Source: a virus. From it: a stretch of DNA of 64,000 nucleotides. Every line of letters begins with the position of its first letter. Within the stretch, counting starts at the first letter, position 1. The notes under the pieces were generated by a model. That model saw only the letters and a list, made by a program, of their open reading frames with translations. It was not told the DNA's origin and did no database searches. A program made the position numbers and the translations under genes. Where the stretch lies: positions 43,382 to 107,381 of IMG/VR virus record IMGVR_UViG_3300030012_002034; one strand, given 5' to 3'. Positions 1 through 64,000 of the stretch are shown here, in pieces.

Positions 1-2
1 AC

Positions 3-890
3 TGTTAAGTCAATAGTATTAGTATCTGTTACTTTAACTTCATATGTAGCTAGAAAATTATAAGTATCACATAAAGCAATCCATATATTATTTATAGCAG
101 ATGCCATTGTAGTATTACTTACATCAGTAATCCAGCTTCCTGCATATTTTGTAATCATATTCTGACCTGATGCAGAAAATAAAGCTAAGTCAGCATCTAA
201 TATACATTTTCTAGATATTGCATCTGTAATTGTAGTATTACCACCTGTTAATGCTCTAAAAGAACAGTAACCATAAGTTGAATCATTAACTAAAGCAGTA
301 AGAATATCAGTTAAGGTGTGAGATGTTCCTGATGTAACAGTACTACTTAAATCGCAAGCTACTGTAAAACTAGGCATAGTAAAACTAGGAGCTGGAGCAT
401 TTTCTAATGCATCAACTCTAATATCTAAACTGTTAATTTGATTTTGAAGTAAGCTTATATCTGTTATTAATGAACATACTTTTCTAGCAATTAAAGTTAC
501 ATAATCAGTTAAGTTCATTGTGGTTTCTTCTCCTGTAATTAAACAAGATTCAATTGTCATAATACAACTATTAGGACAATCACCTGATGAGCTTGATGTA
601 GAATCTGTTGTACTTACACTTTCTAAAGCACAAATTCTTTTTATTAATAATTGAATTAATTCCTCAAACTTTGCTGGAGGACATGTAGCTAAACTAAAAC
701 AAGAAAGATCATAACTACTTACTTTTAAAGAAGTCATGATTGTACAAAGCTCAGTAGCTAATTTACTAACAGTATCAGATATAGTATCTCCTGTACATAG
801 ATTTATACATGATATATCAGGCCCAGCCCAAATAACACAGTTGGAGGACTGAGGTGCACAAGGAGAGTTATCAGCATTAATAGGTTTCAT
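3..890 (-). CDS. Cys-rich virion/structural protein (partial, runs off window start)
   Basis: ATG at 890 (MKPINADNSPCAPQSSNCVIWAGPDISCINLC...); same frame reads open at the window edge; absent from the ORF track, consistent with no stop in the window; late-gene context. Confidence 0.7.
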   Translation of the reverse strand, partial: MKPINADNSPCAPQSSNCVIWAGPDISCINLCTGDTISDTVSKLATELCTIMTSLKVSSYDLSCFSLATCPPAKFEELIQLLIKRICALESVSTTDSTSSSSGDCPNSCIMTIESCLITGEETTMNLTDYVTLIARKVCSLITDISLLQNQINSLDIRVDALENAPAPSFTMPSFTVACDLSSTVTSGTSHTLTDILTALVNDSTYGYCSFRALTGGNTTITDAISRKCILDADLALFSASGQNMITKYAGSWITDVSNTTMASAINNIWIALCDTYNFLATYEVKVTDTNTIDLT

Positions 891-921
891 AGTCTTTATA
901 TTTATAATATAGTTATAATTC

Positions 922-2763
922 TCAAGAACTGCAAGTCTTAGGGGTAGAACAATTACACGTTGAACAAGTACTCTGATTACAGCCGCAACTACTAGGTACT
1001 GTAGAACATGTATAATTAGGATCTATTAATGCTTGAAGTTCAATTAATTCTTTTTTAATAGTCCATTTATCAATTTCTTCCGGACAACAACTAGATATAC
1101 CATATCTTTTTTGTACTACAGACTTATAAAGTTGTTCTCCAAAGTTACATGATATCTTTTCATATTTTTCTATTGAACATGCTGGTGTATTATATCCTGG
1201 TTTAATTTTCTTAACAGGGTATACTTGAGCAGGACATGTCCAAGGAGAATCTGCATTTGCTTGAGTACAATTTCCATGAAATAAAGGTAAAGTACCAGTA
1301 TTCCATCTGATTACACAATACCTTTTACTTCTAGATTTAGCAGCAACAGATTCAGTAGTTTGTAAAATTCCATTACAATCTATATAAGTAAATGTAGCTG
1401 CTTCTGTTCCTTCATTATATATGGTTGAACATCTACATGCAAAATCTTTTAAACACGTTGCACAATCAGAATATTGTGAATGAAAAGTAACTCCTACAGG
1501 ATTTACAGGAACACCTGTAAAGGTAGAAACTGTAAAGCATTTTTCACAATTTTGAAGTTGAATTACCCTACCAACATAAGCTGATAAATCTGTGCTTGTA
1601 TATGTAATAGGATCAGCACCATCACATGATGTTAGTTTATAGTATGTTGTTTTACACTCTTGACATGTGTCAAAACCACCAGCTTGGATAACTACTGTTG
1701 TATCACTAGGAGGTGCTACATTTATTTCTTCAACCGTGTAGCATCCGCAAGGATCAGCTAACTCTACTACTTTATTTTTATACTCTGATAAATCCTGAGT
1801 AGTATATACTATTTCTTCTTCATTATCACAAGAAGTTAGTCTGTAAGCTATTGTAGGTTTGCAAGCCTCACAACTAACATAATCAAATCTAACTATAACA
1901 TCAATTGGACACTCACAATCACCAGACTGAATAGCTACAGTATAACATCCAGAATGACCTTCTATAGTAACTACATTACCTAAGTAAGCAAATAAATTCT
2001 GTGATTTACTATTTATTACAACACCTGTTGTACATTCTGTAAGTTTATAACAAATCTCAGGACACTTACCGTCTATACAAGCCGTACTTGTAGTAATAGT
2101 CCCAGAACCATCTGAATCAAAAACTGGTTTAGTTAAAGCACAAACTTGAACTGGAGCTAATACTCCTGAACGTGCTATATTATCACAACCAACATAACTA
2201 ATAGTTCCTGTTCCTGTAACTGTATAACATTTGCATGTACAAGCACTACAAGCAGAAGCATAAGTTACAGTAGTAGTTACTCCTGAGCATTCATTTGGTG
2301 ATTCTTGTACAAACCAACAATCTGAATTATCATTGATTGTTATAAATGTATTTACATAAGCTGAAAGATCAGTAATTGTAAGAAAGGAATTACCATCACA
2401 GTTTGTTAATCTAAAACAAGGAGTTACACAAGTAGGACATATTGAATAATCAGCATCTAGAGGTTGTTTATCTTCACATGTCATCTTACCAGTATAGCCA
2501 AAACTAGTATCTTGTAAGGCATCAAATGCTAAAACTGTTGCAACATCAGCTTGTTTTGCCTCAACATAATAACACTTGTTATTTTCAAGTGGTTTAGTTG
2601 ATCCATCAGTAGCTGTATAATTAGTAGTAGAACCTTGATATAAATATACAGAATCTGGACCCCAAAAAGGATTCCAACTAGATTTATCTAGTCTTACATT
2701 AAATTGAATTGATGGATCACAACAATCTGTTAATGTATAATATCTTATGGAGTTTGTTGACAT
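922..2763 (-). CDS. Cys-rich tandem-repeat virion protein
   Basis: 613 aa; at least 4 repeats of (Y/F)xLTxC...L..Y...C(Y/F/W)xV...CxxC; late block. Confidence 0.7.
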   Translation of the reverse strand: MSTNSIRYYTLTDCCDPSIQFNVRLDKSSWNPFWGPDSVYLYQGSTTNYTATDGSTKPLENNKCYYVEAKQADVATVLAFDALQDTSFGYTGKMTCEDKQPLDADYSICPTCVTPCFRLTNCDGNSFLTITDLSAYVNTFITINDNSDCWFVQESPNECSGVTTTVTYASACSACTCKCYTVTGTGTISYVGCDNIARSGVLAPVQVCALTKPVFDSDGSGTITTSTACIDGKCPEICYKLTECTTGVVINSKSQNLFAYLGNVVTIEGHSGCYTVAIQSGDCECPIDVIVRFDYVSCEACKPTIAYRLTSCDNEEEIVYTTQDLSEYKNKVVELADPCGCYTVEEINVAPPSDTTVVIQAGGFDTCQECKTTYYKLTSCDGADPITYTSTDLSAYVGRVIQLQNCEKCFTVSTFTGVPVNPVGVTFHSQYSDCATCLKDFACRCSTIYNEGTEAATFTYIDCNGILQTTESVAAKSRSKRYCVIRWNTGTLPLFHGNCTQANADSPWTCPAQVYPVKKIKPGYNTPACSIEKYEKISCNFGEQLYKSVVQKRYGISSCCPEEIDKWTIKKELIELQALIDPNYTCSTVPSSCGCNQSTCSTCNCSTPKTCSS

Positions 2764-2769
2764 TTTATA

Positions 2770-2928
2770 TTAAGTTGTTTCCTCTCTTCTTTTAATTGCT
2801 TTTAATTTTAAGTCTTCTTCATATTTAGATGCGCACATATTACATACTTTTGTGCCATCTGAAGCAGTTCTTAATTGACAACTACAATTCATTGTAGCTC
2901 CGCAGTTTGGACATCTTGACGTTCCCAT
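2770..2928 (-). CDS. small Cys-rich (Zn-finger-like) protein, 52 aa
   Basis: Hand translation MGTSRCPNCGATMNCSCQLRTASDGTKVCNMCASKYEE...; fills the intergenic gap. Confidence 0.7.
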   Translation of the reverse strand: MGTSRCPNCGATMNCSCQLRTASDGTKVCNMCASKYEEDLKLKAIKRREETT

Positions 2929-2948
2929 AGTTTGTTGGTTTTATTTAT

Positions 2949-3491
2949 TTAACAATTAGTACAATTCATCTTTCCTAATAACTTACACGCATAATTATAT
3001 AATGTCATTCCTTTTTGAGGTTCATGACAATATTCTACTTTAGCTTTTGCTGCTTCAAGATACATTTTAATTAAACGTAATTGCTCCAGTTTTTTCTTTA
3101 TATCAGCTGGAGGGTCACAAGCAGATACATCAATATCACACAATATTTTATTATATTTTATTAATGCATCAGTAATTCTTAAATGATTATAAGTAACAAA
3201 TACTACATCATTTGGTGATACACTATATTTTATAATGTATACTCCATCGGGAAGATTAGCATATTTTTCACCGCAATCTTCTGTCTGTAGGTTTAAATCA
3301 CAGGCAGTTATAGTTTTAGTAAAATTTTCTGTAACATTTAACTGTATAGAAAATCCATATCCAGGAACAGTAATATTTAAATGTGTACAGTTTACATCAA
3401 TTAAACTTGAATAAACACTTGTATCTACAACTCTCATTATACATGAGTTCATAACTGTAGGCACTTCTAAACTTAATACGTGATTTGCCAT
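2949..3491 (-). CDS. hypothetical virion protein
   Basis: 180 aa ORF in late operon, LPDGVY motif, Cys-rich. Confidence 0.6.
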   Translation of the reverse strand: MANHVLSLEVPTVMNSCIMRVVDTSVYSSLIDVNCTHLNITVPGYGFSIQLNVTENFTKTITACDLNLQTEDCGEKYANLPDGVYIIKYSVSPNDVVFVTYNHLRITDALIKYNKILCDIDVSACDPPADIKKKLEQLRLIKMYLEAAKAKVEYCHEPQKGMTLYNYACKLLGKMNCTNC

Positions 3492-3502
3492 AATATATAT
3501 TT

Positions 3503-3859
3503 TTAAAGTTCAAATATACCTACTTCTAAAACAGGTGTACCTGACGCAGCATCAGCTTGAAGATCTACTAATGTTGCCCAAGGGAAGAATGCAAATTCTC
3601 CAGGACCTAATGTCATATAATGATCTCCACCCTCTGATTTTACTAAATTGATATCAATAGTAGAATCTATATTTTTTACATATACAAAAGCTTTTGTATA
3701 AGAAGCTGCAGCTACAATATTAGAAGCTGTAGTGCTTATTGTAATTCTTTTTAGCTCTACATTTTTCTCAACATTAATAAGATCAGTTATAGTCATGTTA
3801 ATTACATCAGAAGTAAGATCACTACTGGTTAAAACTAATTTTGCATTTAATGTTCCCAT
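3503..3859 (-). CDS. hypothetical structural protein (beta-rich)
   Basis: 118 aa ORF in late operon. Confidence 0.55.
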   Translation of the reverse strand: MGTLNAKLVLTSSDLTSDVINMTITDLINVEKNVELKRITISTTASNIVAAASYTKAFVYVKNIDSTIDINLVKSEGGDHYMTLGPGEFAFFPWATLVDLQADAASGTPVLEVGIFEL

Positions 3860-3870
3860 ATTTTATTTTT

Positions 3871-3911
3871 AAAAAAAAAGGAGAGGAAAGATAACTCTAA
3901 CCTCTCCCTTT
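3871..3911 (-). terminator. intrinsic terminator
   Basis: GGAGAGG/CCTCTCC stem followed by a T-run on the minus strand, just after 3939..5519. Confidence 0.75.
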
Positions 3912-3938
3912 AGGTTTATTATTGAATTCAACTAGTGA

Positions 3939-5519
3939 TTACACACAAGGTGGGAATTTTGTTAAAGGTGTACATGCAGCTGTATCACATGTAATTGTTT
4001 CCATTTGAACATCACAGTTTCCACAACCTCCTAACCAAGTATTCATAAAGGTTTGGAAGTCAGTGTGGTTTTCATCACATATAATTTCAACTAAATATTG
4101 ATCATTATCAAATACTCCAGTTGGGTTATTATAACGTGGAACAGTATGTAAAATTTGGTAACGTACCCATGTATTTTTACTTCTAATTGATGCTCCTGTA
4201 TCATCAGTAAGAATATCATTTCCTTGAGTTATCTCACGGATTCTGATATCAGTTGCAAAGTGATTTTGACCATAAGATTCTGATAAAATCAAGTCTCTAA
4301 CCACTGTTTCACCTAGACCCATTGGAGAAACTGGTGCACATACTTCACTAACACAAATACCAGTGAACTCACATGGATTACCTGTGTAATCTACTTCAGA
4401 AACAAAAATCTTAATAGGCTGATAATCATATCCATCTAAGTATTGGAATGAACAATCTCCAAATTTAGTACTTACGTAGCATCCTTCAATTGTTAATCCT
4501 GCACACTCACCTGTAGTGTGACCAGTAGAAACATAATCTTTCCAGTTACCACCAATTGTAAATCCAGTTGGAGCTACTAAACCTGATGTGTCAACATCAT
4601 CAGCATACCATAATTTATTATCCTCTCCAGTAACAACTATTTGAATAAAGTCTTTCATAATAGGACTTGTAGTAAGTTGTTTAGCCCACTCAATAAATAC
4701 AAGTGTACTATCTACTGGCGTAGGATTTGTAGGATCTGGACAACAATCAGTAGACATTTCAACTGTTAAATATGCATTATGTGCAAGAAGATCTAATGCA
4801 GGCTCTCCTTTTAGATCTACTCTTAAAGAGTAAGTTTCATCACAAAGGAATTCTTGACAACAATCTTTAGATCCTTGTGTCATTGCAGCTGTATAAGTAC
4901 CATCTATTGAACCAGAAGAAGGTGTTCCTGCACCTAAGTCAGCTGCAGCAATAGACCAAGTAAGTGTAGTAGCAGGTAAACCATATCCTTGACCAGCAGC
5001 AGTAATAGTAACACTAGCAACAACACCACCAGCAACTACAACAGTAGCTAAAGCACTATTAGCTCCTGTAGAACCTGTAACTTTAACATTAGTATATGTA
5101 TTATTTGTTAAGCCGCCACCACCATTATCAACAATTGTTAATGCTTGAGTAACTAGTAAACCAACTGTGTCAGGAGTATACCCAACAGCAACAACATGAT
5201 TTTGTGCAGCACAGTCATCTATTCTGTAGAATTTGTGCACATATCTAGGGTTAATAAGTTTAGACTTATTAGTTTCTTTATATCCACCGTGGTGAGGTCC
5301 TACTTTATCTTTATCATAAAGTGATCCTGAAACTAATGTTAAGGGACAACAATCAGTTGGTGCTGACCCTATGTCAACAAGATTCCAATTCTTGTCAACA
5401 AAACCAAATTCACCTTTATCTAAGGTGTTTCCAGTTGTGCCTAAAAGGCCTTTTGCTTTTTCTACAAAGTCCTTGCTACCTAGCATGGTCTTCTTAAAAG
5501 CGTGATTAAAATAACTCAT
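3939..5519 (-). CDS. probable auxiliary capsid/structural protein of the crAss-like head module
   Basis: 526 aa; lies downstream of MCP and ring gene as in crAss-like phages; own terminator; internal Gly/Thr-rich beta insert. Confidence 0.5.
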   Translation of the reverse strand: MSYFNHAFKKTMLGSKDFVEKAKGLLGTTGNTLDKGEFGFVDKNWNLVDIGSAPTDCCPLTLVSGSLYDKDKVGPHHGGYKETNKSKLINPRYVHKFYRIDDCAAQNHVVAVGYTPDTVGLLVTQALTIVDNGGGGLTNNTYTNVKVTGSTGANSALATVVVAGGVVASVTITAAGQGYGLPATTLTWSIAAADLGAGTPSSGSIDGTYTAAMTQGSKDCCQEFLCDETYSLRVDLKGEPALDLLAHNAYLTVEMSTDCCPDPTNPTPVDSTLVFIEWAKQLTTSPIMKDFIQIVVTGEDNKLWYADDVDTSGLVAPTGFTIGGNWKDYVSTGHTTGECAGLTIEGCYVSTKFGDCSFQYLDGYDYQPIKIFVSEVDYTGNPCEFTGICVSEVCAPVSPMGLGETVVRDLILSESYGQNHFATDIRIREITQGNDILTDDTGASIRSKNTWVRYQILHTVPRYNNPTGVFDNDQYLVEIICDENHTDFQTFMNTWLGGCGNCDVQMETITCDTAACTPLTKFPPCV

Positions 5520-5616
5520 TTTTTAAATTGCCTCCTATTTTATTCAGAGGACTTTTTTTGTTTATAAATAAATAGATACTATAATATAATAAAATTTAGT
5601 ATAATATCAAAATAGT

Positions 5617-6315
5617 TTAATTATTTCTTTCAGCTGTATCTGTACCTCTTGAGAACTGACTCATAGATTCAATATCTCCAGCTAATACACTAACTGTTTC
5701 ATCAATAATTAATTCAACTATATCATCTTTAAATTCAGATATAACATCTGTAGTAGATTGTACCTGAGTATAAGGATTAGAGCATCCTTTAATTTGAATT
5801 TTACGTGGTTGTCTATAATAGACAAACTCACTTTTATCAATTTCAAAATCTTGATTAGTAAAAATATTTAGTTTATTTCCTTGTAGAGTAGCAAATGTTT
5901 CTGACCATTCAAAGCTTGGTTGTTTTGATTTATCTCTTAAAAGTAAATTAAGGTTAGCTTCTTCAACTAAGTATACTACCATTCTTCTATTCTCACAACA
6001 ATCCTTTTTTGCAAAAGCATCTACTCTTTTCCATTGTAAATAATCTATAGGAACAGCGGCAGAAAAATGATCAACTTTATCAGTTAATATTAAATTATCA
6101 GTTACCAATAAAGCTTGAAGATCATCTATTCTTCTAGTAGATTGTTCATCACCTTCTTTCATTAAGTTCATACCATGAAGTTGCCTACGGGCCCATTCTA
6201 CTTGTGCTTTATTAAAAGCCTCAACAATCATCCAGCATTCTATGTTATCATAGTCATTACTGTCTAATTTATTTAGACGCTGTTTTACTTTAATTGTTAT
6301 AGTACTATTTAACAT
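5617..6315 (-). CDS. head-tail ring/adaptor-like structural protein
   Basis: 232 aa; FNKAQ..W, DDLQ.L and YYRQP..I motifs resemble crAss-like ring proteins; synteny. Confidence 0.55.
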   Translation of the reverse strand: MLNSTITIKVKQRLNKLDSNDYDNIECWMIVEAFNKAQVEWARRQLHGMNLMKEGDEQSTRRIDDLQALLVTDNLILTDKVDHFSAAVPIDYLQWKRVDAFAKKDCCENRRMVVYLVEEANLNLLLRDKSKQPSFEWSETFATLQGNKLNIFTNQDFEIDKSEFVYYRQPRKIQIKGCSNPYTQVQSTTDVISEFKDDIVELIIDETVSVLAGDIESMSQFSRGTDTAERNN

Positions 6316-6524
6316 TACTTCTTTTTCTTTCTTAATTTACCTAATGTAATTGCAAATCTAGCACGTTGAGCAGTTTTACCTTTACCTTTAGCTTTTTCTC
6401 TAAGCCAAGACTTTTTTATTTTCTTATTCTTTTTATCATATCCTCCTTCTCTTTTAGCTGTCGCAGTAAGAGAACCTGGTTTCTTAATTGCTTTTTTAAT
6501 ATTTAACTTTTTCTTTTGTGCCAT
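6315..6524 (-). CDS. small highly basic protein (69 aa)
   Basis: MAQKKKLNIKKAIKKPGSL...RARFAITLGKLRKKKK; start at 6524 preferred over the ORF-track start. Confidence 0.75.
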   Translation of the reverse strand: MAQKKKLNIKKAIKKPGSLTATAKREGGYDKKNKKIKKSWLREKAKGKGKTAQRARFAITLGKLRKKKK

Positions 6525-6529
6525 TTTTA

Positions 6530-6814
6530 TTAGCATTTCCACCTTCTTCTAGCCTGTCTTATTCTAGAATTAGGATTATTTCTTGTTTTAGCACTACTCC
6601 TTTTTAGCTGCCCTAAGCTTCTAGCACAATATGATTTACGTCTTTTAGCAGCTTTACTACCTTTCTTGACTTTACCCGTTACAGCTGTTTTTAACTTAGA
6701 TCCGGGATTAGCACGTCTATATGCTCTAACTCCCTTTTTAGTCATTCCTGCACCAGATTTAGTCTTACGGTAGTTACCACCTTTACCAATTGTTCTTCTT
6801 ATTGCTTTAGCCAT
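6530..6814 (-). CDS. small highly basic protein (94 aa, no Asp/Glu)
   Basis: About one third Lys+Arg; RRKSYCARS and RQARRRWKC motifs; resembles DUF6321-type phage proteins (from memory). Confidence 0.8.
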   Translation of the reverse strand: MAKAIRRTIGKGGNYRKTKSGAGMTKKGVRAYRRANPGSKLKTAVTGKVKKGSKAAKRRKSYCARSLGQLKRSSAKTRNNPNSRIRQARRRWKC

Positions 6815-7113
6815 TATTTCTTCTTTTTAGCATTATGTGCTTTTCTAATAGACTCTTTTCCTCTTTTAAATATAGCAGCTTGTTTAGGCTTTCCTCCATA
6901 TTTAGATCTTTGTTCACCTACAGTTAGTATTTGAATTTTTCTAGCATAAGGTTTTCTAATTCTTTTTACTTTAGCTACTGTAGCTCTTGCATCTGCTTCA
7001 GTTGCATATTTTATTTTAACAGTATCTTTAGGATTTTCATCTGTATAAAGTCTCCTACTGCTACCTTTAGGTTTCTTACCTGTGCCAACTTTAGGATCTT
7101 TTTTCTTAGCCAT
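6814..7113 (-). CDS. small highly basic protein (99 aa)
   Basis: KDPKVGTGKKPKGSSRRLYTDENPKDTV; TAATG stop/start coupling. Confidence 0.8.
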   Translation of the reverse strand: MAKKKDPKVGTGKKPKGSSRRLYTDENPKDTVKIKYATEADARATVAKVKRIRKPYARKIQILTVGEQRSKYGGKPKQAAIFKRGKESIRKAHNAKKKK

Positions 7114-7241
7114 TACTTCTTTTTCTTAGATGGCTTAGACATACTTTTAAGCATAGCATCAATTCTTGCTGCTTGACCTTTATGCATAGCAGATGCTTTC
7201 TTTAACTCTGCAGAAATCTTTTTTAGTTTTTTAGTATCCAT
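7113..7241 (-). CDS. small basic protein (42 aa)
   Basis: Hand translation MDTKKLKKISAELKKASAMHKGQAARIDAMLKSMSKPSKKKK; TAATG overlap with the next gene. Confidence 0.75.
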   Translation of the reverse strand: MDTKKLKKISAELKKASAMHKGQAARIDAMLKSMSKPSKKKK

Positions 7242-7243
7242 AA

Positions 7244-7486
7244 TTATCTTTTTTTCTTTTTGTGTAAACCATGTTTAGCATGTTGTTTACCTGCTCTAGT
7301 AGCAGCTCTTTTCTTTTTATTTGCGGCAGCTAATTTCTTTCTACCTTTTTTAGTACTTTTTAATTTTGCAATAGTTTTAGAAGGAGCATAGACTTCACCA
7401 GTTTCAGAAGACTTCTTACCAGAAGGAGTTCTCCATTTCTGTTTAGTCCATCTCTTTAAACTTTTTTGTTTCTTAGTTAGTCCCAT
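7244..7486 (-). CDS. small highly basic protein (80 aa)
   Basis: QKSLKRWTKQKWRT motif; resembles the C-terminal half of DUF5872-like proteins (from memory). Confidence 0.8.
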   Translation of the reverse strand: MGLTKKQKSLKRWTKQKWRTPSGKKSSETGEVYAPSKTIAKLKSTKKGRKKLAAANKKKRAATRAGKQHAKHGLHKKKKR

Positions 7487-7716
7487 TATCTATATCCTCC
7501 TCCTTTAGCTTTATATTGTTTAGCTAGCATCTGTGCTTTTCTAGCAGACCACTGACCAGGTCTCCCCCCTTTACTGCCCGCTTTAATACGTTCAAATAAT
7601 CTTTTACGCATACCAGGTTTAGTATAATTACCAGAAGAATTAACCGTACTCTTCTTTTTTTTAGAAGTGCTCTTTCTCTTAGAAGAAGACCTTTTCAATG
7701 TTTTTTTCAATGCCAT
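7486..7716 (-). CDS. small highly basic protein (76 aa)
   Basis: GSKGGRPGQWSARKAQML...GGGY motif; resembles the N-terminal half of DUF5872-like proteins (from memory). Confidence 0.8.
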   Translation of the reverse strand: MALKKTLKRSSSKRKSTSKKKKSTVNSSGNYTKPGMRKRLFERIKAGSKGGRPGQWSARKAQMLAKQYKAKGGGYR

Positions 7717-7718
7717 TT

Positions 7719-8726
7719 TTAACTATTCCAAAATTTTTCACATTTAGTATTTAAATCACTAAGAATATCCTCATGTAAAGGGTTCTTAAGATACTCAACA
7801 ACATCACTAACATTTCTGCCTAGTGCAGCATTTGTATCATTGTGATAAATATAACCATCACTCTTATTAACAATATACTTAAAAAAAACGGAATCTTTAA
7901 CAATTGCCTTAATTTTTAATGTTTCCATATTCATTTTGCATGCATCTAAGAATGAAGTTGCTGCTCTTTCTTTATTACTTTCAATACCTTGACCACTAAT
8001 ATAAATATCCATATTATCATAAATAACATCATTTGGAGTATCTTTCTTATATAGTGTACTATGAGTATCTACTACTTTAGCAATATAAAATAACTTACTA
8101 CTATTCTTATCAAATAATTTTTGTAGTTCAGAGTATGCTTTGTTTCTTAGTTTCTTATACTCTGTTCTTATCATTGCAGTATCTTCTTCTTTATCTAGAT
8201 AAAACTTAGGCGGTACTGCTTGTGATCTTGCATCATCATAACTTTTTGCAACTAAGGAAAATCCTCCTGCTTCTATTGCATGAAACTTAATTCTATCATA
8301 AGGGTCTTTTAAATCTAGGTATACGGGTTCATTACCGCATTTAATTTCAATCTTATTCCAGAATTCAGCGTTATTAGGTTTTAATAAAGTTACTTTATTC
8401 CAAAAGTCTTTATCTTCTATATCAATAACATTTGATGCTAATTCTTTTTCTAGCTCTGCTACTGTAGTTCTTATTTGTTTTATCTTAGCTTTCTTTGCAT
8501 CTCCTGTTAATAATTTAACTGCAGGTGCAAATTCATTTAATCCGGTAACATATCTTATAATACCGTTTTTTTCAATACATGCTAGTTGTTCCATATGTTT
8601 GACACCATCAAACATTGTTATTCCATAATCCTCTAATCCCATATTTGAGACAGTAGGGTCAAAGTAAGGTTTAATTCTTACTTGTGTTTTCTTATTTGTT
8701 TTTGTAATTACTTGTGTAAATGACAT
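7719..8726 (-). CDS. conserved crAss-like head-module protein downstream of MCP
   Basis: 335 aa; synteny with the crAss-like capsid block. Confidence 0.55.
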   Translation of the reverse strand: MSFTQVITKTNKKTQVRIKPYFDPTVSNMGLEDYGITMFDGVKHMEQLACIEKNGIIRYVTGLNEFAPAVKLLTGDAKKAKIKQIRTTVAELEKELASNVIDIEDKDFWNKVTLLKPNNAEFWNKIEIKCGNEPVYLDLKDPYDRIKFHAIEAGGFSLVAKSYDDARSQAVPPKFYLDKEEDTAMIRTEYKKLRNKAYSELQKLFDKNSSKLFYIAKVVDTHSTLYKKDTPNDVIYDNMDIYISGQGIESNKERAATSFLDACKMNMETLKIKAIVKDSVFFKYIVNKSDGYIYHNDTNAALGRNVSDVVEYLKNPLHEDILSDLNTKCEKFWNS

Positions 8727-8745
8727 AATGTTGGTTTAAAAAATT

Positions 8746-8786
8746 AAAAAAAAGAAAATGGGGAGCAATGTCTACTCCCCGTTTTC
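8746..8786 (-). terminator. intrinsic terminator after major capsid gene
   Basis: GAAAACGGGGAG...CTCCCCATTTTC stem then T-run on the minus strand. Confidence 0.8.
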
Positions 8787-8795
8787 ATATATATA

Positions 8796-10412
8796 TTAGA
8801 ATGATCCGCCAGTGATTGGGTTACGCATCACAATCTTAAGCACTTTAGTTGGGTCTTTTACCCATACTGCAGGCATTGTTTGTGACATGTATACACGGTA
8901 ACCGTTAAACTGTCCTGATCCTTGGAAGCCTTGAGTTCTTCCTTGATAATCCATAGTTCCATTTTGATAGAACCATTTTAATTGATTATCCCAAGATAAT
9001 TTCAACATAAAGATGTTGTCATTAGTATTATCCGTTACATCAAAGATAATGAAAGAATAAGATGATAATGGGAATCCATCAATAATTGGGTTCTCAATGT
9101 CATTAGTATGAACATTGTCAAACGCAGGATTAATTACAAACTTCACGTTTGCTAAGAAAGGAATTACATAAGAAGTATATGCAAATCCAAAGTTAAGGTC
9201 CATTCCTTTACCAGTAATTGCACCTATATCAGCAGCTTGAATAGTAAGACCTGAAGCTACAGCTTCTAATTTAATAGCCTCATTAACCATTCTCATACCA
9301 CCCATACCTGTTTGTACAATTAATTGACGTTGTGGATCTGGTCCAGTAAAGTCAACTTTACCATTGAAGAAATTAAAGATCTCTCCACGGAATAAATCAA
9401 GGTTGAAGTTATTCTTGTTGTATACTCTTTTGAAAGAGTTATCCAACTGTTTCCAAAGACCTACAGATAATCTTACATCATCTGGACCGTCTTGTCTAAC
9501 TCTACCACCATGACCCCACATTAGGTAAGTCTCAATGTCAGTAGCTACTTTTGTTAAGTGAGCTGCTTCCATATTTGTTAAGAAGCTTCTTGATAAATCT
9601 CCGTTATCAAATGCTTTCTTAACTGCATCTTTACCCATGATTTTAACCATATCTTCCATAGAAGAAACAGAAGGATTAAGATTCTTGTCAAAAGATCTCC
9701 AGATCTCTGTAACAGGAATAGTACCATCTGCATTCATTCCACCTTTGATCATAAGATCAGCTCTAGAAGAAATAGAATAGTGAACGTGAGCTTCAGCTCC
9801 TCCTACATAGTTGTAGAATTCACGGAAACCAGTGTTAGTAATGATATCAGAAAATCTCTCTCCATACTCACCTCTTGCAGAACCTTTTCTAAAAAGTTTA
9901 GTTCCATTAGCAAGATACTTGTTGTCTAGAAATTTAGTACTATCATTATTAACTAACTGAACAGTGTAGATGAATCCATCACCAAGAGGTTGTATATCAT
10001 CTGCTGTAATATAAAGTTCAGCACCGTTATACTTGTCATAAGTAATGATATCACCGTGACCAAATTCACGTTTGTTAATTTTAATCTTAAAGGTAGTACC
10101 ATCAATACCTTTAGACGTATTGGAAGCTTCAATATCCTCAATGATATAAGGAAGATCCTGATTAACAGGAGTCTGCCATTTATACTCACCACGGGCATTG
10201 TCAACCATGATTACATTTTTACCACCAAAACTAGAAAGTTGATAAAGAGGCATCTCTACTTTTTGAGCCATAGCCCATAGGTCCACTGGACCCATATCCA
10301 TAGGTTCTGCATCTTGCAACATGTTTCTAAGGTGATAGGAATCCAAATGTGACGAAGCCTGATAAGCTGTGTCTCTCATAAAGATCCCATTGTTTAAAAC
10401 TGGAGTTGCCAT
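8796..10412 (-). CDS. major capsid protein (crAss-like)
   Basis: 538 aa; order terminase-portal-scaffold-MCP; followed by a terminator; C-terminal AVWVKDPTK signature. Confidence 0.85.
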   Translation of the reverse strand: MATPVLNNGIFMRDTAYQASSHLDSYHLRNMLQDAEPMDMGPVDLWAMAQKVEMPLYQLSSFGGKNVIMVDNARGEYKWQTPVNQDLPYIIEDIEASNTSKGIDGTTFKIKINKREFGHGDIITYDKYNGAELYITADDIQPLGDGFIYTVQLVNNDSTKFLDNKYLANGTKLFRKGSARGEYGERFSDIITNTGFREFYNYVGGAEAHVHYSISSRADLMIKGGMNADGTIPVTEIWRSFDKNLNPSVSSMEDMVKIMGKDAVKKAFDNGDLSRSFLTNMEAAHLTKVATDIETYLMWGHGGRVRQDGPDDVRLSVGLWKQLDNSFKRVYNKNNFNLDLFRGEIFNFFNGKVDFTGPDPQRQLIVQTGMGGMRMVNEAIKLEAVASGLTIQAADIGAITGKGMDLNFGFAYTSYVIPFLANVKFVINPAFDNVHTNDIENPIIDGFPLSSYSFIIFDVTDNTNDNIFMLKLSWDNQLKWFYQNGTMDYQGRTQGFQGSGQFNGYRVYMSQTMPAVWVKDPTKVLKIVMRNPITGGSF

Positions 10413-10432
10413 TTGTTATTATTTATTTGTTA

Positions 10433-11701
10433 TTAAAATCGTTTAAAAAAATTATTTTTGTTTCTAGGAATACTCTTTTTCTTTGTAGTTCTAGAAGTTG
10501 TTTTCTTTTCCGGTGTTACTGAGGATGTTATCTTTCTTGAAGACTCAGTCTTCAACATCCTTACAGTTTTTTCATTTGCCTTATTACTTCCTTGACTTTG
10601 AATCTTACTTCTGTATCCTTGAGGATCTGCAAGTAACCAAAGTGCTTCCGCAATAAGATCATGTCTTGGTTCTACATATTGGTATTTCTCTAACAAGTGT
10701 CCCAATAAATTTGTAGGTTTACCTGACATAGAAGGGTAACTAGGTTGAACTAAACCTGTGTATAAAAGTCCTTGTGTCTTTTTATCTAGTTTTACCTCTC
10801 CTAATTTACCTACAGATAATGTATTATAAACATCATCCATATAAGCTCTTGCTGCATCTTCTTGTTGCTTTTTCATTTGCTCTTGTTGAGCTAACTGTCT
10901 AGCAACAATTTCTTCTTGCATTCTATCTAACTTAGGTTTAAACTGATTAGCTTTCTTTTCTAGCTTTTCAATATCTCTCCATGTATCTATCTCTTCTTGA
11001 ATTTCTTCAGGAGTTCCAAAGTTAGTAGCTGTTAAATACTGTCTTGCTATTTCAGCCTGGTGTTGCTCATTAGAAGGATCTAATTGAGTAACCTCTTCAA
11101 CGTGTGCAAGAGTTCTAAATAATCCCTTCATGTCAGTACCCCCATCTGCTACATATTTTGCAGCTATCTGAAGTTCTTGAGGAAGAGAGTTAAAAAATTC
11201 TTTAGGTGTATCCTGTCTAATTTTTTCTTCTCTTTGTTGAAAGTTAGCTTCAAACAATTCTCTAAAATCTTTTGCTGTATAGTCCTCTATAGGTTTATCA
11301 TCATCAAAAGGCATTAAAGAACCTTCTTCAATCATCTTATTAGCTAAGTCTGCAAGACCACTTTTATCCAGTCTACGTCTTCCTTTCCCTTCAGCATCTT
11401 CTTCCTGACTAATTAAATCATCTAGTTCAGCAATTGCTTCTTCTGTCTGTTCTGCTATTACTTCATCTGAAACAGGTTTTTCTTCTGTTTCAGTTTCTGT
11501 TTTTGCAGGCTTGTCAATGAACTCAGTGTCAAACGGCTTTTCAGTCGCTAAGACATTTGTTGGTTTTTCAGTTTCTTCTTCTTTTGGTAGCATTACATTG
11601 CTTGCATCCGGGCTTGCACCAAATATACTATCAATATCTACATCTACCTGACCTACCGTTGTAGTATCTTGTGTTTCCACATTAGTGTTTTCTTCACTCA
11701 T
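10433..11701 (-). CDS. acidic scaffold-like protein
   Basis: Very acidic, low-complexity N-terminal half; between portal and MCP; likely start MSEEN at 11701 behind a late motif. Confidence 0.65.
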   Translation of the reverse strand: MSEENTNVETQDTTTVGQVDVDIDSIFGASPDASNVMLPKEEETEKPTNVLATEKPFDTEFIDKPAKTETETEEKPVSDEVIAEQTEEAIAELDDLISQEEDAEGKGRRRLDKSGLADLANKMIEEGSLMPFDDDKPIEDYTAKDFRELFEANFQQREEKIRQDTPKEFFNSLPQELQIAAKYVADGGTDMKGLFRTLAHVEEVTQLDPSNEQHQAEIARQYLTATNFGTPEEIQEEIDTWRDIEKLEKKANQFKPKLDRMQEEIVARQLAQQEQMKKQQEDAARAYMDDVYNTLSVGKLGEVKLDKKTQGLLYTGLVQPSYPSMSGKPTNLLGHLLEKYQYVEPRHDLIAEALWLLADPQGYRSKIQSQGSNKANEKTVRMLKTESSRKITSSVTPEKKTTSRTTKKKSIPRNKNNFFKRF

Positions 11702-11730
11702 TTTTGTTGGTTTTAAATTACTGTTACTAT

Positions 11731-11741
11731 TAATATACAAA
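11731..11741 (-). promoter_or_regulatory. late-type motif TTTGTATATTA (1/5)
   Basis: Exact 11-mer 29 nt upstream of ATG 11701. Confidence 0.6.
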
Positions 11742-11801
11742 TTAACTTTAAAATAAACTTAAGAAATTTAAAAATTTTTGATAAAAATCTGCACTATATA
11801 G

Positions 11802-12074
11802 CTATTTTATTTTTTTATATAACTTTTCAAGCTCTTTTATATAAAAATTTCTTTCTTCTGATCTTACTAAAGCTATTTCTTTAATAAAGTTTTCTCTCTC
11901 TAAATGACATTGTTTTAAAAATTGTTCTCTTTCTTTATGCCATGTTTCACGTTCTCTTGTTGATCTATCAGATATCTCTTCAATTTTTCTAAGCAGCCAC
12001 CTCTCTCTTGTAATAGCATATACTACCCAAACACCAAGAACTCCGTATTGTGTAAGTATATCAAAGAATTCCAT
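11802..12074 (-). CDS. small membrane protein (N-terminal TM + coiled coil, BhlA/holin-like)
   Basis: ILTQYGVLGVWVVYAI hydrophobic segment followed by a charged helix. Confidence 0.45.
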   Translation of the reverse strand: MEFFDILTQYGVLGVWVVYAITRERWLLRKIEEISDRSTRERETWHKEREQFLKQCHLERENFIKEIALVRSEERNFYIKELEKLYKKIK

Positions 12075-14824
12075 TATTTCTCTTTATCTTTTTTAGATTT
12101 AGGTTCAGATTTATCAAATTGATTTTTATTTTCTCTAGCAATTTGTAATTGAGTTTGTGCTACATCTCTTTGAACTTGTAGTTTTTCTCTTTCAATAGCA
12201 TTTTTCTGGTTAGCTTGCATTTGCCTGTTAGATTCTTTTTGTCTAGCCATTTGAGTTTGAGTTTGATATTGTTCTGTTTTACGTATATCATCCATAGCAT
12301 CTCTATAGTCACTCATTTGATTTTGATTTATATCAGACATAGATCCATAACCCGCAGCTTTTATCTCAGCAATAAGAATATCTTTTTGTCTATCTTTCTC
12401 ATCTCTACCTTCTTCATATTCACGTTTAAGTCTTTCTTCTTCTGCTTTAGCTTGAATTTGTTGCTGTTGCATTTCTTGCTGCTGCTGTTGTTCTTGCTGC
12501 TGTTGTTGTCGTTGCTTTTCTTCAGAAGCTTTCATTACACTATTAAGATCAGCAATAGAATCTGATTGAACAATTTTACCAAGGTCATAAATACTAGCGC
12601 CAGTAGTATTGTTAGTCATTGCCATTTGCTTAAGTTGCTCAAGCACTGCTCGATGATTAGCATTAGTAGTTGAAAAGATATTTAAATCTCTCATTAACAA
12701 ATCAGTACCATTTATTTCAAAATTAACTTTTTCAGCAGCTGTTGTTATATAAGTCAATCTAGCAGATGGTTTAGTTGAATGATAGTACTGAGCTAAATCA
12801 GTTCTCATTTGATGAACTCTTGGCATTAAGTAATCACAATGCTGCATAAAATAAGTTTCTGTTTGAGCATATGATGCACTTACAGCTTGTTCTACTCCTG
12901 TTGCTGTAGTTTGTGCTATTTGCTGTCCCATTCTTTGAGGGTTAACTCCTACAACATCATAAGCTTGTTGTTTAAAGTGATTACCTAATTGAATTCTAGA
13001 CATAAGCCTATTAGTCTGAGATAGATCTAATTTTTGGAAATGCTGAAAGTTTAATGCATTTTCTGTATTTGTAATAGAAGTATCTAAAGGTAACATTTGG
13101 AAATCTTTCATAGCCACATACGCCTTAGCTAAATTACCTTTACCCCAATCTTCTCCTAATGAATGCCTAGGTAAAGTATTCTGATCTAACATTATTATAG
13201 TTCCTAACTCATCAACAAGTATATCTGCTATTTGATTATTAACCATATTATATCCTATCTGATATGGTTTCATCATATCTACTAATGAAGTAGATCTAGT
13301 ATTTCTATCTGAGAATACAGATCCTTCTACAGGAAGCTTGCATCCATACAAACTAGAATCTCCTTTAAATTGAAACTTAAGAGGACCTATATTATTTTTA
13401 TCAATACCTAAATAAATAGGATCTAGTCCTTCAGGGTTATTCATGCCCCAATAACTAGGAATGTTTGGACCAATTTTAACACCGCCCCATACTTCATTAA
13501 TCCATATCCAATCTATATGTTCTCCAAATACTAAATTATCTTTAGATTTATTTTTAAATAATCTAGTATCATATTGAGGTTTATCTGTAACTTTATATGC
13601 TTCAGTAATTATTTCATTTACTACTTCACCATTTTCTTTTATTTTAGTGAGATGTCCTACTTTTCTTTGAGACTTCCAGTATACTGTACAAACTCTAAGC
13701 AGGTCATTAGTACCATCTACATAATATTCTTCACCTTGTAATAATAATTTTTCTACAATATCATCACCATACATTGCCTGTGAAGAAGCCAATGATCTCC
13801 AAGCTAAAGATGGAGGATTGGCGTTTGCTTCATATGATTTAGTTGCATCATAGTATGTACCATCATTTTGATAACCTGTCATATTATATCCTACTGCTTT
13901 CATAGGATACACAGCTTCTAGTGCTTCTAATTGTTTTTCTGACATAAGATAACCATACTTATCAATTACATCAGCGCCTGTCATCATATCAATTTTACCT
14001 ACCCAGTTACCTTGAGATATATATCTAACATCAGGAGACTTGTGATAAAAAGTAATTAAAGGATTCCATAGTTCTACTTCATAATCATCCTCCATCATTT
14101 TCATATGCCAGAATTCTCTATCTGTGATAAGCATATCACGGAAAGCTCTTTCTTCTAATTCATCTAGTTTAAATCTTTCTACATCAACCTTATGCTGATG
14201 AGAAGCCCATTGCTCTACCATAGATCTATAATCTTTTTTAAAGAAAGATTCAATTTCTGGTAATTGCTTCAAAGCATCTGGAGCTAGTTGTTGTTGAGCT
14301 TCTTCAGATTCAGGGTCTAAACCTTGTTCTAATAGTGCAGTACCTATTTTTACTTGAGCATCTTGAAATAAAACTTCTTCAACAGCTTGTCTTTTTTGCT
14401 CAAGCATTTCATTATAAGAACCTTCATCAACTGCTCTATAAGTAAGTTTAGTTGCTCTTTTAGCAAATTCTGCTACAAGTACATTAACCACATTAGGAAT
14501 AATAGGATAAAACTTTAGTTCTAATGCTGTAACATCTTCTTTAGTAAGAATATCAATTATTTCAGCATACTCATTATCTTCCTCAACAATATAATCTGTT
14601 TTGTCTATAATACCTTTTGCAAGTTTATAATTTTTAGAAAGCCTTCTAGCATTTCTTTTAATTTGCTTTAGACCATTCCACTCTAGCCAGTCTATATTCC
14701 ATGCTGCCCACTCACCATCTTTATCTTTTGGAGATAAAAACTGTAAAGGTTGTGTTATATTTCCTATTCTATTATGTTCTGCTTTAGCTCCTTTTTTGAG
14801 CTGCATTGCGTTGAGGACCTGCAT
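12074..14824 (-). CDS. portal protein
   Basis: 916 aa directly after terminase; YPIIPNVVNVL motif; Gln-rich C-terminal coiled coil. Confidence 0.85.
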   Translation of the reverse strand: MQVLNAMQLKKGAKAEHNRIGNITQPLQFLSPKDKDGEWAAWNIDWLEWNGLKQIKRNARRLSKNYKLAKGIIDKTDYIVEEDNEYAEIIDILTKEDVTALELKFYPIIPNVVNVLVAEFAKRATKLTYRAVDEGSYNEMLEQKRQAVEEVLFQDAQVKIGTALLEQGLDPESEEAQQQLAPDALKQLPEIESFFKKDYRSMVEQWASHQHKVDVERFKLDELEERAFRDMLITDREFWHMKMMEDDYEVELWNPLITFYHKSPDVRYISQGNWVGKIDMMTGADVIDKYGYLMSEKQLEALEAVYPMKAVGYNMTGYQNDGTYYDATKSYEANANPPSLAWRSLASSQAMYGDDIVEKLLLQGEEYYVDGTNDLLRVCTVYWKSQRKVGHLTKIKENGEVVNEIITEAYKVTDKPQYDTRLFKNKSKDNLVFGEHIDWIWINEVWGGVKIGPNIPSYWGMNNPEGLDPIYLGIDKNNIGPLKFQFKGDSSLYGCKLPVEGSVFSDRNTRSTSLVDMMKPYQIGYNMVNNQIADILVDELGTIIMLDQNTLPRHSLGEDWGKGNLAKAYVAMKDFQMLPLDTSITNTENALNFQHFQKLDLSQTNRLMSRIQLGNHFKQQAYDVVGVNPQRMGQQIAQTTATGVEQAVSASYAQTETYFMQHCDYLMPRVHQMRTDLAQYYHSTKPSARLTYITTAAEKVNFEINGTDLLMRDLNIFSTTNANHRAVLEQLKQMAMTNNTTGASIYDLGKIVQSDSIADLNSVMKASEEKQRQQQQQEQQQQQEMQQQQIQAKAEEERLKREYEEGRDEKDRQKDILIAEIKAAGYGSMSDINQNQMSDYRDAMDDIRKTEQYQTQTQMARQKESNRQMQANQKNAIEREKLQVQRDVAQTQLQIARENKNQFDKSEPKSKKDKEK

Positions 14825-14828
14825 ATTT

Positions 14829-17030
14829 TTATTTTAAATTTTTAAAAGCTGACTTTTTAAAAACTTTGCCGTTAACCATTCTTCCTCTTCCCATATTGCG
14901 AAAAGGACTATATTTTAATTTAAATAAATTATCTGACTTTTGCAAGTTTTTATTGACATCATCAGTGATAGTTCTTTTATTATAACCTCTATTAGAATTT
15001 TGAATTGTCATAAAGGCGATTAGTGCTGTAAATGCTATTAAACGGTCAACATTGACTCCAGGTTGATATTCTCTCATTTCTTTTAAAAGCATTGGATCTG
15101 GTATTCTTTCTACACCATACTTAGTTCTTACTATTGTACCATCTATTTTAGTTTCTACATCTAACTCTTCCCTAAGATATTCAATTGAGTAATTAAGTAA
15201 ATGTCCTTTAAATAGATTACCTGTGTTTCTCCAACCATATTCTTGATATACATTAGTATTAGAACCCAACTCTTTTAGAAATAATATTTGATTTTTAGGT
15301 ACTAAATACTTTTGCTTTCTTTGAGATATCATATACTGAATAAATAAAGAAATGTTATTCTCTATTACTGTCCATGCATTATACCATTCTATAATCATCT
15401 CAAGTTTCTGATGTGTCTTCTTTAGATCATTAAATCTACCGCACCAGGCAGCTACAATTTTATCTGGTTCTATATAACTTTCATGTTCTCCATCATTTAA
15501 TTTAGTTACTTCCACAGGAGCTTTCATAACATAAATGGAACAAAGAGACTCTGAGGTTGTGGTCTTGCCTGCTGATACAGGGTCAATAGAGGCATAGTAA
15601 GTTCCAAACTTAGGATCTTTTACTGGTCTTTCCCATACTACTAGCGCTCCTTCTTTATTCTCTGATCTCTTAGATATAGGAAACTCTTTTATTGGTTGTT
15701 TATTAGTTTCTTTAGCTTTTATATTAAATTTTTCATCACGGCTAAGTTCCAGTAGTTCATAAGCATATTCTTTTTCTTCTATTCTTTTTAACTGTGCTGC
15801 TAAAAGATTAGGAGGAAATAAAGACTCTTTTCTGTATGCAAATGCCTCTTCTATATTTCTAGGATGTTGAGATATTCTTAACTGATATTGTTCAGGACTA
15901 AGTTCTTTTTTCCATTTTTCAAATTGATCATTTAAAGCTTCTAATGCTTCTTTAACTTGAGAATTACCATATTTATCTATAAATGGCGGCATAGACCATT
16001 GCTCAGGAATAAATAATCCTGATCTCCCTTCAGTATTTTTTTTATCTATAAGATTAGTTTCTACAGAATAAATATCATTCATTTCAGGATTAAGTATCAT
16101 ATCCTTTAATGGTTCACACTGATCTAAGTCTCCTACTGAACCTGCCGCTATAAACACACCAGTTGTAACTAGTCCTGCTCTCATAGCAGGTCTTAGATAT
16201 TCATATGTAGTATTCATCTTAGGTGCAATTCCCGCCTCCTCATGAAAGAAGAACTTAACAGGTCCCCCTACTCCAGTTGTAGGATCTTTTTCAAAAGACA
16301 TACCTTGTATTGTACCTTTTAATCCTACTTGAGTTTTTCTACCTCCTTTTCTTACTTCAATCTTTTGTTGCCACATCATAACCTTTTCAGGATTCATAGG
16401 TCTATACCAGGCTGTATGTTCATTTAAAAATCCAGCGTATTCATTAAGAAACTTCCAAGATCCTTTTTCATTTATATAATCTTTTAGAGCGGCTCCTACT
16501 TTTAGAGTGACACCTTCTTCAAACCAAAGCTGATTTATAAGTTTAGCCATATGAAAGTAAGAAGATCCAAACTGTCTTTTCTTTAGTATTGCACAATGTC
16601 TATAATATATTTCTGCTAGTATTTCATATAATGCCATATGATATTGAGCATCTCTTAATTTAGGAAATCCAAACTTTTGTGTTTCTTTATCAAATATAGG
16701 AAGGAAGTTAAGAAACATATAATAGTCTCTTGTAATGTACCAACTATTATCTCCGGATTTTACAATCAGACCTTTTCTACATTTAGCCTTCTCACCATCC
16801 CAGTATTTAATAAAATCTTTTGATTTAAACGGTGCAGTACAGTATACATTTTCTTGAGTAAACTTTACACCTTCTTTAATAAACTCTTCTGATGTTTTAT
16901 CAAAGTTATATTGACCAGGTAATTTAAATAAACTAATAAGATATTCTCCAAATTCATCTCTGGAACTAAAAGAAGTTAAAGTAATTTCTCCATCTTCCCA
17001 TGTAGGTATATCTTCATATATTTTATTCAT
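14829..17030 (-). CDS. terL: terminase large subunit
   Basis: Walker A-like LKKRQFGSS, Walker B FFHEEAG, RNase H-like nuclease SIDPV...IENN...NVDRL. Confidence 0.9.
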   Translation of the reverse strand: MNKIYEDIPTWEDGEITLTSFSSRDEFGEYLISLFKLPGQYNFDKTSEEFIKEGVKFTQENVYCTAPFKSKDFIKYWDGEKAKCRKGLIVKSGDNSWYITRDYYMFLNFLPIFDKETQKFGFPKLRDAQYHMALYEILAEIYYRHCAILKKRQFGSSYFHMAKLINQLWFEEGVTLKVGAALKDYINEKGSWKFLNEYAGFLNEHTAWYRPMNPEKVMMWQQKIEVRKGGRKTQVGLKGTIQGMSFEKDPTTGVGGPVKFFFHEEAGIAPKMNTTYEYLRPAMRAGLVTTGVFIAAGSVGDLDQCEPLKDMILNPEMNDIYSVETNLIDKKNTEGRSGLFIPEQWSMPPFIDKYGNSQVKEALEALNDQFEKWKKELSPEQYQLRISQHPRNIEEAFAYRKESLFPPNLLAAQLKRIEEKEYAYELLELSRDEKFNIKAKETNKQPIKEFPISKRSENKEGALVVWERPVKDPKFGTYYASIDPVSAGKTTTSESLCSIYVMKAPVEVTKLNDGEHESYIEPDKIVAAWCGRFNDLKKTHQKLEMIIEWYNAWTVIENNISLFIQYMISQRKQKYLVPKNQILFLKELGSNTNVYQEYGWRNTGNLFKGHLLNYSIEYLREELDVETKIDGTIVRTKYGVERIPDPMLLKEMREYQPGVNVDRLIAFTALIAFMTIQNSNRGYNKRTITDDVNKNLQKSDNLFKLKYSPFRNMGRGRMVNGKVFKKSAFKNLK

Positions 17031-17358
17031 AATGTTGTTGGTCCCAAAATTTCTTTAGTAACCTAGAACCACATTCTGTATTTTCTATTTCTCCAAGCAA
17101 TGATCCAAATATTTTATTTTCTTTAAGAAGCCTTCTATTTTCTTTTTCTGTTAAATATAGTTCATATTGTATATCTCCAGCATCTTTTCTAATTATTTCA
17201 ATCTCTTCTTCTAAAAGCTTATAATCTTTTAAAGATACTGTATTACTTTTTGTTTTTACAGGTTCTTTATTTATTATAGAAATTATAAAGAATAAAATAA
17301 TAGATACTATAATTCCAATAAGAAGTAATACTATTCTTAACTTTATTTGGTTATTCAT
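17023..17358 (-). CDS. membrane-anchored coiled-coil hypothetical protein
   Basis: N-terminal TM helix. Confidence 0.55.
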   Translation of the reverse strand: MNNQIKLRIVLLLIGIIVSIILFFIISIINKEPVKTKSNTVSLKDYKLLEEEIEIIRKDAGDIQYELYLTEKENRRLLKENKIFGSLLGEIENTECGSRLLKKFWDQQHYE

Positions 17359-17995
17359 CTATATCAGTGTTATCATAGAACATTCTATCTGAATCTTCAG
17401 TATGCCATTTTTCAAAGCCTTCTGCATTATAAAATTCCTTACATACTAAATAGTCAGGTCTTGCTGGAAAAGGTTTAGTTACAAAACTTGGTTCTGTCCA
17501 TCTAATTCTATTATTAGGCTGTAAAGCAATTTGTCCATTATCTAATAAAATTATATGATGGCTTTTGTGTTCCATAGGATCTTCTGATAATGTCATGTCA
17601 GCATTTAAATTATTACTGCCCCAATTTATAGTAGAGTGATAAACACCATCATACCACTTTTTATCTTTCATGTATACAGATACAGGAGTATCATATAAAT
17701 ATGATAATTGTACTACAGTAAAGTTATATGAAAAGCAATTCCATATTTGTAAGTAATCAAATGGTAAATCAGGAGTTGGAGTTTTAGGTTCTGTTAATAG
17801 CGCATGTGAAGGAAGCTTATCTCTCAGTACACCATTATCAAGTAATACCTGAAACAATGCAACTTGTCCAGGCATACATCTAACGGATATAATTACGCCT
17901 TCGCTAAATTCACCATGACCTTTCTTGTCTTGATATAAGTATTCATTTCTTAAGAATACTTTCATTGGAAAAAAATTGTGTTCTATGTGTGCCAT
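17351..17995 (-). CDS. conserved phage hypothetical protein
   Basis: 214 aa ORF, coupled to neighbours. Confidence 0.65.
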   Translation of the reverse strand: MAHIEHNFFPMKVFLRNEYLYQDKKGHGEFSEGVIISVRCMPGQVALFQVLLDNGVLRDKLPSHALLTEPKTPTPDLPFDYLQIWNCFSYNFTVVQLSYLYDTPVSVYMKDKKWYDGVYHSTINWGSNNLNADMTLSEDPMEHKSHHIILLDNGQIALQPNNRIRWTEPSFVTKPFPARPDYLVCKEFYNAEGFEKWHTEDSDRMFYDNTDIDE

Positions 17996-18007
17996 ATTTA
18001 TTATTAA

Positions 18008-18523
18008 TTAAGAGTCATACGCTAGTCCTTGACCACCACGTACTTGACTTTGTTGTTCTTCTTGTAAATCTTTATATGCTCCTTTAAAAGAGGATCTTAT
18101 TTGCTCAAACTTTGCAGCTGCATTAACTAATGAATTTATATTACCATCTCTACCATGTTCAATAGGGACAGTCTCCATATATCTTGCTAGTTTATCAAGC
18201 ATTGTTTTAATACCTTTATATGCTCTAGAAGTAGGAGTGCTATACATTTCTTCACAAAATGCTAATGCATGTCTTACAGCACCATCTTCTGTAGAAAATT
18301 CTGCTTCTATTTCTTGAAGTATTAATTCTTCTTTATCTCTTTCTGGAGTATGAAAAAATGGATTTTCTTCTGGGTTAGGATAAGTCATATAAAATATATA
18401 CTGATATATCTTTAGATAATCATCCGGATAATTATCCATTATTTTCTTTAATGTCTTTAGTGTATAACAATGTTCTGTAGGTACTACAGTATTATTCTCT
18501 ACATCAAATAATCTTACAATCAT
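18008..18523 (-). CDS. hypothetical protein (terminase small subunit candidate)
   Basis: Helical 171 aa protein upstream of terL with C-terminal VRGG; assignment is positional only. Confidence 0.35.
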   Translation of the reverse strand: MIVRLFDVENNTVVPTEHCYTLKTLKKIMDNYPDDYLKIYQYIFYMTYPNPEENPFFHTPERDKEELILQEIEAEFSTEDGAVRHALAFCEEMYSTPTSRAYKGIKTMLDKLARYMETVPIEHGRDGNINSLVNAAAKFEQIRSSFKGAYKDLQEEQQSQVRGGQGLAYDS

Positions 18524-19353
18524 TTTTTAAATTTTGATCTATTATCATATAACCAATGAATTATACTTATTACTTCATCTTTTAAATAATCAACAGGCAT
18601 TTGTATTATCTCTTTTATAACAGGGTCTCCTTCCGGAGTATATTTAGTTATAGGATAACCATATTCATCTTTACCTTCTTCTTCAAATTTAACATGATGT
18701 ATGTATATCTTTCCTGGTTTAAGTTTAGGGTTATGCTTTATTATAATATACATATAAATACTGAGCTGTAAAGTATAATGACTAAAATTACAATCATCTA
18801 AATGAGATAAGGGTAAAGTCATTCTTTCTGATTTACCTTCCCAATTTTTAAAAGATTTTGTTTTAATTTCTTTATTTGTTTTATAATCTATTATGTTCAC
18901 TTTTCCATCAACTACTTCCACTAAATCTGCTTGACCACAAACACCTGCAGATTTTAAATATACCATATGTTCAGGATATATACCCGGATCTAATTTTTGA
19001 ATTGGTGCAATTTTAATTCCATCTTCTTCTCCTTTAGGAGCAAATACAGGAATAGTAAAGCCATCTCTTTCTATAGAACTAAGACTACAAATATCTTTCT
19101 CTCTTTGATCATGATAAAAAGTTCCTAAAGTCATTGCACGTATAGATTCATTATTCCATATTTCTTGAATCTTTTTAGGTTTAATACCATACCATTTTGA
19201 ATTCTTTTTTTTAGATACTTTAATAGCTATCTTTTCTGCATTAAATGGATTTTTAAATTTGGATATAAGAGTAGTTACACTAATCCAATTAATATTTTCA
19301 TCAGAGCTTATGCTTTTATAACTATGATCTTCTGCATTAAATATTATACTCAT
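18520..19353 (-). CDS. PD-(D/E)XK nuclease
   Basis: SVTT...GT..H...GQADLV...IIDYKTN...Y.LQLS.Y. Confidence 0.8.
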   Translation of the reverse strand: MSIIFNAEDHSYKSISSDENINWISVTTLISKFKNPFNAEKIAIKVSKKKNSKWYGIKPKKIQEIWNNESIRAMTLGTFYHDQREKDICSLSSIERDGFTIPVFAPKGEEDGIKIAPIQKLDPGIYPEHMVYLKSAGVCGQADLVEVVDGKVNIIDYKTNKEIKTKSFKNWEGKSERMTLPLSHLDDCNFSHYTLQLSIYMYIIIKHNPKLKPGKIYIHHVKFEEEGKDEYGYPITKYTPEGDPVIKEIIQMPVDYLKDEVISIIHWLYDNRSKFKK

Positions 19354-19640
19354 AGCTCATTCAATTTATCTTCTTGCTCTTGTGTCATAACTGCTTTCCA
19401 TTTATCTAAAGGACAATCACTAGATAAAGATCTTAATTTAAACCCTAATGAACAACCACATTCTCCACAACAAGGTTGCGTTCCAGGAACAGCGCATTTA
19501 TCTCCATTAGATTCACAAAGTTTACAAATAGCCCATCTTTCTTTTGCAATAGCTTCTACAAACTCATCTCTGAGTACTGCATTTTTTATACCCTCTAAAA
19601 TCTTTTTTCTATTTTTCCAAATTTCCTTTAGATTGAACAT
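19350..19640 (-). CDS. small Cys-rich metal-binding protein
   Basis: R..ICKLC...CCGECGC...CPLDKW. Confidence 0.65.
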   Translation of the reverse strand: MFNLKEIWKNRKKILEGIKNAVLRDEFVEAIAKERWAICKLCESNGDKCAVPGTQPCCGECGCSLGFKLRSLSSDCPLDKWKAVMTQEQEDKLNEL

Positions 19641-19995
19641 CTTTTTTATTTTTAAATTCTTTCTTTTTATTTACTTCTTCATAATGTTTTTCTCTAACAC
19701 TAAGAAGCTTTTCTAACAATGATTCTTTATATTTAAAATATTGAAAACTGTTAAAGGTATAAACATCCTTATTTTTTATAATTTTTTTGCATCTATTAAT
19801 TTCTTTATTAACAGCTTTAATCTTTATATTAAAAACACCTAATCCAGGAGTATTTATTGAAATATGATTAAGCTCTGTTAAAGTTGATCTTAAATCTCTG
19901 TAATAAAAATCAATACAGGCAGAAATAAAATTTTTATTAGCATCTAAATCTTCAGCTATCTCTTTATAAATCTCTTTATATTTTTTAGGTTTCAT
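19609..19995 (-). CDS. IHF/HU-like DNA-binding protein
   Basis: Two helices then INTPGLGVFNIK, similar to the HU/IHF GFGxF region; such genes are common in crAss-like late blocks. Confidence 0.5.
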   Translation of the reverse strand: MKPKKYKEIYKEIAEDLDANKNFISACIDFYYRDLRSTLTELNHISINTPGLGVFNIKIKAVNKEINRCKKIIKNKDVYTFNSFQYFKYKESLLEKLLSVREKHYEEVNKKKEFKNKKDVQSKGNLEK

Positions 19996-20351
19996 TTAGC
20001 TAAAAACTTATAGTCAAGTAAAATACTTCCATCTGTTTGTATTTTTAATTTTTTATTCAAACTAATAATCTTTTTATTCTTTCTATCTTTTATTACTAGT
20101 TTGTTCTTTGCACATTTATTAATACAGTTCCTTACTGTTTGTTGCGATTTAAATATTTTATATTCCTCAGCTGCATCATAACAAAAATCAGTAAGTTCAA
20201 TTGGTCCTGATTCACTTAATAATGTTAAACATTCTAATTCAGAATTACTCACCGCTATACTATTTATATAACAGTGAGTTAATATCTGATATTTAATGAT
20301 ATCTTTTTTAGACATCACTACACGCTTTTGTACCTGATTTACAATAGCCAT
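19992..20351 (-). CDS. hypothetical protein (possible winged helix)
   Basis: 119 aa basic ORF. Confidence 0.5.
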   Translation of the reverse strand: MAIVNQVQKRVVMSKKDIIKYQILTHCYINSIAVSNSELECLTLLSESGPIELTDFCYDAAEEYKIFKSQQTVRNCINKCAKNKLVIKDRKNKKIISLNKKLKIQTDGSILLDYKFLAK

Positions 20352-20629
20352 TATTTTTTCTTAAGCGTTCTTTTTTTTGGCTGAGATTTCGTTTGGGGCT
20401 CTTCTTCCATTTCTTCAGGTGGATTCATCATCATTGCAAACTGCATTTGAATCTGAGCTCTTTTAAATCTCACTTCATCTAGCTTCATAAGAGTCTCTTC
20501 ATATTTGTGTTGAGCATCTAAATAAGGAATAGATTCAGTGTAAAAGTCTAGCATTTCTTTTTTCTTTTTTGCTAGTTCTTCTGGAGACATTTGCTCCATT
20601 TCTTGTTCTGTTGGTTCTGCTGTTATCAT
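20351..20629 (-). CDS. hypothetical protein
   Basis: 92 aa ORF behind a host-type promoter. Confidence 0.6.
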   Translation of the reverse strand: MITAEPTEQEMEQMSPEELAKKKKEMLDFYTESIPYLDAQHKYEETLMKLDEVRFKRAQIQMQFAMMMNPPEEMEEEPQTKSQPKKRTLKKK

Positions 20630-20652
20630 AACATATATAATTTGAATTTAAA

Positions 20653-20684
20653 CAAATATATACATTTAAAGTTTAAACATCAAA
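20653..20684 (-). promoter_or_regulatory. Bacteroidota primary-sigma promoter TTTG-N20-TATATTTG
   Basis: -33 TTTG at 20684-20681 and -7 TAnnTTTG at 20660-20653. Confidence 0.7.
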
Positions 20685-20695
20685 TATTTAAACAT

Positions 20696-20726
20696 AAAAA
20701 AGTCTCCTCGTTACTGAAGAGACTTT
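20696..20726 (-). terminator. intrinsic terminator after lysis cassette
   Basis: AAAGTCTCTTC-AGTAAC-GAGGAGACTTTTT. Confidence 0.7.
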
Positions 20727-20744
20727 ATAATATATATAACTATA

Positions 20745-20903
20745 CTATCTATTTTTTAGCGTAAAGTTTAATAATGTGATTAGATAAAACTCACGGGAGA
20801 GGTCTACCTCAATTGCAAATATATCTAGAGATGAGATTCTAAGTTTTATAATAACTTTATCCCATTGTTTATTTCTTGCATTCCAACCATTTCTTATCTT
20901 CAT
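20745..20903 (-). CDS. small hypothetical protein (52 aa)
   Basis: Hand translation MKIRNGWNARNKQWDKVIIKLRISSLDIFAIEVD... Confidence 0.6.
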   Translation of the reverse strand: MKIRNGWNARNKQWDKVIIKLRISSLDIFAIEVDLSREFYLITLLNFTLKNR

Positions 20904-20905
20904 AA

Positions 20906-21784
20906 CTATAAACTTAATAACATATCAATTAATTCTTGTTGAGGAGCCATATCAAACTTACCCTTTCTGCAGTTTGTATGATTCCATAAACCTTTACTTT
21001 CTGTACACATAGATACACTACATATATCAAAAGCTTCTGTCCCTTTTTCTTTTATTAGATCTACTAAACCTACTGTAGGATCTATATCATCTCTATTAGC
21101 TATATATAGAATTAAGTTTCTTAATGATCTTAATTGTTCATCAGAGTATCTATGCCACTCTTTAAAACCTCTAAACTTTTCTTTTAATGTAACTACTTGA
21201 TTTTCATGCGGTATAGTTCCTGCATAAGTTCTTCCGTTAGAAATGTATCCAAAGTTACAAACTTCTATACCTACAGAATGTCTATGCATTACTGAATTGC
21301 CTGTGCCTAAATGCCAACCATATCCTCCTTCAGGCATACACTGAACTATTTCGCCATCATATTTAGAATCATTGTTCTTAATATTCTGTCCACCAATAAC
21401 AAATTCTGTAGCTACTCTACCTCTTCTATCATTGTTCCAGTGATCTACTGTATTATAAGGATTATTCCATCCTGCAGTATGATGTAAGAATATCCAGTGT
21501 TTACCTCTATCTCCTCCAAAGTATTCATCAGGAGATAAATAATGTTTATTTATAACCAAGTTACCTTCTATAATCTTTCTTTCTTTTTGATCAGTATCTA
21601 GTATACCCATTGCATTCATAGTCTTAGGTCCTACTATACCATCTCCCCAAAGATTATTTTCTTTTTGAAACTTTATTACTGCTTCTTTTGTTTTGGGCCC
21701 AAAGATCCCATCAGCAGTAATACCTAGATACTCTTGTATATCTTCTACAAGAGATCCTTTACTTCCTTGTTTGATTAACATCAT
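20906..21784 (-). CDS. endolysin: peptidoglycan-binding domain + N-acetylmuramoyl-L-alanine amidase
   Basis: ADGIFGPKT...FQ...DGIVGPKT PG-binding module; IFLHHTAG, SVGIEVC, H...K.D amidase motifs. Confidence 0.85.
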   Translation of the reverse strand: MMLIKQGSKGSLVEDIQEYLGITADGIFGPKTKEAVIKFQKENNLWGDGIVGPKTMNAMGILDTDQKERKIIEGNLVINKHYLSPDEYFGGDRGKHWIFLHHTAGWNNPYNTVDHWNNDRRGRVATEFVIGGQNIKNNDSKYDGEIVQCMPEGGYGWHLGTGNSVMHRHSVGIEVCNFGYISNGRTYAGTIPHENQVVTLKEKFRGFKEWHRYSDEQLRSLRNLILYIANRDDIDPTVGLVDLIKEKGTEAFDICSVSMCTESKGLWNHTNCRKGKFDMAPQQELIDMLLSL

Positions 21785-22008
21785 TTTTTTGTTTTACTAA
21801 ATTTATCCATTGATGTAAGACCTAATGCGCCAAATGCAAATAAAGCTACAGCATCTACTAGATATTCAGCTGGTCTAATATCTTCTGAACTAAATGTATT
21901 AGCTATTAGGCATGCTACAAGAGCAAATATACATATTAATCCAGATAGTCTCTTAGATGAATAATTTCCTGACTCATCACTTAATAATTGTTTAAAGAAA
22001 GTTTTCAT
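21781..22008 (-). CDS. holin-like two-TM protein
   Basis: SSKR followed by two hydrophobic helices; adjacent to endolysin. Confidence 0.6.
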   Translation of the reverse strand: MKTFFKQLLSDESGNYSSKRLSGLICIFALVACLIANTFSSEDIRPAEYLVDAVALFAFGALGLTSMDKFSKTKK

Positions 22009-22475
22009 AATTTAGGTTTTAAAAATTTATATAATCTATAGATTCCATATAAAATTAATAATATTAAAGATAGATATATTCCTTTATTTATAAGTTGTTT
22101 CCATTTAGGAGTTTTTTCATAATACTTTACAGGTATCTTTCTTTCTATAATTTTTTCTACTGTTACAGTATCACACTTACCGCTGACGTAAATAGAATCA
22201 TGTATAGTATCATGAAATATTTCAATTCTAAGTCTTTCTTTTTCTATAACTAAAGTATCTTTTCTAATCTCGGTCCAAAAGTGTTGAGTAAATACTGTAT
22301 CATGTTCTACCTTTTCTATAGTAAGCTTTACAGTATCTACTACTTCTACACTATCTATAGTTAATAAGTACGGATGTTTTTCTACTAATCTTGTAAATCT
22401 TGTTTTTGGACTACAAGAAATAAGTGTTAATAAAAGTAGTAAACTAAATATTATATGTTTACTTTTTACTTGCAT
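22005..22475 (-). CDS. unimolecular-spanin-like lipoprotein
   Basis: Start MQVKSKHIIFSLLLLLTLISC (lipobox), beta-rich D(T/S) repeats, C-terminal TM GIYLSLILLILYGIY. Confidence 0.55.
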   Translation of the reverse strand: MQVKSKHIIFSLLLLLTLISCSPKTRFTRLVEKHPYLLTIDSVEVVDTVKLTIEKVEHDTVFTQHFWTEIRKDTLVIEKERLRIEIFHDTIHDSIYVSGKCDTVTVEKIIERKIPVKYYEKTPKWKQLINKGIYLSLILLILYGIYRLYKFLKPKL

Positions 22476-22782
22476 GTATAGCCTGAATAATTCTAAGTTC
22501 CATTTGACCCATTTCAGTTTTAAGTTCTGAAATAGATGCTTCATTTTTAGATCTGTTTTCTTCTACTTGGTCTTTCAAGATGTCAATTCTTTTATGTAGT
22601 GTTAATTGTCCCTCTTTTTTAGTTGCTTTAATCTCTTCCATATCTTTCTTAAGATTTTCTAAGACTACTTGCTGGATAGCAACTTTATTCTTTAGACTAT
22701 ACCATACTGTTAAAGCTCCTATTAAAGCTGAAAGTAATGACACTAAGGCATCAAAACCTATCTGCATACTTGTAATTTCCAT
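22459..22782 (-). CDS. TM + coiled-coil lysis-cassette protein
   Basis: N-terminal TM, heptad repeats. Confidence 0.55.
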   Translation of the reverse strand: MEITSMQIGFDALVSLLSALIGALTVWYSLKNKVAIQQVVLENLKKDMEEIKATKKEGQLTLHKRIDILKDQVEENRSKNEASISELKTEMGQMELRIIQAIHASKK

Positions 22783-22813
22783 CTCGCACTCTTATAAATA
22801 AATAAATATACTA

Positions 22814-22824
22814 TAATATACAAA
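22814..22824 (-). promoter_or_regulatory. late-type motif TTTGTATATTA (2/5)
   Basis: 31 nt upstream of the lysis cassette. Confidence 0.6.
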
Positions 22825-22845
22825 ATATATTTAACTTATAGAAAT

Positions 22846-23739
22846 TTATACAGGGAACTTATGAGAGTCTATGCCTCTGTGATATATATCATTACCACCT
22901 TTTGTAGATCTTCTATATCTAATATTTAAGATTCTTCCTCCTACAGGTTTAATTGGGGCACCTCTTTCAACATGCCAACCTTTAGATCCATCACCATATT
23001 CTTCTTTATATGTACCTGTAAGCATCATATGAATTTGTCTTTGCTCTTGTCTATAACTATCTCTACCTTGTAGCAGTTTATCTCTTACATCATTTCTAGC
23101 CGCATTCTCATGTATATGACCCATAGTAAATACATCAAAGTCTTCATACATTTCTAAAGCTCTAGTAAGATTCAAGGCCCCTTTAGTTACAATACCTCCT
23201 CCACCAGATCCGTGAAAGTATCTTATCTTCATAGTTCTTATTACACCACCTCTTTCTTTTGTAGTACCTCTAAGAATTTGATTCACAAGTATCCAACCTC
23301 CATAGCCACCTACTTGTACATTAGTATTGTTTTCATGATTCAGCATTTTAACAAATCTAGCAAGTATATCTGTTTCTTGCCATTTAATAATAGCTGTTTC
23401 ATGATTACCATATCCTATTACTGTAAGTAAATGAGAGTATGGTGACCACCATTCAACAGCAGTTTCCACAATACTATCTAAATATTTTGCATTATTATGT
23501 TCTGGTCTTATATCAGATTTGTTTTTTCTATTGTCTCCTCTTCCCTGCATCAAGCAAAACATATCACCATTTATCATAATAGGAATAGACTCCTTTACAC
23601 AGTAATCTAAATCTCTTTTTAATGTCTCCCAGTCACACTTTGGGTTATCCCAATGTATATCTGACAACATGGCAATCCTTGCATGTGTACCCTCAAGTTT
23701 AATCTCATGGATATTAGCAGCATGTGCTTTTATTTTCAT
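22846..23739 (-). CDS. calcineurin-like metallophosphoesterase
   Basis: SDIH, GD, GNHE, HG, GHIH motifs. Confidence 0.8.
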   Translation of the reverse strand: MKIKAHAANIHEIKLEGTHARIAMLSDIHWDNPKCDWETLKRDLDYCVKESIPIMINGDMFCLMQGRGDNRKNKSDIRPEHNNAKYLDSIVETAVEWWSPYSHLLTVIGYGNHETAIIKWQETDILARFVKMLNHENNTNVQVGGYGGWILVNQILRGTTKERGGVIRTMKIRYFHGSGGGGIVTKGALNLTRALEMYEDFDVFTMGHIHENAARNDVRDKLLQGRDSYRQEQRQIHMMLTGTYKEEYGDGSKGWHVERGAPIKPVGGRILNIRYRRSTKGGNDIYHRGIDSHKFPV

Positions 23740-23749
23740 ATTTGTGTTT

Positions 23750-24016
23750 TTAATCTTCTGCTTCTAAAGCAGTCCAAATTTCAGTATTTGTTTCTTCTAA
23801 AATTTCTTCATGAGAATATAGTCCATCAGGTATGACTGTACCATCTGCAATAAAAGTAGGTTCGGTGTCCCAACATAAAAGAAATTGAGTAGGAGGATCT
23901 AAAAGATTTTTTCTAATTGTATCAGCAGAATCTACTCCTGTTTGTGAAAAATCAATCTTTGATAAATCTTCCATTCTAACTATTGCATATGTAGTAAATA
24001 TTGATCTTACTTGCAT
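23750..24016 (-). CDS. hypothetical protein
   Basis: 88 aa ORF next to the LamG protein. Confidence 0.6.
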   Translation of the reverse strand: MQVRSIFTTYAIVRMEDLSKIDFSQTGVDSADTIRKNLLDPPTQFLLCWDTEPTFIADGTVIPDGLYSHEEILEETNTEIWTALEAED

Positions 24017-24025
24017 AACTGTTTT

Positions 24026-24817
24026 TTAAGGTACATCTGCAGTATATGATGCAGAATTAATTAATGTTGCGTTAACAGAACCAGCAGCATCTGTTAATGT
24101 TGTACCAGAACCTCCATCACTATCTCCCATTCTATACCACAAAGTAGGTGCAGGTGATAATATTGATAAATCTCCTGGTTTAGCTGTTCCTCCTTGATTA
24201 TAAATAGCTTGTGCTTGAGCAAGAGTTAAAGTAGTTCCATTATATATTGCAAACTCATCTATATTTCCATTAAAAGGGTTGTAGTGACCTGTTTTACTTT
24301 CTCCTATATATAACTCATCAGTTGCTGTTGGAAAGCTGTTTGTTGTTCCCATATTATCTCCTGTTGTTACATCTACTCCATTTAAAAACATTTGACATTC
24401 TGGGCCTCCACCATGAGTTAAATCAACAGCAACAACTAAATGATTCCAACTTCCATATGTTAAAGTGCTTATATTTCCCCTGCCATACGGACCACTACTA
24501 GTAATACTAAAATCAATTCTATTACCTGCATATAAAAATAATTGACACTGTGAGTTTAAACCTGTAGATCCTCTTCCAATTTGAAAAACCATTCTTAATC
24601 CAGAACCCCCACTTATAGGTTTTAACCACATTGAAAAACTTACATTAGTAGCTCCATTTAAAGCGGTGTAAACAGCATCACTTTTTGCATACTGTCCTAT
24701 TGCACCATCTAAAAGTAATGAATATACATTTGTAAATCCACTAGCAGAAGGTAATGTAATAGAAGTGTTTCTTGAAGTTACACCTAATATTTTATCAAAA
24801 TTTATATTAGTAGGCAT
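24026..24817 (-). CDS. LamG/concanavalin A-like domain virion protein
   Basis: SFSMWLKP, WNHLVV, FNGNIDEFAIYN. Confidence 0.8.
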   Translation of the reverse strand: MPTNINFDKILGVTSRNTSITLPSASGFTNVYSLLLDGAIGQYAKSDAVYTALNGATNVSFSMWLKPISGGSGLRMVFQIGRGSTGLNSQCQLFLYAGNRIDFSITSSGPYGRGNISTLTYGSWNHLVVAVDLTHGGGPECQMFLNGVDVTTGDNMGTTNSFPTATDELYIGESKTGHYNPFNGNIDEFAIYNGTTLTLAQAQAIYNQGGTAKPGDLSILSPAPTLWYRMGDSDGGSGTTLTDAAGSVNATLINSASYTADVP

Positions 24818-25531
24818 CTATGTTAAAGTTGCTATAAGAAATGTTGTTCCTGCTCCAGGTGTTGTAGGATCATACGTTACAGCTGCTAATGTATTATTTA
24901 AAGAACCTGCATCAAAGGTTACTGTTTCTCCTGCAGCTAATTCTATTCCTAAAACAGTTCCACTTTCAGCTCCTACATTAGCAATTGATACTGATCTTGC
25001 TCCTGCAGAAACAGATCCAGAAGTAGTAGGTCTAAGTAAAGCTGGAGTTATTCCAGTTACTGGATCTGTATTTCCTTCAATACCTGCAGTTGATGTAGCA
25101 ATAGCAGTTGTATCAACTTCTATTTCAGTATTCTTTGCAAGAATATCTGTATTCATAGCTAATATAGCAGCATTACTTGTATCAATACTAGTAGTTTCAG
25201 TAGCTGTAGTTTCAGTAGCAGTCTTAATTGCATCTAGTACTAATGCATTATCCTCATCAGCATATTGTACTGCACTAGGAGGAGTTACAGGAGTATTACT
25301 TCCTACTTCATAATACTTTGGATTGCCGCTCCAATCACTAGTATCTATATCCCAAAGTCTTACCTCTAAGTATAATGTATACGGAGAGGCAATTAATCTC
25401 ACCAGTCTAGATTCAAACTCTGTACTCGTGCCTAGACTAGAAGAGATGCTATTTAGTGTTTTTAACACAGCATATTGCCATGTCCAGTTATTTCCCTTAC
25501 TTCCAATAGTTTTTACGTTACCAATAGACAT
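24818..25531 (-). CDS. probable fibre/structural protein
   Basis: Thr/Ala-rich coiled coil then beta domain. Confidence 0.5.
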   Translation of the reverse strand: MSIGNVKTIGSKGNNWTWQYAVLKTLNSISSSLGTSTEFESRLVRLIASPYTLYLEVRLWDIDTSDWSGNPKYYEVGSNTPVTPPSAVQYADEDNALVLDAIKTATETTATETTSIDTSNAAILAMNTDILAKNTEIEVDTTAIATSTAGIEGNTDPVTGITPALLRPTTSGSVSAGARSVSIANVGAESGTVLGIELAAGETVTFDAGSLNNTLAAVTYDPTTPGAGTTFLIATLT

Positions 25532-25560
25532 GTTATAATTTTTTCAGATAATATATATAA

Positions 25561-25571
25561 TAATATACAAA
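25561..25571 (-). promoter_or_regulatory. late-type motif TTTGTATATTA (3/5)
   Basis: 29 nt upstream of ATG 25531. Confidence 0.6.
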
Positions 25572-25578
25572 AAACTTT

Positions 25579-26625
25579 CTATATATGCAAAAAGCCCTTT
25601 CTAGATTTTTCAGCAGCGCAAACCAAATTCCATAAAACCCTAGCACCAACATTTGCATCCCATTTTGATGAAGAATCAATAGAAACTTCTGATAAATCAA
25701 AACCAATTATTTTTCTTTGAGACTCTACAATTTTAAAAATCAAATAAATAGCTTCATCAAATTCTAACCCACCCGGAACTGGCGTTCCAGTTGATGGGCA
25801 CAAATAAGGACATAAGCCATCTATATCAAAACTTATATAAACATGCTCAGGTAGTTCAGAAATAATTTCATTTACTTGATCGTCCCAAGTAAGCCCTTTA
25901 AACCTACCCTCTTTTAATGTAGCATCAAAAAAGGTTTTAATTTTATCATTATTATCAGAAAAGACAAACTCTTCAGAAGAAAAATCACGAACACCAACTT
26001 GAACAAGTTTTGTTAAATTATTACACTCTTTTAGGACATTATACATGATTGAAGCATGAGATTGATCAAAATCTTGATAAGAATCTCTTAAATCGCAATG
26101 CGCATCAATTTGAAGAATCCCAAAGGAAGAATATTTCTCATCCAATGCTAGAATTAATCCTAATGGAACCGAATGCTCTCCTCCCAAAACCGAAACTAGA
26201 ACATCCTTATCAAGTAAATCTTTAGCTCTTTTATAAAGGCTTTCTTTTAATTGGTTATTAAACTGATTAACCGTGTTAACAAAATCCTTAAACTCAATAT
26301 TTTGATTGATACTCCCCCCTTCTTCCAGAAAAGTAAGATAAGCAATAGATTTTTCAGATAAGTGATTATTAATCTCTTTCCATTCAGAAGATAATTGAGA
26401 AAGAAAAACTTTTGTCTGATGAGCATTTGACAATTTATGATGAAAAAAATCAAGTTGTAAAGATTCCTCTAAAATACTTTTAGGGGCATCAGAGGCTCCT
26501 TTTCCGTATGAAGTAGTTAAATCCCATGGTATAGATATTATTACTTGATTAGCATCTTTTTGTGCAACAGGAAATCCAAAAATATTTCCATTGGAAATTC
26601 CAACCTTATTTGGATCAAAAGACAT
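25579..26625 (-). CDS. speB: agmatinase (ureohydrolase/arginase family)
   Basis: PWD.TTSY..GA..AP, GGEHS, DAHCD, SFDIDGL.P..P.TGTPVPGG, GFDL.EV. Confidence 0.9.
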   Translation of the reverse strand: MSFDPNKVGISNGNIFGFPVAQKDANQVIISIPWDLTTSYGKGASDAPKSILEESLQLDFFHHKLSNAHQTKVFLSQLSSEWKEINNHLSEKSIAYLTFLEEGGSINQNIEFKDFVNTVNQFNNQLKESLYKRAKDLLDKDVLVSVLGGEHSVPLGLILALDEKYSSFGILQIDAHCDLRDSYQDFDQSHASIMYNVLKECNNLTKLVQVGVRDFSSEEFVFSDNNDKIKTFFDATLKEGRFKGLTWDDQVNEIISELPEHVYISFDIDGLCPYLCPSTGTPVPGGLEFDEAIYLIFKIVESQRKIIGFDLSEVSIDSSSKWDANVGARVLWNLVCAAEKSRKGFLHI

Positions 26626-26637
26626 TTAGAATTTTTA

Positions 26638-26672
26638 AAAAATTAAAGCCCCAGAAATACATCCAGGGCCTT
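26638..26672 (-). terminator. probable terminator immediately upstream of agmatinase
   Basis: AAGGCCCTGG...CTGGGGCTTT followed by AATTTTTT. Confidence 0.5.
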
Positions 26673-26705
26673 GATAACCAATTAAATTATTAATTATGAG
26701 CTTCT

Positions 26706-27131
26706 TTACCAACAAGTACCTTCACAGTCTAATGGCATACATACAACAACAGGTATTGAACAATCTAGAGTTTCCTCTCCATTTTGTATTTTAAAAGTTT
26801 TTACAAGTGAAAAAAGTTGACCTGGTGCTACGCCTCCTTCAGCTGCTTCTGCACAACTAGTAAATGTATTACATGCAAGCAAAAGTTTAAGAGAACTTTC
26901 TCCTGCTGCTGCTGATGCTTCAGCTGCTGCTTCATTTGCTGTAGTTGCTAATTCACTTACTTCATTAATTTGTTGTTGATTTTTAATTGTTGTTGTAGAA
27001 ATAGTTGCAATATCAGCATTAACTTGAGGAATAACTTGATTATTCATTTGACCTGTAGTAACAGGTTTCATATCAGCTCCTTTGTTTAACAACTTATCAG
27101 GAGATACTGCTTTTAGTTTTTTAACTGCCAT
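26706..27131 (-). CDS. structural protein, N-terminus paralogous to 27152..27748
   Basis: MAVKKLKAVSPDKLL..ADMKPV..GQMNN. Confidence 0.55.
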   Translation of the reverse strand: MAVKKLKAVSPDKLLNKGADMKPVTTGQMNNQVIPQVNADIATISTTTIKNQQQINEVSELATTANEAAAEASAAAGESSLKLLLACNTFTSCAEAAEGGVAPGQLFSLVKTFKIQNGEETLDCSIPVVVCMPLDCEGTCW

Positions 27132-27151
27132 TGTTTAAAGTTTTAATTAGA

Positions 27152-27748
27152 TTATGAGAATGGAGTTGCTGCAGTACCAGAATGACCTAATTCTGCACGT
27201 ACTCTCCACTCAGTATCAGAAATACCTACAAACTCAATTTTATCACCAACTAGTCCTCCAGTTGTAGTACCATTTAATGTAATCGCAGTACTTCCTGCAG
27301 CAGCAAAATAAGATATAGCATCTCCTCCAGCTATGTGACTGTTAAGTAGGGCATAACCACTTATTGTGGTTCCTGCACTAACTCCTATAAGATGATTACC
27401 AGAAGTTACCTTTTTTGTTATTAAAACAGTTATTCTTGCGCCTTCTGATGGAGTAGGTAATCCTAGAATTATACCTAGATTTCCTACCACAAGATATTCA
27501 TTTCCAGCCGCTCCAACTGGTGGTAGTAAGGGGTTAATTGGTGTTAAATCTGGTAATGTAACAAGACCAGTAAACTTAGGATCATTAATATCTGCTTTTA
27601 AAGCAATAGCTGATGCATTAGTTGATACTTCTGCTGCTATCTGTCCTTTTAAATCATTATTCCAATCTCCTACTTTTAAAGGAGTCATATCTACTTCCTT
27701 CAAAAGATTTTTACTAGGGGAAGTAGGAACTATTTTCTTTAGTGCCAT
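27152..27748 (-). CDS. structural/decoration protein
   Basis: MALKKIVPTSPSKNLL..VDMTPL..GDWNN; C-terminal LP...G...ITLNGTTTGG..GD beta domain. Confidence 0.55.
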   Translation of the reverse strand: MALKKIVPTSPSKNLLKEVDMTPLKVGDWNNDLKGQIAAEVSTNASAIALKADINDPKFTGLVTLPDLTPINPLLPPVGAAGNEYLVVGNLGIILGLPTPSEGARITVLITKKVTSGNHLIGVSAGTTISGYALLNSHIAGGDAISYFAAAGSTAITLNGTTTGGLVGDKIEFVGISDTEWRVRAELGHSGTAATPFS

Positions 27749-27787
27749 TTTTTTAAATTTATAAATTCTTAATTAGTATACTAATAT

Positions 27788-27798
27788 TAATATACAAA
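27788..27798 (-). promoter_or_regulatory. late-type motif TTTGTATATTA (4/5)
   Basis: 39 nt upstream of ATG 27748. Confidence 0.6.
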
Positions 27799-27806
27799 AA
27801 ATATTT

Positions 27807-28184
27807 TTAATTTCTAAGTAATCTGTTCATAAATGCAGAAAAACCTAATCCATATACTGCTCTACATATTATAGTTATTATGACTGAGTCTATGATATTT
27901 TGATAGTTTCCTTGTAATACAAAAAATAATCCAGCAAATAAAAAAATATTTCTAAGAAATTTCATTAGATGCCAAGCATCCGTTACAAATACAAATATTG
28001 TAGTAGAACCTGGAAACTTAGCTCCATATCTAGGGTCATTAAGCTTGTACTTATTCTTCCAAGATATTTCTGGATTCCAAAAAGCGTGATTAAATGAACT
28101 AAATTTAGATCTGTAAAAATGAAATTGTAATGTATCCATATGAGCTTCTGCTATACCAGCTAGGAAAAACATTAACAATTCCAT
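27807..28184 (-). CDS. membrane protein
   Basis: Hydrophobic helices, SWKNKY and TDAWHL motifs. Confidence 0.6.
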   Translation of the reverse strand: MELLMFFLAGIAEAHMDTLQFHFYRSKFSSFNHAFWNPEISWKNKYKLNDPRYGAKFPGSTTIFVFVTDAWHLMKFLRNIFLFAGLFFVLQGNYQNIIDSVIITIICRAVYGLGFSAFMNRLLRN

Positions 28185-28186
28185 TC

Positions 28187-28408
28187 TTAATCTTTTTTTC
28201 TATAATATTCTAGTTCGTGAGCTATAGTTCCTCCTAATGCTCCAATACATGCTATACCTACACCAATCTTTAAATACCAACTATGTAAATATTGATCAGT
28301 AACTAAACAATATATATAAAACCCTAGACAAGTAGATGCTAGAGTTATAGTTGCTAATGATGTCAGCACATCTAATTTGCGTCTCCACTTTGGATTAAGC
28401 AATCCCAT
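28187..28408 (-). CDS. two-TM membrane protein
   Basis: 73 aa, two hydrophobic segments. Confidence 0.6.
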   Translation of the reverse strand: MGLLNPKWRRKLDVLTSLATITLASTCLGFYIYCLVTDQYLHSWYLKIGVGIACIGALGGTIAHELEYYRKKD

Positions 28409-28782
28409 TATCTTAAAGATTTACCTTGGATTACTTTAGGAGGGCACATTCCGCCCATTCCCATTTTTGTAGCACCGCCTCTTTTCTTTTTACGTTTATT
28501 ATATGCATCTTTCATTATGCTAAACATAACATTTTTATTTTCATTTGCTTTTTGGATCTTATCAAGATCTTGACCTGTCATTCCGCCCAATTTCTTTTTA
28601 TCAATTGTATACTCTCCAGTATCATAGTTAACATTTACACCAGAGCTAATACTTTTAGTTTGTCTATCAATAAGCTTGTCATATAATCTTCCAGCTTTTT
28701 TAGCTTTTCCAGCTTCTTTTGCTTTTGTGTATTTATCATACGTTCTTAGCTCTCTTTTAGCTAATCTATCTACTTTTGCCAT
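28408..28782 (-). CDS. basic protein with xxxGG motifs
   Basis: KKLGG, KKRGG, MGMGG. Confidence 0.65.
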   Translation of the reverse strand: MAKVDRLAKRELRTYDKYTKAKEAGKAKKAGRLYDKLIDRQTKSISSGVNVNYDTGEYTIDKKKLGGMTGQDLDKIQKANENKNVMFSIMKDAYNKRKKKRGGATKMGMGGMCPPKVIQGKSLR

Positions 28783-28784
28783 AA

Positions 28785-29327
28785 TTATCTGTTTTTTCTT
28801 GCTCCTCCTCTAGAGTAGTTTCTAAGAGTTTTAGCTTTAATTACTGAACCACCTGTCTTTCTGTTACCAGGAATAGTAACCTCGTCAAGAGGAATTGGAT
28901 TTGTTTCTGTTCCAAAAGGTTGAAACTTAACCATTTTATTAAGATCAGCACCATAGCCCAATTCTTCTCTCAGTGCTTCCATTTGCGCTTGTCTTGCAGC
29001 TGCTCTATTAGCTGCGTTATTTTTCATCATGCTATCCATGATTTGTCTATCAACTGAATCAAGTTGATCTAGTTTTGTAGCAAATTGATCTGCCTCACTT
29101 CTAAATGGAACAAAGTTAACATTACTAACTGCATCCATAAACTCAGTTTTAGGACCAGCAGTTTGATACTTTTTTAACTTCTTTTTCTTTTTAGTACCTC
29201 CTTTTTTCATGGGGGTTAGGCTTTTAGCCATAGGCTTAGCTGCACCTCCTCCGTACATTTTCTTTATTTTCTTTTTTTTAGATGGTCTACCTACTTTAGA
29301 TCCATATGTTCCTTTACCTCTTGGCAT
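28785..29327 (-). CDS. basic protein with xxxGG motifs
   Basis: Poly-Lys runs; MYGGG, MKKGG, YQTAG, RKTGG, YSRGG. Confidence 0.65.
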   Translation of the reverse strand: MPRGKGTYGSKVGRPSKKKKIKKMYGGGAAKPMAKSLTPMKKGGTKKKKKLKKYQTAGPKTEFMDAVSNVNFVPFRSEADQFATKLDQLDSVDRQIMDSMMKNNAANRAAARQAQMEALREELGYGADLNKMVKFQPFGTETNPIPLDEVTIPGNRKTGGSVIKAKTLRNYSRGGARKNR

Positions 29328-29356
29328 AATTTCTTTTTTTTAAATACGTATACAAC

Positions 29357-29367
29357 TAATATACAAA
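29357..29367 (-). promoter_or_regulatory. late-type motif TTTGTATATTA (5/5)
   Basis: 29 nt upstream of ATG 29327. Confidence 0.6.
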
Positions 29368-29379
29368 AAAATTTTGATA

Positions 29380-29772
29380 TTATCCTATACTACTTTTGAG
29401 TTCTTCTGGCCATAATTGAACTATCTCGTAGTTTCTATCAAATAATTTAGCCGAAGTTTCCCGCATTCCGTAAGAACTAGCAATCAAATCTACCGTATCT
29501 TTTTCAAAAAACTTACATGAGTAAACATCTAACTGATAATCTAGACTTTCATCCCATGTATGAACTGCAATATGAGATGTAGTAATTATACCAACACCAG
29601 ATACTCCTGGATGATCATTTGGTTCATACCCTACAACAGGATTTATAGGCATTGTCTTGACATACTGCATATCAAGTGCCTCAACTAAATTATTTATTAA
29701 ACTAGTTACTTCTTCAATAGTTAAAGATTTATCTAGAGTTCCTTTAGATACAAGATGTTTATGATTAAGCAT
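29380..29772 (-). CDS. stand-alone pyruvoyl-dependent SpeD/AdoMetDC-family decarboxylase (possibly Arg/Orn decarboxylase)
   Basis: Likely start MLNHKHL at 29772; GVSGVGIITT|SHIAVHTW self-cleavage motif; LDVYSCK. Confidence 0.85.
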   Translation of the reverse strand: MLNHKHLVSKGTLDKSLTIEEVTSLINNLVEALDMQYVKTMPINPVVGYEPNDHPGVSGVGIITTSHIAVHTWDESLDYQLDVYSCKFFEKDTVDLIASSYGMRETSAKLFDRNYEIVQLWPEELKSSIG

Positions 29773-29846
29773 ATTAATAATTTTAGAAAAGGGCCGCCAA
29801 CTAGAGCAGCCCTTCAGGAAGAATATGAAAATATATTTGAACATCA

Positions 29847-29874
29847 CAAATATAATAACTTTTTTTGTATACAA
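29847..29874 (-). promoter_or_regulatory. host-type promoter TTG-N17-TATATTTG for the SpeD homologue
   Basis: TAnnTTTG at 29854-29847. Confidence 0.45.
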
Positions 29875-29910
29875 CGGTATATGGAAAAATAATGTGCAAT
29901 AAGTTGTAGT

Positions 29911-30072
29911 GGGTATTATATAACAATACCCCCCTGCCACCACCCCTCTGGCCTACCCCCCTTGCTTGGCATGGCCAACACACAAAATCTGACTACACAA
30001 AATAAAAAAAATTTCTGCAGGGAAAGTTTGCCTTCCCTCTCCCACACACAGGCCCTCACACCTCCAACCCTC
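29911..30072. other. C-rich divergence region; candidate genome terminus/packaging or origin region
   Basis: Non-coding GC-rich stretch in an AT-rich genome, at the switch from minus-strand late genes to plus-strand early genes. Confidence 0.4.
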
Positions 30073-30090
30073 AGACCTCTCTGAATTGAT
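30073..30090 (+). promoter_or_regulatory. early motif RGAC(C/A)TCTCTNAATTRAT (1/5)
   Basis: AGACCTCTCTGAATTGAT. Confidence 0.7.
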
Positions 30091-30112
30091 TGTAAATATA
30101 AAACTTATAATT

Positions 30113-30250
30113 ATGATTTCAATTTATTTAATTAAGAGATATAATCTCACATTACCTTCTGACAAGGTCAAAGCAGTTATTGCCGGTGTATGTTTATCTG
30201 CACCAATAGTAATACCTACAGTTCTAGTACTAACCGGAATAATACTATAA
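30113..30250 (+). CDS. small early membrane protein (45 aa)
   Basis: Hand translation MISIYLIKRYNLTLPSDKVKAVIAGVCLSAPIVIPTVLVLTGIIL. Confidence 0.55.
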   Translation: MISIYLIKRYNLTLPSDKVKAVIAGVCLSAPIVIPTVLVLTGIIL

Positions 30251-30253
30251 GCC

Positions 30254-30475
30254 ATGAGATATAAAAGATTAAAACTAATAGTATTTAAGCATCTATGTTT
30301 CTTACTTAGTGTGTTATATATGGTAGCATCTATATTCTGCTGGATGGAAATAGCAGTTACTGAACCAAGATATACTACTGATGCAAGTCTAATAGTTGCA
30401 TTTGTAACAATGCTTCTTGCTGCTGTTTCCTGGTTAGGATTTATGGAATGTAGAACTAAACTACAGAAGCTATGA
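30254..30475 (+). CDS. small early two-TM protein
   Basis: 73 aa, two hydrophobic helices. Confidence 0.6.
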   Translation: MRYKRLKLIVFKHLCFLLSVLYMVASIFCWMEIAVTEPRYTTDASLIVAFVTMLLAAVSWLGFMECRTKLQKL

Positions 30476-30540
30476 ATGATATAGCTACTATTATCCTGGT
30501 ATCAATTCTGCTATACTCACAGTATAAACTAAATAATAAG

Positions 30541-30569
30541 TACGGAGACTAGATCTCTGTATTTTTTTT
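30541..30569 (+). terminator. intrinsic terminator
   Basis: TACGGAGA-CTAGA-TCTCTGTA + T8. Confidence 0.7.
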
Positions 30570-30587
30570 AGACCTCTCTGAATTAAT
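30570..30587 (+). promoter_or_regulatory. early motif (2/5)
   Basis: AGACCTCTCTGAATTAAT. Confidence 0.7.
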
Positions 30588-30611
30588 AGGGAACTTTAAA
30601 TTTATAAAATT

Positions 30612-30821
30612 ATGATATCCGCATTTATTATTGACATGATTAGAGAATATGAAAATGAATTAGATCTTCCGCAAGAAGAAAGATACACTGATAGTGATTT
30701 CTTCTATATGGAGATGCAACAAGCTGATGCTATATTACGCCAGCTTAAAGCAAAGATTGCAGAAGAACAGCACTATGCTGATCAGATGCTAATGATTCAA
30801 AGCATAATTTCTAAGTTCTAA
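30612..30821 (+). CDS. early hypothetical protein
   Basis: 69 aa between motif and terminator. Confidence 0.65.
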   Translation: MISAFIIDMIREYENELDLPQEERYTDSDFFYMEMQQADAILRQLKAKIAEEQHYADQMLMIQSIISKF

Positions 30822-30827
30822 TAAAGA

Positions 30828-30853
30828 GTCCTCTGTATAGAGGATTTTTTTTT
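30828..30853 (+). terminator. intrinsic terminator
   Basis: GTCCTCT-GTAT-AGAGGAT + T-run. Confidence 0.7.
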
Positions 30854-30856
30854 GGA

Positions 30857-30874
30857 GGACCTCTCTTAATTAAT
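30857..30874 (+). promoter_or_regulatory. early motif (3/5)
   Basis: GGACCTCTCTTAATTAAT. Confidence 0.7.
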
Positions 30875-30898
30875 AGTAACTTATAAATTATATATATT

Positions 30899-31207
30899 AT
30901 GCAAAATTTTTATTTAAAGTATGATTGCACACAGCTATCTAAAGGACATGGAATACATCGTAAAGGCCCTAATGCAATAGAAGCAAGTACAGTTTTGAAT
31001 GAGATTATACCATTTTATGCAAACTTAAAAAGGACACTTGAGTTCTCCAGAAAGCGGGGAAATAAACTTGCAGTACGTGTTATATCTAACCATGATAACT
31101 TCAGAGTTGTTGATATTGAATTAATAGGTGATGATTGGCACTATAAATGGAGGTTTGGTCTTGACATAGAACTATGGTCTTTCTTACCGGAAATACAAGA
31201 GGGTTAA
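30899..31207 (+). CDS. early hypothetical protein
   Basis: 102 aa. Confidence 0.65.
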   Translation: MQNFYLKYDCTQLSKGHGIHRKGPNAIEASTVLNEIIPFYANLKRTLEFSRKRGNKLAVRVISNHDNFRVVDIELIGDDWHYKWRFGLDIELWSFLPEIQEG

Positions 31208-31275
31208 TACCCTTTTGTTTTCCAACCAACTTGGGGAGCATATATGCCCGTTTGTGCAAAGGCGCAAGAGACTAA

Positions 31276-31319
31276 AAATTTTATTCTAAAATTTGGCTTT
31301 TAGACATCTCTTAATTGAT
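31276..31319 (+). promoter_or_regulatory. hairpin + early motif (4/5)
   Basis: AAATTTTA-TTC-TAAAATTT then AGACATCTCTTAATTGAT (31302-31319). Confidence 0.7.
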
Positions 31320-31349
31320 AGGAATTATTAATCATTTAAATTTACAATT

Positions 31350-31718
31350 ATGGCAAAGCCTAAATTTGAAAGCGTTACTTTAAGTAACGGCACACCCGCT
31401 AAAGTAGCGCAGGTATCAGCAGAGTTAATCTCAATTAATGAGAATGACATTTATGAAAACAAGAATGGTACTCAGTACCGCCTTTGTACAATCAAGTTTG
31501 ATAACGGTAATAAAGTTATGACTCCTGGTGCAATGATGTATGAGAGTAACTACCAGAAAGGCGTTACTGTCGGTAGCCATTATCTTGCAGAAATTACATT
31601 AACTGCTGATAATGACCCGCTATTTATTTGCTCTGCATTGTCTCAAAGACAGTCAGTATCTAACAGTGACTTTGATGTAGAAGTTACTGCTGCTGATTTC
31701 TCTGAAGCAGGCAAATAA
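31350..31718 (+). CDS. early protein, possible OB-fold ssDNA-binding protein
   Basis: Beta-rich, NKNGTQY hairpin, acidic tail; flanked by motif and terminator. Confidence 0.45.
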   Translation: MAKPKFESVTLSNGTPAKVAQVSAELISINENDIYENKNGTQYRLCTIKFDNGNKVMTPGAMMYESNYQKGVTVGSHYLAEITLTADNDPLFICSALSQRQSVSNSDFDVEVTAADFSEAGK

Positions 31719-31728
31719 ACCTACACAC

Positions 31729-31758
31729 AAAAGACAGACTAATACTCTGTCTTTTTTT
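31729..31758 (+). terminator. intrinsic terminator
   Basis: AAAAGACAGA...TCTGTCTTTTTTT. Confidence 0.75.
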
Positions 31759-31769
31759 CTACCTTAGAA

Positions 31770-31817
31770 AAATTCTTTATTCTAAAGAATTTGGCTTAAA
31801 GACATCTCTAAATTGAT
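31770..31817 (+). promoter_or_regulatory. hairpin + early motif (5/5)
   Basis: AAATTCTTTA-TTC-TAAAGAATTT then AGACATCTCTAAATTGAT (31800-31817). Confidence 0.7.
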
Positions 31818-31819
31818 TA

Positions 31820-32036
31820 TGTGTAGGTAGTGTTAACGGTTTTATAAGAAAACACGCAAGAGTTTAAAAGAACATGTAATATTTTACAAAGTTTTATAAA
31901 CATTTGTGTGTTGTTAACACAGTAGGAGTCAAACAACCCTTCTTTCTTAGGCTTAAAGCTTAAAAAAGAATTGTTATAGCTCATTATATATTATATATAG
32001 CTATTCTTTGGTTGACAATAGCTATTTGCCTACACA
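31820..32036 (+). ncRNA. putative structured ncRNA A (about 217 nt)
   Basis: Closing helix TGTGTAGGTA/TGCCTACACA; nested GTGTTAAC/GTTAACAC, ACACGCAAG/TTTGTGTGT, TGTAA/TTACA; no ORF. Confidence 0.5.
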
Positions 32037-32125
32037 CATTAGTCTATCTATCACTATATACATTACTTATGTAATCTCTTATAGTATCTTATATAGTTTC
32101 ATAGACTTATTCACCGGACTTAAAT

Positions 32126-32260
32126 AAAATAACAGCATTAGATGTAGGAGTGAAACTCTCATACCAACAATCTATAAAGTCTTGCATTAAAGCATGTAAA
32201 AGAACTTTAACTGACAGTACAATCTAAAGTAAATGACCTTAGTGGTATGGCTGTTATATT
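32126..32260 (+). ncRNA. putative structured ncRNA B
   Basis: Closing ATAACAGC/GCTGTTAT; internal TAGAT/ATCTA, GAGT/ACTC, TAAAGT/ACTTTA, TTGCAT/ATGTAA. Confidence 0.4.
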
Positions 32261-32325
32261 TATTCACCGGATTAATTCTATAATGGTTCGCAATTAAATA
32301 TTTATTAACCATTAAAATTTTTATT

Positions 32326-32535
32326 ATGAAAATTAAAATAGAATTAGAGATTACTGATACTCAACTTCAGAATGTAGACAATGTTAATACTCTTATGAGT
32401 TTCTTAGCTAATGATCTATATACTAAAGAACCTGATTTGTATAATTATATACATAGGCTCGGTGCAAACTGGGCTGATCAGCAGGCTAAAGAGTATCATG
32501 ATGCTCATTTTTATGACTGTGACTGCTATCGTTAG
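32326..32535 (+). CDS. hypothetical protein
   Basis: 69 aa with AT-rich leader. Confidence 0.6.
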   Translation: MKIKIELEITDTQLQNVDNVNTLMSFLANDLYTKEPDLYNYIHRLGANWADQQAKEYHDAHFYDCDCYR

Positions 32536-32599
32536 TAGTCATATGTCATTCACCGGATTAATAGTGTGTCAATAGATTGCACACTGTTATATTATTATT

Positions 32600-32678
32600 G
32601 GAGTGAGGGAGGACAGTTATACTTCGGTCACTGACTGGATACACAAACCCTGCAGGTCTTAGCCGTGTACCTCACTCT
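32600..32678 (+). ncRNA. putative three-way-junction RNA C
   Basis: GAGTGAGG/CCTCACTC; CAGTTA/TGACTG with C(UUCG)G loop; TACAC/GTGTA. Confidence 0.45.
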
Positions 32679-32706
32679 ATTAATTTAACAAATTAAATTA
32701 ACACTT

Positions 32707-32862
32707 ATGAAACAAATTACGCATTACTTATTTGCTGTACTCTTATTGGGTACACTTACTTCAGTATTTTCTTCCGGAGATTCATTCTCGCTTGGAAAGT
32801 CCTTAGTTATTTATGGATTTTGGGCGCTTATGTTATCTCCTATGACAATTAAAAACGTTTAA
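32707..32862 (+). CDS. small two-TM protein (51 aa)
   Basis: Hand translation MKQITHYLFAVLLLGTLTSVFSSGDSFSLGKSLVIYGFWALMLSPMTIKNV. Confidence 0.55.
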   Translation: MKQITHYLFAVLLLGTLTSVFSSGDSFSLGKSLVIYGFWALMLSPMTIKNV

Positions 32863-32867
32863 CTATT

Positions 32868-32990
32868 ATGAAAAAGATTATAATTACTCAAAAAGAAATC
32901 CAGGACGCTATGAAACATAGAGTTCAAAGGAACAAAAAAAAGTATTACCGGAAGGTAAAACACAAAGGTGCTTCTAAAGAGGCACAATGA
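32868..32990 (+). CDS. small basic protein (40 aa), ArfA-like motif
   Basis: MKKIIITQKEIQDAMKHRVQRNKKKYYRKVKHKGASKEAQ. Confidence 0.55.
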   Translation: MKKIIITQKEIQDAMKHRVQRNKKKYYRKVKHKGASKEAQ

Positions 32991-33049
32991 CATTTGGTGT
33001 TTATCTATAGCTTGCTATAGTATAAGCATCTCATGACCTTATGGTCATG

Positions 33050-33838
33050 CGGTTGCTCTCAAACCGTTAAGATAAACCAGTAATGGTATAAATCTGTAGT
33101 CGTCTTGGTAATAAGACTACGGAGATATGTATAGCTTGCTATATGTATTTTATAGAAGAGTATTCCAATATCCATGTAACGGCAGCAATAAATCCCACGG
33201 GTTTGTGAGTTGCATGGAGAGTATGACAGGCATGCTCTTGAGCTTAAAAGGCAATAAGAATTGGGATAGATATTGGTACTATGGTGTTGTCGCACTTAGA
33301 GCTGGTATTAGAATTTGTATTTAGAATGCTGTAAGAAATTACGTGTTCACATAAATATTTATTTAGTTAGTAGCCTTGACAAGCAAAAGCAGGTAGGAGT
33401 AGTAATCTAAACTTCCCAAAAGGAAGCATGATTACATAAACTCTAAGCGCCTTCTATCACTAACCTGAAACCTTTTTCAGCCATTAGATTGGCAAGTTTA
33501 ATTTAAATATCAAGTAATAACTTAAAAGCAAAATTAGTTTAGAGACTATTGTGATGCCACTAAAGGCAACAATGTTCTTATCCTTCTGCAATATGGAGGC
33601 ATGGATAGCTCGCAAGGCTTGCCATGAAGGAATCCAGTAGTATCTGTAGTGAGGGGACACCCTCTTTAGCTCGTAAGGCATGCGGTATGAAAGTGAACTT
33701 ATGTAAACAATAGTAGTGATGGCGGACATCTTAATCCGTGAACATGTACAGTACAAATTAGAAATAGTTTGTGTGAGATAGTTGGAGAAATCCTAATTAA
33801 TCTGTACGTAAAAGGTCAAGCTCTCAGCCTTTTTTTTT
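33050..33838 (+). ncRNA. large ornate ncRNA, GOLLD-like (about 790 nt)
   Basis: No credible ORF; dense hairpins with GUAA, GCAA, GAAA and G(CUUG)C loops; ends AAAAGG...CTCTCAGCCTTTTTTTT; size and 3' end fit my recollection of GOLLD. Confidence 0.6.
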
Positions 33839-33885
33839 ATATCAGAACAATTATTAATCAATTAAAGTTAAAGACGCATAAGCTT

Positions 33886-34350
33886 ATGAAAAAAGAATTA
33901 GCAATTATTGTAGATGTTGACGGGACGTTAGCAGATATGAGAGGTATTAGAGGACCTTTTGAGTGGGACAAAGTTCACCTTGATAGACCCCATCAAGATA
34001 TTATTGATCTTGTTAAAGATTTAGCAGATGCTGGTACAGATATAATGTCAGGTGATGCTTTAGCGGGAACGGAATACAAATATAAAATCATTATTACTAC
34101 AGGTAGAGATGGTGTTTGTGAACAAGCAACTAAAAAATGGTTAGATGACCATAAAGTACCTTATTATGATTTCTTTATTAGAAAAGCAGGTGACTTTAGA
34201 AAAGATAACATCATTAAGTCTGAGATCTATATGGATCATATTAGACCTAAGTATGATGTTAAGTATGTTATTGATGACAGAAACCAGGTTGTTGAAATGT
34301 GGAGGTCATTAGGTTTACGGGTGTTACAAGTAGCACCAGGAAATTTTTAA
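33886..34350 (+). CDS. HAD-family polynucleotide 3'-phosphatase (T4 PNK phosphatase-like domain)
   Basis: Start MKKELAIIVDVDGTLAD; TGR, R..GDFRKD..IK, DDR.QVV.MWR. Confidence 0.85.
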   Translation: MKKELAIIVDVDGTLADMRGIRGPFEWDKVHLDRPHQDIIDLVKDLADAGTDIMSGDALAGTEYKYKIIITTGRDGVCEQATKKWLDDHKVPYYDFFIRKAGDFRKDNIIKSEIYMDHIRPKYDVKYVIDDRNQVVEMWRSLGLRVLQVAPGNF

Positions 34351-34518
34351 GGGGTTGAAGAGTGTAAGTCCAGACGTGGCAGTATCAACATAATAGAGAG
34401 TAAAACATTTGCGTACTCACTCTCTTCCTTACACACTAGTAAGCAATTCTTGTGCTTTAAACAAGATAGGTTTTAATACTTGTACCTGAACAAGTATTTT
34501 TTTTACTATCTTTACAAC

Positions 34519-34755
34519 ATGTTATACTTTAAAAGAGCAAAGAAAGGCAAGTATGAAGTCACTCAAATTACAAAAGGAGTGGTTAACTTTGTATACTCCG
34601 TTAATGCTAGCAATGAGAAAGAAGCTTTAGAACAAATAGAAAATAAAGTTAATGATCCTAACTTTGAACCTCTAGAAGAAGCTGATAGAATTGAAGCCCA
34701 TCCAGACTATGAAAGTACTTCAACTTATAAAGTAACAGAAGTTAAAAAAGATTAA
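34519..34755 (+). CDS. hypothetical protein
   Basis: Likely start MLYFKRAKK. Confidence 0.55.
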   Translation: MLYFKRAKKGKYEVTQITKGVVNFVYSVNASNEKEALEQIENKVNDPNFEPLEEADRIEAHPDYESTSTYKVTEVKKD

Positions 34756-34779
34756 AACTACCATTTAAATTATATATTT

Positions 34780-35091
34780 ATGAAACACTTAATTAAAAGA
34801 GTAAGGAAATTCTTTGCTCCTAATCCAGAGATGGACGTAAAATATCTTCAGGAAAAGATAAAAAGACTTGAGAATGATTTAGCAATGTTTGATTATAACT
34901 ATTATCAAATGCATATTGAAAGAGGAACAGCAGATACTTCTACTCTTGACATGCTAAAAGAACAAGCACAATTTCATGTTGTTAATCATATAGAATTATT
35001 ATCTAGAGCAAGAGTTATTAGACTAAAAAAAAGATTAATACTTTTTATTGTATTTATTAATATTATGTTATTAATCTCTTTAATATTTTAA
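34780..35091 (+). CDS. hypothetical protein with C-terminal TM
   Basis: 103 aa. Confidence 0.55.
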   Translation: MKHLIKRVRKFFAPNPEMDVKYLQEKIKRLENDLAMFDYNYYQMHIERGTADTSTLDMLKEQAQFHVVNHIELLSRARVIRLKKRLILFIVFINIMLLISLIF

Positions 35092-35093
35092 TT

Positions 35094-35270
35094 ATGGCAA
35101 AGAAAGAAAAATTAAAATACTTTATTGTAGGATTTAGACTAGGAGCTATGCCTAAAGTTAAAAAGTTTATGATGCCGGGGAAGCATCATGAGAGAGGACC
35201 ATATTGGTTTGATCATTATAATGAAGGCTTACTTACACAGATCAGAGATTATAGACGTAGAAATACCTAA
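35094..35270 (+). CDS. small hypothetical protein (58 aa)
   Basis: Hand translation MAKKEKLKYFIVGFRLGAMPKVKKF... Confidence 0.5.
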   Translation: MAKKEKLKYFIVGFRLGAMPKVKKFMMPGKHHERGPYWFDHYNEGLLTQIRDYRRRNT

Positions 35271-35428
35271 CTAAAGATAGTATGTTCTCAAGAATGTACT
35301 TTTCCTGAATGAAATATGGGGGATAAACGTCCCCCATTTTCAAAGAATAGCTATATAGTGGCAAATATTTAATGTTTAAACTAATATTTCTGCATAAAAT
35401 ATAATATATTTACGTCTACTATAATGAG

Positions 35429-35692
35429 ATGCAGTATCAGTTACCAAATGGCAAGGTTGTTTACTTGAGCATTGAGGAGTTTTTAAACCTCACAGATCAA
35501 GACATCCAATATCTTATGGCTATGAATGCTGGTGATTATGTTCATAATCCTTTTCAAGGTTCTGCAATTAGTAGAAAATCTATTCCAAGTTTTGGTACAA
35601 ATGATGATGATATTATTAAAGATATTGATGATGATGATCTTAGAAATATTGATCTCAATAATCTAGATGATATAGAAGATCTTTTGAAATAA
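35429..35692 (+). CDS. hypothetical protein with acidic tail
   Basis: MQYQLPNGKVVYLSIEEFL. Confidence 0.65.
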   Translation: MQYQLPNGKVVYLSIEEFLNLTDQDIQYLMAMNAGDYVHNPFQGSAISRKSIPSFGTNDDDIIKDIDDDDLRNIDLNNLDDIEDLLK

Positions 35693-35708
35693 TAGTAATA
35701 ACTATTCT

Positions 35709-35751
35709 TACTCTTGATGTGAGCAGTCAAGAGTATAGTAAGTTCTGCTCA
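35709..35751 (+). promoter_or_regulatory. H-type RNA pseudoknot in 5' leader
   Basis: S1 TACTCTTGA/TCAAGAGTA (9 bp), S2 TGAGCAG/CTGCTCA (7 bp), L1 2 nt, L3 9 nt. Confidence 0.65.
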
Positions 35752-35781
35752 ATCAATTATTTATTTATTAACCTTTAAATT

Positions 35782-36297
35782 ATGAGTCTAAAATTAGATG
35801 AAGGGAGACCTCCTGTGAGAGTCTCTGCAGACAAAGCAGGCTGTATTATTAAACAGTCAAAGAATCCTGAATGGGGATTTATTAGAGTAGTACAAGAAAA
35901 ACTTGTAGTAAGAGATAACTTCTATGGTGAAAAAGAAGTTAGTGCTTTATTCCATGGACCTATGGATAAATTAAAAAACATGGGACTTCAAGCTGGAGAT
36001 AAGTTAATAGGAAACATTGTTATAAAAGAGCAATTAACTCCTTTTAGTTTAGCTACGGCTGAGAAAGATAAGAAGAAAGCTGGTGACACCGGTATATTCT
36101 TGACAGTTGGTGGTTGTCCAATTTACCGTAGGACATACTATACAACAGCTTCTAATGTTGAGGATGCTTTAATCCAACATGATAACATAGAGGAGCTTAG
36201 AGCAGCATATGAATCGCAAAAGAATACTGAAGATGTATCAACTAGTACATCTGAAAGTTTATCAGAAACATCTTTTGAAGATGATTTCTCACTATAA
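35782..36297 (+). CDS. probable single-stranded DNA-binding protein
   Basis: Beta-rich core, acidic tail ending FEDDFSL, own terminator. Confidence 0.5.
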   Translation: MSLKLDEGRPPVRVSADKAGCIIKQSKNPEWGFIRVVQEKLVVRDNFYGEKEVSALFHGPMDKLKNMGLQAGDKLIGNIVIKEQLTPFSLATAEKDKKKAGDTGIFLTVGGCPIYRRTYYTTASNVEDALIQHDNIEELRAAYESQKNTEDVSTSTSESLSETSFEDDFSL

Positions 36298-36328
36298 CAT
36301 TTAGCTTATTTAGTTTAGGCTAAACTAC

Positions 36329-36364
36329 AGGGAGGAAGGAGTAGGTTACTTTCTCCCTTTTTTT
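36329..36364 (+). terminator. intrinsic terminator
   Basis: AGGGAGGAAG...CTTTCTCCCT + T-run. Confidence 0.7.
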
Positions 36365-36387
36365 ATTAATCCCCAAATGTATAACAT

Positions 36388-36930
36388 ATGAAAAAACAAA
36401 TTTCAAATCGCAAAGGAAAGTATCAGTTTGCAGGCAAGCTGTCAGACTTTCAAAAGTTAGAAGCTAACCCAAAAAGCTTCGTTAAGTATGAGCAGGATAA
36501 ATACACTGCTTACCAAAATTATCTTTACAAAAGAGCTTTATATGGATTTAAAGCAATGACTAAAGAAGAGTATAATAATACTTGTAAACAAAAGAAACAA
36601 AGAATAAGTAGAGTATATCTGAGAGCTCAAAAAGTTATTAATAAACTTAAACAGGAAAGTACAAATAGATACTCAAACTTTATATTTAAAACTTTGTTTC
36701 CAGATGCACCACTAACTGATTGGTTCATTGAAAATAGTTTTACAGATGATAAATTTAAAAATACTCTTACCTTTGCTGACCTAGGTATATCCAAAGATGA
36801 TATAGTTCAAATATTTATAAAAGAAGGTGTCTTACCTCATAATTTTATGGATATCACAGAACAACCTAAGTCTAAATTAAAGAGAAATAATTCTCAGAAA
36901 TTACCAAGGTTAAAGTATCAATGTAAATGA
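36388..36930 (+). CDS. hypothetical protein
   Basis: 180 aa basic ORF. Confidence 0.6.
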   Translation: MKKQISNRKGKYQFAGKLSDFQKLEANPKSFVKYEQDKYTAYQNYLYKRALYGFKAMTKEEYNNTCKQKKQRISRVYLRAQKVINKLKQESTNRYSNFIFKTLFPDAPLTDWFIENSFTDDKFKNTLTFADLGISKDDIVQIFIKEGVLPHNFMDITEQPKSKLKRNNSQKLPRLKYQCK

Positions 36931-37334
36931 TAAAAGCTAAAAAGAAAGTATGTGATTCTTGTGAAGAACTTACTTATATCTGGAAAAATTATGGCGGCAT
37001 GCGCTGGTGTAAAAAATGCTGGAGTTGCCACAAGGCTAAAGAAGGTGTAAAAAAACCAACTACATCGGCCATCCGTCATAGTTCTGCCAGAAGACAAAAG
37101 AAAGATAATGAGTATTTAAAGTTAAGAAAGAGATACTTAAGTGAGAATTCATTATGTAAAGTAAAAGTAAAAGGATGCACAACACATGCAACAGATGTGC
37201 ATCATACTAGGGGTGGCAGTGAAAGAGATGTATATTATTTAATACAATCTACTTGGCTACCTGTATGTAGAAGTTGTCATAACTGGATACATGCTAACCC
37301 TAAAGAAGCAAGAGAATTAAATTATTTAAAATAA
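36927..37334 (+). CDS. Zn-finger + HNH-like nuclease
   Basis: CxxC...CxxC; C...C...DVHH...VCRSCHNWIH. Confidence 0.65.
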   Translation: MIKAKKKVCDSCEELTYIWKNYGGMRWCKKCWSCHKAKEGVKKPTTSAIRHSSARRQKKDNEYLKLRKRYLSENSLCKVKVKGCTTHATDVHHTRGGSERDVYYLIQSTWLPVCRSCHNWIHANPKEARELNYLK

Positions 37335-37335
37335 T

Positions 37336-38454
37336 ATGGACAAAACAAAAATTCAAGAGATTGCCCTGAAGCAGACTGATAGAGTCAAAAGATGCGGCTT
37401 AGGTTTAGCAACAGGTGTAGGTAAGACTTTACTAGGTCTTAAACATATGGAAAAAGAGTATAGTCCTTTGAAGAAGTATTTAGTAGTAGCTCCTAAGAAA
37501 GCTATTATGGAAGAGTGGAGATCACAGGCAGTCTTATTTAATAAAACTAAAGTGATATCAATTACAGAGTTTACAACTTATAGAAGTTTAAACAAAAAAG
37601 ATCCTAAAGAATATGATGTTATTTATCTAGATGAGTGTCATAGTTTATTAGATAGTCATAGAACATTCTTATCTAATTATAATGGTAAGATTTTAGGATT
37701 AACAGGTACTCCTCCTAGATTTACAAATTCTGAAAAGGGTAGGATGGTACAAGAGTACTGTCCAATTATTTGGAATTATTTAGCTGATGAAGCTATTGAT
37801 GATAAAATTCTAAATGATTATAAGATAGTTGTGCATCATATACAACTTACTTCTAAACCAGTAATACCTGTTACTGCAAGATTTGGAAAATTAAAGTTTA
37901 ATACTTCTGAGAAGAAAAGTTATAACTATTGGAATACTAGATTAGATAATGCTTTTACTCCTAAAGAAATAAATATAGCTAGAATTCAAAGAATGAGAGC
38001 TTTAAAAGATTTTCCTAGTAAAGAAAAGTACACTAAAATACTTGCTCATTCTATAGAGAATACTGACAAAGATAAATGTTTAATCTTTGCAAATACTCAA
38101 GAGCAAGCTGATAAGTTATCAGAGCATAGTTATCATAGTAATAACATTGATTCAGAAGATAATCTTAAACTATTTAAAGAAGGTAAGATTAATAGACTAT
38201 CTTGTGTACTACAGTTAAGTGAAGGTGTAAATATACCTGATCTAAAACAAGGAATTATTATGCATGCATATGGTAATGAAAGAAAAGCTAGTCAAAGAAT
38301 TGGTAGGCTTTTAAGATTAAATCCTGATGACACATCTATAATTCATATCTTATGTTACAAAGATACTATAGATGAGAAATGGGTAGCAAATGCATTAGAA
38401 CCTTTTGATAAAGATAAAATAATATTCAAAGATTTTAATATAAAAATCTGGTAA
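37336..38454 (+). CDS. superfamily 2 (DExH) helicase
   Basis: ATGVGKT, DECH, GLTGT, EGVNIP, QRIGRLLR. Confidence 0.9.
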   Translation: MDKTKIQEIALKQTDRVKRCGLGLATGVGKTLLGLKHMEKEYSPLKKYLVVAPKKAIMEEWRSQAVLFNKTKVISITEFTTYRSLNKKDPKEYDVIYLDECHSLLDSHRTFLSNYNGKILGLTGTPPRFTNSEKGRMVQEYCPIIWNYLADEAIDDKILNDYKIVVHHIQLTSKPVIPVTARFGKLKFNTSEKKSYNYWNTRLDNAFTPKEINIARIQRMRALKDFPSKEKYTKILAHSIENTDKDKCLIFANTQEQADKLSEHSYHSNNIDSEDNLKLFKEGKINRLSCVLQLSEGVNIPDLKQGIIMHAYGNERKASQRIGRLLRLNPDDTSIIHILCYKDTIDEKWVANALEPFDKDKIIFKDFNIKIW

Positions 38455-38473
38455 ATTTTTCGTAAATTATAGT

Positions 38474-38734
38474 ATGGAAGATAAGGTAAGAACACATAAA
38501 GTAACACTGTATAATGATGATGATCATAGTTTTGAATTCGTAATGGCTTCATTAATAAAGTTTTGTGATCATGATATAAAACAAGCAGAACAGTGTGTAT
38601 TAATCACTGATGCTACTGGAAAATGTGATGTCTTTAGTGGAAATTTTGATGAAGTTTTGGAAACTAAGCTAGAATTAGATAACTTAGGACTCAAAGTTGA
38701 TCTTCATGAAACCGTTAAAAGTGATATGCATTGA
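38474..38734 (+). CDS. clpS: ClpS-like Clp protease adaptor
   Basis: VTLYNDDDHSFEFV..L...C.H...QAEQC......GKC.V..G. Confidence 0.8.
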   Translation: MEDKVRTHKVTLYNDDDHSFEFVMASLIKFCDHDIKQAEQCVLITDATGKCDVFSGNFDEVLETKLELDNLGLKVDLHETVKSDMH

Positions 38735-39035
38735 TGCCTCTAATAAACCAGAGGAGATACCAGAAGATTTGTGGGTAAAACAAGATGAAATCTATACAAT
38801 TAAGGATGTAGCTAGACTTGCTATTCAAGGAGATAAGATTGGTTATAAATTTGAAGAGATAGAATTAGATGAGTCTTGTTTTCCCTATGAGTTTTATAAT
38901 GCAGATAGGTTTATGTTTTTATTAGATGTTACTATTGCTGCGGTATTAGAAGATCTTAGAGATTATGACCCTGATGATAATGGTGATGATGAAGATGATA
39001 CACCTGCAGTAGCAAACTTTGAAAGTTTAAATTAA
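38706..39035 (+). CDS. hypothetical protein with acidic tail
   Basis: MKPLKVICID..NKP motif. Confidence 0.6.
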   Translation: MKPLKVICIDASNKPEEIPEDLWVKQDEIYTIKDVARLAIQGDKIGYKFEEIELDESCFPYEFYNADRFMFLLDVTIAAVLEDLRDYDPDDNGDDEDDTPAVANFESLN

Positions 39036-39043
39036 TTTTATTT

Positions 39044-39229
39044 ATGAAAAAGTCTAATGATTTAGGCTGCTATCTTATGATGGTTAGCTATATGTATTTA
39101 GTATTTACACAAGTATTTGCTTTATATTTTTTTTGGGAATATTATAGCACTCATTCCTTTTGGAATTCAATAATATTTGGTAGCTTAGTAGCTGAGATCA
39201 AAGGATTATTATTTCCATTTTTTATATGA
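39044..39229 (+). CDS. small membrane protein
   Basis: 61 aa hydrophobic. Confidence 0.5.
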   Translation: MKKSNDLGCYLMMVSYMYLVFTQVFALYFFWEYYSTHSFWNSIIFGSLVAEIKGLLFPFFI

Positions 39230-39729
39230 ACCAACAATATTCCATGCTGGATGTAGTACAAGAATTAAGACAATTAGTACCTACTAAAGTTACAAGAAAA
39301 AGAGTTTATTTAGATAGAAGAAACTATCTTATATGTATATTATATTACAAGTTTAAATGCTCAGAAGAGTATATTGCAAGTAATCTAAATGTAAAAAGGT
39401 GTTCTGTGACTCATGCTAAGAGACAGCCTATATATCTTGTTAAATCAGGTGATCCTTTATTTCAGAAAAATGTTTTAGAATTACAAAAGAAATATCCTTA
39501 TGAACTCCCTAAAACAGATGCTCCAATAGGTAAAGGTAGAAAGAAAACAAAAACAATATTTTTAGACACTGAAACTTTAAATAGAATACAATCATTTAAA
39601 GAAAAATTTCATGTTGATAATACTAGATCTGCATTAAGATTACTTATTGATTTAGGTTTAGATAAAGTTGAAAAAGGGAATATAACATTTGAAGTGTTAT
39701 GGAAAGCTAAAAAGAAAATTAATAAATAA
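39226..39729 (+). CDS. putative DNA-binding protein (HTH-like + ribbon-helix-helix-like)
   Basis: EEYIASNLNVKRCSVTHA; KTIFLD...RSALRLLIDLGL. Confidence 0.45.
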   Translation: MNQQYSMLDVVQELRQLVPTKVTRKRVYLDRRNYLICILYYKFKCSEEYIASNLNVKRCSVTHAKRQPIYLVKSGDPLFQKNVLELQKKYPYELPKTDAPIGKGRKKTKTIFLDTETLNRIQSFKEKFHVDNTRSALRLLIDLGLDKVEKGNITFEVLWKAKKKINK

Positions 39730-39863
39730 TTAAATGGAAACAATATTTAAGTTATTTAATGAATTAGAACTTTTAGTAAGAGAGGGTAAGCACCCTAATA
39801 AACAAGTGCAGTTAATTATAAGTATTAGAATACTTTTAAGTGAACTTAATAAAAAATAAATAT

Positions 39864-40061
39864 ATGGCAATAGATAATGAAACTTTTCATCATTTTAGAG
39901 AAAAGAAAAAGCAAGAAATTCTAGACAGACTAGAGTTTCATAGTATAAGACATAAAGACAAATGTGAAATTTGGATGGATCCTTTTACAGATAAGAAATA
40001 TAATGTTAAAATAGAAGTTAAAAGAAGATTTGATGATATGAAAGAGGTATCAGATGAGTAG
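39864..40061 (+). CDS. hypothetical protein
   Basis: Likely start MAIDNETFHHFR. Confidence 0.55.
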   Translation: MAIDNETFHHFREKKKQEILDRLEFHSIRHKDKCEIWMDPFTDKKYNVKIEVKRRFDDMKEVSDE

Positions 40062-40124
40062 ATGGAAAACAATATTTAGACTAAATATATTCTGTTATAA
40101 AATAAGAATCTATAAAAGGAGAAG

Positions 40125-40331
40125 ATGATGAAAGGCAGTATGATTTACACAAAAGGGCTGGAAGATCAAATTCAAGATTTAAAAACAGAGCTCTTAGAAA
40201 TCAGAAAACATAAAAAAGAATCTGAATTAAAAATGTATAAGAAAGCATATCAGGTGCTTAAAAACTATATTAAAGATAGTAAACAAGAAGTACCAGAATA
40301 TATTAAAGAAATATTAGAACTTGAATTATGA
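40125..40331 (+). CDS. hypothetical protein
   Basis: 68 aa. Confidence 0.5.
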   Translation: MMKGSMIYTKGLEDQIQDLKTELLEIRKHKKESELKMYKKAYQVLKNYIKDSKQEVPEYIKEILELEL

Positions 40332-40334
40332 AGT

Positions 40335-40553
40335 ATGGGAAGAATGAAAGATGTATTTATACAAATGAGAGCAGAGGAATATGAGGGAGATGTAAACACT
40401 TATGTAAAAAAATACGCTGAAGAATTAAATTCTATTAAGTATTTTTGTACACACTGCGGTAAAACATGGTCATATAAGCATGATCAAGAAAATGAAGTGT
40501 GTCCTGAATGCTTTAGCACAGTAATAGAAACAGTTATAAAACACAATAAATGA
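40335..40553 (+). CDS. Zn-ribbon protein
   Basis: MGRMKDVFI; CTHC...CPEC. Confidence 0.6.
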   Translation: MGRMKDVFIQMRAEEYEGDVNTYVKKYAEELNSIKYFCTHCGKTWSYKHDQENEVCPECFSTVIETVIKHNK

Positions 40554-40798
40554 AACCAATTGAAGAAGATCTAGAGTACATGGAAGGAATATGGGCTGGT
40601 AAAGTATTAGTACAACACTTAGATAGCAGTACTTATGGTACTCTAGATGTAGCAATTGGTGTTAAGAAAACTGTTGTAGAAAAGTTTGAAAAAGAGTTTG
40701 GGTATAGTAGAAACATGCCTGAATATAATAGAGATTACGCATTTAATCTCGGAATGCTGGATGCATTAAAAGAATATAAAAAGAATCAAGAAGACTGA
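40550..40798 (+). CDS. hypothetical protein
   Basis: 82 aa. Confidence 0.55.
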   Translation: MKPIEEDLEYMEGIWAGKVLVQHLDSSTYGTLDVAIGVKKTVVEKFEKEFGYSRNMPEYNRDYAFNLGMLDALKEYKKNQED

Positions 40799-40856
40799 TA
40801 TGGCAAGGTATTATCATAGTCCTAGCATATTTGTTGATAACTTAGTAAAAGGAAGA

Positions 40857-41408
40857 ATGGGACAATATTTTAAAGCGTTTAATTTAGATAAGAGAGAAGT
40901 TGTAAAACCAGATTGGTTAAAACTTATGGAGCATAGCTACATAGATAATGAATCTGTTAGTTCTGTAGAAATGTTACTTATAGAGGGAGGCAGATGGCAC
41001 AAAGATAGAATAGTTTGGGGTGGAGATTATGGAGAGATGGAATTATGGTCAATGCTCTATGAAGATAAAGCTAAAGATTGGACTGAACTTAAGGGTTTAA
41101 TTGAAGTAATACCAAATAAGTATAGATATGTCGTTAATTATGATACAAAAGAGTATGTAGATAAACAAGAGGCTATTCCTGAGTTTACAAAATATACTGA
41201 TGGGTATACTGAAGAAATAACAATACACCCTATGCCGTTGCTGCTAGCAGATGGAAACGGAGGTGGTGGTGGAGATTATCATGGTAGTGATATGTATTTA
41301 GTAGGTAGTTGGAAATGTAATAGAATTGGTATTCTAGAGGAAGTTCCAGAAAATTTTACTAAATTAAACTATAAGTTCAGAAGAGCTGGTAGTTACGTAG
41401 ATCATTAA
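40857..41408 (+). CDS. conserved phage hypothetical protein (MGQY family)
   Basis: MGQYF..N.DKRE...KLMEH...GDY...HP.PLL...GNG.GGGDY; ORF track starts at 40800. Confidence 0.65.
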   Translation: MGQYFKAFNLDKREVVKPDWLKLMEHSYIDNESVSSVEMLLIEGGRWHKDRIVWGGDYGEMELWSMLYEDKAKDWTELKGLIEVIPNKYRYVVNYDTKEYVDKQEAIPEFTKYTDGYTEEITIHPMPLLLADGNGGGGGDYHGSDMYLVGSWKCNRIGILEEVPENFTKLNYKFRRAGSYVDH

Positions 41409-41424
41409 TCATAAAATTTAAACC

Positions 41425-41613
41425 ATGCCAAAAAAAATGTACACGTTTTATATCAAAGGAGATATAAGTCAAGAAGCAATATCTCTTGTTAGTTGTGAAG
41501 ATAAAGAAGAAGCAATAAAAATCTTTTGTAATCAGAAACAATTAACTAGAGATGATTTTTTAGAACTATTTGAAGTATCAGATGAAAATGGAAGTAACCA
41601 GGAAGATATCTAA
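41425..41613 (+). CDS. hypothetical protein
   Basis: 62 aa. Confidence 0.5.
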   Translation: MPKKMYTFYIKGDISQEAISLVSCEDKEEAIKIFCNQKQLTRDDFLELFEVSDENGSNQEDI

Positions 41614-41992
41614 CTTCTTAAAAAAGATAATTAAAGAACATTTTGAGATAACTAAACACACTGCAAATAAAAATCTTAATTACCTGTGGTTTATGTACTC
41701 ATCAGGTACAAAGAAAGATAACCTTAAAGATGCCTATATGCTAATGTTTTGTGCAGAGCTAGGTATTCTTAAAGAAATGGGTTACATAAGTCATGAGGAA
41801 GCAGATAATATAATTAGAATGTTACATTCAGATGATACAGACAATCATTTTGTTGCATTTCTAACTGTAAAAACTCTAAGAACTCAAAGAATAAAAGATC
41901 ATGGAGAGTTTAATCAACATAATACTACTTATGATAAAGTAGTAGCTAACTATGCATTTCATGATTTAAAAATTTTAACTGGAGAAAAATGA
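41570..41992 (+). CDS. hypothetical protein
   Basis: 140 aa; true start may be internal. Confidence 0.55.
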   Translation: MKYQMKMEVTRKISNFLKKIIKEHFEITKHTANKNLNYLWFMYSSGTKKDNLKDAYMLMFCAELGILKEMGYISHEEADNIIRMLHSDDTDNHFVAFLTVKTLRTQRIKDHGEFNQHNTTYDKVVANYAFHDLKILTGEK

Positions 41993-42252
41993 CAGAACAA
42001 GAACTAAAAGACTTAGGTTTTGAGAGAACTAAAGTTTTAAAAGAAGAAAGTAATAATGATTTTGATTATTATTATTATACATTAAAAATAGGAAACGTAT
42101 TACATCTTACAAGTACAGACAGTAAACAAATAGAAGAAAAAGGCGGTAAGGATGAATGGTTTGTATATAACTATGAGTGGGCTAATTGTACTATAAAAGA
42201 TTCTAAAAGTATTAAGAATCTCAAAGAAATGATTACTTCCTGGCAAAACTAA
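41989..42252 (+). CDS. hypothetical protein
   Basis: MTEQELKDLGFE; DYYYY. Confidence 0.6.
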   Translation: MTEQELKDLGFERTKVLKEESNNDFDYYYYTLKIGNVLHLTSTDSKQIEEKGGKDEWFVYNYEWANCTIKDSKSIKNLKEMITSWQN

Positions 42253-42256
42253 ATTT

Positions 42257-42628
42257 ATGTTAACACTTAAGATGACTAAGCATAATGGTAAAATAATTTA
42301 TAAGAATGATTCAGATAAATTAAGATACCGTTTGTTTGTAGATAAACTTAAAGAAGGACAAGATCTAGAATTTTTTGTAGATGTAGTTTCAAAGAAAGCA
42401 TCTACAGCTCAAATTACAAAAGTCCACACATGTATAAGACTATTAGCTGGAGAAGCTGGATACACATTTGATGAGATGAAAAGTATTGTTAAAGAAAAAG
42501 CAGGACTATATATTGAAGGAGAAGAAGACCTTAAGTCTTTTGCTCATTGTAGCAAAGATGAAATAACTATGGCAATAGAGGTTTGTAATGAAATAGGAAG
42601 AGATTTTAATATGGACTTTATACAGTAG
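42257..42628 (+). CDS. NinB/YbcN-like protein
   Basis: S.AQ...H..IR.LA.E.G.T.DEMK...K...KSFA..SKDE. Confidence 0.45.
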   Translation: MLTLKMTKHNGKIIYKNDSDKLRYRLFVDKLKEGQDLEFFVDVVSKKASTAQITKVHTCIRLLAGEAGYTFDEMKSIVKEKAGLYIEGEEDLKSFAHCSKDEITMAIEVCNEIGRDFNMDFIQ

Positions 42629-42929
42629 GAGGTACATATCCTTCATCACCTTCTTCAAGAATTTCTTTTTCATCATAAAGGTTATTGTTCTTAGCTTGAG
42701 TTTCAATTTCAGCAAGAAGCAAAGTAATAGTATAAAAAGATCTTTCTAATTCATTAAGATCTTCATATTTACTTTCCATAATCTTTTTAAGAGTTTCTTC
42801 TCTTTTTTTGTCATCTTCAGGAAGCTGCTTGAATAGATAGAAAGAAACATTTTTACTCATTAAGTAAAATGCTTTGTTAACTTTAATCTCTACTAGAGCA
42901 TCTTCTTTTAAATCTTTAACTTTAATCAT
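42618..42929 (-). CDS. counter-oriented hypothetical protein
   Basis: 103 aa; TATATTTG 4 nt upstream of ATG. Confidence 0.65.
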   Translation of the reverse strand: MIKVKDLKEDALVEIKVNKAFYLMSKNVSFYLFKQLPEDDKKREETLKKIMESKYEDLNELERSFYTITLLLAEIETQAKNNNLYDEKEILEEGDEGYVPPTV

Positions 42930-42946
42930 AGAACAAATATACTAAA

Positions 42947-43660
42947 ATGAAATCAACTATCAATATTGAAGATATAAAAAACAAATTGTATAATAATTTA
43001 AAGGCTTCAGGATGGGCCCGTATATTAAAAGGATTTATTTATAGTAAAGACTTTGATAATATTATCAAAGAATTAGCTAAACAATCAAGTGAGGGTAAAA
43101 GATTTACTCCAACTTTTAAAAATATGTTTAGAGCTTTTGAAGAATGTCCTTATGATAAACTAAAAGTAGTAGTAGTTGGGCAAGATCCATATCCTACACC
43201 AGGAGTAGCTGATGGTATTGCATTTTCCTGTAAGAATACACCTAACCTACAACCAAGTATAAGATATATTCTTACTGCTATTAATGATACAGTATACAAC
43301 GGTAATGCTACATCTTCTGAACAAGATCTTACAAAATGGGCTAATCAAGGTATACTATTACTAAACACGGCTCTTACTACAACTGTAAGTAAATCAGGTC
43401 AGCATTTTAAAATATGGCAACCCTTTACAGCATACCTTTTTGATTGGTTAAATTGGCATAACTCAGGAATTGTGTATATTTACATGGGAAGAAAAGCTGA
43501 AGAGTGGAGAGATTCTGTTTCAGATAATAACTATAAGTTAATAGTATCACATCCAGCTAGTGCTGCATACACTAAGCAACAAAAATGGGAATGTAATGAT
43601 GTATTTAATCATACAAATAAAATTATGCATAATTTGTATGGAGAAAAAATAATTTGGTAG
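42947..43660 (+). CDS. ung: uracil-DNA glycosylase (family 1)
   Basis: VVVGQDPY, G.AFS, WA.QGILLLN.ALT, HPAS. Confidence 0.92.
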   Translation: MKSTINIEDIKNKLYNNLKASGWARILKGFIYSKDFDNIIKELAKQSSEGKRFTPTFKNMFRAFEECPYDKLKVVVVGQDPYPTPGVADGIAFSCKNTPNLQPSIRYILTAINDTVYNGNATSSEQDLTKWANQGILLLNTALTTTVSKSGQHFKIWQPFTAYLFDWLNWHNSGIVYIYMGRKAEEWRDSVSDNNYKLIVSHPASAAYTKQQKWECNDVFNHTNKIMHNLYGEKIIW

Positions 43661-43661
43661 C

Positions 43662-44249
43662 ATGGATGAAATATTTAATGTACTCAGGAAATACAAATTA
43701 ACACCTAATCAATTTTATGTACTTTATAATATGAAGTATAAAGTAAAAACTGAGAATTTTGTAAATATATCTTTAGAATTAACAAGACTAAAGAATGATA
43801 AATGGTTAAAAGACACTAATAAATTGACTGATAAAGCAATAATAGTTGTACAACAAGTAGAAGAGTTTTTTAAAGCTCAAAAAAAGAAAACATCTGCTAG
43901 TTTAATGGGACCAGAATTTATAAATAAAATTAAGGAATATTCAGAAATTTTTCCTAAATTTAAACTTCCAAGCGGTAAGTATGCTAGAACAAATATCAAG
44001 ACTTTAGAGAATACATTTAGATGGTTCTTTAATAACTTTGATTATAAATGGGAAACTATTCTCATAGCAGCAAAAAACTATGTGGAAGAATATGAAATGA
44101 ATAATTACAAGTACATGAGAACTTCTCAGTACTTTGTTAGAAAACAGAACCAGGATAAAACATATGATTCAGAGTTGGCTGATTATTGTGAAGCATTAAT
44201 CAATGGAGTAGATGAAAAGAAGAATCATTTTAAAGAAAGAGTAGTATGA
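43662..44249 (+). CDS. putative replication initiator/helicase-loader-like protein
   Basis: Precedes DnaB-like gene; FP.FKLPSG..AR, YM....YF.K motifs. Confidence 0.4.
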   Translation: MDEIFNVLRKYKLTPNQFYVLYNMKYKVKTENFVNISLELTRLKNDKWLKDTNKLTDKAIIVVQQVEEFFKAQKKKTSASLMGPEFINKIKEYSEIFPKFKLPSGKYARTNIKTLENTFRWFFNNFDYKWETILIAAKNYVEEYEMNNYKYMRTSQYFVRKQNQDKTYDSELADYCEALINGVDEKKNHFKERVV

Positions 44250-44437
44250 AATTTTTAAAAAAACCAAAATTAACGCTGGCTATAATAGCTATTATAGGAA
44301 GTCTATCAGCTTGGGCACTAATTAATCTAGCATTAATTAAGATAAATCTATTTGAGTATTTTGTAATTGAAATAATAATTACAGTATTACATTTACTATA
44401 CAATAAAGCAAAGAAGGATCTTATTCCTCAATCATAA
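44246..44437 (+). CDS. small two-TM protein
   Basis: 63 aa. Confidence 0.5.
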   Translation: MKFLKKPKLTLAIIAIIGSLSAWALINLALIKINLFEYFVIEIIITVLHLLYNKAKKDLIPQS

Positions 44438-44443
44438 TAATTT

Positions 44444-45427
44444 ATGAGTACGTTATCTGCAGCAGCTTCAACTAAATGGAGCAGTCAAAAGACTGGCTTT
44501 ATAGATGCCCTTCATTATATGAAAGGTAGAATGGATGGAAATATAAAGAGTCTCAAAACTCCGTGGCATAAATTTAATGATGCTACTACGGATGGTATTG
44601 AGTGGAATACTCTTACGGTTATTGGTGGAAGACCTGGTTCAGGTAAAACACTAATAGTAGACCAAATAGTTAGGGAATCTTTTGTACTTAATGCAGGTGA
44701 AAACTTTAGAGTATTGCAATTTCAATTTGAAATGTTAGCTAGAACAAGTGCTATCAGAGAATATTCTAGTGTGCTTAGACAAACATATAAACATTTATGC
44801 AGTGCTGATGGGAGTCTGACTCCGGATGAACTGCAGAAATGTTATGACTATGCTAAAAAGAAAGTAAAGTATCCTATTGATATAGTAGAAAGACCATGTA
44901 CTGTTGAAGAATTTAAAACAATAGTTCATGATTATATGAAGCATCATAAAGTAAGAAGAGAAGAGGATGATATTTATACTAAAACTTTAATTACTATTGA
45001 CCATTCTTTGTTATTCAAAAAAGATGTAAATGAAAGAGATAAGTTAGAACAACTAAATAAACTTGGAGAAGCTTTAACTTATCTCAAAAGATTATATCCT
45101 ATTTCTTTTATTGTACTAAGTCAGTTGAATAGAAACATTGATAAGCCAGAAAGAAATGAAGATGGTAAATATGGTAATTATATTTTAGAATCTGATCTTT
45201 TTGGAGCAGATGCTTTATTACAACATGCGGATACTTTAGTAGGTATTAACAGACCAGCTAAGCAAAAGATAAGATATTATGGACCAGAGAAATATGTTAT
45301 AGATAATGACAAAGTTCTTGTTATGCATTTTCTTAAATGTAGAAATGGTGATAATAGATTAAGTTTCTTTAGAGCTGAGTTTGAAAAGATGACTATTAAA
45401 GAGATGCTTACACCTCTAACTAAATAA
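44444..45427 (+). CDS. DnaB-like replicative helicase (RecA core only)
   Basis: GGRPGSGKT, FEM, IDH, LSQLNR, Q.AD, LKCRNG. Confidence 0.85.
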   Translation: MSTLSAAASTKWSSQKTGFIDALHYMKGRMDGNIKSLKTPWHKFNDATTDGIEWNTLTVIGGRPGSGKTLIVDQIVRESFVLNAGENFRVLQFQFEMLARTSAIREYSSVLRQTYKHLCSADGSLTPDELQKCYDYAKKKVKYPIDIVERPCTVEEFKTIVHDYMKHHKVRREEDDIYTKTLITIDHSLLFKKDVNERDKLEQLNKLGEALTYLKRLYPISFIVLSQLNRNIDKPERNEDGKYGNYILESDLFGADALLQHADTLVGINRPAKQKIRYYGPEKYVIDNDKVLVMHFLKCRNGDNRLSFFRAEFEKMTIKEMLTPLTK

Positions 45428-45429
45428 TT

Positions 45430-45972
45430 ATGCTTAAGAAAAAACCATTTGATAGAAGAAAGGCTACGGCAGAGGTTTTAAACCATCATAAAGATAAGTT
45501 TAATAAGTTAAATATTAATGATCCTTTATTTATACCTAAGTGTGCATATAGACCTTACGGTAGTGATGAATTACACATATCATTTTTTCCTAGTGAAATA
45601 GAAAAGGAACAAGATATTTATACTGAATTCTGTAGTAAAGAATGTGAGCCTGAAACTAAAGAAAGAATACTGTATAAGTGGAGACATAATCCACATTATA
45701 AGGAAGAGTATGAACACACAGAACCTAATGATAGGGGACATGTAAGATATCTTATTCCTGTATCAGAGTTAATTGATCAAGATAAAATAATAGAGCAAGA
45801 CAAAAAAGAAGAAGAAATAGAAAACGCTTTTCCAGATTTTAAAAGTGAGTTTATAGATCCTAATACTGATAATCCAATTAATCAGATGACTATAAGAGAC
45901 TTTGCTTCAATACTTTGGAAGAAGCCAATTAGTAATAAAAAATGGTTAAACAATTTAATTAAAGATTTATGA
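45430..45972 (+). CDS. hypothetical protein
   Basis: 180 aa; C-terminal MTIRDFA. Confidence 0.6.
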   Translation: MLKKKPFDRRKATAEVLNHHKDKFNKLNINDPLFIPKCAYRPYGSDELHISFFPSEIEKEQDIYTEFCSKECEPETKERILYKWRHNPHYKEEYEHTEPNDRGHVRYLIPVSELIDQDKIIEQDKKEEEIENAFPDFKSEFIDPNTDNPINQMTIRDFASILWKKPISNKKWLNNLIKDL

Positions 45973-46694
45973 GTATAGTACTTCCAACAAAAAAAGTAAA
46001 GAAAGAAAGAGTTAATCCAAAAAGATTAATAATTTATAGTAAGCCTAAAACAGGTAAAACAACTGCATTCGCAGGATTAGAAGATAACCTTATTCTAGAT
46101 TTAGAACAAGGTTCTGAATACGTTGAAGCTCTAAAAGTTAAAATAAATAACTTACAAGAGTTATTAGATACAGGTAAAGCAATAAAAGAACAAGGTAAAC
46201 CATATAAATATGTAACTGTTGATACAGTAACTGCATTAGAAAGCATGGTTATGCCTCTTGCTGTAAAGTTATACAGACAAACTCCTATGGGTAAAAGTTA
46301 TCAAGGAGATAATGTAGTAACATTACCTAATGGTGCAGGATATTTATATATAAGACAAGCATTTTTTCAAGTCTTAGATTTTATAGATACCTTAGCACCA
46401 CATGTTATATTATCAGGACATATTAAGGATAAAGTTGTAGATGATAAAGGCTCAATGGTTATGTCAGCTAATATAGATTTGACAGGTAAAATTAAGTCTC
46501 TTATATGTGCTAATGCAGATGCTATTGGATACATGTATAGAAAAGGTAATCAGACAATAATTAACTTTAATAATAATGATGGGGTTACTTGCGGTGCAAG
46601 ACCAGATCATTTAAGAAATAAAGAAGTAGTTATATCTGAAATGAATAAAAAGGGTGAGATTGATACTCACTGGAATAAAGTATATATTGATTAA
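45969..46694 (+). CDS. AAA_24 / Sak4-like ATPase (ssDNA annealing)
   Basis: IIYSKPKTGKTT, LDLE.G, VDT, GAGY, LSGH. Confidence 0.8.
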   Translation: MSIVLPTKKVKKERVNPKRLIIYSKPKTGKTTAFAGLEDNLILDLEQGSEYVEALKVKINNLQELLDTGKAIKEQGKPYKYVTVDTVTALESMVMPLAVKLYRQTPMGKSYQGDNVVTLPNGAGYLYIRQAFFQVLDFIDTLAPHVILSGHIKDKVVDDKGSMVMSANIDLTGKIKSLICANADAIGYMYRKGNQTIINFNNNDGVTCGARPDHLRNKEVVISEMNKKGEIDTHWNKVYID

Positions 46695-46717
46695 TTAATA
46701 ACAAAAACAAAAGTAAA

Positions 46718-47428
46718 ATGGCGTTAAGTACAAAAGACCTACAAGAAGGAGGTGCATCGGTCAAAAAAACAATTGCACCCGGAAATCATACGTTAAAAAT
46801 TAATAGCTTAAATTTAGAAAAGTTTAAGTTTGTAGAAGATGCGTATCACCTTATATTAAATGTGGAAACAGAACCACTTAAAGACTTTGAAGGTTTTTTA
46901 GTTGATCCTAATAATCCAGATGGAGGCAGATACGCAGGTCAAGTTGGTAGAGTTAAGACTAACAGATATGCATATGCAGATGGTGAAACAAGATCAGGAT
47001 TTAAAGTAAACAGAGATAGATCTATTTTAATATTTATTAAAAGCATGTGTAAAGCACTAGATGTAGCAGAAGATTCTGATACATTTACTGACTGGTTTAC
47101 AAATGAAGACGGTAAACATGAAACAATTGAATCATTTGTAGAAGCCTTTGATAATAAAATACAAAATAGTGAAAAAGTATATTTAGATTTTGCTATTGGA
47201 GGTAGAGAATGGGAAAACAAAAATGGTTACATAAACTATGATATGTTTTTACTAAAACCAATGAAAGGCACATTTGCTTTTGGTGAACCAGGTTCTAATA
47301 AAATTATGACTTATAATGAAAAAGATCCTAAACATTTAATACCTCTTAAAATTAAAGACGTAGAGTCTTTTGGAGATGAGGATATTTCAATTCCTAGTAA
47401 TACATCTGGTGACTTTAGTTTAGATTAA
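46718..47428 (+). CDS. putative SSB-like partner of Sak4
   Basis: PG.H.LKI motif; acidic tail GDFSLD; follows Sak4-like gene; own terminator. Confidence 0.45.
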   Translation: MALSTKDLQEGGASVKKTIAPGNHTLKINSLNLEKFKFVEDAYHLILNVETEPLKDFEGFLVDPNNPDGGRYAGQVGRVKTNRYAYADGETRSGFKVNRDRSILIFIKSMCKALDVAEDSDTFTDWFTNEDGKHETIESFVEAFDNKIQNSEKVYLDFAIGGREWENKNGYINYDMFLLKPMKGTFAFGEPGSNKIMTYNEKDPKHLIPLKIKDVESFGDEDISIPSNTSGDFSLD

Positions 47429-47440
47429 TTAAATTAATTT

Positions 47441-47472
47441 AAGAGGGAGTCATGGGGATGGCTCCCTTTTTT
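47441..47472 (+). terminator. intrinsic terminator
   Basis: AGGGAGTCAT-GGGG-ATGGCTCCCT + T-run. Confidence 0.8.
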
Positions 47473-47486
47473 ATTAAATTTAATTT

Positions 47487-48500
47487 ATGATTTCAACTAA
47501 AAATTTAATTTCAAGTATAAATGAAGTTCCAACTGAATGGATATTTGAATACTATTTAAATCTAGAAGAAAAACTAACAGGACAAACTGTTCAAATAAGA
47601 TCAGTATTTAATCCTAGAGAAAGAACACCATCAATGTTTTTATTTCCAGGAGAGATAAGCACTAATAAATATTTCTTTAAGGATTACTCAACAGGTAATG
47701 CAGGTAGTAGTGTTAAATTGGTAATGTTATTAAATAATATTCCGTATTGGAAAGCAAAATTAAAAGTTATCCAAGATTATAATGAGTATACCCTAGATAC
47801 TAAATACACACCTCTTAAAGAATTTAAAGTACATAATAAATATCAAGTTGATGATTATGAGATTAGACACTGGACTAATCTTGATCAGAACTATTGGAGT
47901 ATGTATAAGATAAATTCTAGATTGCTTGAAGCTTATAATGTTTCTCCTTTGACTTATTACACTATGAGTAAAAGAGAAGATGATAAGAAGAAAGTAATTA
48001 AGATTGAAGGTAGAAATATCTACGGATACTTTAAAGATGATGGAACATTATATAAAATATATCAACCTAAAGTAAAAAAGAAAAAGTTTATAAAAGTAAG
48101 AAACTATATACAGGGATCTGAACAGCTTAAATATGATAAAGAGTTTCTTATTATATGTTCATCTCTCAAAGATATGCTTGCGTTTAATAAACTTAAAATT
48201 ACTAATGGAGAATGTATTGCACCGGATAGTGAAAATACTTTAATACCAGAAGCTGCTTTAAATAAAATTACTGAAAGATATAAAGATGTATGTGTTGTAT
48301 TTGATAATGATGAAGCAGGTATTAGATCTATGAAAAGATATCAGGATAAATTTAATTTTAAATATGTTATCTTAGATCTTGAAAAAGATATATCTGATGC
48401 CGTTAAAAAGTATGGTATAGATAAAACAAGAAATATTCTTTTTAAACTTTTGAAAGAACAACTTAGACCAAATGAAACAACAATTAAAAACACAAATTAA
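47487..48500 (+). CDS. DNA primase (TOPRIM, crAss-like)
   Basis: ERTPS..F.DYSTG; SSLKD, APDSE, FDND.AG, KDISD. Confidence 0.8.
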   Translation: MISTKNLISSINEVPTEWIFEYYLNLEEKLTGQTVQIRSVFNPRERTPSMFLFPGEISTNKYFFKDYSTGNAGSSVKLVMLLNNIPYWKAKLKVIQDYNEYTLDTKYTPLKEFKVHNKYQVDDYEIRHWTNLDQNYWSMYKINSRLLEAYNVSPLTYYTMSKREDDKKKVIKIEGRNIYGYFKDDGTLYKIYQPKVKKKKFIKVRNYIQGSEQLKYDKEFLIICSSLKDMLAFNKLKITNGECIAPDSENTLIPEAALNKITERYKDVCVVFDNDEAGIRSMKRYQDKFNFKYVILDLEKDISDAVKKYGIDKTRNILFKLLKEQLRPNETTIKNTN

Positions 48501-48933
48501 ACACAACTTGGAGTGTTGGAAGTATCAAGGTGTAGAATTTACTGATGATATGATTCCAGAAGATGCTGTAGGATTTGTGTATGAAATGAGTACAATACTC
48601 AATGGTAAGTTTGTTAAATATATCGGTAAGAAAAACTTTTATAGCAATGTAAAAACTAAGCTGCGTAAGAAAGATATGCCTACTGATAAAAGGAAAAAGA
48701 CATATAAAAGAATAAAGAAGCTTAATTATCAAAAATACTTTAGTAGTAATGAGGTACTAAAAAAAGCAAGAAAAGATGGTTATCCAATTAAAAGAGAGAT
48801 ACTTTGTATTTGTAACTCAAAACTTCAGCTATCTTATATGGAAGCAAGACAACAATTTTTATGTGATGTATTAATAAGAGATGAGTATTTGAATGGTAAC
48901 ATCTTAGGTAAGTTTTATAAAGGAAAAATATGA
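48472..48933 (+). CDS. GIY-YIG-like endonuclease
   Basis: GFVY...KYIGKK...Y.SS...REIL...E...YLN.NI. Confidence 0.7.
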   Translation: MKQQLKTQIKHNLECWKYQGVEFTDDMIPEDAVGFVYEMSTILNGKFVKYIGKKNFYSNVKTKLRKKDMPTDKRKKTYKRIKKLNYQKYFSSNEVLKKARKDGYPIKREILCICNSKLQLSYMEARQQFLCDVLIRDEYLNGNILGKFYKGKI

Positions 48934-50123
48934 CAAAAAACAAATCTGACTCTCTAGCAAAAGCTAGTAAAGAGTTAATGATGATTGAACCTTTTTATGG
49001 GTTCTTTCTAATTATGCTAAACAAAATTTGGACAAAGACACAAGTTCCTACTGCAGGAGTTTGTAAGAATGGTATCAATTACCAGCTATGTATTAATGAA
49101 GACTTCTGGGATTCACTAGATAAAAAGAAAGAGTTAGGTATATTGAAACATGAATTGCTTCATGTAGCATTTAATCATCTTACTCATTTTTATTTTCCTG
49201 ATAAAAGATTAGCAAATATTGCTATGGACATGGAAATCAATCAATACATTAATAAAACCTGGTTACCAGAAGATGGTATATTTATTGAAAACTATGAAGA
49301 TCTTAAATTAGATCACAAAGCAGGATGTAAGTATTACTATAAAAAACTTCAAGAAGCTAAAGAAGATAAAAAACAGAATGGTACAAGTGGTTGTGAAGAG
49401 TTTGATAGATTATGTGATCAGCTTGATGAAGGAGAAGATCCAGTTAAGAATCATGATATGTGGAAAGACTTTCAAGATTTATCTGAGACAGAGAAAAAAC
49501 TTATTGAGAAGCAGATAAAAAGAGTTCTTACTCAAGCTTCTGATATGGCTGAATCAAAGTCTAGAGGTTGTACTCCTGGAGAAATCAAAGATCTTATTAA
49601 AGTAGATGAGGTGCTTCCACCTAAGTTTGATTGGAAGAATTATGTAAGACGTTTCTCAGGGACTTCTTCTAGAGTATTTACTAAAAAGCTTAGAAGGAAG
49701 GAGAATAGGAAGTTTGAAGATAACCCTGGTCTTAAAATTAAGATGAAGAAGCATGTCTTACTAGCAATTGATACTTCAGGTTCTGTATCTAATGAAGAGG
49801 TAAAGGAATTTATGAATGAAATGAAACATATTTATAAAACAGGGGTAGCTATGACGCTAGCTCAGTGTGATACTTCTATAAGAAAAATAGAACCATATAA
49901 CGGAAGTAATGAATTAAATATTGAAGGAAGAGGTGGAACTGAGTTTGATCCTATTCTAGATTATTTTAATGCAAACTTAAGAAAATATACAAGTCTTATA
50001 TATTTTACTGATGGAGAATGCTACACTAGTGTAAAACCCCAAGCACCTGTGCTATGGGTACTATCTGAATGCTCAAGCATGAATGATAAACTACCAGGAA
50101 AGGTAATTAAATTAGAGTTATAA
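48930..50123 (+). CDS. metallopeptidase-like + VWA domain protein (DUF2201-type)
   Basis: HELLH...N.A.D.EIN; IDTSGS MIDAS; GRGGTEF; YFTDG. Confidence 0.85.
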   Translation: MTKNKSDSLAKASKELMMIEPFYGFFLIMLNKIWTKTQVPTAGVCKNGINYQLCINEDFWDSLDKKKELGILKHELLHVAFNHLTHFYFPDKRLANIAMDMEINQYINKTWLPEDGIFIENYEDLKLDHKAGCKYYYKKLQEAKEDKKQNGTSGCEEFDRLCDQLDEGEDPVKNHDMWKDFQDLSETEKKLIEKQIKRVLTQASDMAESKSRGCTPGEIKDLIKVDEVLPPKFDWKNYVRRFSGTSSRVFTKKLRRKENRKFEDNPGLKIKMKKHVLLAIDTSGSVSNEEVKEFMNEMKHIYKTGVAMTLAQCDTSIRKIEPYNGSNELNIEGRGGTEFDPILDYFNANLRKYTSLIYFTDGECYTSVKPQAPVLWVLSECSSMNDKLPGKVIKLEL

Positions 50124-50141
50124 TTAAAAAAAATAAAGCAA

Positions 50142-51317
50142 ATGAGTGGTACTCAATTAAATACTAATGAATTAAAAGATTTTTTAAAGCATATTGTTAA
50201 GAATAATAAACAAATTCAGGAAGATGGAAAGATTCCTGTAGCTGTAAATATAGAAGGTGACGCAGGTCTAGGTAAAACTTCTGCAATAATGCAATTAGGT
50301 GAAGAGCTTAATATGCATGTAGTAAAGATTAACTTATCACAGATAGAAGAAATAGGTGATCTTGTTGGTTTTCCTGTAAAAGAATTTCAAATACAGAATA
50401 AAGAAGGTAAAACTACTTGGATTACTGAACCTCAGATTAGTACAGCTACTAAAAAAGGTTACAAGGTTGTAGCTAAGAGAATGTCTCACGCTGTACCTGA
50501 ATGGATACAAGGTAAAGATGAAGGTGGTTTCCTAGTTCTTGATGATTATACTAGAGCTGATCATAGATTCATGCAAGCTTGTATGGAGTTAATTGATAGA
50601 CAAACTTATATCTCTTGGACATTACCTAAGAACTGGCATATAGTATTAACTACTAATCCAGACAACGGAGACTATAATGTTACTTCTTTAGATGATGCTC
50701 AGAGAACTAGATTTATATCCGTTGATATAAAGTTTGATGTAGATGTATGGGCTAAGTGGGCAGAAGCAGAAGGTATTGATGGTAGATGTATTAACTTTTT
50801 ATTAATGCATCCTGAACTTGTAAGCCAGAAGATCAATCCAAGGTCTATCACAACTTTCTTCAACTCTATTAGTTCTATAGATAAGTTTGAAGAAGAGTTA
50901 CCTTTAATTCAAATGATTGGTGAAGGATCAGTTGGATCTGAATTCTCAAGCATGTTTACTATGTTTATTAATAATAGACTAGATAAGATTGTTTCTCCTA
51001 AAGATGTTCTATTTAATACAAATCAGGACTATATTACAGGACAATTAAAAGCAGCTACTACACAAGGTGGAACAGAATTTAGAGCAGATATCAGCAGCAT
51101 TATTGCTACAAGAACTGTCAACTATGCTTTACATTATGCAAAAACAAACGCAGTTAAGAAAGAATTAATTGATAGATTGATTTATCTTTCTACGGATTGT
51201 GAGTCTTTCACTAATGATCTTAAATATTATATCATTAAGGAAATAGTTAATGGAAACAAAATTAAGTTTGCTAAACTTCTTATGCACAAAGATGTGGTTA
51301 AGATGGCTGTTAAATAA
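50142..51317 (+). CDS. MoxR-like AAA+ ATPase
   Basis: GDAGLGKT, DLVGFP, LDDYTRA, NP, LD.AQRTRF, NPRS. Confidence 0.85.
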   Translation: MSGTQLNTNELKDFLKHIVKNNKQIQEDGKIPVAVNIEGDAGLGKTSAIMQLGEELNMHVVKINLSQIEEIGDLVGFPVKEFQIQNKEGKTTWITEPQISTATKKGYKVVAKRMSHAVPEWIQGKDEGGFLVLDDYTRADHRFMQACMELIDRQTYISWTLPKNWHIVLTTNPDNGDYNVTSLDDAQRTRFISVDIKFDVDVWAKWAEAEGIDGRCINFLLMHPELVSQKINPRSITTFFNSISSIDKFEEELPLIQMIGEGSVGSEFSSMFTMFINNRLDKIVSPKDVLFNTNQDYITGQLKAATTQGGTEFRADISSIIATRTVNYALHYAKTNAVKKELIDRLIYLSTDCESFTNDLKYYIIKEIVNGNKIKFAKLLMHKDVVKMAVK

Positions 51318-51369
51318 AACTTCAACAGTTTCCAAATAAAGAAAAATTAAATAAGTTTATTCACAAGTT

Positions 51370-51392
51370 AAAGGGGTCTTAGGATCCCTTTT
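51370..51392 (+). terminator. intrinsic terminator
   Basis: AAAGGGGTC-TTAG-GATCCCTTTTT. Confidence 0.75.
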
Positions 51393-51411
51393 TCATTTTA
51401 AAAAAAGCTAT

Positions 51412-52734
51412 ATGGAAGATATGCAAAAAATAATTGAATTAAATGTTAAAACATTAGATGCAAATGGTGATGATCCAAATACTTGGATAGATAATGCTAA
51501 TGCTCATGAGTATACATATACGTTTAGTATAGTTGCTAGACCGCCAATGATTGTCTATGAATCAATAGAAGAGTTATATACTGATCTTAAATGGAACAAA
51601 GACCAGAATAATGTAGGTACAGTAGTAGTTAAGAAAGGAACTAAATTTCATTTTACTCCTGGTGTTAAATTTCCAAGACAACAATTTAAAGAACTACAAC
51701 AAGCTCATGGAGTTAAATCTATAAGAGATATAAGTAAGGCAGATTATATTATAATTGATAATAATATGACAGAAAGAACAGTTCAACAAAAATGGAAGCA
51801 TGGAGTAATAAAAGGCTCAACAATGTTTAATGTTTTATATTTTCTTAATGAAGACTTTATACCAATGTATAAGGATCGGGTAAGTGAATGTTATAAACAA
51901 GAAATTCTAGATAATGTTGATAAAGATCATATGTTTGAACTTGACTATAAAGATCTAAGTCGTGTCCGTTATGCATTAAAATACTTACGTGGAGAACATA
52001 AGTATGAAGTTGATAATGGAAGAAAAGGTTACTTAACTCCACAAGATGAGGCCCTTCTTCAACTTACTATAAATGAACTTAAAGGCACAAGTAAGTATCA
52101 TAATATAGTTGATGAAAATGATTATAAAACTCTTCTTGAATTTCAGAAAGATGATATATCTGAAAGATTAATTGATACTGATTTATTGTCTAAAGTTATT
52201 GACAAACACTTAGACAAAGTTGTTCTTGATGAAGAACAGTATCAAGCTTTAGATACAATGTTTAAAAGTTCTGATGAGGATAATCACATAATTGCTATGG
52301 AGATTATGGCTAACTGTCACTTTAAAGATAGTCTTCTGTACATTGAGAAGTTATTTCTTGATTATTCTCACAAAATGTGGAATACGGGAAAAGCTAATCA
52401 TGTAAACTTTAAGAATCTAAGAAGTTTAGTTGATAGAGCTGATACCTATGACATGAAATATGATAGAGGTTTTGATCATTCAATGAAAGTTTTAGAGAAG
52501 TTTGGTATGTTTACTCCAGAAAATATTAACTTTATGTTAGAAACACATATGAGTAAACTTAATCAATTACTTAATTCTACCAGTAGTTATTTTAATATTA
52601 AATCTATAACTTTAAATGAAGAATGTTTAAATAAATTAAATTTTAACTATATTTACACTACGCAGGATGATTATATACCTAAAGATGAAACTGCTGAAGA
52701 AGAAATAGAAGAAGAACAATTTACTCTTGATTAA
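51412..52734 (+). CDS. hypothetical protein
   Basis: 440 aa; RDISKADYII and S.DEDNH.IAMEIMANC motifs. Confidence 0.65.
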   Translation: MEDMQKIIELNVKTLDANGDDPNTWIDNANAHEYTYTFSIVARPPMIVYESIEELYTDLKWNKDQNNVGTVVVKKGTKFHFTPGVKFPRQQFKELQQAHGVKSIRDISKADYIIIDNNMTERTVQQKWKHGVIKGSTMFNVLYFLNEDFIPMYKDRVSECYKQEILDNVDKDHMFELDYKDLSRVRYALKYLRGEHKYEVDNGRKGYLTPQDEALLQLTINELKGTSKYHNIVDENDYKTLLEFQKDDISERLIDTDLLSKVIDKHLDKVVLDEEQYQALDTMFKSSDEDNHIIAMEIMANCHFKDSLLYIEKLFLDYSHKMWNTGKANHVNFKNLRSLVDRADTYDMKYDRGFDHSMKVLEKFGMFTPENINFMLETHMSKLNQLLNSTSSYFNIKSITLNEECLNKLNFNYIYTTQDDYIPKDETAEEEIEEEQFTLD

Positions 52735-52740
52735 AATTAT

Positions 52741-53748
52741 ATGAGTATAGAAATAAATTCACTCGTAGGTAATGAAGAACTTGAAAAGTTTTATAGCAAA
52801 CCTTTTGCTTTTAGTTATTCAGGTATAAACAAGCTACTGTTCTCTCCAAGTCTCTTTTATTCACATTATATATTGAATGAAAGAGAAGATAGTACTGACT
52901 CTCACCTGCTTGCAGGGAGGGTCATTCACTGTCTATTATTGGAACCAGAAAACTTTGATAAAGAATTCATGGTAATGCCTACAAGTTTACCATCCGGAAA
53001 TAATAAAAATGTTGTAGATCAAATCTTTAAAGTTTATACTTCAAATTATGGTAAAGATTTAAACTTAGAAGATTTTAAAGATGAGATCATATCTTATCTT
53101 GAAGAAATCAACTTACATCAGTCTTTAAAAACAGATGAACAAAGACTTAAGAAAATTTTATCAGATCAAAACAAATCATACTTTAAATTTTTAAAAGAAA
53201 AACAAGGTAAAACAATAGTTGATAATGATATAGTTAATCAAGCAACTGAAAGTGTGCGTGTATTAAAAGGAGATCCAGAGATATGTGAGCTATTACAGCT
53301 TAATCCGGATAGTGAACTTGAAGTACATAATGAGTTGTACATTGAAGCAGATCTTTCACCAACATGGCCATTTGGAATTAAAGGTGTTATAGATAATATT
53401 GTTATTGATGAAAAGAAAAAAATAATTTTTATTAATGATTTAAAAACAACAGGTAAGCCTTTAATTGACTTTGGTGATTCTGTAGAGTTCTATAGATATT
53501 GGATACAAGCTGCCATATATAGAAGACTTGTAGAACATAAATTTGGAATACGTGTTGGTTGGAGGATTGTATTTACATTTCTAGTAATAGATAAATACAA
53601 CATGTACTATCCTTTTCAAGTAACACCTACAACTTTTAAAACTTGGGATTTAGAACTTAATAATATCCTGAATCAATGTAAATATCACTATGAGTCCCGT
53701 GATTATACCTTACCTTACAAGTTAGCTAAACGTAAAGTAAAATTATAA
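52741..53748 (+). CDS. PD-(D/E)XK exonuclease (RecE/ExoVIII-like)
   Basis: SYSG, G..IHCLLLEP, KGVID...DLKTT, Y.Y..QAA.Y. Confidence 0.8.
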   Translation: MSIEINSLVGNEELEKFYSKPFAFSYSGINKLLFSPSLFYSHYILNEREDSTDSHLLAGRVIHCLLLEPENFDKEFMVMPTSLPSGNNKNVVDQIFKVYTSNYGKDLNLEDFKDEIISYLEEINLHQSLKTDEQRLKKILSDQNKSYFKFLKEKQGKTIVDNDIVNQATESVRVLKGDPEICELLQLNPDSELEVHNELYIEADLSPTWPFGIKGVIDNIVIDEKKKIIFINDLKTTGKPLIDFGDSVEFYRYWIQAAIYRRLVEHKFGIRVGWRIVFTFLVIDKYNMYYPFQVTPTTFKTWDLELNNILNQCKYHYESRDYTLPYKLAKRKVKL

Positions 53749-53753
53749 TTTGC

Positions 53754-54329
53754 ATGAAAATAACTTCGCTATATGATAAATACTTTCAAAAGTCTAAGAT
53801 ATTCTTATATCCGCTCTTAGACATTAAAAGAGGCACAAGTGTTGTCCCACATGAAACTTACCTTTCATGGAAGGATAACATCTCCTCTGAGGATATGAAA
53901 CTAGTCACTCTATACAAAACAAGAGAAGATACAATGTATAAAAACTTTATTGAAAAAGTTCTGCTTAAACATCCTAGGTTAGTAGAACATTGGGTTATTA
54001 ATAAAGAAAATACAGTATTTGTTTTTGATTTTTGTGATTTAGAAGATGACTGGTACTTTTTTATACAAGGAAAATATAGCAAAATAAATACAGCAACAAA
54101 GAGAAAGATATGTAACTTTTTTGAAAAGAATAGCGGTAATCATTTATATGTTACTAGCTATTTATTTCCGGATAATCACTTTAAAAACTATGCTAAAATT
54201 TTAGATGTTGATATATCACTTCTAAAGAATGTAGGTGAGTTATGTGATAAACCAGATCTTATAAAAGAAACATTAATCTTAGAAAAAGCAAATTTAGAAA
54301 ACATAGACAATTCAAAAATAAATTGTTAA
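53754..54329 (+). CDS. conserved hypothetical protein
   Basis: FLYPLL, F..GKYS, ELCDKPD. Confidence 0.65.
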   Translation: MKITSLYDKYFQKSKIFLYPLLDIKRGTSVVPHETYLSWKDNISSEDMKLVTLYKTREDTMYKNFIEKVLLKHPRLVEHWVINKENTVFVFDFCDLEDDWYFFIQGKYSKINTATKRKICNFFEKNSGNHLYVTSYLFPDNHFKNYAKILDVDISLLKNVGELCDKPDLIKETLILEKANLENIDNSKINC

Positions 54330-54348
54330 ATTTGATAAAAAAATCAAT

Positions 54349-54789
54349 ATGGAAAACTCAATGATGTTAGTTCAATCCTCATGGAATGGTGAACAGACTT
54401 TTAGAATGGTGCCAATTCACAAAGATTGCCCTTATGTAGAATGTATATGTGATCCTACTACAAAAGTATTTGTAGTTATATCTACTATTACTAAAAATAC
54501 ATTTCATATGATCCCTAAGTTAGATGATAATGGAGATCCTATGTTTGTTAAAAATCTTAAAAGGAAAAACGGTAAGATGCAAAAAGAAGAAAGGAGACAG
54601 TGTGAAACTTTCCAAGAGTTTTATTTAGAAGATACTAATTCAGTTATTGACATTGTAAAACATTTTGCACTTAATGACAAAACTTTTAAATTTAAATGGA
54701 AAGAATTTATAAAAGATAAACCTAAAGAGGATGCAAATACTCACAAAGGTTCAGCTTTAGTAAATCCTACTCCTGAGATTATAACCTAA
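54349..54789 (+). CDS. hypothetical protein
   Basis: 146 aa; TAAATTTG at 54327-54334 upstream. Confidence 0.65.
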   Translation: MENSMMLVQSSWNGEQTFRMVPIHKDCPYVECICDPTTKVFVVISTITKNTFHMIPKLDDNGDPMFVKNLKRKNGKMQKEERRQCETFQEFYLEDTNSVIDIVKHFALNDKTFKFKWKEFIKDKPKEDANTHKGSALVNPTPEIIT

Positions 54790-54808
54790 TCTAAACCAAA
54801 AAAAATAG

Positions 54809-54834
54809 AAAAGGGATCTTAGGGTCCCTTTTTT
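54809..54834 (+). terminator. intrinsic terminator
   Basis: AAAAGGGATC-TTAG-GGTCCCTTTTTT. Confidence 0.75.
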
Positions 54835-54847
54835 AATCTTTATTATT

Positions 54848-56836
54848 ATGAAGCAAAACTGGGTAATGGACTATGAAACTTTGTCTAATTGTTTTGTTGC
54901 TGTTTTCATTGATGTTAAATCTGATGACCAAGAAATATTTGTAATTCATAAACTAAAAAATGATATAGATAATTTTATATATTTTTTAGAAAGAAATATT
55001 CTTTATAATGAATGGCATATATCTTTTAATGGTTTAGGATTTGATGGACATATCACTGAATATATACTTAGAGATAAAGAACAGTTACAACAACTTAAAG
55101 GTGAAGACATTGCAAAATGGATTTACGGCAAAGCTCAATATATTATTGGAAAACAAAATGCAAAAGAGTTTCTAGACTTTAGTCCTAGAGATCTACAAGT
55201 AAAGCAATTAGATGTATTTAAATTAAATCACTGGGATAACGCTGCAAAAAGATCTAGTCTTAAATGGATTCAATACACAATGGATTGGTCTAATATAAAA
55301 GATATGCCTATTCATCATAGTACGGAGATAACAACACAAGAAGAAATAGATCAGATAATTAAGTATTGTATTAATGATGTTGAATCTACTAAGAAGATTA
55401 TGAATCTTAGTAAAAGTCAGATACAGTTAAGACAAAAACTAACTGATGAATATAATATTAATTTATACAGTGCTTCTGAGCCAAGAATATCTAAAGAATT
55501 ATTTTTATATTTCTTAAGTAAAAAGACAGGTATATCTAAGTATGAACTTAGACAAATGAGAACATACAGAAATCTTATAGTAATTAAAGATCTTATTCTT
55601 CCATATGTTAATTTTAAAACAGCTACATTTCAAAAGCTTCTTAGTAAGTTTAAAGCAGCTACAGTAGAACCTGAGAATACAAAAGGTGGTTTTAAATATT
55701 CTGCTAGATATAGAGGAGTTAAAACTGACTTTGGTCTTGGTGGTATTCATGGAGCAAGAGAACCTGGGGTATATGAATCTGATAAAGATAATATAATTAT
55801 GTCTTCAGATGTTACAAGTTTCTATCCTAATCTTGCTATTAGAAATGGTTGGGCGCCCAAACATTTACCCAAGATAGAATTTTGTGATCAGTATGAGTGG
55901 TTCTTTGAAGAAAGAAAAAAGATACCTAAATCAGATCCAAAGAATTATGTTTACAAGATTATTCTCAACTCAACCTATGGTTTAAGTAATGATAAGAATT
56001 CTTTTCTATATGATCCTGAATTTACTATGAGGATTACTATCAATGGTCAACTTAGTTTGTGTATGTTATATGAGATGATAATGGAAGGCATTCCAGATGC
56101 AACTCCTATTATGCATAATACAGATGGTTTAGAGACTATTATACCTAGAGAATATCAAGATAAGTATATGGAAATATGTAAGGAATGGGAAGACGCCACC
56201 AACTTGCAACTTGAACATGATACATATCAAAAGGTTATTCTAGGAGATGTAAATAACTACATAGCTGTAAAAGAATACAGTGAGGTACACAAGGATATTT
56301 ATAATGACATAAAGTATTCTAACCCTCATGATTTATTTAAAGAAGAGAATGGTAAATTCTATCATGCTAGTACTAAATGTAAAGGTAGATTTGAGTTTAG
56401 TAATCTAGCTCTACATAAAAACAAAAGCTTCTTGGTTATACCAAAAGCAATTTATAATTATTTTGTACATGAAATAGACCCTGAAAAATTTATAACAGAA
56501 CATCAAAATATTCTTGATTTCTGTGGTGGTAAAAAGATAAGAGGTGATTGGACTTTCTATAGTCACTACACCAAAGATGGAAAATATGTTAAAGATGAAC
56601 TTCAACATACTCTTAGATATTATGTAAGTAATAAAGGTTGTAAGATAATTAAAAGAAATAATCTTGATGACCGGGAAATACAACTTGAAGCTGGTAAGTG
56701 GATGCAAACATTATTTATTCGCTATAAAAAGAAACCATTTGACAAGTATGATTTGAATTATAATTACTACATAACAAAAGCAAAGAAAGAAATAAAAAAT
56801 CTAGAACCGTTAATAACACAATATAAATTATTTTAA
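54848..56836 (+). CDS. polB: family B DNA polymerase
   Basis: Exo DYE, FN..GFD, YCINDV; pol DVTSFYP, K..LNSTYG, NTDG. Confidence 0.9.
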   Translation: MKQNWVMDYETLSNCFVAVFIDVKSDDQEIFVIHKLKNDIDNFIYFLERNILYNEWHISFNGLGFDGHITEYILRDKEQLQQLKGEDIAKWIYGKAQYIIGKQNAKEFLDFSPRDLQVKQLDVFKLNHWDNAAKRSSLKWIQYTMDWSNIKDMPIHHSTEITTQEEIDQIIKYCINDVESTKKIMNLSKSQIQLRQKLTDEYNINLYSASEPRISKELFLYFLSKKTGISKYELRQMRTYRNLIVIKDLILPYVNFKTATFQKLLSKFKAATVEPENTKGGFKYSARYRGVKTDFGLGGIHGAREPGVYESDKDNIIMSSDVTSFYPNLAIRNGWAPKHLPKIEFCDQYEWFFEERKKIPKSDPKNYVYKIILNSTYGLSNDKNSFLYDPEFTMRITINGQLSLCMLYEMIMEGIPDATPIMHNTDGLETIIPREYQDKYMEICKEWEDATNLQLEHDTYQKVILGDVNNYIAVKEYSEVHKDIYNDIKYSNPHDLFKEENGKFYHASTKCKGRFEFSNLALHKNKSFLVIPKAIYNYFVHEIDPEKFITEHQNILDFCGGKKIRGDWTFYSHYTKDGKYVKDELQHTLRYYVSNKGCKIIKRNNLDDREIQLEAGKWMQTLFIRYKKKPFDKYDLNYNYYITKAKKEIKNLEPLITQYKLF

Positions 56837-56838
56837 TC

Positions 56839-57954
56839 ATGGGATTTAAAATTAAAAACTACGGGAGAGCGCATATAATAGGTGCAGCTCTTCCAAATCA
56901 TGCAGATACTTATACTGTAATTAAACATGAAGATGTAATTAATCTTTGTATAAATGAGTTAGAACAAGCAGGTTTTAATATTATTGGAGAAACATATAGA
57001 GCAACTAGTCTAGGAGACATTGCTACTGGTGTATATAAAGTAAGCTATGGTAATGATCCTGATTTAGGAATCATGTTAGCTTGGACTAATAGTTATAATA
57101 AGCAAGTTGCATTTAACTGTACTTCAGGTGCTTACGTTGTAAACTCTGGAAACCTTATGATAGGTAACTACGGAACCTTAAATAAGTTTAGAAGAAAACA
57201 TACAGGAACAGCAGATGAAGATACTGAGAATTCTATTAAAGATCAGATTACACATGCTAAGATGCACTTTGCAAGTCTTGCAGAGGATAAAAAGAAGATG
57301 GAAAATATCAAGATGAGTAGAACTGAACAAGCTGAACTGCTTGGTATTTTATTTGCTAAAGAAGATCTTCTTACTCCAAGACAAGCTACTATAGTAAAAA
57401 AGCTTATGAATAAACCTAACTTCTTTTACTCAGGTGGTAGTGACAGCTTATGGACATTTTATAACTATGTAAGTGAAGCTCTACAAGATACTCATCCAAT
57501 AAGATGGTTGATTGATCAGAGATTCTTTCATGAATTTATCAGAGGTTTTAAAGATCTAGATAATATAGAGACTGAAGTTAGTGATGATAAGCTTACTCAA
57601 GTTTTCTTTAATGGAGAAAGTCCGCTAGCACAAGTTAATGACTTAACAGCATGTCCTCCTGTAGATCCTGCTCAAGTAGACTTAGAAGATTCTATTGCAG
57701 AAGTAGAAGCTGAGGCTAAAGCTACAGAAGATGAACCTACAATTGAAGAGCAAATAGCTGAAGATGAAGCTGCAGTAGCTGATGTATGTGATAAACATGA
57801 AGAAGAAACTCCATCTGAAATGAATGACATAGATGTCACAAAGTTAAAACTAGATCCTACAGCTTTCAGAGCTAATGTGACAATAGACAATGACTTTGAT
57901 TTTGAAGAAGATGAAGAAGAAGAGGAGTCTGCAGAAGCTGACTTTGATTTTTAA
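56839..57954 (+). CDS. DUF932/DUF945-like protein with long acidic tail
   Basis: Y.VI.H, W.NSYNK, RKHTG, SLW.FYN...EAL. Confidence 0.6.
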   Translation: MGFKIKNYGRAHIIGAALPNHADTYTVIKHEDVINLCINELEQAGFNIIGETYRATSLGDIATGVYKVSYGNDPDLGIMLAWTNSYNKQVAFNCTSGAYVVNSGNLMIGNYGTLNKFRRKHTGTADEDTENSIKDQITHAKMHFASLAEDKKKMENIKMSRTEQAELLGILFAKEDLLTPRQATIVKKLMNKPNFFYSGGSDSLWTFYNYVSEALQDTHPIRWLIDQRFFHEFIRGFKDLDNIETEVSDDKLTQVFFNGESPLAQVNDLTACPPVDPAQVDLEDSIAEVEAEAKATEDEPTIEEQIAEDEAAVADVCDKHEEETPSEMNDIDVTKLKLDPTAFRANVTIDNDFDFEEDEEEEESAEADFDF

Positions 57955-57967
57955 TAGTTACAAATAT

Positions 57968-58000
57968 AGGGGAATGACTTTGGTTGTTCCCCTTTTTTTT
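57968..58000 (+). terminator. intrinsic terminator overlapping a host-type promoter
   Basis: AGGGGAATGAC-TTTG-GTTGTTCCCCT + T-run; TAAATTTG follows at 58001-58008. Confidence 0.75.
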
Positions 58001-58011
58001 TAAATTTGAAT

Positions 58012-59289
58012 ATGACAAAATCTCTAGGTAATCACATTTTGGTTGAGTTCATGAATTGTTCTCCAGAAATAATGAATGATGCTTCTGCAATTGAACAAAA
58101 CATGGTTGGAGCAGCTAAACTTGCTGGAGCAACAGTTGTCAATTCTACCTTCCATCATTTTTCTCCATACGGAGTTTCAGGTGTTGTTGTTATTGAGGAA
58201 AGTCATTTTGCAATTCATACTTGGCCTGAATATGGATATGCTGCAGTAGATCTATTTACATGTGGTGAAATAAATGCGTGGTTATCTTTTGATAATCTTA
58301 AAGAATGCTTTGGTGCACAATCATATTCTGCTATTGAAATGAAAAGAGGGTCTCTTAATTTATTAAAAAGAAATAATTTTAAAATTCCTAATACATCTAG
58401 AATAAAAGATAATCATAATAATTTAAATGTATATGCAAGAAACGTTTGGTTTACTGATAAAGATGAGAATCAAGCTTTGTCATTAAGATTTACCGGTGAG
58501 GTTTTTCATGATACCCAGTCTCCTTTTCAAAGAGTACGTATTTTAAAATCTTATAAATATGGTAAAATGCTTGCATTAGATGATATGGTTATGACTACTG
58601 AAAAAGATGAATTTCATTATCATGAGATGATTAGTCATCCTTCGGTCTTTATTCATGGAAATGTTAAAAATGTTTTAGTTATTGGAGGAGGAGATGGAGG
58701 AACAGTAAGAGAACTTTTAAGACATGAAGAAATTAAAAAAATCACCATGGTTGAAATTGATAATGAAGTTATTAATGCTTGTAAAAAACATTTACCTTTA
58801 ATAGCATCAGAGTTTAATAATCCCAGATTAAATTTAATTATTGATGATGGAATTAAGTTTGTAAAACTTGCTAAAAAAGAAACATATGATTTAATTATAG
58901 TTGATGGCTCAGATCCAGTTGGTCCTGCAGAAGGTTTATTTACAAAAGAGTTTTATGAAAATTGTTATAATGCTCTTTCAAAAAAAGGGATACTTGTAGC
59001 ACAAGGAGAATCTCCAAAGTTTAATGAAAATGCGTTTATAGTTTTAAACAAAACATTAAACAATATTTTTGGATCAAATAATACTGCTATATCTTTATTT
59101 TATGCACCAACTTATCCAACAGGAATGTGGAGTTTTCAGTATGGTTTTAAAGGTAATGTAGATTCTATCTCCTTATCCAAAAAAGGACAAATAGAGACAT
59201 TTGTATCCAAGCATAAATTATCTTACTATAATTATGAAATTCATCTTTCAAGTTTTGTATTACCTAATTTTATAAAAAATAAGATATAA
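58012..59289 (+). CDS. speDE: S-adenosylmethionine decarboxylase - spermidine synthase fusion
   Basis: N-terminal [16 protein letters not shown]|[10 protein letters not shown]...DLFTCG; C-terminal [35 protein letters not shown]. Confidence 0.92.
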
Positions 59290-59292
59290 TAA

Positions 59293-62200
59293 CTAGTAAG
59301 AACCTGTCCAAGCTTTAGTTGTTTTCTCTAATTTAAATGCAGGATCATAAGTTCCACCTTTGATACCAAACATTCTACCAAAGTCATTCCATATTTTATA
59401 ACTTCCTTTCTTCTGCCAAGAATAAGGACCCACATCTCTTTTATAAACAGCTCTTGGATCACCTCCAGCCATCTGTGCAAAGTGATTTATAATTTTAGCA
59501 TACAATTGAATTGTTGGCCCAGTTGCAATAGATGTATTTTTTACTAAATCTACTTGGTCATCATATCCAAATATAGGATTAAATAACTCATTCTCTTTCT
59601 TGGTCATTAAGGTTAAGTATAATAAATGATTTACCATCCACCCATCTAAACTTTTTTGTCTTTCTTCTAGTTTTTTAAATCTATCAGGATCATCCAGATC
59701 AAATCCAAATAAATATGTTACTACAAGACTTAAAGCAATAATCATTGCTGCTTCAATTAAAGTTTTATTTATAGCTTCTCTTTCTTCAGCAGTCATTATA
59801 GGAGCATAATTATTATAGTCAGTTAGTAATCTATAAGTGCTTTGTAAAAATTGAATATAAAACCCTTTCTTTACACCTGACCCTTGCCAATCATAGACAT
59901 CTCCATATTTATTTTCTTCATTCTGACTATACTGGAATCTAGCAGTAAACATAGGAATAGCAAACTTTCTATAAAAGGTTACTAATTTAAAGAACATGTT
60001 TTTGTTAGCTTGCGCAGAATTAAATTTATCTACCTCACCATTAAGTCTTTTGTTTATATCAGCAACTCTAAACTTAAAATCTTTAAACTTAGAACCTTTA
60101 GATATTACAACTTTGTCTCCTTCTTTATATTGAGCTTCTCCTTCTATTCTATTTTTTTCTTTTAACTGATCAACAGTTAATCCGTATTGTTGCGCAATAC
60201 TTTTTAAAGTATCTCCTTTTTTAAATATATGTGTAATACGTTCTGGACTATACTCAATATCTACTCCATCTTTTAACTTTATCAATCCTTCTGAATCTAA
60301 TTCATAAGCTTTATGTAGCTTAATCATTTTCTTTTCTCCATTAGGTAATCTTTGTTCAACTAAATGATTAGCAGCAGCACTAAAAAATAATTCAGCAGAA
60401 GAACTAACTTCAAGTAACTTTCTAAAATCATATAACCAAGTAGCATCTAACATATCTTTTATAAAAGTTCTAGATGTAGATTTACCAAAGTCTTTTCTAA
60501 ACTTATTAGGGATTGCTTCAAAGACTTCCATCATTTGAAAGTTTAGTGATTTAGATCCTCTTTTATAGATATCACCCTTATACTTAGACATTTCAAATAT
60601 AGCTCCTGCTGCTATAGCTTTACCTTCTGCAGCTGATTGATAAGTAATATACTTACCACCTCCTGCTTCTATTAAAGCTTGGACAGTCATCTGAGTTCTG
60701 TTCTTTGCAGCTGATGGTACATCTAATGCAATGAATGAAGCACTTGCTGCACCCATTAAAGTATTCATTACTTTAGCCATACCAGGAAATCTTTCTTGTA
60801 AGTCATCATTTACTTTACCATAGAACATTCTATCAATAAAGAAATTTAAAGCTTCTGCTCTTTGATTAGTTCCTCCTTTCTTCATAAATGCAAACCTACT
60901 TCTACTCTTAGATACTTGAGCACTAGCCTTAGACATATTTTTTATATCAAACTCTTCATTGTTTAATATAGACTTCATCATTTTTGCAATAGGCTCATTT
61001 TTTATTAACATCTCTTGCATATTAAGAGACATTAAATACTTAGACATTCCTCCTAACACATCAGCTGAAGTTTCTTCATGATTTAATTTATAAAGACCTT
61101 CAACAGGAATTCTACTTACAGGATTACCTGACCAGTCAGTCTGAACTAAATGAATATCCGGATCATAATTAAATGTTTGATTTTGATTACCATCAGCATC
61201 ATCTTTTGCTTTTGTAAATCCAGATTTAATACCAGATACTATAGCTTTAGTTTTATCATATGCATCTTCGGCAGCACCTCCTTGTAAATATTCTAATGTA
61301 CCTTTTTTTCTCATACGGGTTTGATCCAAGAATAATTTTGAAGAATCTGGTTTACCTTCTTGAATTTTAAGGTATTGTTTTTTATACTCTTGAAGTAATC
61401 TAAATCTAGCCCCACCTTCTTTTTCTAACTGATAGTATAAATCATTTCTATATTTAGCAGATACTGAGCTACCGGGTACACCTGCACCTTTAAACTCTTT
61501 AGGTTGAAAGTTTCCTTTATTATCTACTATTCCTTTCTCTACATAATATCTTTTCTGTTCATCTGTTAAGTTTATATACTCGTCAGGTAAAGTTCTATAT
61601 TTTTTCTTAACAGACATTTTACTATACTTACCACCAGGTTTACCTTTTATATAAATAGGATTACCTGTATTAGGATTAGTAAGCTTTGTAGTTGAATAAT
61701 ACTCATCTCCTATAGGAGTAACTGCTGTCCATGCACTTATCCTTCTCCACTTTTTAGTTTTTTTAAACTGACCTGTTTCACTTTTAGACCATGTATCTAC
61801 TTGATAATGATTGCTATCAAAGAAGTTTTTAAAAGCATCGCTGCTATCTCTTAATGTTTGGATCAATGGAGAGTTAATAAACTCATCTGCATTAGTATAG
61901 TTTATTTGAGTAAGTGTTCCTTCTTGAATTAAATTCTGTTGTGTTAGATCTGCAATTATATTACCTGCAGAACTAGTAAACAATGCTATATATTCAGCAG
62001 TTGGTTTACCTGATCTTAGTCCAGCTAGTTTATCAAAGTAACCTGAAAGCTGTTGAGCTTCAATCTTACTTAGACCCATTGTATCATGTATTAAACTAAG
62101 CCTTACAAACTCAAGATTTTCTTTTTCAGTTAACTTCTCACCTGCTTCTTTTAAGTTTTTAAGATTTCTAAAAGTTTCTAACTCTTCTCTGGATAATCCA

Positions 62201-64000
62201 GTTTGAGCATTAAACTCTTCTTTAATTTTAGCATACTCAACATCTAACTCTTTTAGTTTTCTAATTTGTCCTTGTGTAAAACCCATTCCATCAGGAACAC
62301 CATCAGAACTAGATACTTTAAGTAACAAACTTCTTTGAGTAGATATCTTATTTAGTTTCTTTGCAACTGAACTTACACCACCCTTATCAGTTAATTCTTT
62401 TATCTTGTCAGTTATCTCTTTAACTTCATCAAAGTATTTTTGTGAAGGAGCTGATATATAATTTCTATCAATGAATTCTCTTACTTCTTGTTCATACTGC
62501 TCTGCTGTTTCACCTGTAGGATATATTTTTCTTAAAGGTAATTCAACCTTCATAAACTTATCAAGGTCATCTTGTGCTGCATCGTAGTCTACATTAAACT
62601 CATATATATCTTTTGATTCTTCTCTATGCTTTAGTCTTACAAGAGTCTTCTTAAGTTCATCTCCTGTTTTATAATTACCTTCTGTATCAATTAGATTAAA
62701 CAGATCTTGATAATCTTTAGTAGCCATATCTAATCTACTAAACGGCATAAAGTCATCAGCATCTCTATAATCAGATTGTTGATAAGTTCTTTTTGTATTT
62801 TGTAATAAATTCTTTTCTTCCCAGGCTTCTGTAGATAACTCTTTACTTACAGTTATTTCTTTTCCTGTGTTAGGATCTATTACCACATTAACTTGCTTCC
62901 AAATTTGATTGACCTCATAAAACTTATCAGAATACTTTCTATGCATATAGTCTTCTTCAAACTTCCATAACTCATCTTGAGCTTGAGCTATCTTTGTTTT
63001 ATCTTCTGATTCTACAGCTACTTCTAAATTATGCTTAAGTTGATTATAATCTTTTCTCCAACCTTTGAATTTATTAATTAAAGTATAAACCTTCCACTCT
63101 TCAAACTCTCCCATATCATTTTTGATACCAACATCATCTAGTTCAAATAACATATCTCTTAGCTCAGTAGTTTTATTTGGATCATAACCTACCTCATCTA
63201 ACAAAGGAAGAATACTATTCATAAATATATTCTGATCTTTTTGACTTTTTACAGCAGCATCAGAAAGCTCTTTATTCATTCCCATTACAAAAGCAATTGA
63301 TGGATCATTAATATCTACATAAGGTATATAGTTAGCAGCCATGTAGTTCATGTCTCCTTTTTCACCACGTAACATAGAATCTAATATCTGAGGAGTAATA
63401 TATAGTGCAGCAAACTCTTGAATATATTTATCTAAGTATTTTTTTCTTCCTGCAGGTACAGTTCCTCCTAAGTCTTGTTTAAGCATATCTATAGTATACT
63501 TTTTAATCTGACCTTCTTTTTTTGCACGTTTAATAATATTTTTTAAAAACTTATCTTGTTGTTCTTTACTATAACCTGCATCATTTAAGATGGGTTCATA
63601 TCTTACTTTAAACTGATTCTCAATTCCTATGTTCACTCCTTCTGAGTTTTCATACATATAGTTCTTTATTGTATCAAACTGTAAGTCTGCTATTTCATCA
63701 AGAGCTTCACTTGTAATATTTCTAGATGTTAATATTTTTTTCTTTAATTCACTTCCATCTGGTAAACCATCTAAAGCTTTTAAGACATCGTCCTTTAAAA
63801 ACTTTTTTTGTTGTTGTAATATATCTGCAAAGTATTGAGTCTTAAATGAACCTTCTTGAGTCAAGTACTCTTTACTTCGCTTCATGTCTCTTACAATGTC
63901 TTGTATTCTTTTACCTAATACTACTGACTCATGAAGACTTTTTACAAAATTATATGCTCTGGCTTGATAGTTCATATCTTTACTTTCCATTACATTTAGT
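59293..64000 (-). CDS. giant virion cargo/ejection-type protein with LysM insert (5'-truncated by window end)
   Basis: At least 1565 aa, frame open to the window edge; LysM at about 60103-60234; hydrophobic helix near the C-terminus. Confidence 0.65.
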   Translation of the reverse strand, partial: LNVMESKDMNYQARAYNFVKSLHESVVLGKRIQDIVRDMKRSKEYLTQEGSFKTQYFADILQQQKKFLKDDVLKALDGLPDGSELKKKILTSRNITSEALDEIADLQFDTIKNYMYENSEGVNIGIENQFKVRYEPILNDAGYSKEQQDKFLKNIIKRAKKEGQIKKYTIDMLKQDLGGTVPAGRKKYLDKYIQEFAALYITPQILDSMLRGEKGDMNYMAANYIPYVDINDPSIAFVMGMNKELSDAAVKSQKDQNIFMNSILPLLDEVGYDPNKTTELRDMLFELDDVGIKNDMGEFEEWKVYTLINKFKGWRKDYNQLKHNLEVAVESEDKTKIAQAQDELWKFEEDYMHRKYSDKFYEVNQIWKQVNVVIDPNTGKEITVSKELSTEAWEEKNLLQNTKRTYQQSDYRDADDFMPFSRLDMATKDYQDLFNLIDTEGNYKTGDELKKTLVRLKHREESKDIYEFNVDYDAAQDDLDKFMKVELPLRKIYPTGETAEQYEQEVREFIDRNYISAPSQKYFDEVKEITDKIKELTDKGGVSSVAKKLNKISTQRSLLLKVSSSDGVPDGMGFTQGQIRKLKELDVEYAKIKEEFNAQTGLSREELETFRNLKNLKEAGEKLTEKENLEFVRLSLIHDTMGLSKIEAQQLSGYFDKLAGLRSGKPTAEYIALFTSSAGNIIADLTQQNLIQEGTLTQINYTNADEFINSPLIQTLRDSSDAFKNFFDSNHYQVDTWSKSETGQFKKTKKWRRISAWTAVTPIGDEYYSTTKLTNPNTGNPIYIKGKPGGKYSKMSVKKKYRTLPDEYINLTDEQKRYYVEKGIVDNKGNFQPKEFKGAGVPGSSVSAKYRNDLYYQLEKEGGARFRLLQEYKKQYLKIQEGKPDSSKLFLDQTRMRKKGTLEYLQGGAAEDAYDKTKAIVSGIKSGFTKAKDDADGNQNQTFNYDPDIHLVQTDWSGNPVSRIPVEGLYKLNHEETSADVLGGMSKYLMSLNMQEMLIKNEPIAKMMKSILNNEEFDIKNMSKASAQVSKSRSRFAFMKKGGTNQRAEALNFFIDRMFYGKVNDDLQERFPGMAKVMNTLMGAASASFIALDVPSAAKNRTQMTVQALIEAGGGKYITYQSAAEGKAIAAGAIFEMSKYKGDIYKRGSKSLNFQMMEVFEAIPNKFRKDFGKSTSRTFIKDMLDATWLYDFRKLLEVSSSAELFFSAAANHLVEQRLPNGEKKMIKLHKAYELDSEGLIKLKDGVDIEYSPERITHIFKKGDTLKSIAQQYGLTVDQLKEKNRIEGEAQYKEGDKVVISKGSKFKDFKFRVADINKRLNGEVDKFNSAQANKNMFFKLVTFYRKFAIPMFTARFQYSQNEENKYGDVYDWQGSGVKKGFYIQFLQSTYRLLTDYNNYAPIMTAEEREAINKTLIEAAMIIALSLVVTYLFGFDLDDPDRFKKLEERQKSLDGWMVNHLLYLTLMTKKENELFNPIFGYDDQVDLVKNTSIATGPTIQLYAKIINHFAQMAGGDPRAVYKRDVGPYSWQKKGSYKIWNDFGRMFGIKGGTYDPAFKLEKTTKAWTGSY

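Follow-up and report, generated by a model that had tools for sequence, protein, structure and literature searches.

Three polyamine genes on a crAss-like phage genome

The window analyzed here, a stretch of 64,000 nucleotides of an IMG/VR virus contig (107,381 bp, CheckV completeness 91%), contains two PF02675 matches, one Spermine_synth match and one gene of the Arginase family. The original prediction placed an agmatinase, a stand-alone SpeD homologue and a SpeD-SpeE fusion at three loci, and all three open reading frames are indeed present and matched by Pfam (Table 1). Members of the further arginine decarboxylase (ADC) and ornithine decarboxylase (ODC) families PF02784, PF01276 and PF01862 were not found in the 64-kb window.

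Table 1. Polyamine genes, fusion domains and upstream hairpins, in order of position in the window
Feature	Position	Strand	Evidence or context
Agmatinase-family ureohydrolase, 348 aa	25579..26625	-	PF00491, TIGR01230, metal ligands
Terminator-like hairpin with U-run	26645..26672	-	19 nt before agmatinase ATG; z -3.09
Stand-alone SpeD-fold pyruvoyl enzyme, 130 aa (putative)	29380..29772	-	PF02675, motifs and clade
Hairpin with U-run	29788..29815	-	~16 nt before ATG of the stand-alone gene; -17.9 kcal/mol, z -3.85
Terminator-like hairpin with U-run	57968..57993	+	After DUF932 gene, 18 nt before fusion ATG; -16.4 kcal/mol, z -3.35
AdoMetDC (SpeD)-spermidine synthase (SpeE) fusion, 425 aa	58012..59289	+	Pfam and NCBIfam equivalogs
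SpeD domain of the fusion	~58021-58350	+	EES|H site, HTWPE
SpeE domain of the fusion	~58441-59286	+	GGGDGG, DGSDP

The phage is marine and, judged by its capsid and terminase type, crAss-like (Crassvirales-like). It carries a Crass_capsid domain (PF23898, E-value 1e-31), a TerL that aligns with Crassvirales terminases along 86% of its length (24-26% identity), matches to portal and MCP PHROGs, and giant ORFs of 1,500-4,000 aa, which are all that is found in the 43 kb beyond the window. The GC content of the phage is 0.31, and that of the three polyamine genes 0.29-0.32. A distance of 31 kb separates the fusion from the agmatinase gene, which is on the opposite strand.

A terminator-like hairpin is located 16-19 nt upstream of each polyamine gene, which in terms of expression level bears against the explanation that we favor below. 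The hairpin next to the agmatinase gene is phage DNA, beyond the segment shared with a bacterial copy of this gene.

The fusion matches AdoMet_dc (E-value 6e-40), Spermine_synt_N and Spermine_synth (E-value 9e-59), and exceeds the cut-offs of TIGR03330 (136.7 bits, cut-off 75.65), TIGR00417 speE (303.5 bits, cut-off 249.55) and NF002010 (329.7 bits, cut-off 260). The motifs of both domains, including the Cys of the SpeD part, are intact. Strong homology therefore makes it a bona fide-looking S-adenosylmethionine decarboxylase (AdoMetDC) and spermidine synthase. Fusions of the same architecture are experimentally functional in Ca. Pelagibacter (PMC11107197).

The agmatinase-family protein matches the Pfam Arginase model over its full length (E-value 8e-51). 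Its top NCBIfam model is TIGR01230 (agmatinase), with 157.5 bits under the cut-off of 174.3, and the host-lineage orthologue likewise stays under this cut-off (155.7 bits). Inspection of the binuclear Mn ligand motifs (GGxHS, DAHxD, SxDxD) identified all metal ligands (H151, D174, H176, D178, D267 and D269), which are invariant among 12 homologues. The Bacteroidota subfamily to which the protein belongs is uncharacterised, and its substrate is assigned by homology. From this homology and from the host operon described below, the enzyme is predicted to convert either agmatine to putrescine and urea, or N1-aminopropylagmatine to spermidine.

The latter reaction would correspond to the order of steps in Thermus thermophilus and Thermococcus kodakarensis, which use the same families (ADC, SpeD, SpeE and a SpeB homologue) to proceed from agmatine via N1-aminopropylagmatine to spermidine; sequence cannot separate the two substrates here. 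The SpeE domain would then make N1-aminopropylagmatine, the agmatinase homologue would turn it into spermidine, and free putrescine would be bypassed. Such an order is favored by the report that N1-aminopropylagmatine is a further product of most of the bacterial spermidine synthases that were tested (PMC11107197, section 8), by the divergence of the agmatinase homologue (not only under the TIGR01230 cut-off, but with its best solved relatives at an E-value of 1e-23), and by the operonic association of the host-lineage homologue with speDE and not with an ADC. We nevertheless consider it unlikely, as agmatinase is still the top-scoring NCBIfam model and the SpeE domain lies over the spermidine synthase equivalog cut-offs.

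The stand-alone SpeD homologue

The ATG at position 29772 is taken as the true start of the stand-alone gene, because the resulting MLxHKH N-terminus is common to 17 homologues. The protein matches the Pfam AdoMet_dc model (E-value 9e-12, 45.8 bits, cut-off 25), and its family profile matches the solved AdoMetDC proenzymes 2iii, 1vr7 and 1tlu (E-values 1.5e-5 to 5e-4). Within the motif ITTSHIAVHTWDE...QLDVYSC, residues S66, H71 and C86 align with the pyruvoyl triad S63/H68/C83 of T. maritima and are invariant across 18 family members. Self-cleavage is predicted between T65 and S66, with H71 and C86 as catalytic residues. The HTWPE motif reads HTWDE, with Asp in place of Pro in all 18 sequences and the Glu of WxE kept. 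This Pro is reported to be completely conserved in bona fide AdoMetDCs and not conserved in ADCs (PMC10407285), but the marker is not absolute, as the SpeD of Thermus phage phiYS40 is a bona fide AdoMetDC that also lacks it.

The two SpeD homologues of the phage have different relatives. Aligned with each other by BLASTP, they match only in a 68-aa core. In a TBLASTN search of 50,697 phage records, the stand-alone protein matched pelagiphage-type SpeD homologues only, including that of HTVC201P. The SpeD domain of the fusion matched 147 phage records, including the bona fide SpeDs of S-PM2, P2559S and phiYS40, and no Pelagibacter phage was among the ten commonest organism names. The HTVC201P enzyme (AXH71538) is a proven ADC without ODC, LDC or AdoMetDC activity (Li et al., PNAS 2023, PMC9992855). 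BLASTP aligns it with the stand-alone protein at 33% identity across 99 aa (E-value 3e-14). Both are small phage-borne class 1b SpeD homologues (122 versus 130 aa) that share the MLxHKH N-terminus, the T|SH context, H[ST]WDE, QLDVY[ST]C and a C-terminal DR. They differ in that HTVC201P has an ODC-like Gln where the stand-alone family, which forms its own clade, has Gly.

In a tree of SpeD sequences (128 columns, deep nodes weakly supported), the stand-alone protein falls into a 91-row TSH..WD clade (SH-aLRT 92) together with the HTVC201P ADC and apart from the bona fide references, and its family is a separate 10-row clade within the tree (SH-aLRT 98). Li et al. (2023) predict an ADC where a genome encodes a second, anomalous SpeD, one SpeE and an enzyme leading from agmatine to putrescine, and no canonical ADC or ODC; this is the combination found in the phage genome. 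We conclude that the stand-alone protein is probably an L-arginine decarboxylase of the SpeDA-like, HTVC201P type, an assignment based on a single characterised relative at 33% identity. The proposal that the second SpeD supplies agmatine is in line with these data: the protein does not resemble a typical AdoMetDC, and falls together with the one member of its clade that has been characterised.

Alternatively, the protein could be an ODC, possibly with dual Orn/Arg specificity, and form putrescine directly, while the agmatinase drains agmatine of the host, so that two converging routes would be boosted. A published tree groups HTVC201P with the SpeDC ODC clade, and the related enzyme UCP01, also from a phage, accepts Orn as well as Arg, which indicates that specificity is labile in the SpeD superfamily. 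Moreover, the stand-alone protein and ODCs both have a Thr preceding the pyruvoyl Ser, and a SpeA-like enzyme of the host lineage could supply the agmatine. Diagnostic for SpeDC are Gln, Thr, Phe and Tyr residues (QxxxTS...GHF...Y-LD; PMC10407285, Fig. 8, Fig. S5). With marker positions read off the SpeDC domain sequences shown in Fig. S5 rather than the WebLogo, the stand-alone protein has only the Thr, with G61 for Gln, HTW for GHF and Q80 for Tyr (Q-LDV for Y-LDV). A TSLxxGHF pattern was found in none of its 150 nearest representatives, and the co-acquired agmatinase fits the rule that predicts an ADC. An ODC thus appears rather improbable, judged by motif; the references in our tree are the HTVC201P ADC and bona fide AdoMetDCs.

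Finally, the protein might be a second AdoMetDC (providing extra dcAdoMet, or serving modification of DNA or other molecules), act on another substrate, or be inactive, in which case the phage would encode only the part from agmatine to spermidine. This would agree with the PF02675 match, the retained triad and Glu, and the Pro-less AdoMetDC of phiYS40. It would also agree with the occurrence of the gene in other phage carriers, which have it alone, without agmatinase or SpeE; this pattern is equally compatible with an ADC feeding host enzymes, and proves nothing. However, the protein reaches only 39.2 bits with the AdoMetDC equivalog TIGR03330 (cut-off 75.65), its nearest characterised relative has no AdoMetDC activity, and the fusion already gives the phage a bona fide AdoMetDC. 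Decay is argued against by the 50 invariant columns in the alignment of 18 family sequences. Taken together, we regard a role outside polyamine synthesis from amino acids as distinctly improbable.

Gene sources and acquisition

Each polyamine gene is a single-gene insertion, with genes on both flanks that are syntenic with related phages. Co-occurrence in related phage contigs, a check suggested with the original prediction, gave a uniform result: PF02675 or PF00491 was found in 0 of 25 related crAss-like records. Empty sites were seen in relatives L132, L211/L212 and L214, the fusion site of L132 holding only a 66-aa ORF, and the fusion was absent from all 80 syntenic loci.

The three genes also differ in their histories. 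The agmatinase gene is 97.6% identical at the nucleotide level to a chromosomal copy on bacterial contig L120, which has a low GC content like the phage and is probably the host; identity to Crocinitomicaceae genes is 56-61%. The fusion shares 70-78% identity with fusions on Crocinitomicaceae chromosomes, with no relative above 78% at the amino acid level, which bears out the Flavobacteria-type donor envisaged earlier and specifies it as Crocinitomicaceae. In 28 of 80 Crocinitomicaceae-type loci, the speD-speE fusion is followed, after 20-830 nt, by an agmatinase homologue. This chromosomal speDE(fusion)-speB operon (for example in Lishizhenia and Fluviicola MAGs), to whose fusion that of the phage is 70-75% identical, has the same fused architecture as the phage gene, but the phage genes are widely separated and the ADC step would come from an unrelated small pyruvoyl enzyme. 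The host lineage has a single AdoMet_dc gene (the fusion) and a 465-aa short SpeA-like decarboxylase, and lacks PvlArgDC. The stand-alone enzyme was found in 0 of 401 sampled genomes of the Crocinitomicaceae family, and occurs in unrelated marine phages with 75-79% amino acid identity. Because of these three different histories and the absence from all 25 relatives, stepwise acquisition is supported, as had been suggested from the separate insertion sites: the three genes were gained separately and recently.

Close homologues of two of the genes exist in bacteria, and a chimeric assembly of host and phage DNA, named at the outset as a finding that would overturn the proposal, had to be considered. 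For the agmatinase gene it is excluded, as the independent contig L119 spans both junctions with 99.7% identity. For the other two genes it is very unlikely: they too are flanked on either side by phage-syntenic genes, the GC content of the genes equals that of the phage and is below that of the sampled host-lineage fusions (0.34-0.43), and the exact proteins were found on 5-6 contigs from four sources (JGI, Logan, ENA, Tara). Overall, we regard an artefact as extremely improbable.

A candidate route from arginine to spermidine

Together, these observations suggest that three accessory, moron-like genes with four activities could enable the infected cell to make spermidine from L-arginine. The 130-aa protein would cleave itself between Thr65 and Ser66 to form its pyruvoyl cofactor and convert arginine to agmatine, from which the Mn-dependent agmatinase-family enzyme, going by its homology and the host operon, would release putrescine and urea. 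The N-terminal domain of the fusion is expected, from strong homology, to decarboxylate S-adenosylmethionine, and its C-terminal domain, on the same grounds, to move the aminopropyl group onto putrescine to give spermidine. We consider it somewhat more probable than a coin toss that the three genes jointly provide this route via agmatine and putrescine.

The host lineage, made up of low-GC marine relatives of Crocinitomicaceae in which speDE and speB often form one operon, would have supplied the fusion and the agmatinase gene from its chromosome. The decarboxylase gene would come from a mobile pool, the small SpeD-derived genes that unrelated marine phages exchange; its 130-aa product would replace the 465-aa PLP-dependent arginine decarboxylase-like enzyme of the host. 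The three separate recent insertions would each have occurred right after a terminator-like hairpin. That a self-sufficient four-activity route was built in this way within the divergence time of near-identical relatives, by three captures from two pools and with the PLP-dependent ADC of the host replaced by an enzyme of an uncharacterised, phage-mobile SpeD-derived clade, is in our view an evenly balanced proposition.

Published phages have at most two polyamine enzymes each. In a survey of viral polyamine metabolism, multi-enzyme modules were almost confined to giant eukaryotic viruses, with one phage having two enzymes and one having an agmatinase homologue (PMC9992855). Polyamine genes in the crAss-like group were not reported in the literature searched. 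Like the phage described here, an uncultured freshwater Caudovirales phage encodes a module from putrescine to spermidine (PMC9992855, Fig. 3, Fig. 6), but its AdoMetDC and spermidine synthase are encoded by two separate, neighbouring genes of the gammaproteobacterial type, and it has no putrescine-forming step, whereas here the genome has one fused Crocinitomicaceae-type gene and, at other loci, genes for an agmatinase and a probable ADC. HTVC201P-type pelagiphages rely on host enzymes, in contrast to the crAss-like phage of a Flavobacteria-type host, which carries the downstream enzymes itself. Giant viruses also encode multi-step routes from an amino acid to a triamine (ODC-AdoMetDC-SpdSyn in Algavirales, arginase-ODC-HSS in Imitervirales, ADC-AIH-NCPAH-HSS in chlorovirus PBCV-1). 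These viruses have eukaryotic hosts and use PLP-dependent decarboxylases and other intermediates, unlike the pyruvoyl decarboxylase and agmatinase predicted for this 107-kb tailed phage.

The phage would thus raise the phage record to four activities and the whole route from arginine and, if the interpretation is true, be the first phage with a complete amino-acid-to-triamine route. Phage replication requires spermidine, for which the original prediction proposed neutralisation of DNA as a possible purpose, and the locus would represent a natural pathway assembly under selection for spermidine supply in infection. As all 25 of 25 relatives are without the genes and the donors are traceable, it shows the order and the sources of pathway building in a phage. 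The three-gene set is compact and amenable to direct test in E. coli polyamine mutants. More generally, the stand-alone protein points to a widespread, uncharacterised clade of predicted 120-130-aa pyruvoyl decarboxylases in marine phages, whose members carry the annotation SAM decarboxylase, possibly a mis-assignment in surveys of auxiliary metabolic genes (AMGs).

Polyamine genes of the phage and their predicted products

The source record (107,381 bp; completeness 91% according to CheckV), whose right 64 kb make up the window, is a crAss-like phage. The Crassvirus major capsid domain PF23898 was found on one ORF (Pfam, E 1e-31), the TerL protein is 24-26% identical to Crassvirales terminases with 86% of its length covered, and portal and head PHROGs were matched. 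The left 43 kb of the record contain nothing but giant ORFs (600-4,000 aa). A Pfam scan of the 78 ORFs in the window identified three polyamine genes and no further amino-acid decarboxylase families; all three ORFs of the original prediction are real, at the coordinates collected in the table. Other accessory-looking domains in the window belong to a ClpS protease-adaptor homologue (PF02617, E 2e-13) and a PNKP-type phosphatase (PF25109). A DUF2201 VWA/metallopeptidase pair and a SegE-like GIY-YIG endonuclease are also encoded.

Table. Coordinates of the polyamine genes, of the hairpins before them and of a homologue in another phage
Feature	Sequence	Position	Strand	Remarks
Agmatinase-family protein, 348 aa	window	25579-26625	-	PF00491, E 8e-51
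Stand-alone SpeD homologue, 130 aa	window	29380-29772	-	PF02675, E 9e-12
SpeD-SpeE fusion, 425 aa	window	58012-59289	+	both halves above NCBIfam equivalog cut-offs
Hairpin and U-run before agmatinase	window	26645-26672	-	
Hairpin and U-run before stand-alone gene	window	29788-29815	-	
Hairpin and U-run before fusion	window	57968-57993	+	
Homologue of stand-alone gene	L009	10001-10372		IMG/VR record, 165,609 bp, 98% complete

In the fusion, the SpeD half scored 136.7 with TIGR03330 (cut-off 75.65) and the SpeE half 303.5 with TIGR00417 (cut-off 249.55), and the canonical motifs EES|H...HTWPE...C, GGGDGG and DGSDP are present. Fusions of S-adenosylmethionine decarboxylase (AdoMetDC) and aminopropyltransferase are functional in Ca. 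Pelagibacter (PMC11107197). The SpeD domain matched 147 phage records, other than those matched by the stand-alone protein; they include S-PM2, P2559S and phiYS40, whose SpeDs are demonstrated bona fide AdoMetDCs (PMC9992855). The agmatinase-family protein retains all six metal ligands (H151, D174, H176, D178, D267, D269). Agmatinase is its best NCBIfam model, yet the score is below the cut-off, as it is for the host orthologue.

Substrate of the stand-alone SpeD homologue

The start of the stand-alone gene, an ATG at 29772, is backed by 17 homologues. With the AdoMetDC equivalog model, the protein reached 39 bits (cut-off 75.65). In an alignment, its S66, H71 and C86 fall on S63, H68 and C83, which serve processing and catalysis in the T. 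maritima enzyme; the S/H/C triad common to all SpeD homologues (Li et al., PMC10407285) is kept. According to the same study, the proline of HTWPE is kept in bona fide AdoMetDCs and not in SpeD-derived pyruvoyl arginine decarboxylases (SpeDA). The stand-alone protein and 17/17 relatives have HTWD, i.e., no proline; phiYS40 is an exception to the proline rule.

A duplication of the SpeD domain of the fusion was considered as the source of the gene and rejected. The two are distant, with only a 68-aa core that could be aligned (36.6 bits), and they fall into different clades.

Ornithine as the substrate was also rejected, on published marker residues only. SpeD-derived ornithine decarboxylases (SpeDC) are recognised by diagnostic residues at four positions (Gln, Thr, Phe, Tyr; Li et al., PMC10407285), which we took from the domains printed in Fig. 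S5 of that study (QLIETSLxSGHFAN...Y-LDxFSC). The stand-alone protein has the Thr only, and the full pattern was found in none of its 150 nearest representatives. A related phage enzyme acts on both ornithine and arginine.

Among 50,697 phage records, the stand-alone protein matched ten, nine of them Pelagibacter phages. One of these is HTVC201P, whose enzyme (AXH71538) decarboxylates arginine and is inactive on ornithine, lysine and, in vivo, AdoMet (PMC9992855). The two proteins have in common an MLxHKH N-terminus, T|SH, H[ST]WDE, QLDVY[ST]C and a C-terminal DR. For a tree, arginine decarboxylase and bona fide AdoMetDC references were added to 150 homologues that had been drawn from 1.8 billion representatives in an exhaustive search; the characterised ornithine-type phage enzymes (LBP, UCP01-04) were not among its rows. 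The family of the stand-alone protein forms a 10-row clade (SH-aLRT 98) nested in a 91-row clade (SH-aLRT 92), in which the TSH...WD motif prevails and to which the arginine decarboxylase reference belongs. Bona fide AdoMetDC references and fusion domains lie on the opposite side of the tree.

Genome context points the same way. According to Li et al., arginine decarboxylation is predicted where two SpeD homologues occur with a single SpeE and an agmatinase, and canonical arginine and ornithine decarboxylases are absent; this is the combination found here. Together, the marker residues, the likeness to the HTVC201P enzyme, the position in the tree and the gene content lead us to infer, with a single characterised relative (33% identical) as reference, that the stand-alone protein is probably a pyruvoyl arginine decarboxylase.

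Origins and insertion sites of the three genes

The three genes have three origins and represent three separate insertions, all of them recent. Syntenic crAss-like contigs form a large clade, which was recovered with the DNA polymerase (339 IMG/VR matches). In 80/80 loci fetched, no fusion separates the DUF932 gene from the convergent giant ORF; in L132, the closest informative relative (90% identity in DNA polymerase), this site is occupied by an ORF of 66 aa. The adjacent DUF932 protein has 468 aa in L132 (8416-9822) versus 371 aa in the window (56839-57954), and the 3' end of its gene differs from that in L132 at the fusion insertion site. Both agmatinase and the stand-alone gene are missing from the conserved sites in the relatives L211 and L212, whose neighboring proteins are 86-99% identical to those of the window, and in the relative L214 the two genes flanking agmatinase are directly adjacent. 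PF02675 and PF00491 had no match in 25/25 related records (eight at least 90% complete, two with terminal repeats, one the 102-kb closest relative), nor PF01564 in the 20/20 related records searched for it. The empty sites and the differing origins support the originally proposed stepwise acquisition.

Fusion and agmatinase are of host-lineage type. Thousands of fused proteins are 70-78% identical to the phage fusion, and their named bearers are Crocinitomicaceae (Lishizhenia, Fluviicola, Taishania). Of such bacterial loci, 28/80 contain a speDE-speB operon, in which the gene of an agmatinase-family protein (56-60% identity with that of the phage) follows 20-830 nt downstream on the same strand. 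The five host-lineage genomes examined contain a single AdoMet_dc domain, that of the fusion, and no PvlArgDC. They encode a 465-aa alanine-racemase-fold decarboxylase in addition to a separate LysA; its best models are those of biosynthetic arginine decarboxylase, of which it is a short form scoring below the cut-off.

For agmatinase, a bacterial counterpart was found on the metagenome contig L120 (Ga0163109_10033975, 1-3758) with 97.6% nucleotide identity. The match starts 8 nt before the ATG and ends 19 nt before the phage stop codon. Its neighbors on the contig (31.3% GC, versus 30.9% in the phage) are OmpA, NlpC/P60, ParA and ParB; the latter two are 72-79% identical to Crocinitomicaceae proteins, and the NlpC/P60-ParA arrangement is the same there. 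L120 is most likely host chromosome from a low-GC marine relative of Crocinitomicaceae. Of the genomes sampled, 401 from the family (agmatinase at most 61% identical) and 401 from the order, none matched this bacterium. The exchange between such a bacterium and the phage was very recent and may have run in either direction. The fusion is at most 78% identical to any database protein, and so is an older capture or came from a different donor.

The stand-alone gene is not of host origin, an alternative that we rejected because no match was found in the five host genomes (Pfam) or in a sample of 401 genomes from the host family (protein search). Homologues with 75-79% identity are present on eleven IMG/VR contigs, which have no other gene within 10 kb in common with this phage, and the carrier records that could be searched in full had no match to Crass_capsid. 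The stand-alone gene therefore moves among unrelated marine phages. Carriers searched in full have the SpeD-derived gene alone; agmatinase, SpeE and a second SpeD are absent from L006, L008, L009 and L013. Marine metagenomes commonly contain this family, with one member on 78 contigs. In the large carrier phages (L009, also L006, L008 and L013), primase and SbcC-like genes adjoin the SpeD-derived gene. In this phage (31% GC), an unusually G-rich stretch (29930-29990; minus strand: GGGGGGTAGGCCAGAGGGGTGGTGGCAGGGGGG) lies upstream of the stand-alone gene, in a divergent intergenic region.

Chimeric assembly of the polyamine genes was rejected. L119, a contig of another assembly, matches window positions 24911-27714 (2,804 bp) with 99.7% identity and crosses both agmatinase borders, which confirms for this gene that the borders are no artefact. 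The exact three proteins are recorded from 5-6 contigs (JGI, Logan, ENA, Tara). GC contents of the three genes (0.29-0.32) match those of the flanks and are below those of sampled host-lineage fusions (0.34-0.43), and each gene was inserted singly, with genes on both sides that are syntenic with those of relatives. For the fusion, the evidence on the borders is limited to synteny, composition and protein-level recurrence, because in IMG/VR neither an exact pattern of 42 nt spanning the 5' junction (no second DNA copy) nor single-protein scans with the three proteins found anything.

Each polyamine gene starts 16-19 nt past a stable, GC-rich hairpin of 10-11 bp with a U-run (z -3.1 to -3.9). 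In the window, no more than about 8/77 genes are preceded by such a hairpin at a distance of 8-30 nt from the start; this rarity, and the position before all three genes, fit insertion just behind terminators, as seems to have occurred. The space behind the hairpins seems too small for a separate promoter. The Bacteroidetes -7 motif TAnnTTTG is not in excess in the window (94 matches versus 103 expected), and its copy before the fusion thus permits no inference. A sigma-70 promoter scan gave chance-level results.

A predicted route from arginine to spermidine

Phage SpeD, SpeD-derived arginine and ornithine decarboxylases and phage SpeE are already known (PMC9992855, PMC10407285, PMC11360552). 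One survey names a phage with AdoMetDC and spermidine synthase, and a single phage agmatinase homologue (PMC9992855). In the literature searched, no paper connecting crAss-like phages with polyamine synthesis was found.

In the proposed pathway, the 130-aa pyruvoyl enzyme would convert arginine to agmatine, which agmatinase would cleave to putrescine and urea. Based on strong homology, the N-terminal domain of the fusion would form dcAdoMet from AdoMet, and the C-terminal domain would use it with putrescine to make spermidine. The middle steps may instead follow the Thermus order, via N1-aminopropylagmatine; most spermidine synthases tested also use agmatine (PMC11107197).

Judged from its genes, the phage probably carries a complete arginine-to-spermidine route that was put together stepwise. 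Such a route would be new, because phages in the literature searched have at most AdoMetDC and spermidine synthase together, or one agmatinase homologue. It could raise the supply of spermidine to translation, replication or DNA packaging, or make the phage independent of host regulation.

Follow-up and report, generated by a model that had tools for sequence, protein, structure and literature searches.

GOLLD RNAs, reportedly described by Weinberg et al. in 2009, are encoded by phages or prophages, often near tRNA genes or tRNA islands, an association that is frequent but not defining. Although the family dates back to 2009 and its cage structure has been solved, we know of no function or partner for GOLLD. 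ROOL (RF03087), a large ornate RNA of phages and prophages, also forms an RNA-only cage and has no function assigned. Among proteins, ArfA (alternative ribosome-rescue factor A) brings RF2 to ribosomes that have stalled on non-stop mRNA, and the arfA gene carries a hairpin inside its reading frame. GOLLD RNAs are ~800 nt long, with an AU-rich linker between a variable 5' domain and a conserved 3' domain (10.1101/2024.12.08.627333), and the studied GOLLD forms a protein-free multimeric cage, seen by cryo-EM as a 14-mer (Kretsch et al., bioRxiv 10.1101/2024.12.08.627333).

We analyzed a 64-kb stretch of phage DNA, here called the window, in which a 2-kb island contains a large RNA of this kind. 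The RNA resembles GOLLD in its size of ~790 nt, its two domains separated by a variable, AU-rich linker, and its phage origin, and it has the same 3' domain, matched end to end by the covariance model of GOLLD (RF02032). Furthermore, it shares a CAAAAG loop, AAAGCAAAA in the linker, GCUCGCAAGGC, GNRA-capped helices, and a terminal hairpin loop with UCUCAG. Unlike many GOLLDs, it belongs to a phage whose genome (91% complete) contains no tRNA gene, which argues against a function strictly tied to phage tRNAs; in the relatives L102 and L099, tRNAs were found near GOLLD. The 5' domain, variable in the family, is well conserved within the clade of the window, and the RNA is linked to a pair of micro-protein genes. 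Our literature search returned no report of GOLLD linked to such a pair, and to our knowledge there is no earlier one. ROOL occupies a similar genomic niche but is unrelated in sequence and structure, and no ROOL match was obtained in the window or in a second large RNA of sibling phages (class 2, see below), narrow Rfam scans included. We conclude, with a probability of about 0.8, that positions 33050 to 33838 (plus strand) encode a genuine but divergent GOLLD and that the remainder of the island does not encode further noncoding RNAs.

A large RNA in a gene-poor island

On the dominant strand, ORFs of 60 aa or longer account for 90% of the window, whose three largest internal gaps (607, 591, and 444 nt) are all found inside 31719 to 33768; this bears out the low coding density that the initial annotation had noted at this 2-kb island. 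The window also contains portal, terminase, and major head protein genes, showing that GOLLD is phage encoded. The features that frame and constitute the RNA are as follows.

31731 to 31758, plus strand: terminator-like hairpin and T-run at the end of a 122-aa ORF unit, recognized from the sequence
31800 to 31817, plus strand: fifth and last copy of an 18-nt early promoter-like motif, AGACmTCTCTnAATTrAT
32996 to 33049, plus strand: two strong hairpins between the stop codon of the peptide gene and the GOLLD 5' end (z -5.2)
33050 to 33391, plus strand: GOLLD 5' domain, conserved and covarying over 33 homologues (helices 2 to 13)
33392 to 33838, plus strand: GOLLD AU-rich linker and conserved 3' domain, matching RF02032, with covariation in helices 14 to 29

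Model positions 1 to 416 of RF02032 aligned end to end with 33392 to 33830 (64 bits; E=4e-16), and the match on the whole genome had an E value of 1e-17. The GOLLD homologues scored 68 to 132 bits, with the best score (132) in G004, and no clade member reached the Rfam gathering threshold of 150 bits. Standard Rfam annotation therefore misses the GOLLD of the window. We read the sub-threshold score as divergence, the threshold being a curation cut-off and not a biological feature. GOLLD was also missed when the whole window was scanned with Rfam at the gathering threshold and when 6 kb was scanned at E<=10, and it surfaced only in a 0.9-kb scan; the negative results of the wider scans are thus filter artefacts.

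Using nhmmer, we detected full-length GOLLD homologues in ~45 IMG/VR contigs. In an alignment of 33 homologues, RNAalifold predicted 142 pairs, 118 to 119 of them with double changes. Paired cells amounted to 94.9% (15% of the cells being G-U pairs), compared to 69.9% in shuffles, none of which reached 94.9% (0/500), and 35 to 46% in slid controls. The covariation score was 0.717, while the controls gave 0.09 to 0.135. The consensus energy was -119 kcal/mol for the forward strand versus -42 for the reverse complement, and the frame of a 65-aa ORF within GOLLD is broken in relatives. These data establish what the large RNA at 33050 to 33838 is, on which strand and within which boundaries it lies, and that its structure is conserved. 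The earlier call of a GOLLD-like RNA was right, and the covariance-model match together with the covariation strengthens it to a divergent GOLLD.

The RNA is 789 nt long. Its linker, corresponding to columns ~490 to 565 of the alignment, is variable in length and rich in A and U, and its 3' end consists of the hairpin AAAAGG-UCAAGCUCUCAG-CCUUUU followed by a U-run, at which the transcript would stop. Five plus-strand copies of the early promoter-like motif are located at 30073 to 31817, and the motif search gave seven matches versus 0.69 expected. Among other phages, the motif was found upstream of GOLLD only in the closest relatives of the window. GOLLD would be an early transcript, starting from the motif at 31800 or from a nearer promoter that has escaped recognition, and, by analogy with the studied GOLLD, would fold by itself and without protein into a multimeric cage. 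The terminator-like hairpin at 31731 to 31758 is kept in L002, L158, L159, and L161, and the two hairpins at 32996 to 33049 are conserved only among near-identical relatives. In relatives, an 80-nt element located 5' of GOLLD was considered as a ribozyme candidate; since it had no Rfam match, it was rejected as a known ribozyme, and it is absent from the window.

Folding, repeats, and cassettes upstream of GOLLD

The following features lie between the last promoter-like motif and the peptide genes.

31818 to 32042, strand unassigned: element A, AT-rich and hairpin-rich, directly 3' of the motif; predicted structure not conserved
32102 to 32122, plus strand: repeat copy 1 (TTATTCACCGGA...), at a cassette junction
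32124 to 32259, plus strand: 137-nt cassette without an ORF, lying between repeat copies 1 and 2 and belonging to element B (z -2.2)
32255 to 32276, plus strand: repeat copy 2 (ATTCACCGGATTAAT)
32541 to 32562, plus strand: repeat copy 3 (ATTCACCGGATTAAT)
32559 to 32597, plus strand: conserved hairpin, then UUAUAUUAUUAUUG (z -3.1)
32598 to 32682, plus strand: element C, a weak predicted stem-loop (z -1.4 on the plus and -0.9 on the minus strand)

The initial annotation had counted four independent folded elements, namely A, B, C, and GOLLD. Combined with helper proteins, these would form a coordinated module of structured RNAs serving as anti-defence decoys or sponges. In line with this proposal, the noncoding stretches lie behind the early promoter-like motif and fold better than shuffled sequences, with z-scores of -6.0 for 31818 to 32325 and -7.1 for element A, in addition to the hairpins directly 5' of GOLLD. 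However, element A folds as well on the minus strand (z -6.96), and a comparison with the 87%-identical sequence of L161 revealed one compensatory, 9 one-sided, and 16 broken pairs, the substitution rate being 19% at paired and unpaired positions alike. Element A was rejected as a conserved RNA on this comparison, which, with a single diverged homologue, is a weak test. The pieces of element B reached z-scores of only -2.2 to -2.3, and element C, which is present in near-identical relatives only, stayed at -1.4; because they fold no better than shuffles, neither element C nor the pieces of B were retained as RNAs. Moreover, A, B, and C are restricted to near-identical phages or short sequence blocks and match no Rfam family, and segments of B are missing or replaced in close relatives. 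Of the four proposed elements, GOLLD is thus the one that stood. Because conserved structure is seen in one of four elements, the module of decoys or sponges is unsupported, and we regard it as very unlikely. An anti-defence or host-takeover role for the island would be purely speculative. As a caution, strongly negative folding z-scores in AT-rich early regions of phages should not be taken as evidence of noncoding RNAs.

The dedicated repeat described in the initial annotation is real. The 15-nt sequence TTCACCGGA occurs in exactly three copies in the 64 kb, all within 32110 to 32557. L161 and L162 lack exactly 32124 to 32259 and have just one copy of the repeat where the two sides meet. In L002, L158, and L159, homology stops at 32122, and 32123 to 32585 is replaced. 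The repeats therefore coincide with indel and replacement junctions. The hairpin at 32559 to 32597 is 89 to 97% conserved in L001, L073, and L002, in which the flanks are otherwise different, and together with UUAUAUUAUUAUUG it could serve as a terminator or else as part of a promoter.

These junctions, as clean ends of indels and replacements, also bear on a reading at the DNA level, according to which the AT-rich, inverted-repeat-rich segment 31720 to 32330 is a replication origin or a recombination hotspot and GOLLD is the sole RNA element. This segment has the lowest GC content of the neighbourhood (26 to 29%), its folding propensity is strand-symmetric, and CCTACACACA occurs around element A twice in direct and once in inverted orientation. 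Nevertheless, we identified no iterons or initiator-binding arrays in it, no replication initiator gene is adjacent, and the cumulative GC-skew minimum is at ~30100 to 30250, at the strand switch and away from the segment. Furthermore, the promoter-like motif lies just upstream, and 31720 to 32330 would therefore be transcribed anyway. Altogether, we consider an origin or hotspot unlikely. In our preferred reading, with GOLLD as the only structured RNA, the rest of the island comprises three micro-protein genes, an AT-rich leader with many hairpins 3' of the last early promoter-like motif, and a short hypervariable zone of cassettes flanked by the 15-nt direct repeat. The extreme folding energy of element A counts against this reading.

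Small genes beside GOLLD

Three small ORFs precede GOLLD, and a phosphatase gene follows it.

32326 to 32535, plus strand: ORF69, a small protein with a 46%-identical homologue in L106
32707 to 32862, plus strand: ORF51, a hydrophobic (membrane-type) micro-protein, first of a conserved gene pair
32868 to 32990, plus strand: 40-aa lysine-rich peptide, DUF7230-like, with the ArfA-like motif RVxRNKKKYYRKxKH
33886 to 34350, plus strand: stand-alone PNKP-type HAD phosphatase (PF25109, E=3e-46; phrog_505, E=1e-53)

The three tiny ORFs (69, 51, and 40 aa), previously judged credible, are real genes, each with diverged homologues. The homologue of ORF69 in L106 is located just 3' of GOLLD, and no Pfam or PHROG family was assigned to ORF69. 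Homologues of ORF51 are 39 to 42% identical in L089, L095, and L109, and they are located directly 5' of the peptide gene in L077, L089, L095, and L109. The peptide family has more than 30 members, and 27 of 32 members matched DUF7230 (best E=9e-6), a domain on which our literature search found nothing.

The peptide had been annotated as an ArfA-like gene preceding the large RNA. Its position was correct, while the similarity to ArfA is marginal (E~0.05). A profile of the peptide family matched ArfA chains of the PDB with E values of 0.046 to 0.06 at ArfA residues 26 to 50, which we take to be the tail within the mRNA channel in the ribosome structures, and a search with ESM features matched the peptide to an ArfA cluster at 0.90 (202 shared features). 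Using hhalign, we obtained a probability of 12% and a pairwise E value of 0.0025 with an approximate ArfA query, whose residues 6 to 12 and 26 to 50 agree with the profile-search output. The Pfam family of ArfA (PF03889) gave no match to the peptide by hmmscan at E<=10 or in a six-frame search of the genome. Like ArfA (PDB 5H5U, 5U4I, 5MDV), the peptide is short and lysine-rich, and there is a weaker N-terminal resemblance (T-x3-I-x-D-x-A). However, it has 40 aa against 72, lacks the GKG insert, has ~11 residues fewer between the two motifs, and fits DUF7230 better. In addition, its hairpin follows the stop codon, in contrast to that of arfA, which is inside the reading frame. Our literature search on phage-encoded ArfA found nothing relevant.

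The pair of ORF51 and the peptide gene travels beside GOLLD. In all of the 21 examined contigs with both, the peptide gene is located 19 to 2199 nt from GOLLD on the same strand, preceding it in the window, L079, and L084 and following it in the remaining contigs. The partnership is not obligate: G001, G004, and G005 have GOLLD and no peptide, and G006 to G010 have the peptide and no GOLLD. In L001, L005, and L077, GOLLD is replaced beside the same peptide by the class-2 large RNA (4375 to 4975 in L001), which was rejected as ROOL or GOLLD since the narrow Rfam scan gave no match.

GOLLD and the peptide could be uncoupled, being neighbours by gene order inherited in one phage clade, with the peptide acting as a general nucleic-acid-binding or ribosome-binding phage micro-protein. 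We give this combined explanation an even chance. The peptide occurs in complete phage genomes of 40 to 288 kb and in MAG contigs that have no GOLLD, GOLLD phages with a higher Rfam score have no peptide, and both genes belong to early regions that are small and contain many short genes. On the other hand, the distance of at most 2.2 kb and the common strand are maintained in 21/21 contigs despite differing order and spacing, and the class-2 RNA takes the place of GOLLD by the same peptide.

Our own guess at the function, to which we give low odds, is that GOLLD targets the translation machinery of the host, jointly or in parallel with the lysine-rich ArfA-motif peptide, and does not serve as a defence decoy or sponge. 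This weak link to translation draws on the marginal ArfA similarity (E~0.05; hhalign, 12%), on synteny, and on a pull-down mentioned second-hand in the preprint (10.1101/2024.12.08.627333). Less likely still is a functional unit of GOLLD, the 51-aa membrane micro-protein, and the 40-aa ArfA-motif peptide on host ribosomes, in which, for example, the cage would capture or park ribosomes and the peptide would enter the mRNA channel. If true, the two proteins would be the first partners of this kind for GOLLD and would open a way to its function, and a previously undescribed ornate class-2 RNA of ~590 nt would substitute for GOLLD in sibling phages. Testable candidates for GOLLD partners offered by this neighbourhood are the ArfA-motif peptide, the membrane micro-protein, and the large RNA of the sibling phages.

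The phosphatase gene is not consistently located beside GOLLD in related phages. It had been interpreted as an RNA end-healing enzyme, of which the PNKP-type phosphatase assignment holds. As a clear homologue of the phosphatase domain of T4 Pnkp, it recalls the tRNA-repair pathway of that phage, but consists of the phosphatase domain only. In the 107-kb record (a 91%-complete genome), searches for a PNK kinase or RNA ligase partner with PF13671 and PF09414 gave no match. PF09511 had no match in the record either; its control found nothing anywhere, and this search is therefore uninformative. The end-healing reading is weakened because no PNK kinase, RNA ligase, or tRNA was found in the genome.

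Distribution of the GOLLD clade

We searched the phage records of GenBank (50,697) by blastn and tblastn with the island, GOLLD, two relatives, and the peptide, and found no match, which suggests that the GOLLD of the window has no cultured relative among these records. In tblastn, the major head protein of the window had matches of only 22 to 29%, to a Leptolyngbya phage, the Cellulophaga phages phi4:1 and phi17:2, and one crAss-type phage from the gut. With this clade, the family gains ~45 divergent members that go unnoticed in standard Rfam annotation. Their source is uncultured marine phages, and the contigs include TARA Oceans assemblies. Mis-binned copies of the clade were found mostly in Flavobacteriales MAGs.

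A gene-poor island at the start of the rightward arm

The record carrying the window, an IMG/VR virus of 107,381 nt (estimated 91% complete, with the window as its right-hand 64 kb), comes from a tailed phage with genes for portal, large terminase, major head protein and DNA polymerase. GC content is ~32%. Near-identical contigs of the region were from TARA Oceans assemblies, and no cultured phage in GenBank matched the island. Genes point leftward until ~29.9 kb and rightward from ~30.1 kb. Dominant-strand ORFs ≥60 aa long account for 90% of the window, and its three largest internal ORF gaps (607, 591 and 444 nt) all lie inside 31719-33768, confirming the low-coding island described in the initial annotation. 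The three small credible ORFs reported there were also borne out as genes, each having homologues.

Features of the early region (L numbers denote homologous phage or metagenome contigs)
30073-31817, + strand: five copies of the 18-nt early motif AGACmTCTCTnAATTrAT, opening the rightward arm
32326-32535: ORF69; a 46%-identical homologue lies directly after the large RNA of L106
32707-32862: ORF51, a hydrophobic micro-protein; homologues (39-42%) in L089, L095 and L109
32868-32990, + strand: 40-aa lysine-rich peptide; its family comprises 27 protein-database clusters
33886-34350: PNKP phosphatase-domain protein; clear family match

Searching for the early motif gave 7 matches versus 0.69 expected. 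A small ORF or element A follows each of the five copies, terminator-like hairpins immediately precede some of them, and the fifth copy marks the start of the island. The motif is confined to the closest relatives of the window and absent from other GOLLD phages, and is a candidate phage-specific early promoter. In five lineages (the window, L077, L089, L095 and L109), the genes for ORF51 and the basic peptide are conserved as neighbours, ORF51 first, with 5-90 nt between them. A 65-aa ORF at 33127-33324 was rejected as a gene, its frame being split in relatives. Elsewhere in the window, 58006-59289 encodes a 427-aa protein whose N-terminal domain is S-adenosylmethionine-decarboxylase-like (phrog_3125, E=5e-28).

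A divergent GOLLD RNA

The 895-nt gap folded more stably than its shuffles (z -5.1 on the + strand, -2.9 on the - strand). With the peptide gene as anchor, copies of 33065-33838 that had diverged to 69-87% identity were detected in other phage contigs, where their position with respect to that gene varied. Two conserved patterns used as queries retrieved ~50 contigs, and nhmmer confirmed full-length homologues in ~45 of them. In an alignment of 33 distinct sequences (mean column identity, 58%), the RNAalifold consensus comprised 142 pairs, of which 118 showed compensatory double changes.

Pairing and covariation in the 33-sequence alignment
Cells paired: observed, 94.9%; column shuffles, 69.9% (0/500 reach the observed value); 3' partners slid 1-3 columns, 35-46%
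Covariation score: observed, 0.717; column shuffles, 0.236; 3' partners slid 1-3 columns, 0.09-0.135

Since the consensus energy was -119 kcal/mol forward versus -42 kcal/mol for the reverse complement, and G-U made up 15% of paired cells, the large RNA is read from the + strand. GNRA tetraloops are numerous in its helices, and it ends in a hairpin that covaries and whose loop, UCAAnCWCUCAG, is conserved; in the window, nine T come next. Two very stable hairpins (32996-33049; z -5.2) occupy the 59-nt space between the peptide stop codon and the first helix; their CTATAGCTTGCTATA core was found again within the RNA at 33126-33143.

Rfam scans of the whole window and of 6 kb gave no match. Among five distant homologues, RF02032 (GOLLD) was detected in L099 (100.8 bits, E=2.5e-25) and L102 (76 bits), spanning model positions 1-416. 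A narrow scan of 33000-33900 then placed GOLLD at 33392-33830 over the full model length (64 bits, E=4e-16), which was reproduced by a whole-genome search (E=1e-17). The Rfam model represents the conserved 3' domain alone. Like this model, the window RNA has the CAAAAG loop, the linker AAAGCAAAA, GCUCGCAAGGC, the UAC...GAAA...GUG helix and UCUCAG within the terminal loop. GOLLD RNAs are phage encoded, often >800 nt long, and combine a conserved 3' domain with a 5' domain and a linker that both vary (10.1101/2024.12.08.627333); the window layout fits this, with a 5' domain at 33050-33391, a length-variable AU-rich linker and a 3' domain ending at 33838. We conclude that the RNA, initially called GOLLD-like, is a GOLLD member. 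Because every clade member scored below the gathering cut-off of 150 bits (top score, 132 bits), it represents a divergent lineage that would be missed by routine annotation.

While many GOLLDs lie near tRNA genes, none was found anywhere in the genome of the window phage. More distant GOLLD phages carry an array of five tRNAs 1-3 kb downstream of GOLLD (L102:11695-13207) or a tmRNA gene (L118:10809-11188); the window phage has neither. What is new here is the divergent clade, a genome context without tRNAs and the conserved neighbourhood.

The remaining proposed RNAs and the repeat

Of the four independent folded elements that had been proposed, GOLLD alone was borne out as a real RNA, and it is from a known family; elements A, B and C were not supported. 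No Rfam family matched A, B or C. Element A (31818-32042) folds stably on both strands (z -7.1 on +, -6.96 on -). Its IMG/VR copies were near-identical, and a metagenome scan added one 87%-identical homologue (L161/L162). Of 79 pairs predicted for the window, 53 were unchanged in L161, 1 was compensatory, 9 were one-sided compatible and 16 were broken, and substitution was 19% at both paired and unpaired positions. L161 nevertheless retains a stable fold. Thus hairpin-richness persists and the specific structure does not, which, with one homologue, argues weakly against a conserved RNA fold. Element B pieces had z values of -2.2 to -2.3 and conserved sequence blocks, not pairings; element C reached -1.4 (+) and -0.9 (-). 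L001, L073 and L002 share, at 89-97% conservation and in otherwise different surroundings, a hairpin (32559-32589) with UUAUAUUAUUAUUG behind it; a terminator or promoter element seems a better description of it than a separate ncRNA.

The dedicated repeat of the initial annotation, TTCACCGGA, has exactly three copies in the window (32110, 32263 and 32549), two of which share the identical 15-mer ATTCACCGGATTAAT. L161 and L162 have one copy, in which copy 1 is joined directly to the sequence after copy 2, without 32124-32259. In L002, L158 and L159, 32123-32585 including ORF69 is swapped for ~395 nt of unrelated sequence. Since these junctions fall at the repeats, the repeats bound exchangeable cassettes. 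The rest of the island is made up of ordinary early-region parts: micro-genes, a leader, terminator/promoter hairpins and cassette junctions.

Neighbouring genes, possible role and RNAs of relatives

The peptide gene and GOLLD lie on the same strand, 19-2199 nt apart, in 21 distinct contigs with both; the gene precedes GOLLD in the window, L079 and L084 and follows it in the remaining ones. In two long contigs it is likewise adjacent (685 nt and 1.2 kb). These data show that the GOLLD RNA is highly structured, conserved and strand-specific, and that a pair of micro-genes travels with it. The peptide-GOLLD link is not obligate: the GOLLD phages G001, G004 and G005 lack the peptide, complete phages of 40-288 kb (G006-G010) have the peptide and no GOLLD, and peptide-bearing MAG contigs, mostly binned as Flavobacteriales-type Bacteroidota, also lack GOLLD.

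The description of the peptide as ArfA-like gained marginal support. With a 32-member profile, ArfA chains of ribosome structures were the sole natural family matched, marginally (E 0.046-0.06; KKRVQRNKK---KYYRKVKHK against ArfA 26-50), and an ESM-feature search found an ArfA cluster at 0.90. Against it, the Pfam ArfA model did not match the peptide and hhalign gave 12% probability. DUF7230 was matched by 27/32 family members (best E=9e-6); we found no literature on it. A true ArfA-like ribosome-binding function is conceivable, though the odds are against it.

GOLLD would be transcribed early, terminate at its terminal hairpin and U-run, and probably self-assemble as in studied GOLLD. The preprint relays from a thesis, second-hand, that GOLLD increases in the course of lysis and that ribosomes are pulled down with it (10.1101/2024.12.08.627333). 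Because of this pull-down and the ArfA-motif neighbour, our preferred guess is that GOLLD may have a translation-directed role (probability, roughly 0.2). The decoy or sponge idea found no specific support. The RNA end-healing phosphatase said to follow the RNA is present as a PNKP phosphatase; the pathway is unsupported, because no PNK-type kinase or RNA ligase was found in the phage genome (the PF09511 control was uninformative) and the gene has other neighbours in related phages.

In sibling phages, a second, unrelated structured RNA of ~590 nt ("class 2") takes the place of GOLLD: it follows the same peptide gene and, in L001, is itself followed by the same phosphatase (L001:4375-4975, L005:3840-4425, L077:370-975; also L155, L157, L163 and L164). 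Across seven contigs (79-84% identity), its 157 pairs were 97.8% paired versus 37-48% in slid controls, and 50 versus 3-10 had compensatory types. It has its own terminator hairpin, gave no match in a narrow Rfam scan and possibly represents a class of large phage RNA not described before.

Directly at the GOLLD 5' end, nine relatives (L079:3745-3835, L089:1015-1106, L087, L076, L106, L095, L121, L109 and L097), but not the window, carry a conserved ~80-nt element comprising a covarying hairpin (loop UGAGAAU), the invariant CCGUGGCUUAU, a variable hairpin and AUUAGUGUCUA. It had no Rfam match and could be a processing element, small ribozyme or promoter-leader. In the subclade of L099, L123, L132 and others, another conserved block lies ahead of GOLLD. 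There, a twister-P1 ribozyme-like match (L132:5001-5052, - strand; 56.8 bits, E=4e-10, under the gathering score of 67) directly at the GOLLD 3' end suggests ribozyme-defined 3' ends in this one subclade. Finally, ~250 nt downstream of GOLLD, L106:1005-1076 (- strand) weakly matched the tRNA model (23 bits, E=0.28); this possible tRNA-like mini-helix combines an acceptor stem and a CCA end with a T-arm that includes GGUUCGAAUCC.

Follow-up and report, generated by a model that had tools for sequence, protein, structure and literature searches.

Between a 40-aa open reading frame (ORF; 32868-32990) and a 154-aa gene (33886-34350), both on the plus strand, the window analysed here (a 64,000-nt stretch of the IMG/VR virus record IMGVR_UViG_3300030012_002034) contains only short unconserved ORFs, and the question that this gap raises is whether it encodes an RNA and, if so, of what kind. 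An earlier note had read plus-strand positions 33050-33838 as an ornate non-coding RNA of about 790 nt and had assigned it to the GOLLD family (Rfam RF02032), which was reportedly described by Weinberg et al. in 2009. Inspection of the sequence found every hairpin listed in that note where it had been placed within 33050-33838 of the plus strand: ACCA-GTAA-TGGT at 33076-33087, TATAG-CTTG-CTATA at 33130-33143, the pairing arms TCCATGTAAC and GTTGCATGGA at 33171-33180 and 33209-33218, CTTCC-CAAAA-GGAAG inside GTAATC and GATTAC at 33402-33435, GAGGG-GACA-CCCTC at 33651-33664, ACAAATTA-GAAA-TAGTTTGT at 33754-33773, and GGA-GAAA-TCC inside GTACAG and CTGTAC at 33746-33807. The calculated minimum free energy of the 799-nt stretch 33040-33838 is −216.6 kcal/mol, against −191.2 ± 7.5 kcal/mol for dinucleotide shuffles (z = −3.4), and all 20 of the 20 shuffles were less stable. 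From the alignment of full-length homologues, covariation and this z-score we place the whole GOLLD-class RNA, ~790 nt long, at 33047-33838 (+). Its 3′ end is sharp, with nine T residues at 33830-33838; the 5′ end is uncertain and lies at about 32990-33050, and the core that has covariation support begins at 33050.

Homologues were collected from IMG/VR, where two DNA patterns taken from the RNA found 18 and 38 loci and a profile search gave 42 matching stretches; removal of near-duplicates left 28 full-length sequences, 27 of them besides that of the window and 50–87% identical to it. Searches of 50,697 GenBank phages with blastn and megablast returned no match for the RNA or for the surrounding 12 kb. 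MAFFT was used to align the 28 sequences with no structural guide (alignment A1), and RNAalifold predicted 121 base pairs from this alignment, 97 of which show changes on both sides that keep the pairing. The Rfam GOLLD consensus pairs were then projected onto A1 through the window's row and compared with controls in which the pairing partners were slid by 1–3 columns. In the projected structure 81% of the cells are paired (40–45% in the slid controls), the covariation score is 0.479 (0.10–0.15 in the controls) and 63 of 90 pairs have compensatory changes; none of 500 shuffles equalled any of these measures, and a handful of short helices fitted only after their register was moved by 1–3 nt. 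The helices of the 5′ domain together with two long-range helices gave still higher values, with 94.5% of cells paired against 34–43% in slid controls and a covariation score of 0.672 that 0 of 500 shuffles equalled. An all-against-all covariation scan recovered the same 5′-domain and long-range helices and added tertiary pairings. Covariation among homologues, which the earlier note had named as a check on its reading, is therefore present by both the RNAalifold and the projected-consensus routes, and 33050-33838 is confirmed as a real, intricately folded non-coding RNA.

The GOLLD model of Rfam matches 33392-33830 over all of its positions (1-416 of 416) with 64 bits and an E-value of 7e-16 in a search of 32600-34200, and a genome-wide Rfam search found GOLLD at the same place (64 bits, E 1.1e-17). 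A search of the whole window with Rfam at the gathering level gave no match, and 64 bits is well below the gathering score of 150, a threshold that is the database's cut-off for automatic annotation and not a structural feature. Among the 31 records examined (clade plus outliers), 18 score 46–101 bits against the full model each time and none reaches 150, so the clade is a block that lies below the database cut-off, and Rfam-based pipelines and routine annotation leave it unlabelled. A speed-filter effect is also evident, in that clearly homologous RNAs were overlooked when 62 kb of related loci were searched with Rfam by E-value. Separately, the GOLLD model gives a sub-cut-off signal in the control genome of Bacteroides thetaiotaomicron. 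The E-values of the window RNA are well under the E ≤ 1e-5 used to assemble the published GOLLD collection (PMC12286853). The signature elements of GOLLD, namely the CAAAA loop, AAAGCAAAA, the CGCAA hairpin and the 3′-terminal UCUCA loop, are aligned with high posterior probability and are invariant or nearly so within the clade in A1, and AAAAGCAAAA, the AGCU-CGCAA-GGCU hairpin and the terminal UCUCAGCC are likewise aligned to the model. Since the Rfam model spans only the conserved 3′ half, about 345 nt upstream are left for the variable 5′ domain, which is consistent with a total length of ~790 nt. The family call is thus borne out by an end-to-end match and by a consensus structure that covaries in the RNA's own relatives. 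Running the Rfam large-RNA models, as had been proposed along with that call, gave the 64-bit GOLLD match, and the ROOL model (RF03087) had no match at E ≤ 10 in 32600-34200 or at gathering level in the window. These findings support the conclusion that the window RNA is a new, divergent member of the known GOLLD class and not a new kind of RNA.

How far is the clade from the GOLLDs already known? Four loci found with the first pattern are canonical GOLLDs (159–203 bits), all of them in tRNA arrays and three of the four with a tRNA inside the RNA. R1, which models 93 positions at the 3′ end of the clade's RNA, has a hit (25 bits, E 0.013) exactly at the 3′ end of L073's canonical 203-bit GOLLD and matches the intermediates L115, L081, L100 and L118 with 27–74 bits; of the four canonical GOLLDs only this one was detected, marginally, and the other three were not reached. 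Sequence-only nhmmer profiles of the clade did not reach the canonical GOLLDs. Subsets of GOLLDs have a homologous, separate 5′ domain of ~400 nt; the clade's 5′ domain showed no similarity when compared with the corresponding regions of three canonical GOLLDs that are GC-rich, its 5′ motifs being absent from them. A closer likeness is seen with env-38, the GOLLD whose cryo-EM structure is a D7 cage of 14 subunits (Kretsch et al. 2025; PMC12286853). Compared by eye only, env-38 and the window RNA have ordered short motifs in common in both domains: a P1 hairpin followed by AUAAA-(3-bp GNRA hairpin)-AUAAA, UGACAG...UUGAG-hairpin-CAAUAAGAAU, a GAAA-loop hairpin, the CAAAA hairpin, and ACCUGAAACC before the linker. 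An exact 24-mer of env-38 is absent from IMG/VR, and a pattern of the 5′ core common to env-38 found clade members only, plus one chance match in a GC-rich gene.

The low bit scores throughout the clade, the failure of its sequence profiles to find canonical GOLLDs and the lack of its 5′ motifs in the GC-rich ones would all be expected if these large phage RNAs formed a new family of their own, partly similar to GOLLD because of convergence or a common module. We consider this improbable, although it is the best of the alternatives, because all 416 model positions are matched in every scored clade member, covariation backs all major consensus helices, the intermediates L081, L115 and L100, which sit in tRNA arrays, bridge the clade to typical GOLLD loci, the ordered 5′-domain motifs are common to env-38 (by eye), and the E-value is within the limit of the published collection. 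Membership of the GOLLD class also agrees with overall architecture: like other GOLLDs the window RNA is ~800 nt long and phage-borne, is built of two domains with conservation concentrated in the 3′ half, greater variability in the 5′ half and an A/U-rich linker that varies, and carries the CAAAA loop, AAAAGCAAAA, the CGCAA pentaloop hairpin, a terminal UCUCA loop in a pseudoknot and all major consensus helices. It differs in its score of 64 bits (46–101 in the clade), well under the gathering cut-off, in its residence in a distant crAss-like phage that has no tRNA genes, with no tRNA in the linker, in its position near the start of the replication/early arm rather than in a tRNA island, and in a GACA loop that lacks the self-complementary dinucleotide of other members. 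ROOL RNA resembles GOLLD in being large, ornate, carried by phages or prophages and assembled into a cage of RNA alone, but it has intertwined 5′ and 3′ regions and another secondary structure, and it assembles as an octamer (PMC12286853). OLE and raiA are also large, highly structured bacterial non-coding RNAs, but they belong to cells and not to phages, their architectures and partners are others, and neither has an Rfam match here.

The 5′ domain (33047-33391), which is the cap domain by analogy with env-38, is the part of the RNA for which covariation gave the 94.5% paired value above. Its set of helices begins with the P1 hairpin (33050-33066) and continues with the ACCA-GUAA-UGGU hairpin (33076-33087), a variable hairpin (33093-33123), the CUUG hairpin (33126-33148), the helices 33161-67/33262-68, 33172-80/33209-17, 33218-25/33231-38, 33242-44/33250-52 and 33269-77/33301-09, and a GAAA-loop hairpin (33325-33347). 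The covariation scan added a pseudoknot in which GCUCU of loop 1 (33055-33059) pairs with AGAGU at 33157-33161 through five stacked pairs, two of which show double-sided changes in 10 and 12 sequences; this pairing is a pseudoknot inside the 5′ domain or possibly a contact between subunits. The earlier note had observed GCTCTC in both the first and the last hairpin loop and had suggested that the two loops kiss. The motif is indeed present in both (33055-33060 and 33820-33825), but the loops are identical and not complementary, so they do not pair with one another, and their identity is explained by two separate covarying pseudoknots with GAGAG-type single-stranded partners, the second of which is described below.

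The 3′ domain corresponds to model positions 1-416 (33392-33830) in the projected structure. It contains the hairpin with the near-invariant CAAAA loop (33402-33435), which aligns to the GOLLD consensus UCAAAAG and is enclosed by a helix of the projected structure (33392-33400/33449-33458); helix 1 of that structure is 94% paired, with seven of nine pairs covarying. Next comes a long-range helix identified by covariation between CUCUAAGC (33441-48) and GUUUAGAG (33537-44), in which all eight of eight pairs have compensatory changes and 93% of cells are paired. It bridges the linker and forms a pseudoknot with the preceding helix. The linker itself (33459-33536) is A/U-rich and differs in length and sequence among homologues, and it includes the conserved AAAAGCAAAA. 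A second long-range helix, AUGUUC (33572-77) with GAACAU (33740-45), is 100% paired with five of six pairs covarying, and it crosses the helix 33546-52/33707-13, in which six of six pairs covary. Within this region lies the hairpin CAUGG...AGCU-CGCAA-GGCU...CCAUG (33600-33626) with the GOLLD signature loop, aligned to the consensus ggcuCGCAAggcc with high posterior probability, whose helices are 90–93% paired. Another hairpin, aligned to the GOLLD consensus "cGCAA" loop, has the loop GACA in the window's subclade; since GACA has no self-complementary GC or CG dinucleotide, one published symmetric kissing contact may be lost, with the mapping of loop numbers between the two RNAs uncertain. Towards the 3′ end, GUACAG and CUGUAC enclose the hairpins 33752-33773 and 33784-33793 (GAAA loop) in a three-way element at 33746-33807 (helices 15-17).

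The RNA closes with a terminal hairpin at 33810-33838, AAAAGG/CCUUUU with the loop UCAAGCUCUCAG followed by U9, that resembles an intrinsic terminator. Covariation supports the stem (8, 10 and 11 double changes), and a T-rich tract, often broken by other bases, follows it in most homologues; a simple terminator scan made no call here because the loop is longer than 8 nt and the stem has few G-C pairs. The covariation scan also paired CUC of this last loop (33821-23) with GAG at 33775-77. Two of the three pairs have 15 and 9 sequences changed on both sides, and the dinucleotides switch together among AG/CU, UG/CA, UA/UA, CA/UG and AA/UU. In the solved GOLLD the last loop, L27, pairs with P23 and J24/26 (PMC12286853). 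The window RNA has an L27-type feature, a terminal loop in tertiary pairing with an upstream junction, and we infer that its GAG partner is equivalent to the published P23/J24-26 contact.

This 3′ end bears directly on whether the RNA could be a long structured leader, or another cis-regulatory element, of the phosphatase gene at 33886-34350. The gene is on the same strand and its ATG is only 47 nt beyond the end of the RNA, but in most homologues it is no neighbour of the RNA, the neighbouring genes vary from phage to phage, and the RNA ends in its conserved, covarying hairpin and U-run, so we regard such a role as very unlikely. That the locus instead encodes small proteins is the least probable reading of all, for ORFs of 65 aa (+), 78 aa (−) and 90 aa (−) do exist there, but no ORF is conserved among homologues by position, strand or length, indels are mostly not multiples of three, and substitutions in the helices are compensatory. 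The locus has no coding potential by these comparisons, and the stand-alone GOLLD-class RNA gene is the reading that we follow below.

Upstream of the RNA, a sigma-70 promoter scan gave only background-level signal, and the conserved upstream ATGACATTTGGT, considered as a promoter, shows no enrichment in the window. Two identical copies of the 14-nt hairpin TATAGCTTGCTATA are present, one just 5′ of the RNA core (33006-33019) and one within the 5′ domain (33130-33143); in the closest relatives the upstream copy keeps its CUUG loop and its stem changes are compensatory. A subclade (L075, L076, L102, L095, L097, L090, L105 and L112) has a conserved ~90-nt leader upstream of P1, made up of a CTAAGG-TGAGAAT-CCTTGG hairpin, a CUUG hairpin and ATTAGTGTCTAAAGAA; the window sequence differs there. 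This leader could be a phage promoter or an additional 5′ module.

The phage had been called crAss-like, and this holds in a broad sense: relatives of its terminase and portal proteins, 20–34% identical, are confined to crAss-like and allied phages, and by portal its best cultured relative is Leptolyngbya phage Lbo-JY46. The RNA lies ~3 kb into a plus-strand arm in which small ORFs are followed by replication genes, and wherever related phages carry it, the strand is the same and the RNA precedes two conserved genes by 3–5 kb. Just before it, the ORF at 32868-32990 (+) would encode a very basic 40-aa protein (MKKIIITQKEIQDAMKHRVQRNKKKYYRKVKHKGASKEAQ), for which tblastn finds same-strand homologues at 11 of the 27 related loci, where they lie ~30–1100 nt from the RNA (~2.2 kb in one case), upstream or downstream of it. 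The protein has no family match in Pfam, NCBIfam or PHROGs, and an ArfA-like identity, which we considered, is unsupported by these three databases. Directly after the RNA, the gene at 33886-34350 (+) encodes a stand-alone HAD phosphatase domain of polynucleotide kinase-phosphatase (PNKP; PF25109 at 3e-46; phrog_505) without a kinase domain. The RNA and this gene are adjacent only in near-identical genomes and the arrangement is not conserved, and on this ground RNA repair was rejected as a functional link.

The RNA was found in four complete genomes whose terminases are 64–68% identical to that of the window phage and in one at only 27%. Nine genomes (G032-G040; contigs L137, L162, L170, L196, L200, L161, L165, L188 and L149) with terminases 72–76% identical, five of them at least 96% complete, lack it by Rfam, BLAST and R1 searches in which all positive controls were recovered, and no RNA was found in five published relatives. 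Its occurrence in more distant relatives but not in nine closer ones indicates an accessory gene with a patchy distribution. A marginal R1 match in Flavobacterium phage Fpv1 (L205, NC_031914.1) was rejected, as the region resembles a group I intron; at 67.1-67.35 kb it has a sub-threshold group I intron match (43 bits; gathering score 50) beside an annotated endonuclease gene. A search of a paper library for GOLLD RNA together with crAss-like phages had no hit, and no paper listed in a broader search named both.

GOLLDs are phage or prophage RNAs that typically, though not obligatorily, lie beside tRNA arrays. Some published GOLLD linkers contain tRNAs (PMC12286853). The earlier statement that no tRNAs flank the present RNA proved correct, and the more so because ARAGORN found 0 tRNAs in the window and in the whole 107,381-bp genome. 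The window RNA therefore has the phage location of GOLLDs and not their tRNA adjacency; its linker (33459-33536) has no tRNA, and that of the relative L115 does. Across the relatives there is a gradient: close relatives have no tRNA, or one odd call, near the RNA, distant clade members have clusters 1–1.3 kb away, and the outliers are surrounded by arrays of 11–15. Odd ARAGORN calls of tRNA-His with anticodon ATG occur in two loci, one abutting the 3′ end of the RNA (L112:6565-6639, minus strand) and one ~250 nt past the RNA (L076:1002-1076, minus strand). In the linker of L094 (A1 columns ~527-560) there is a stretch that resembles a tRNA T-arm, GGTTCGACTCCC, ending in CCA, with no ARAGORN tRNA call. 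Among the loci with tRNA arrays, L085 has a canonical GOLLD (7359-7821, 163 bits) and, 1.4 kb later, an alpha-type (permuted) tmRNA gene at 9259-9705.

We hold with high confidence that 33047-33838 (+) is a GOLLD-class RNA gene, encoding a stand-alone, two-domain, pseudoknotted non-coding RNA that is most likely a self-assembling shell. The GOLLD cage is a 14-mer that assembles without protein, with caps formed by the 5′ domains and rings by the 3′ domains, the linker of env-38 is disordered inside the cage, and ribosomes were recovered in a pull-down with GOLLD (PMC12286853). For the window RNA, oligomerisation, timing of expression and biological role are inferred. The gene would be expressed as a stand-alone ~790-nt transcript, on the same strand as the replication/early genes, that is ended by the terminator-like hairpin and U-run. 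The RNA folds into two domains (33047-33391 and 33392-33838) joined through the variable A/U-rich linker, and at least four pseudoknots or long-range helices hold this fold together. As a homologue of env-38, it would then assemble without protein into a closed multimeric shell, with the 5′ domains forming caps, the 3′ domains rings, and the linker lying in the shell interior; formation of such a cage is the most likely outcome for this RNA. During infection the shell may act on a host component, for which the translation machinery is the best lead in the literature. The phage has no tRNA genes and the linker contains no tRNA, which suggests that the RNA shell itself is the conserved functional unit, rather than cis-encoded tRNA cargo. 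A more specific and distinctly speculative proposal, which we consider unlikely as a whole, is that the clade is a tRNA-independent branch of GOLLD from the early/replication arm of crAss-like phages, whose shell is an effector that sequesters or shields a host translation or defence component, perhaps together with the basic protein and perhaps, through its altered set of loops, with a stoichiometry other than 14.

One more member of a described family is in itself the expected kind of finding. GOLLD, however, ranks among the largest natural RNAs for which assembly into a cage free of protein is known. The clade adds at least 28 non-redundant full-length sequences, which are independent comparative data for both domains and four pseudoknots, and it places GOLLD in relatives of crAss-like phages. 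That the RNA is kept in a phage without any tRNA genes argues against models that make transport of tRNAs encoded next to or within the RNA the sole purpose of the cage, and the close phage relatives with and without the RNA are natural comparison pairs for the study of its function.
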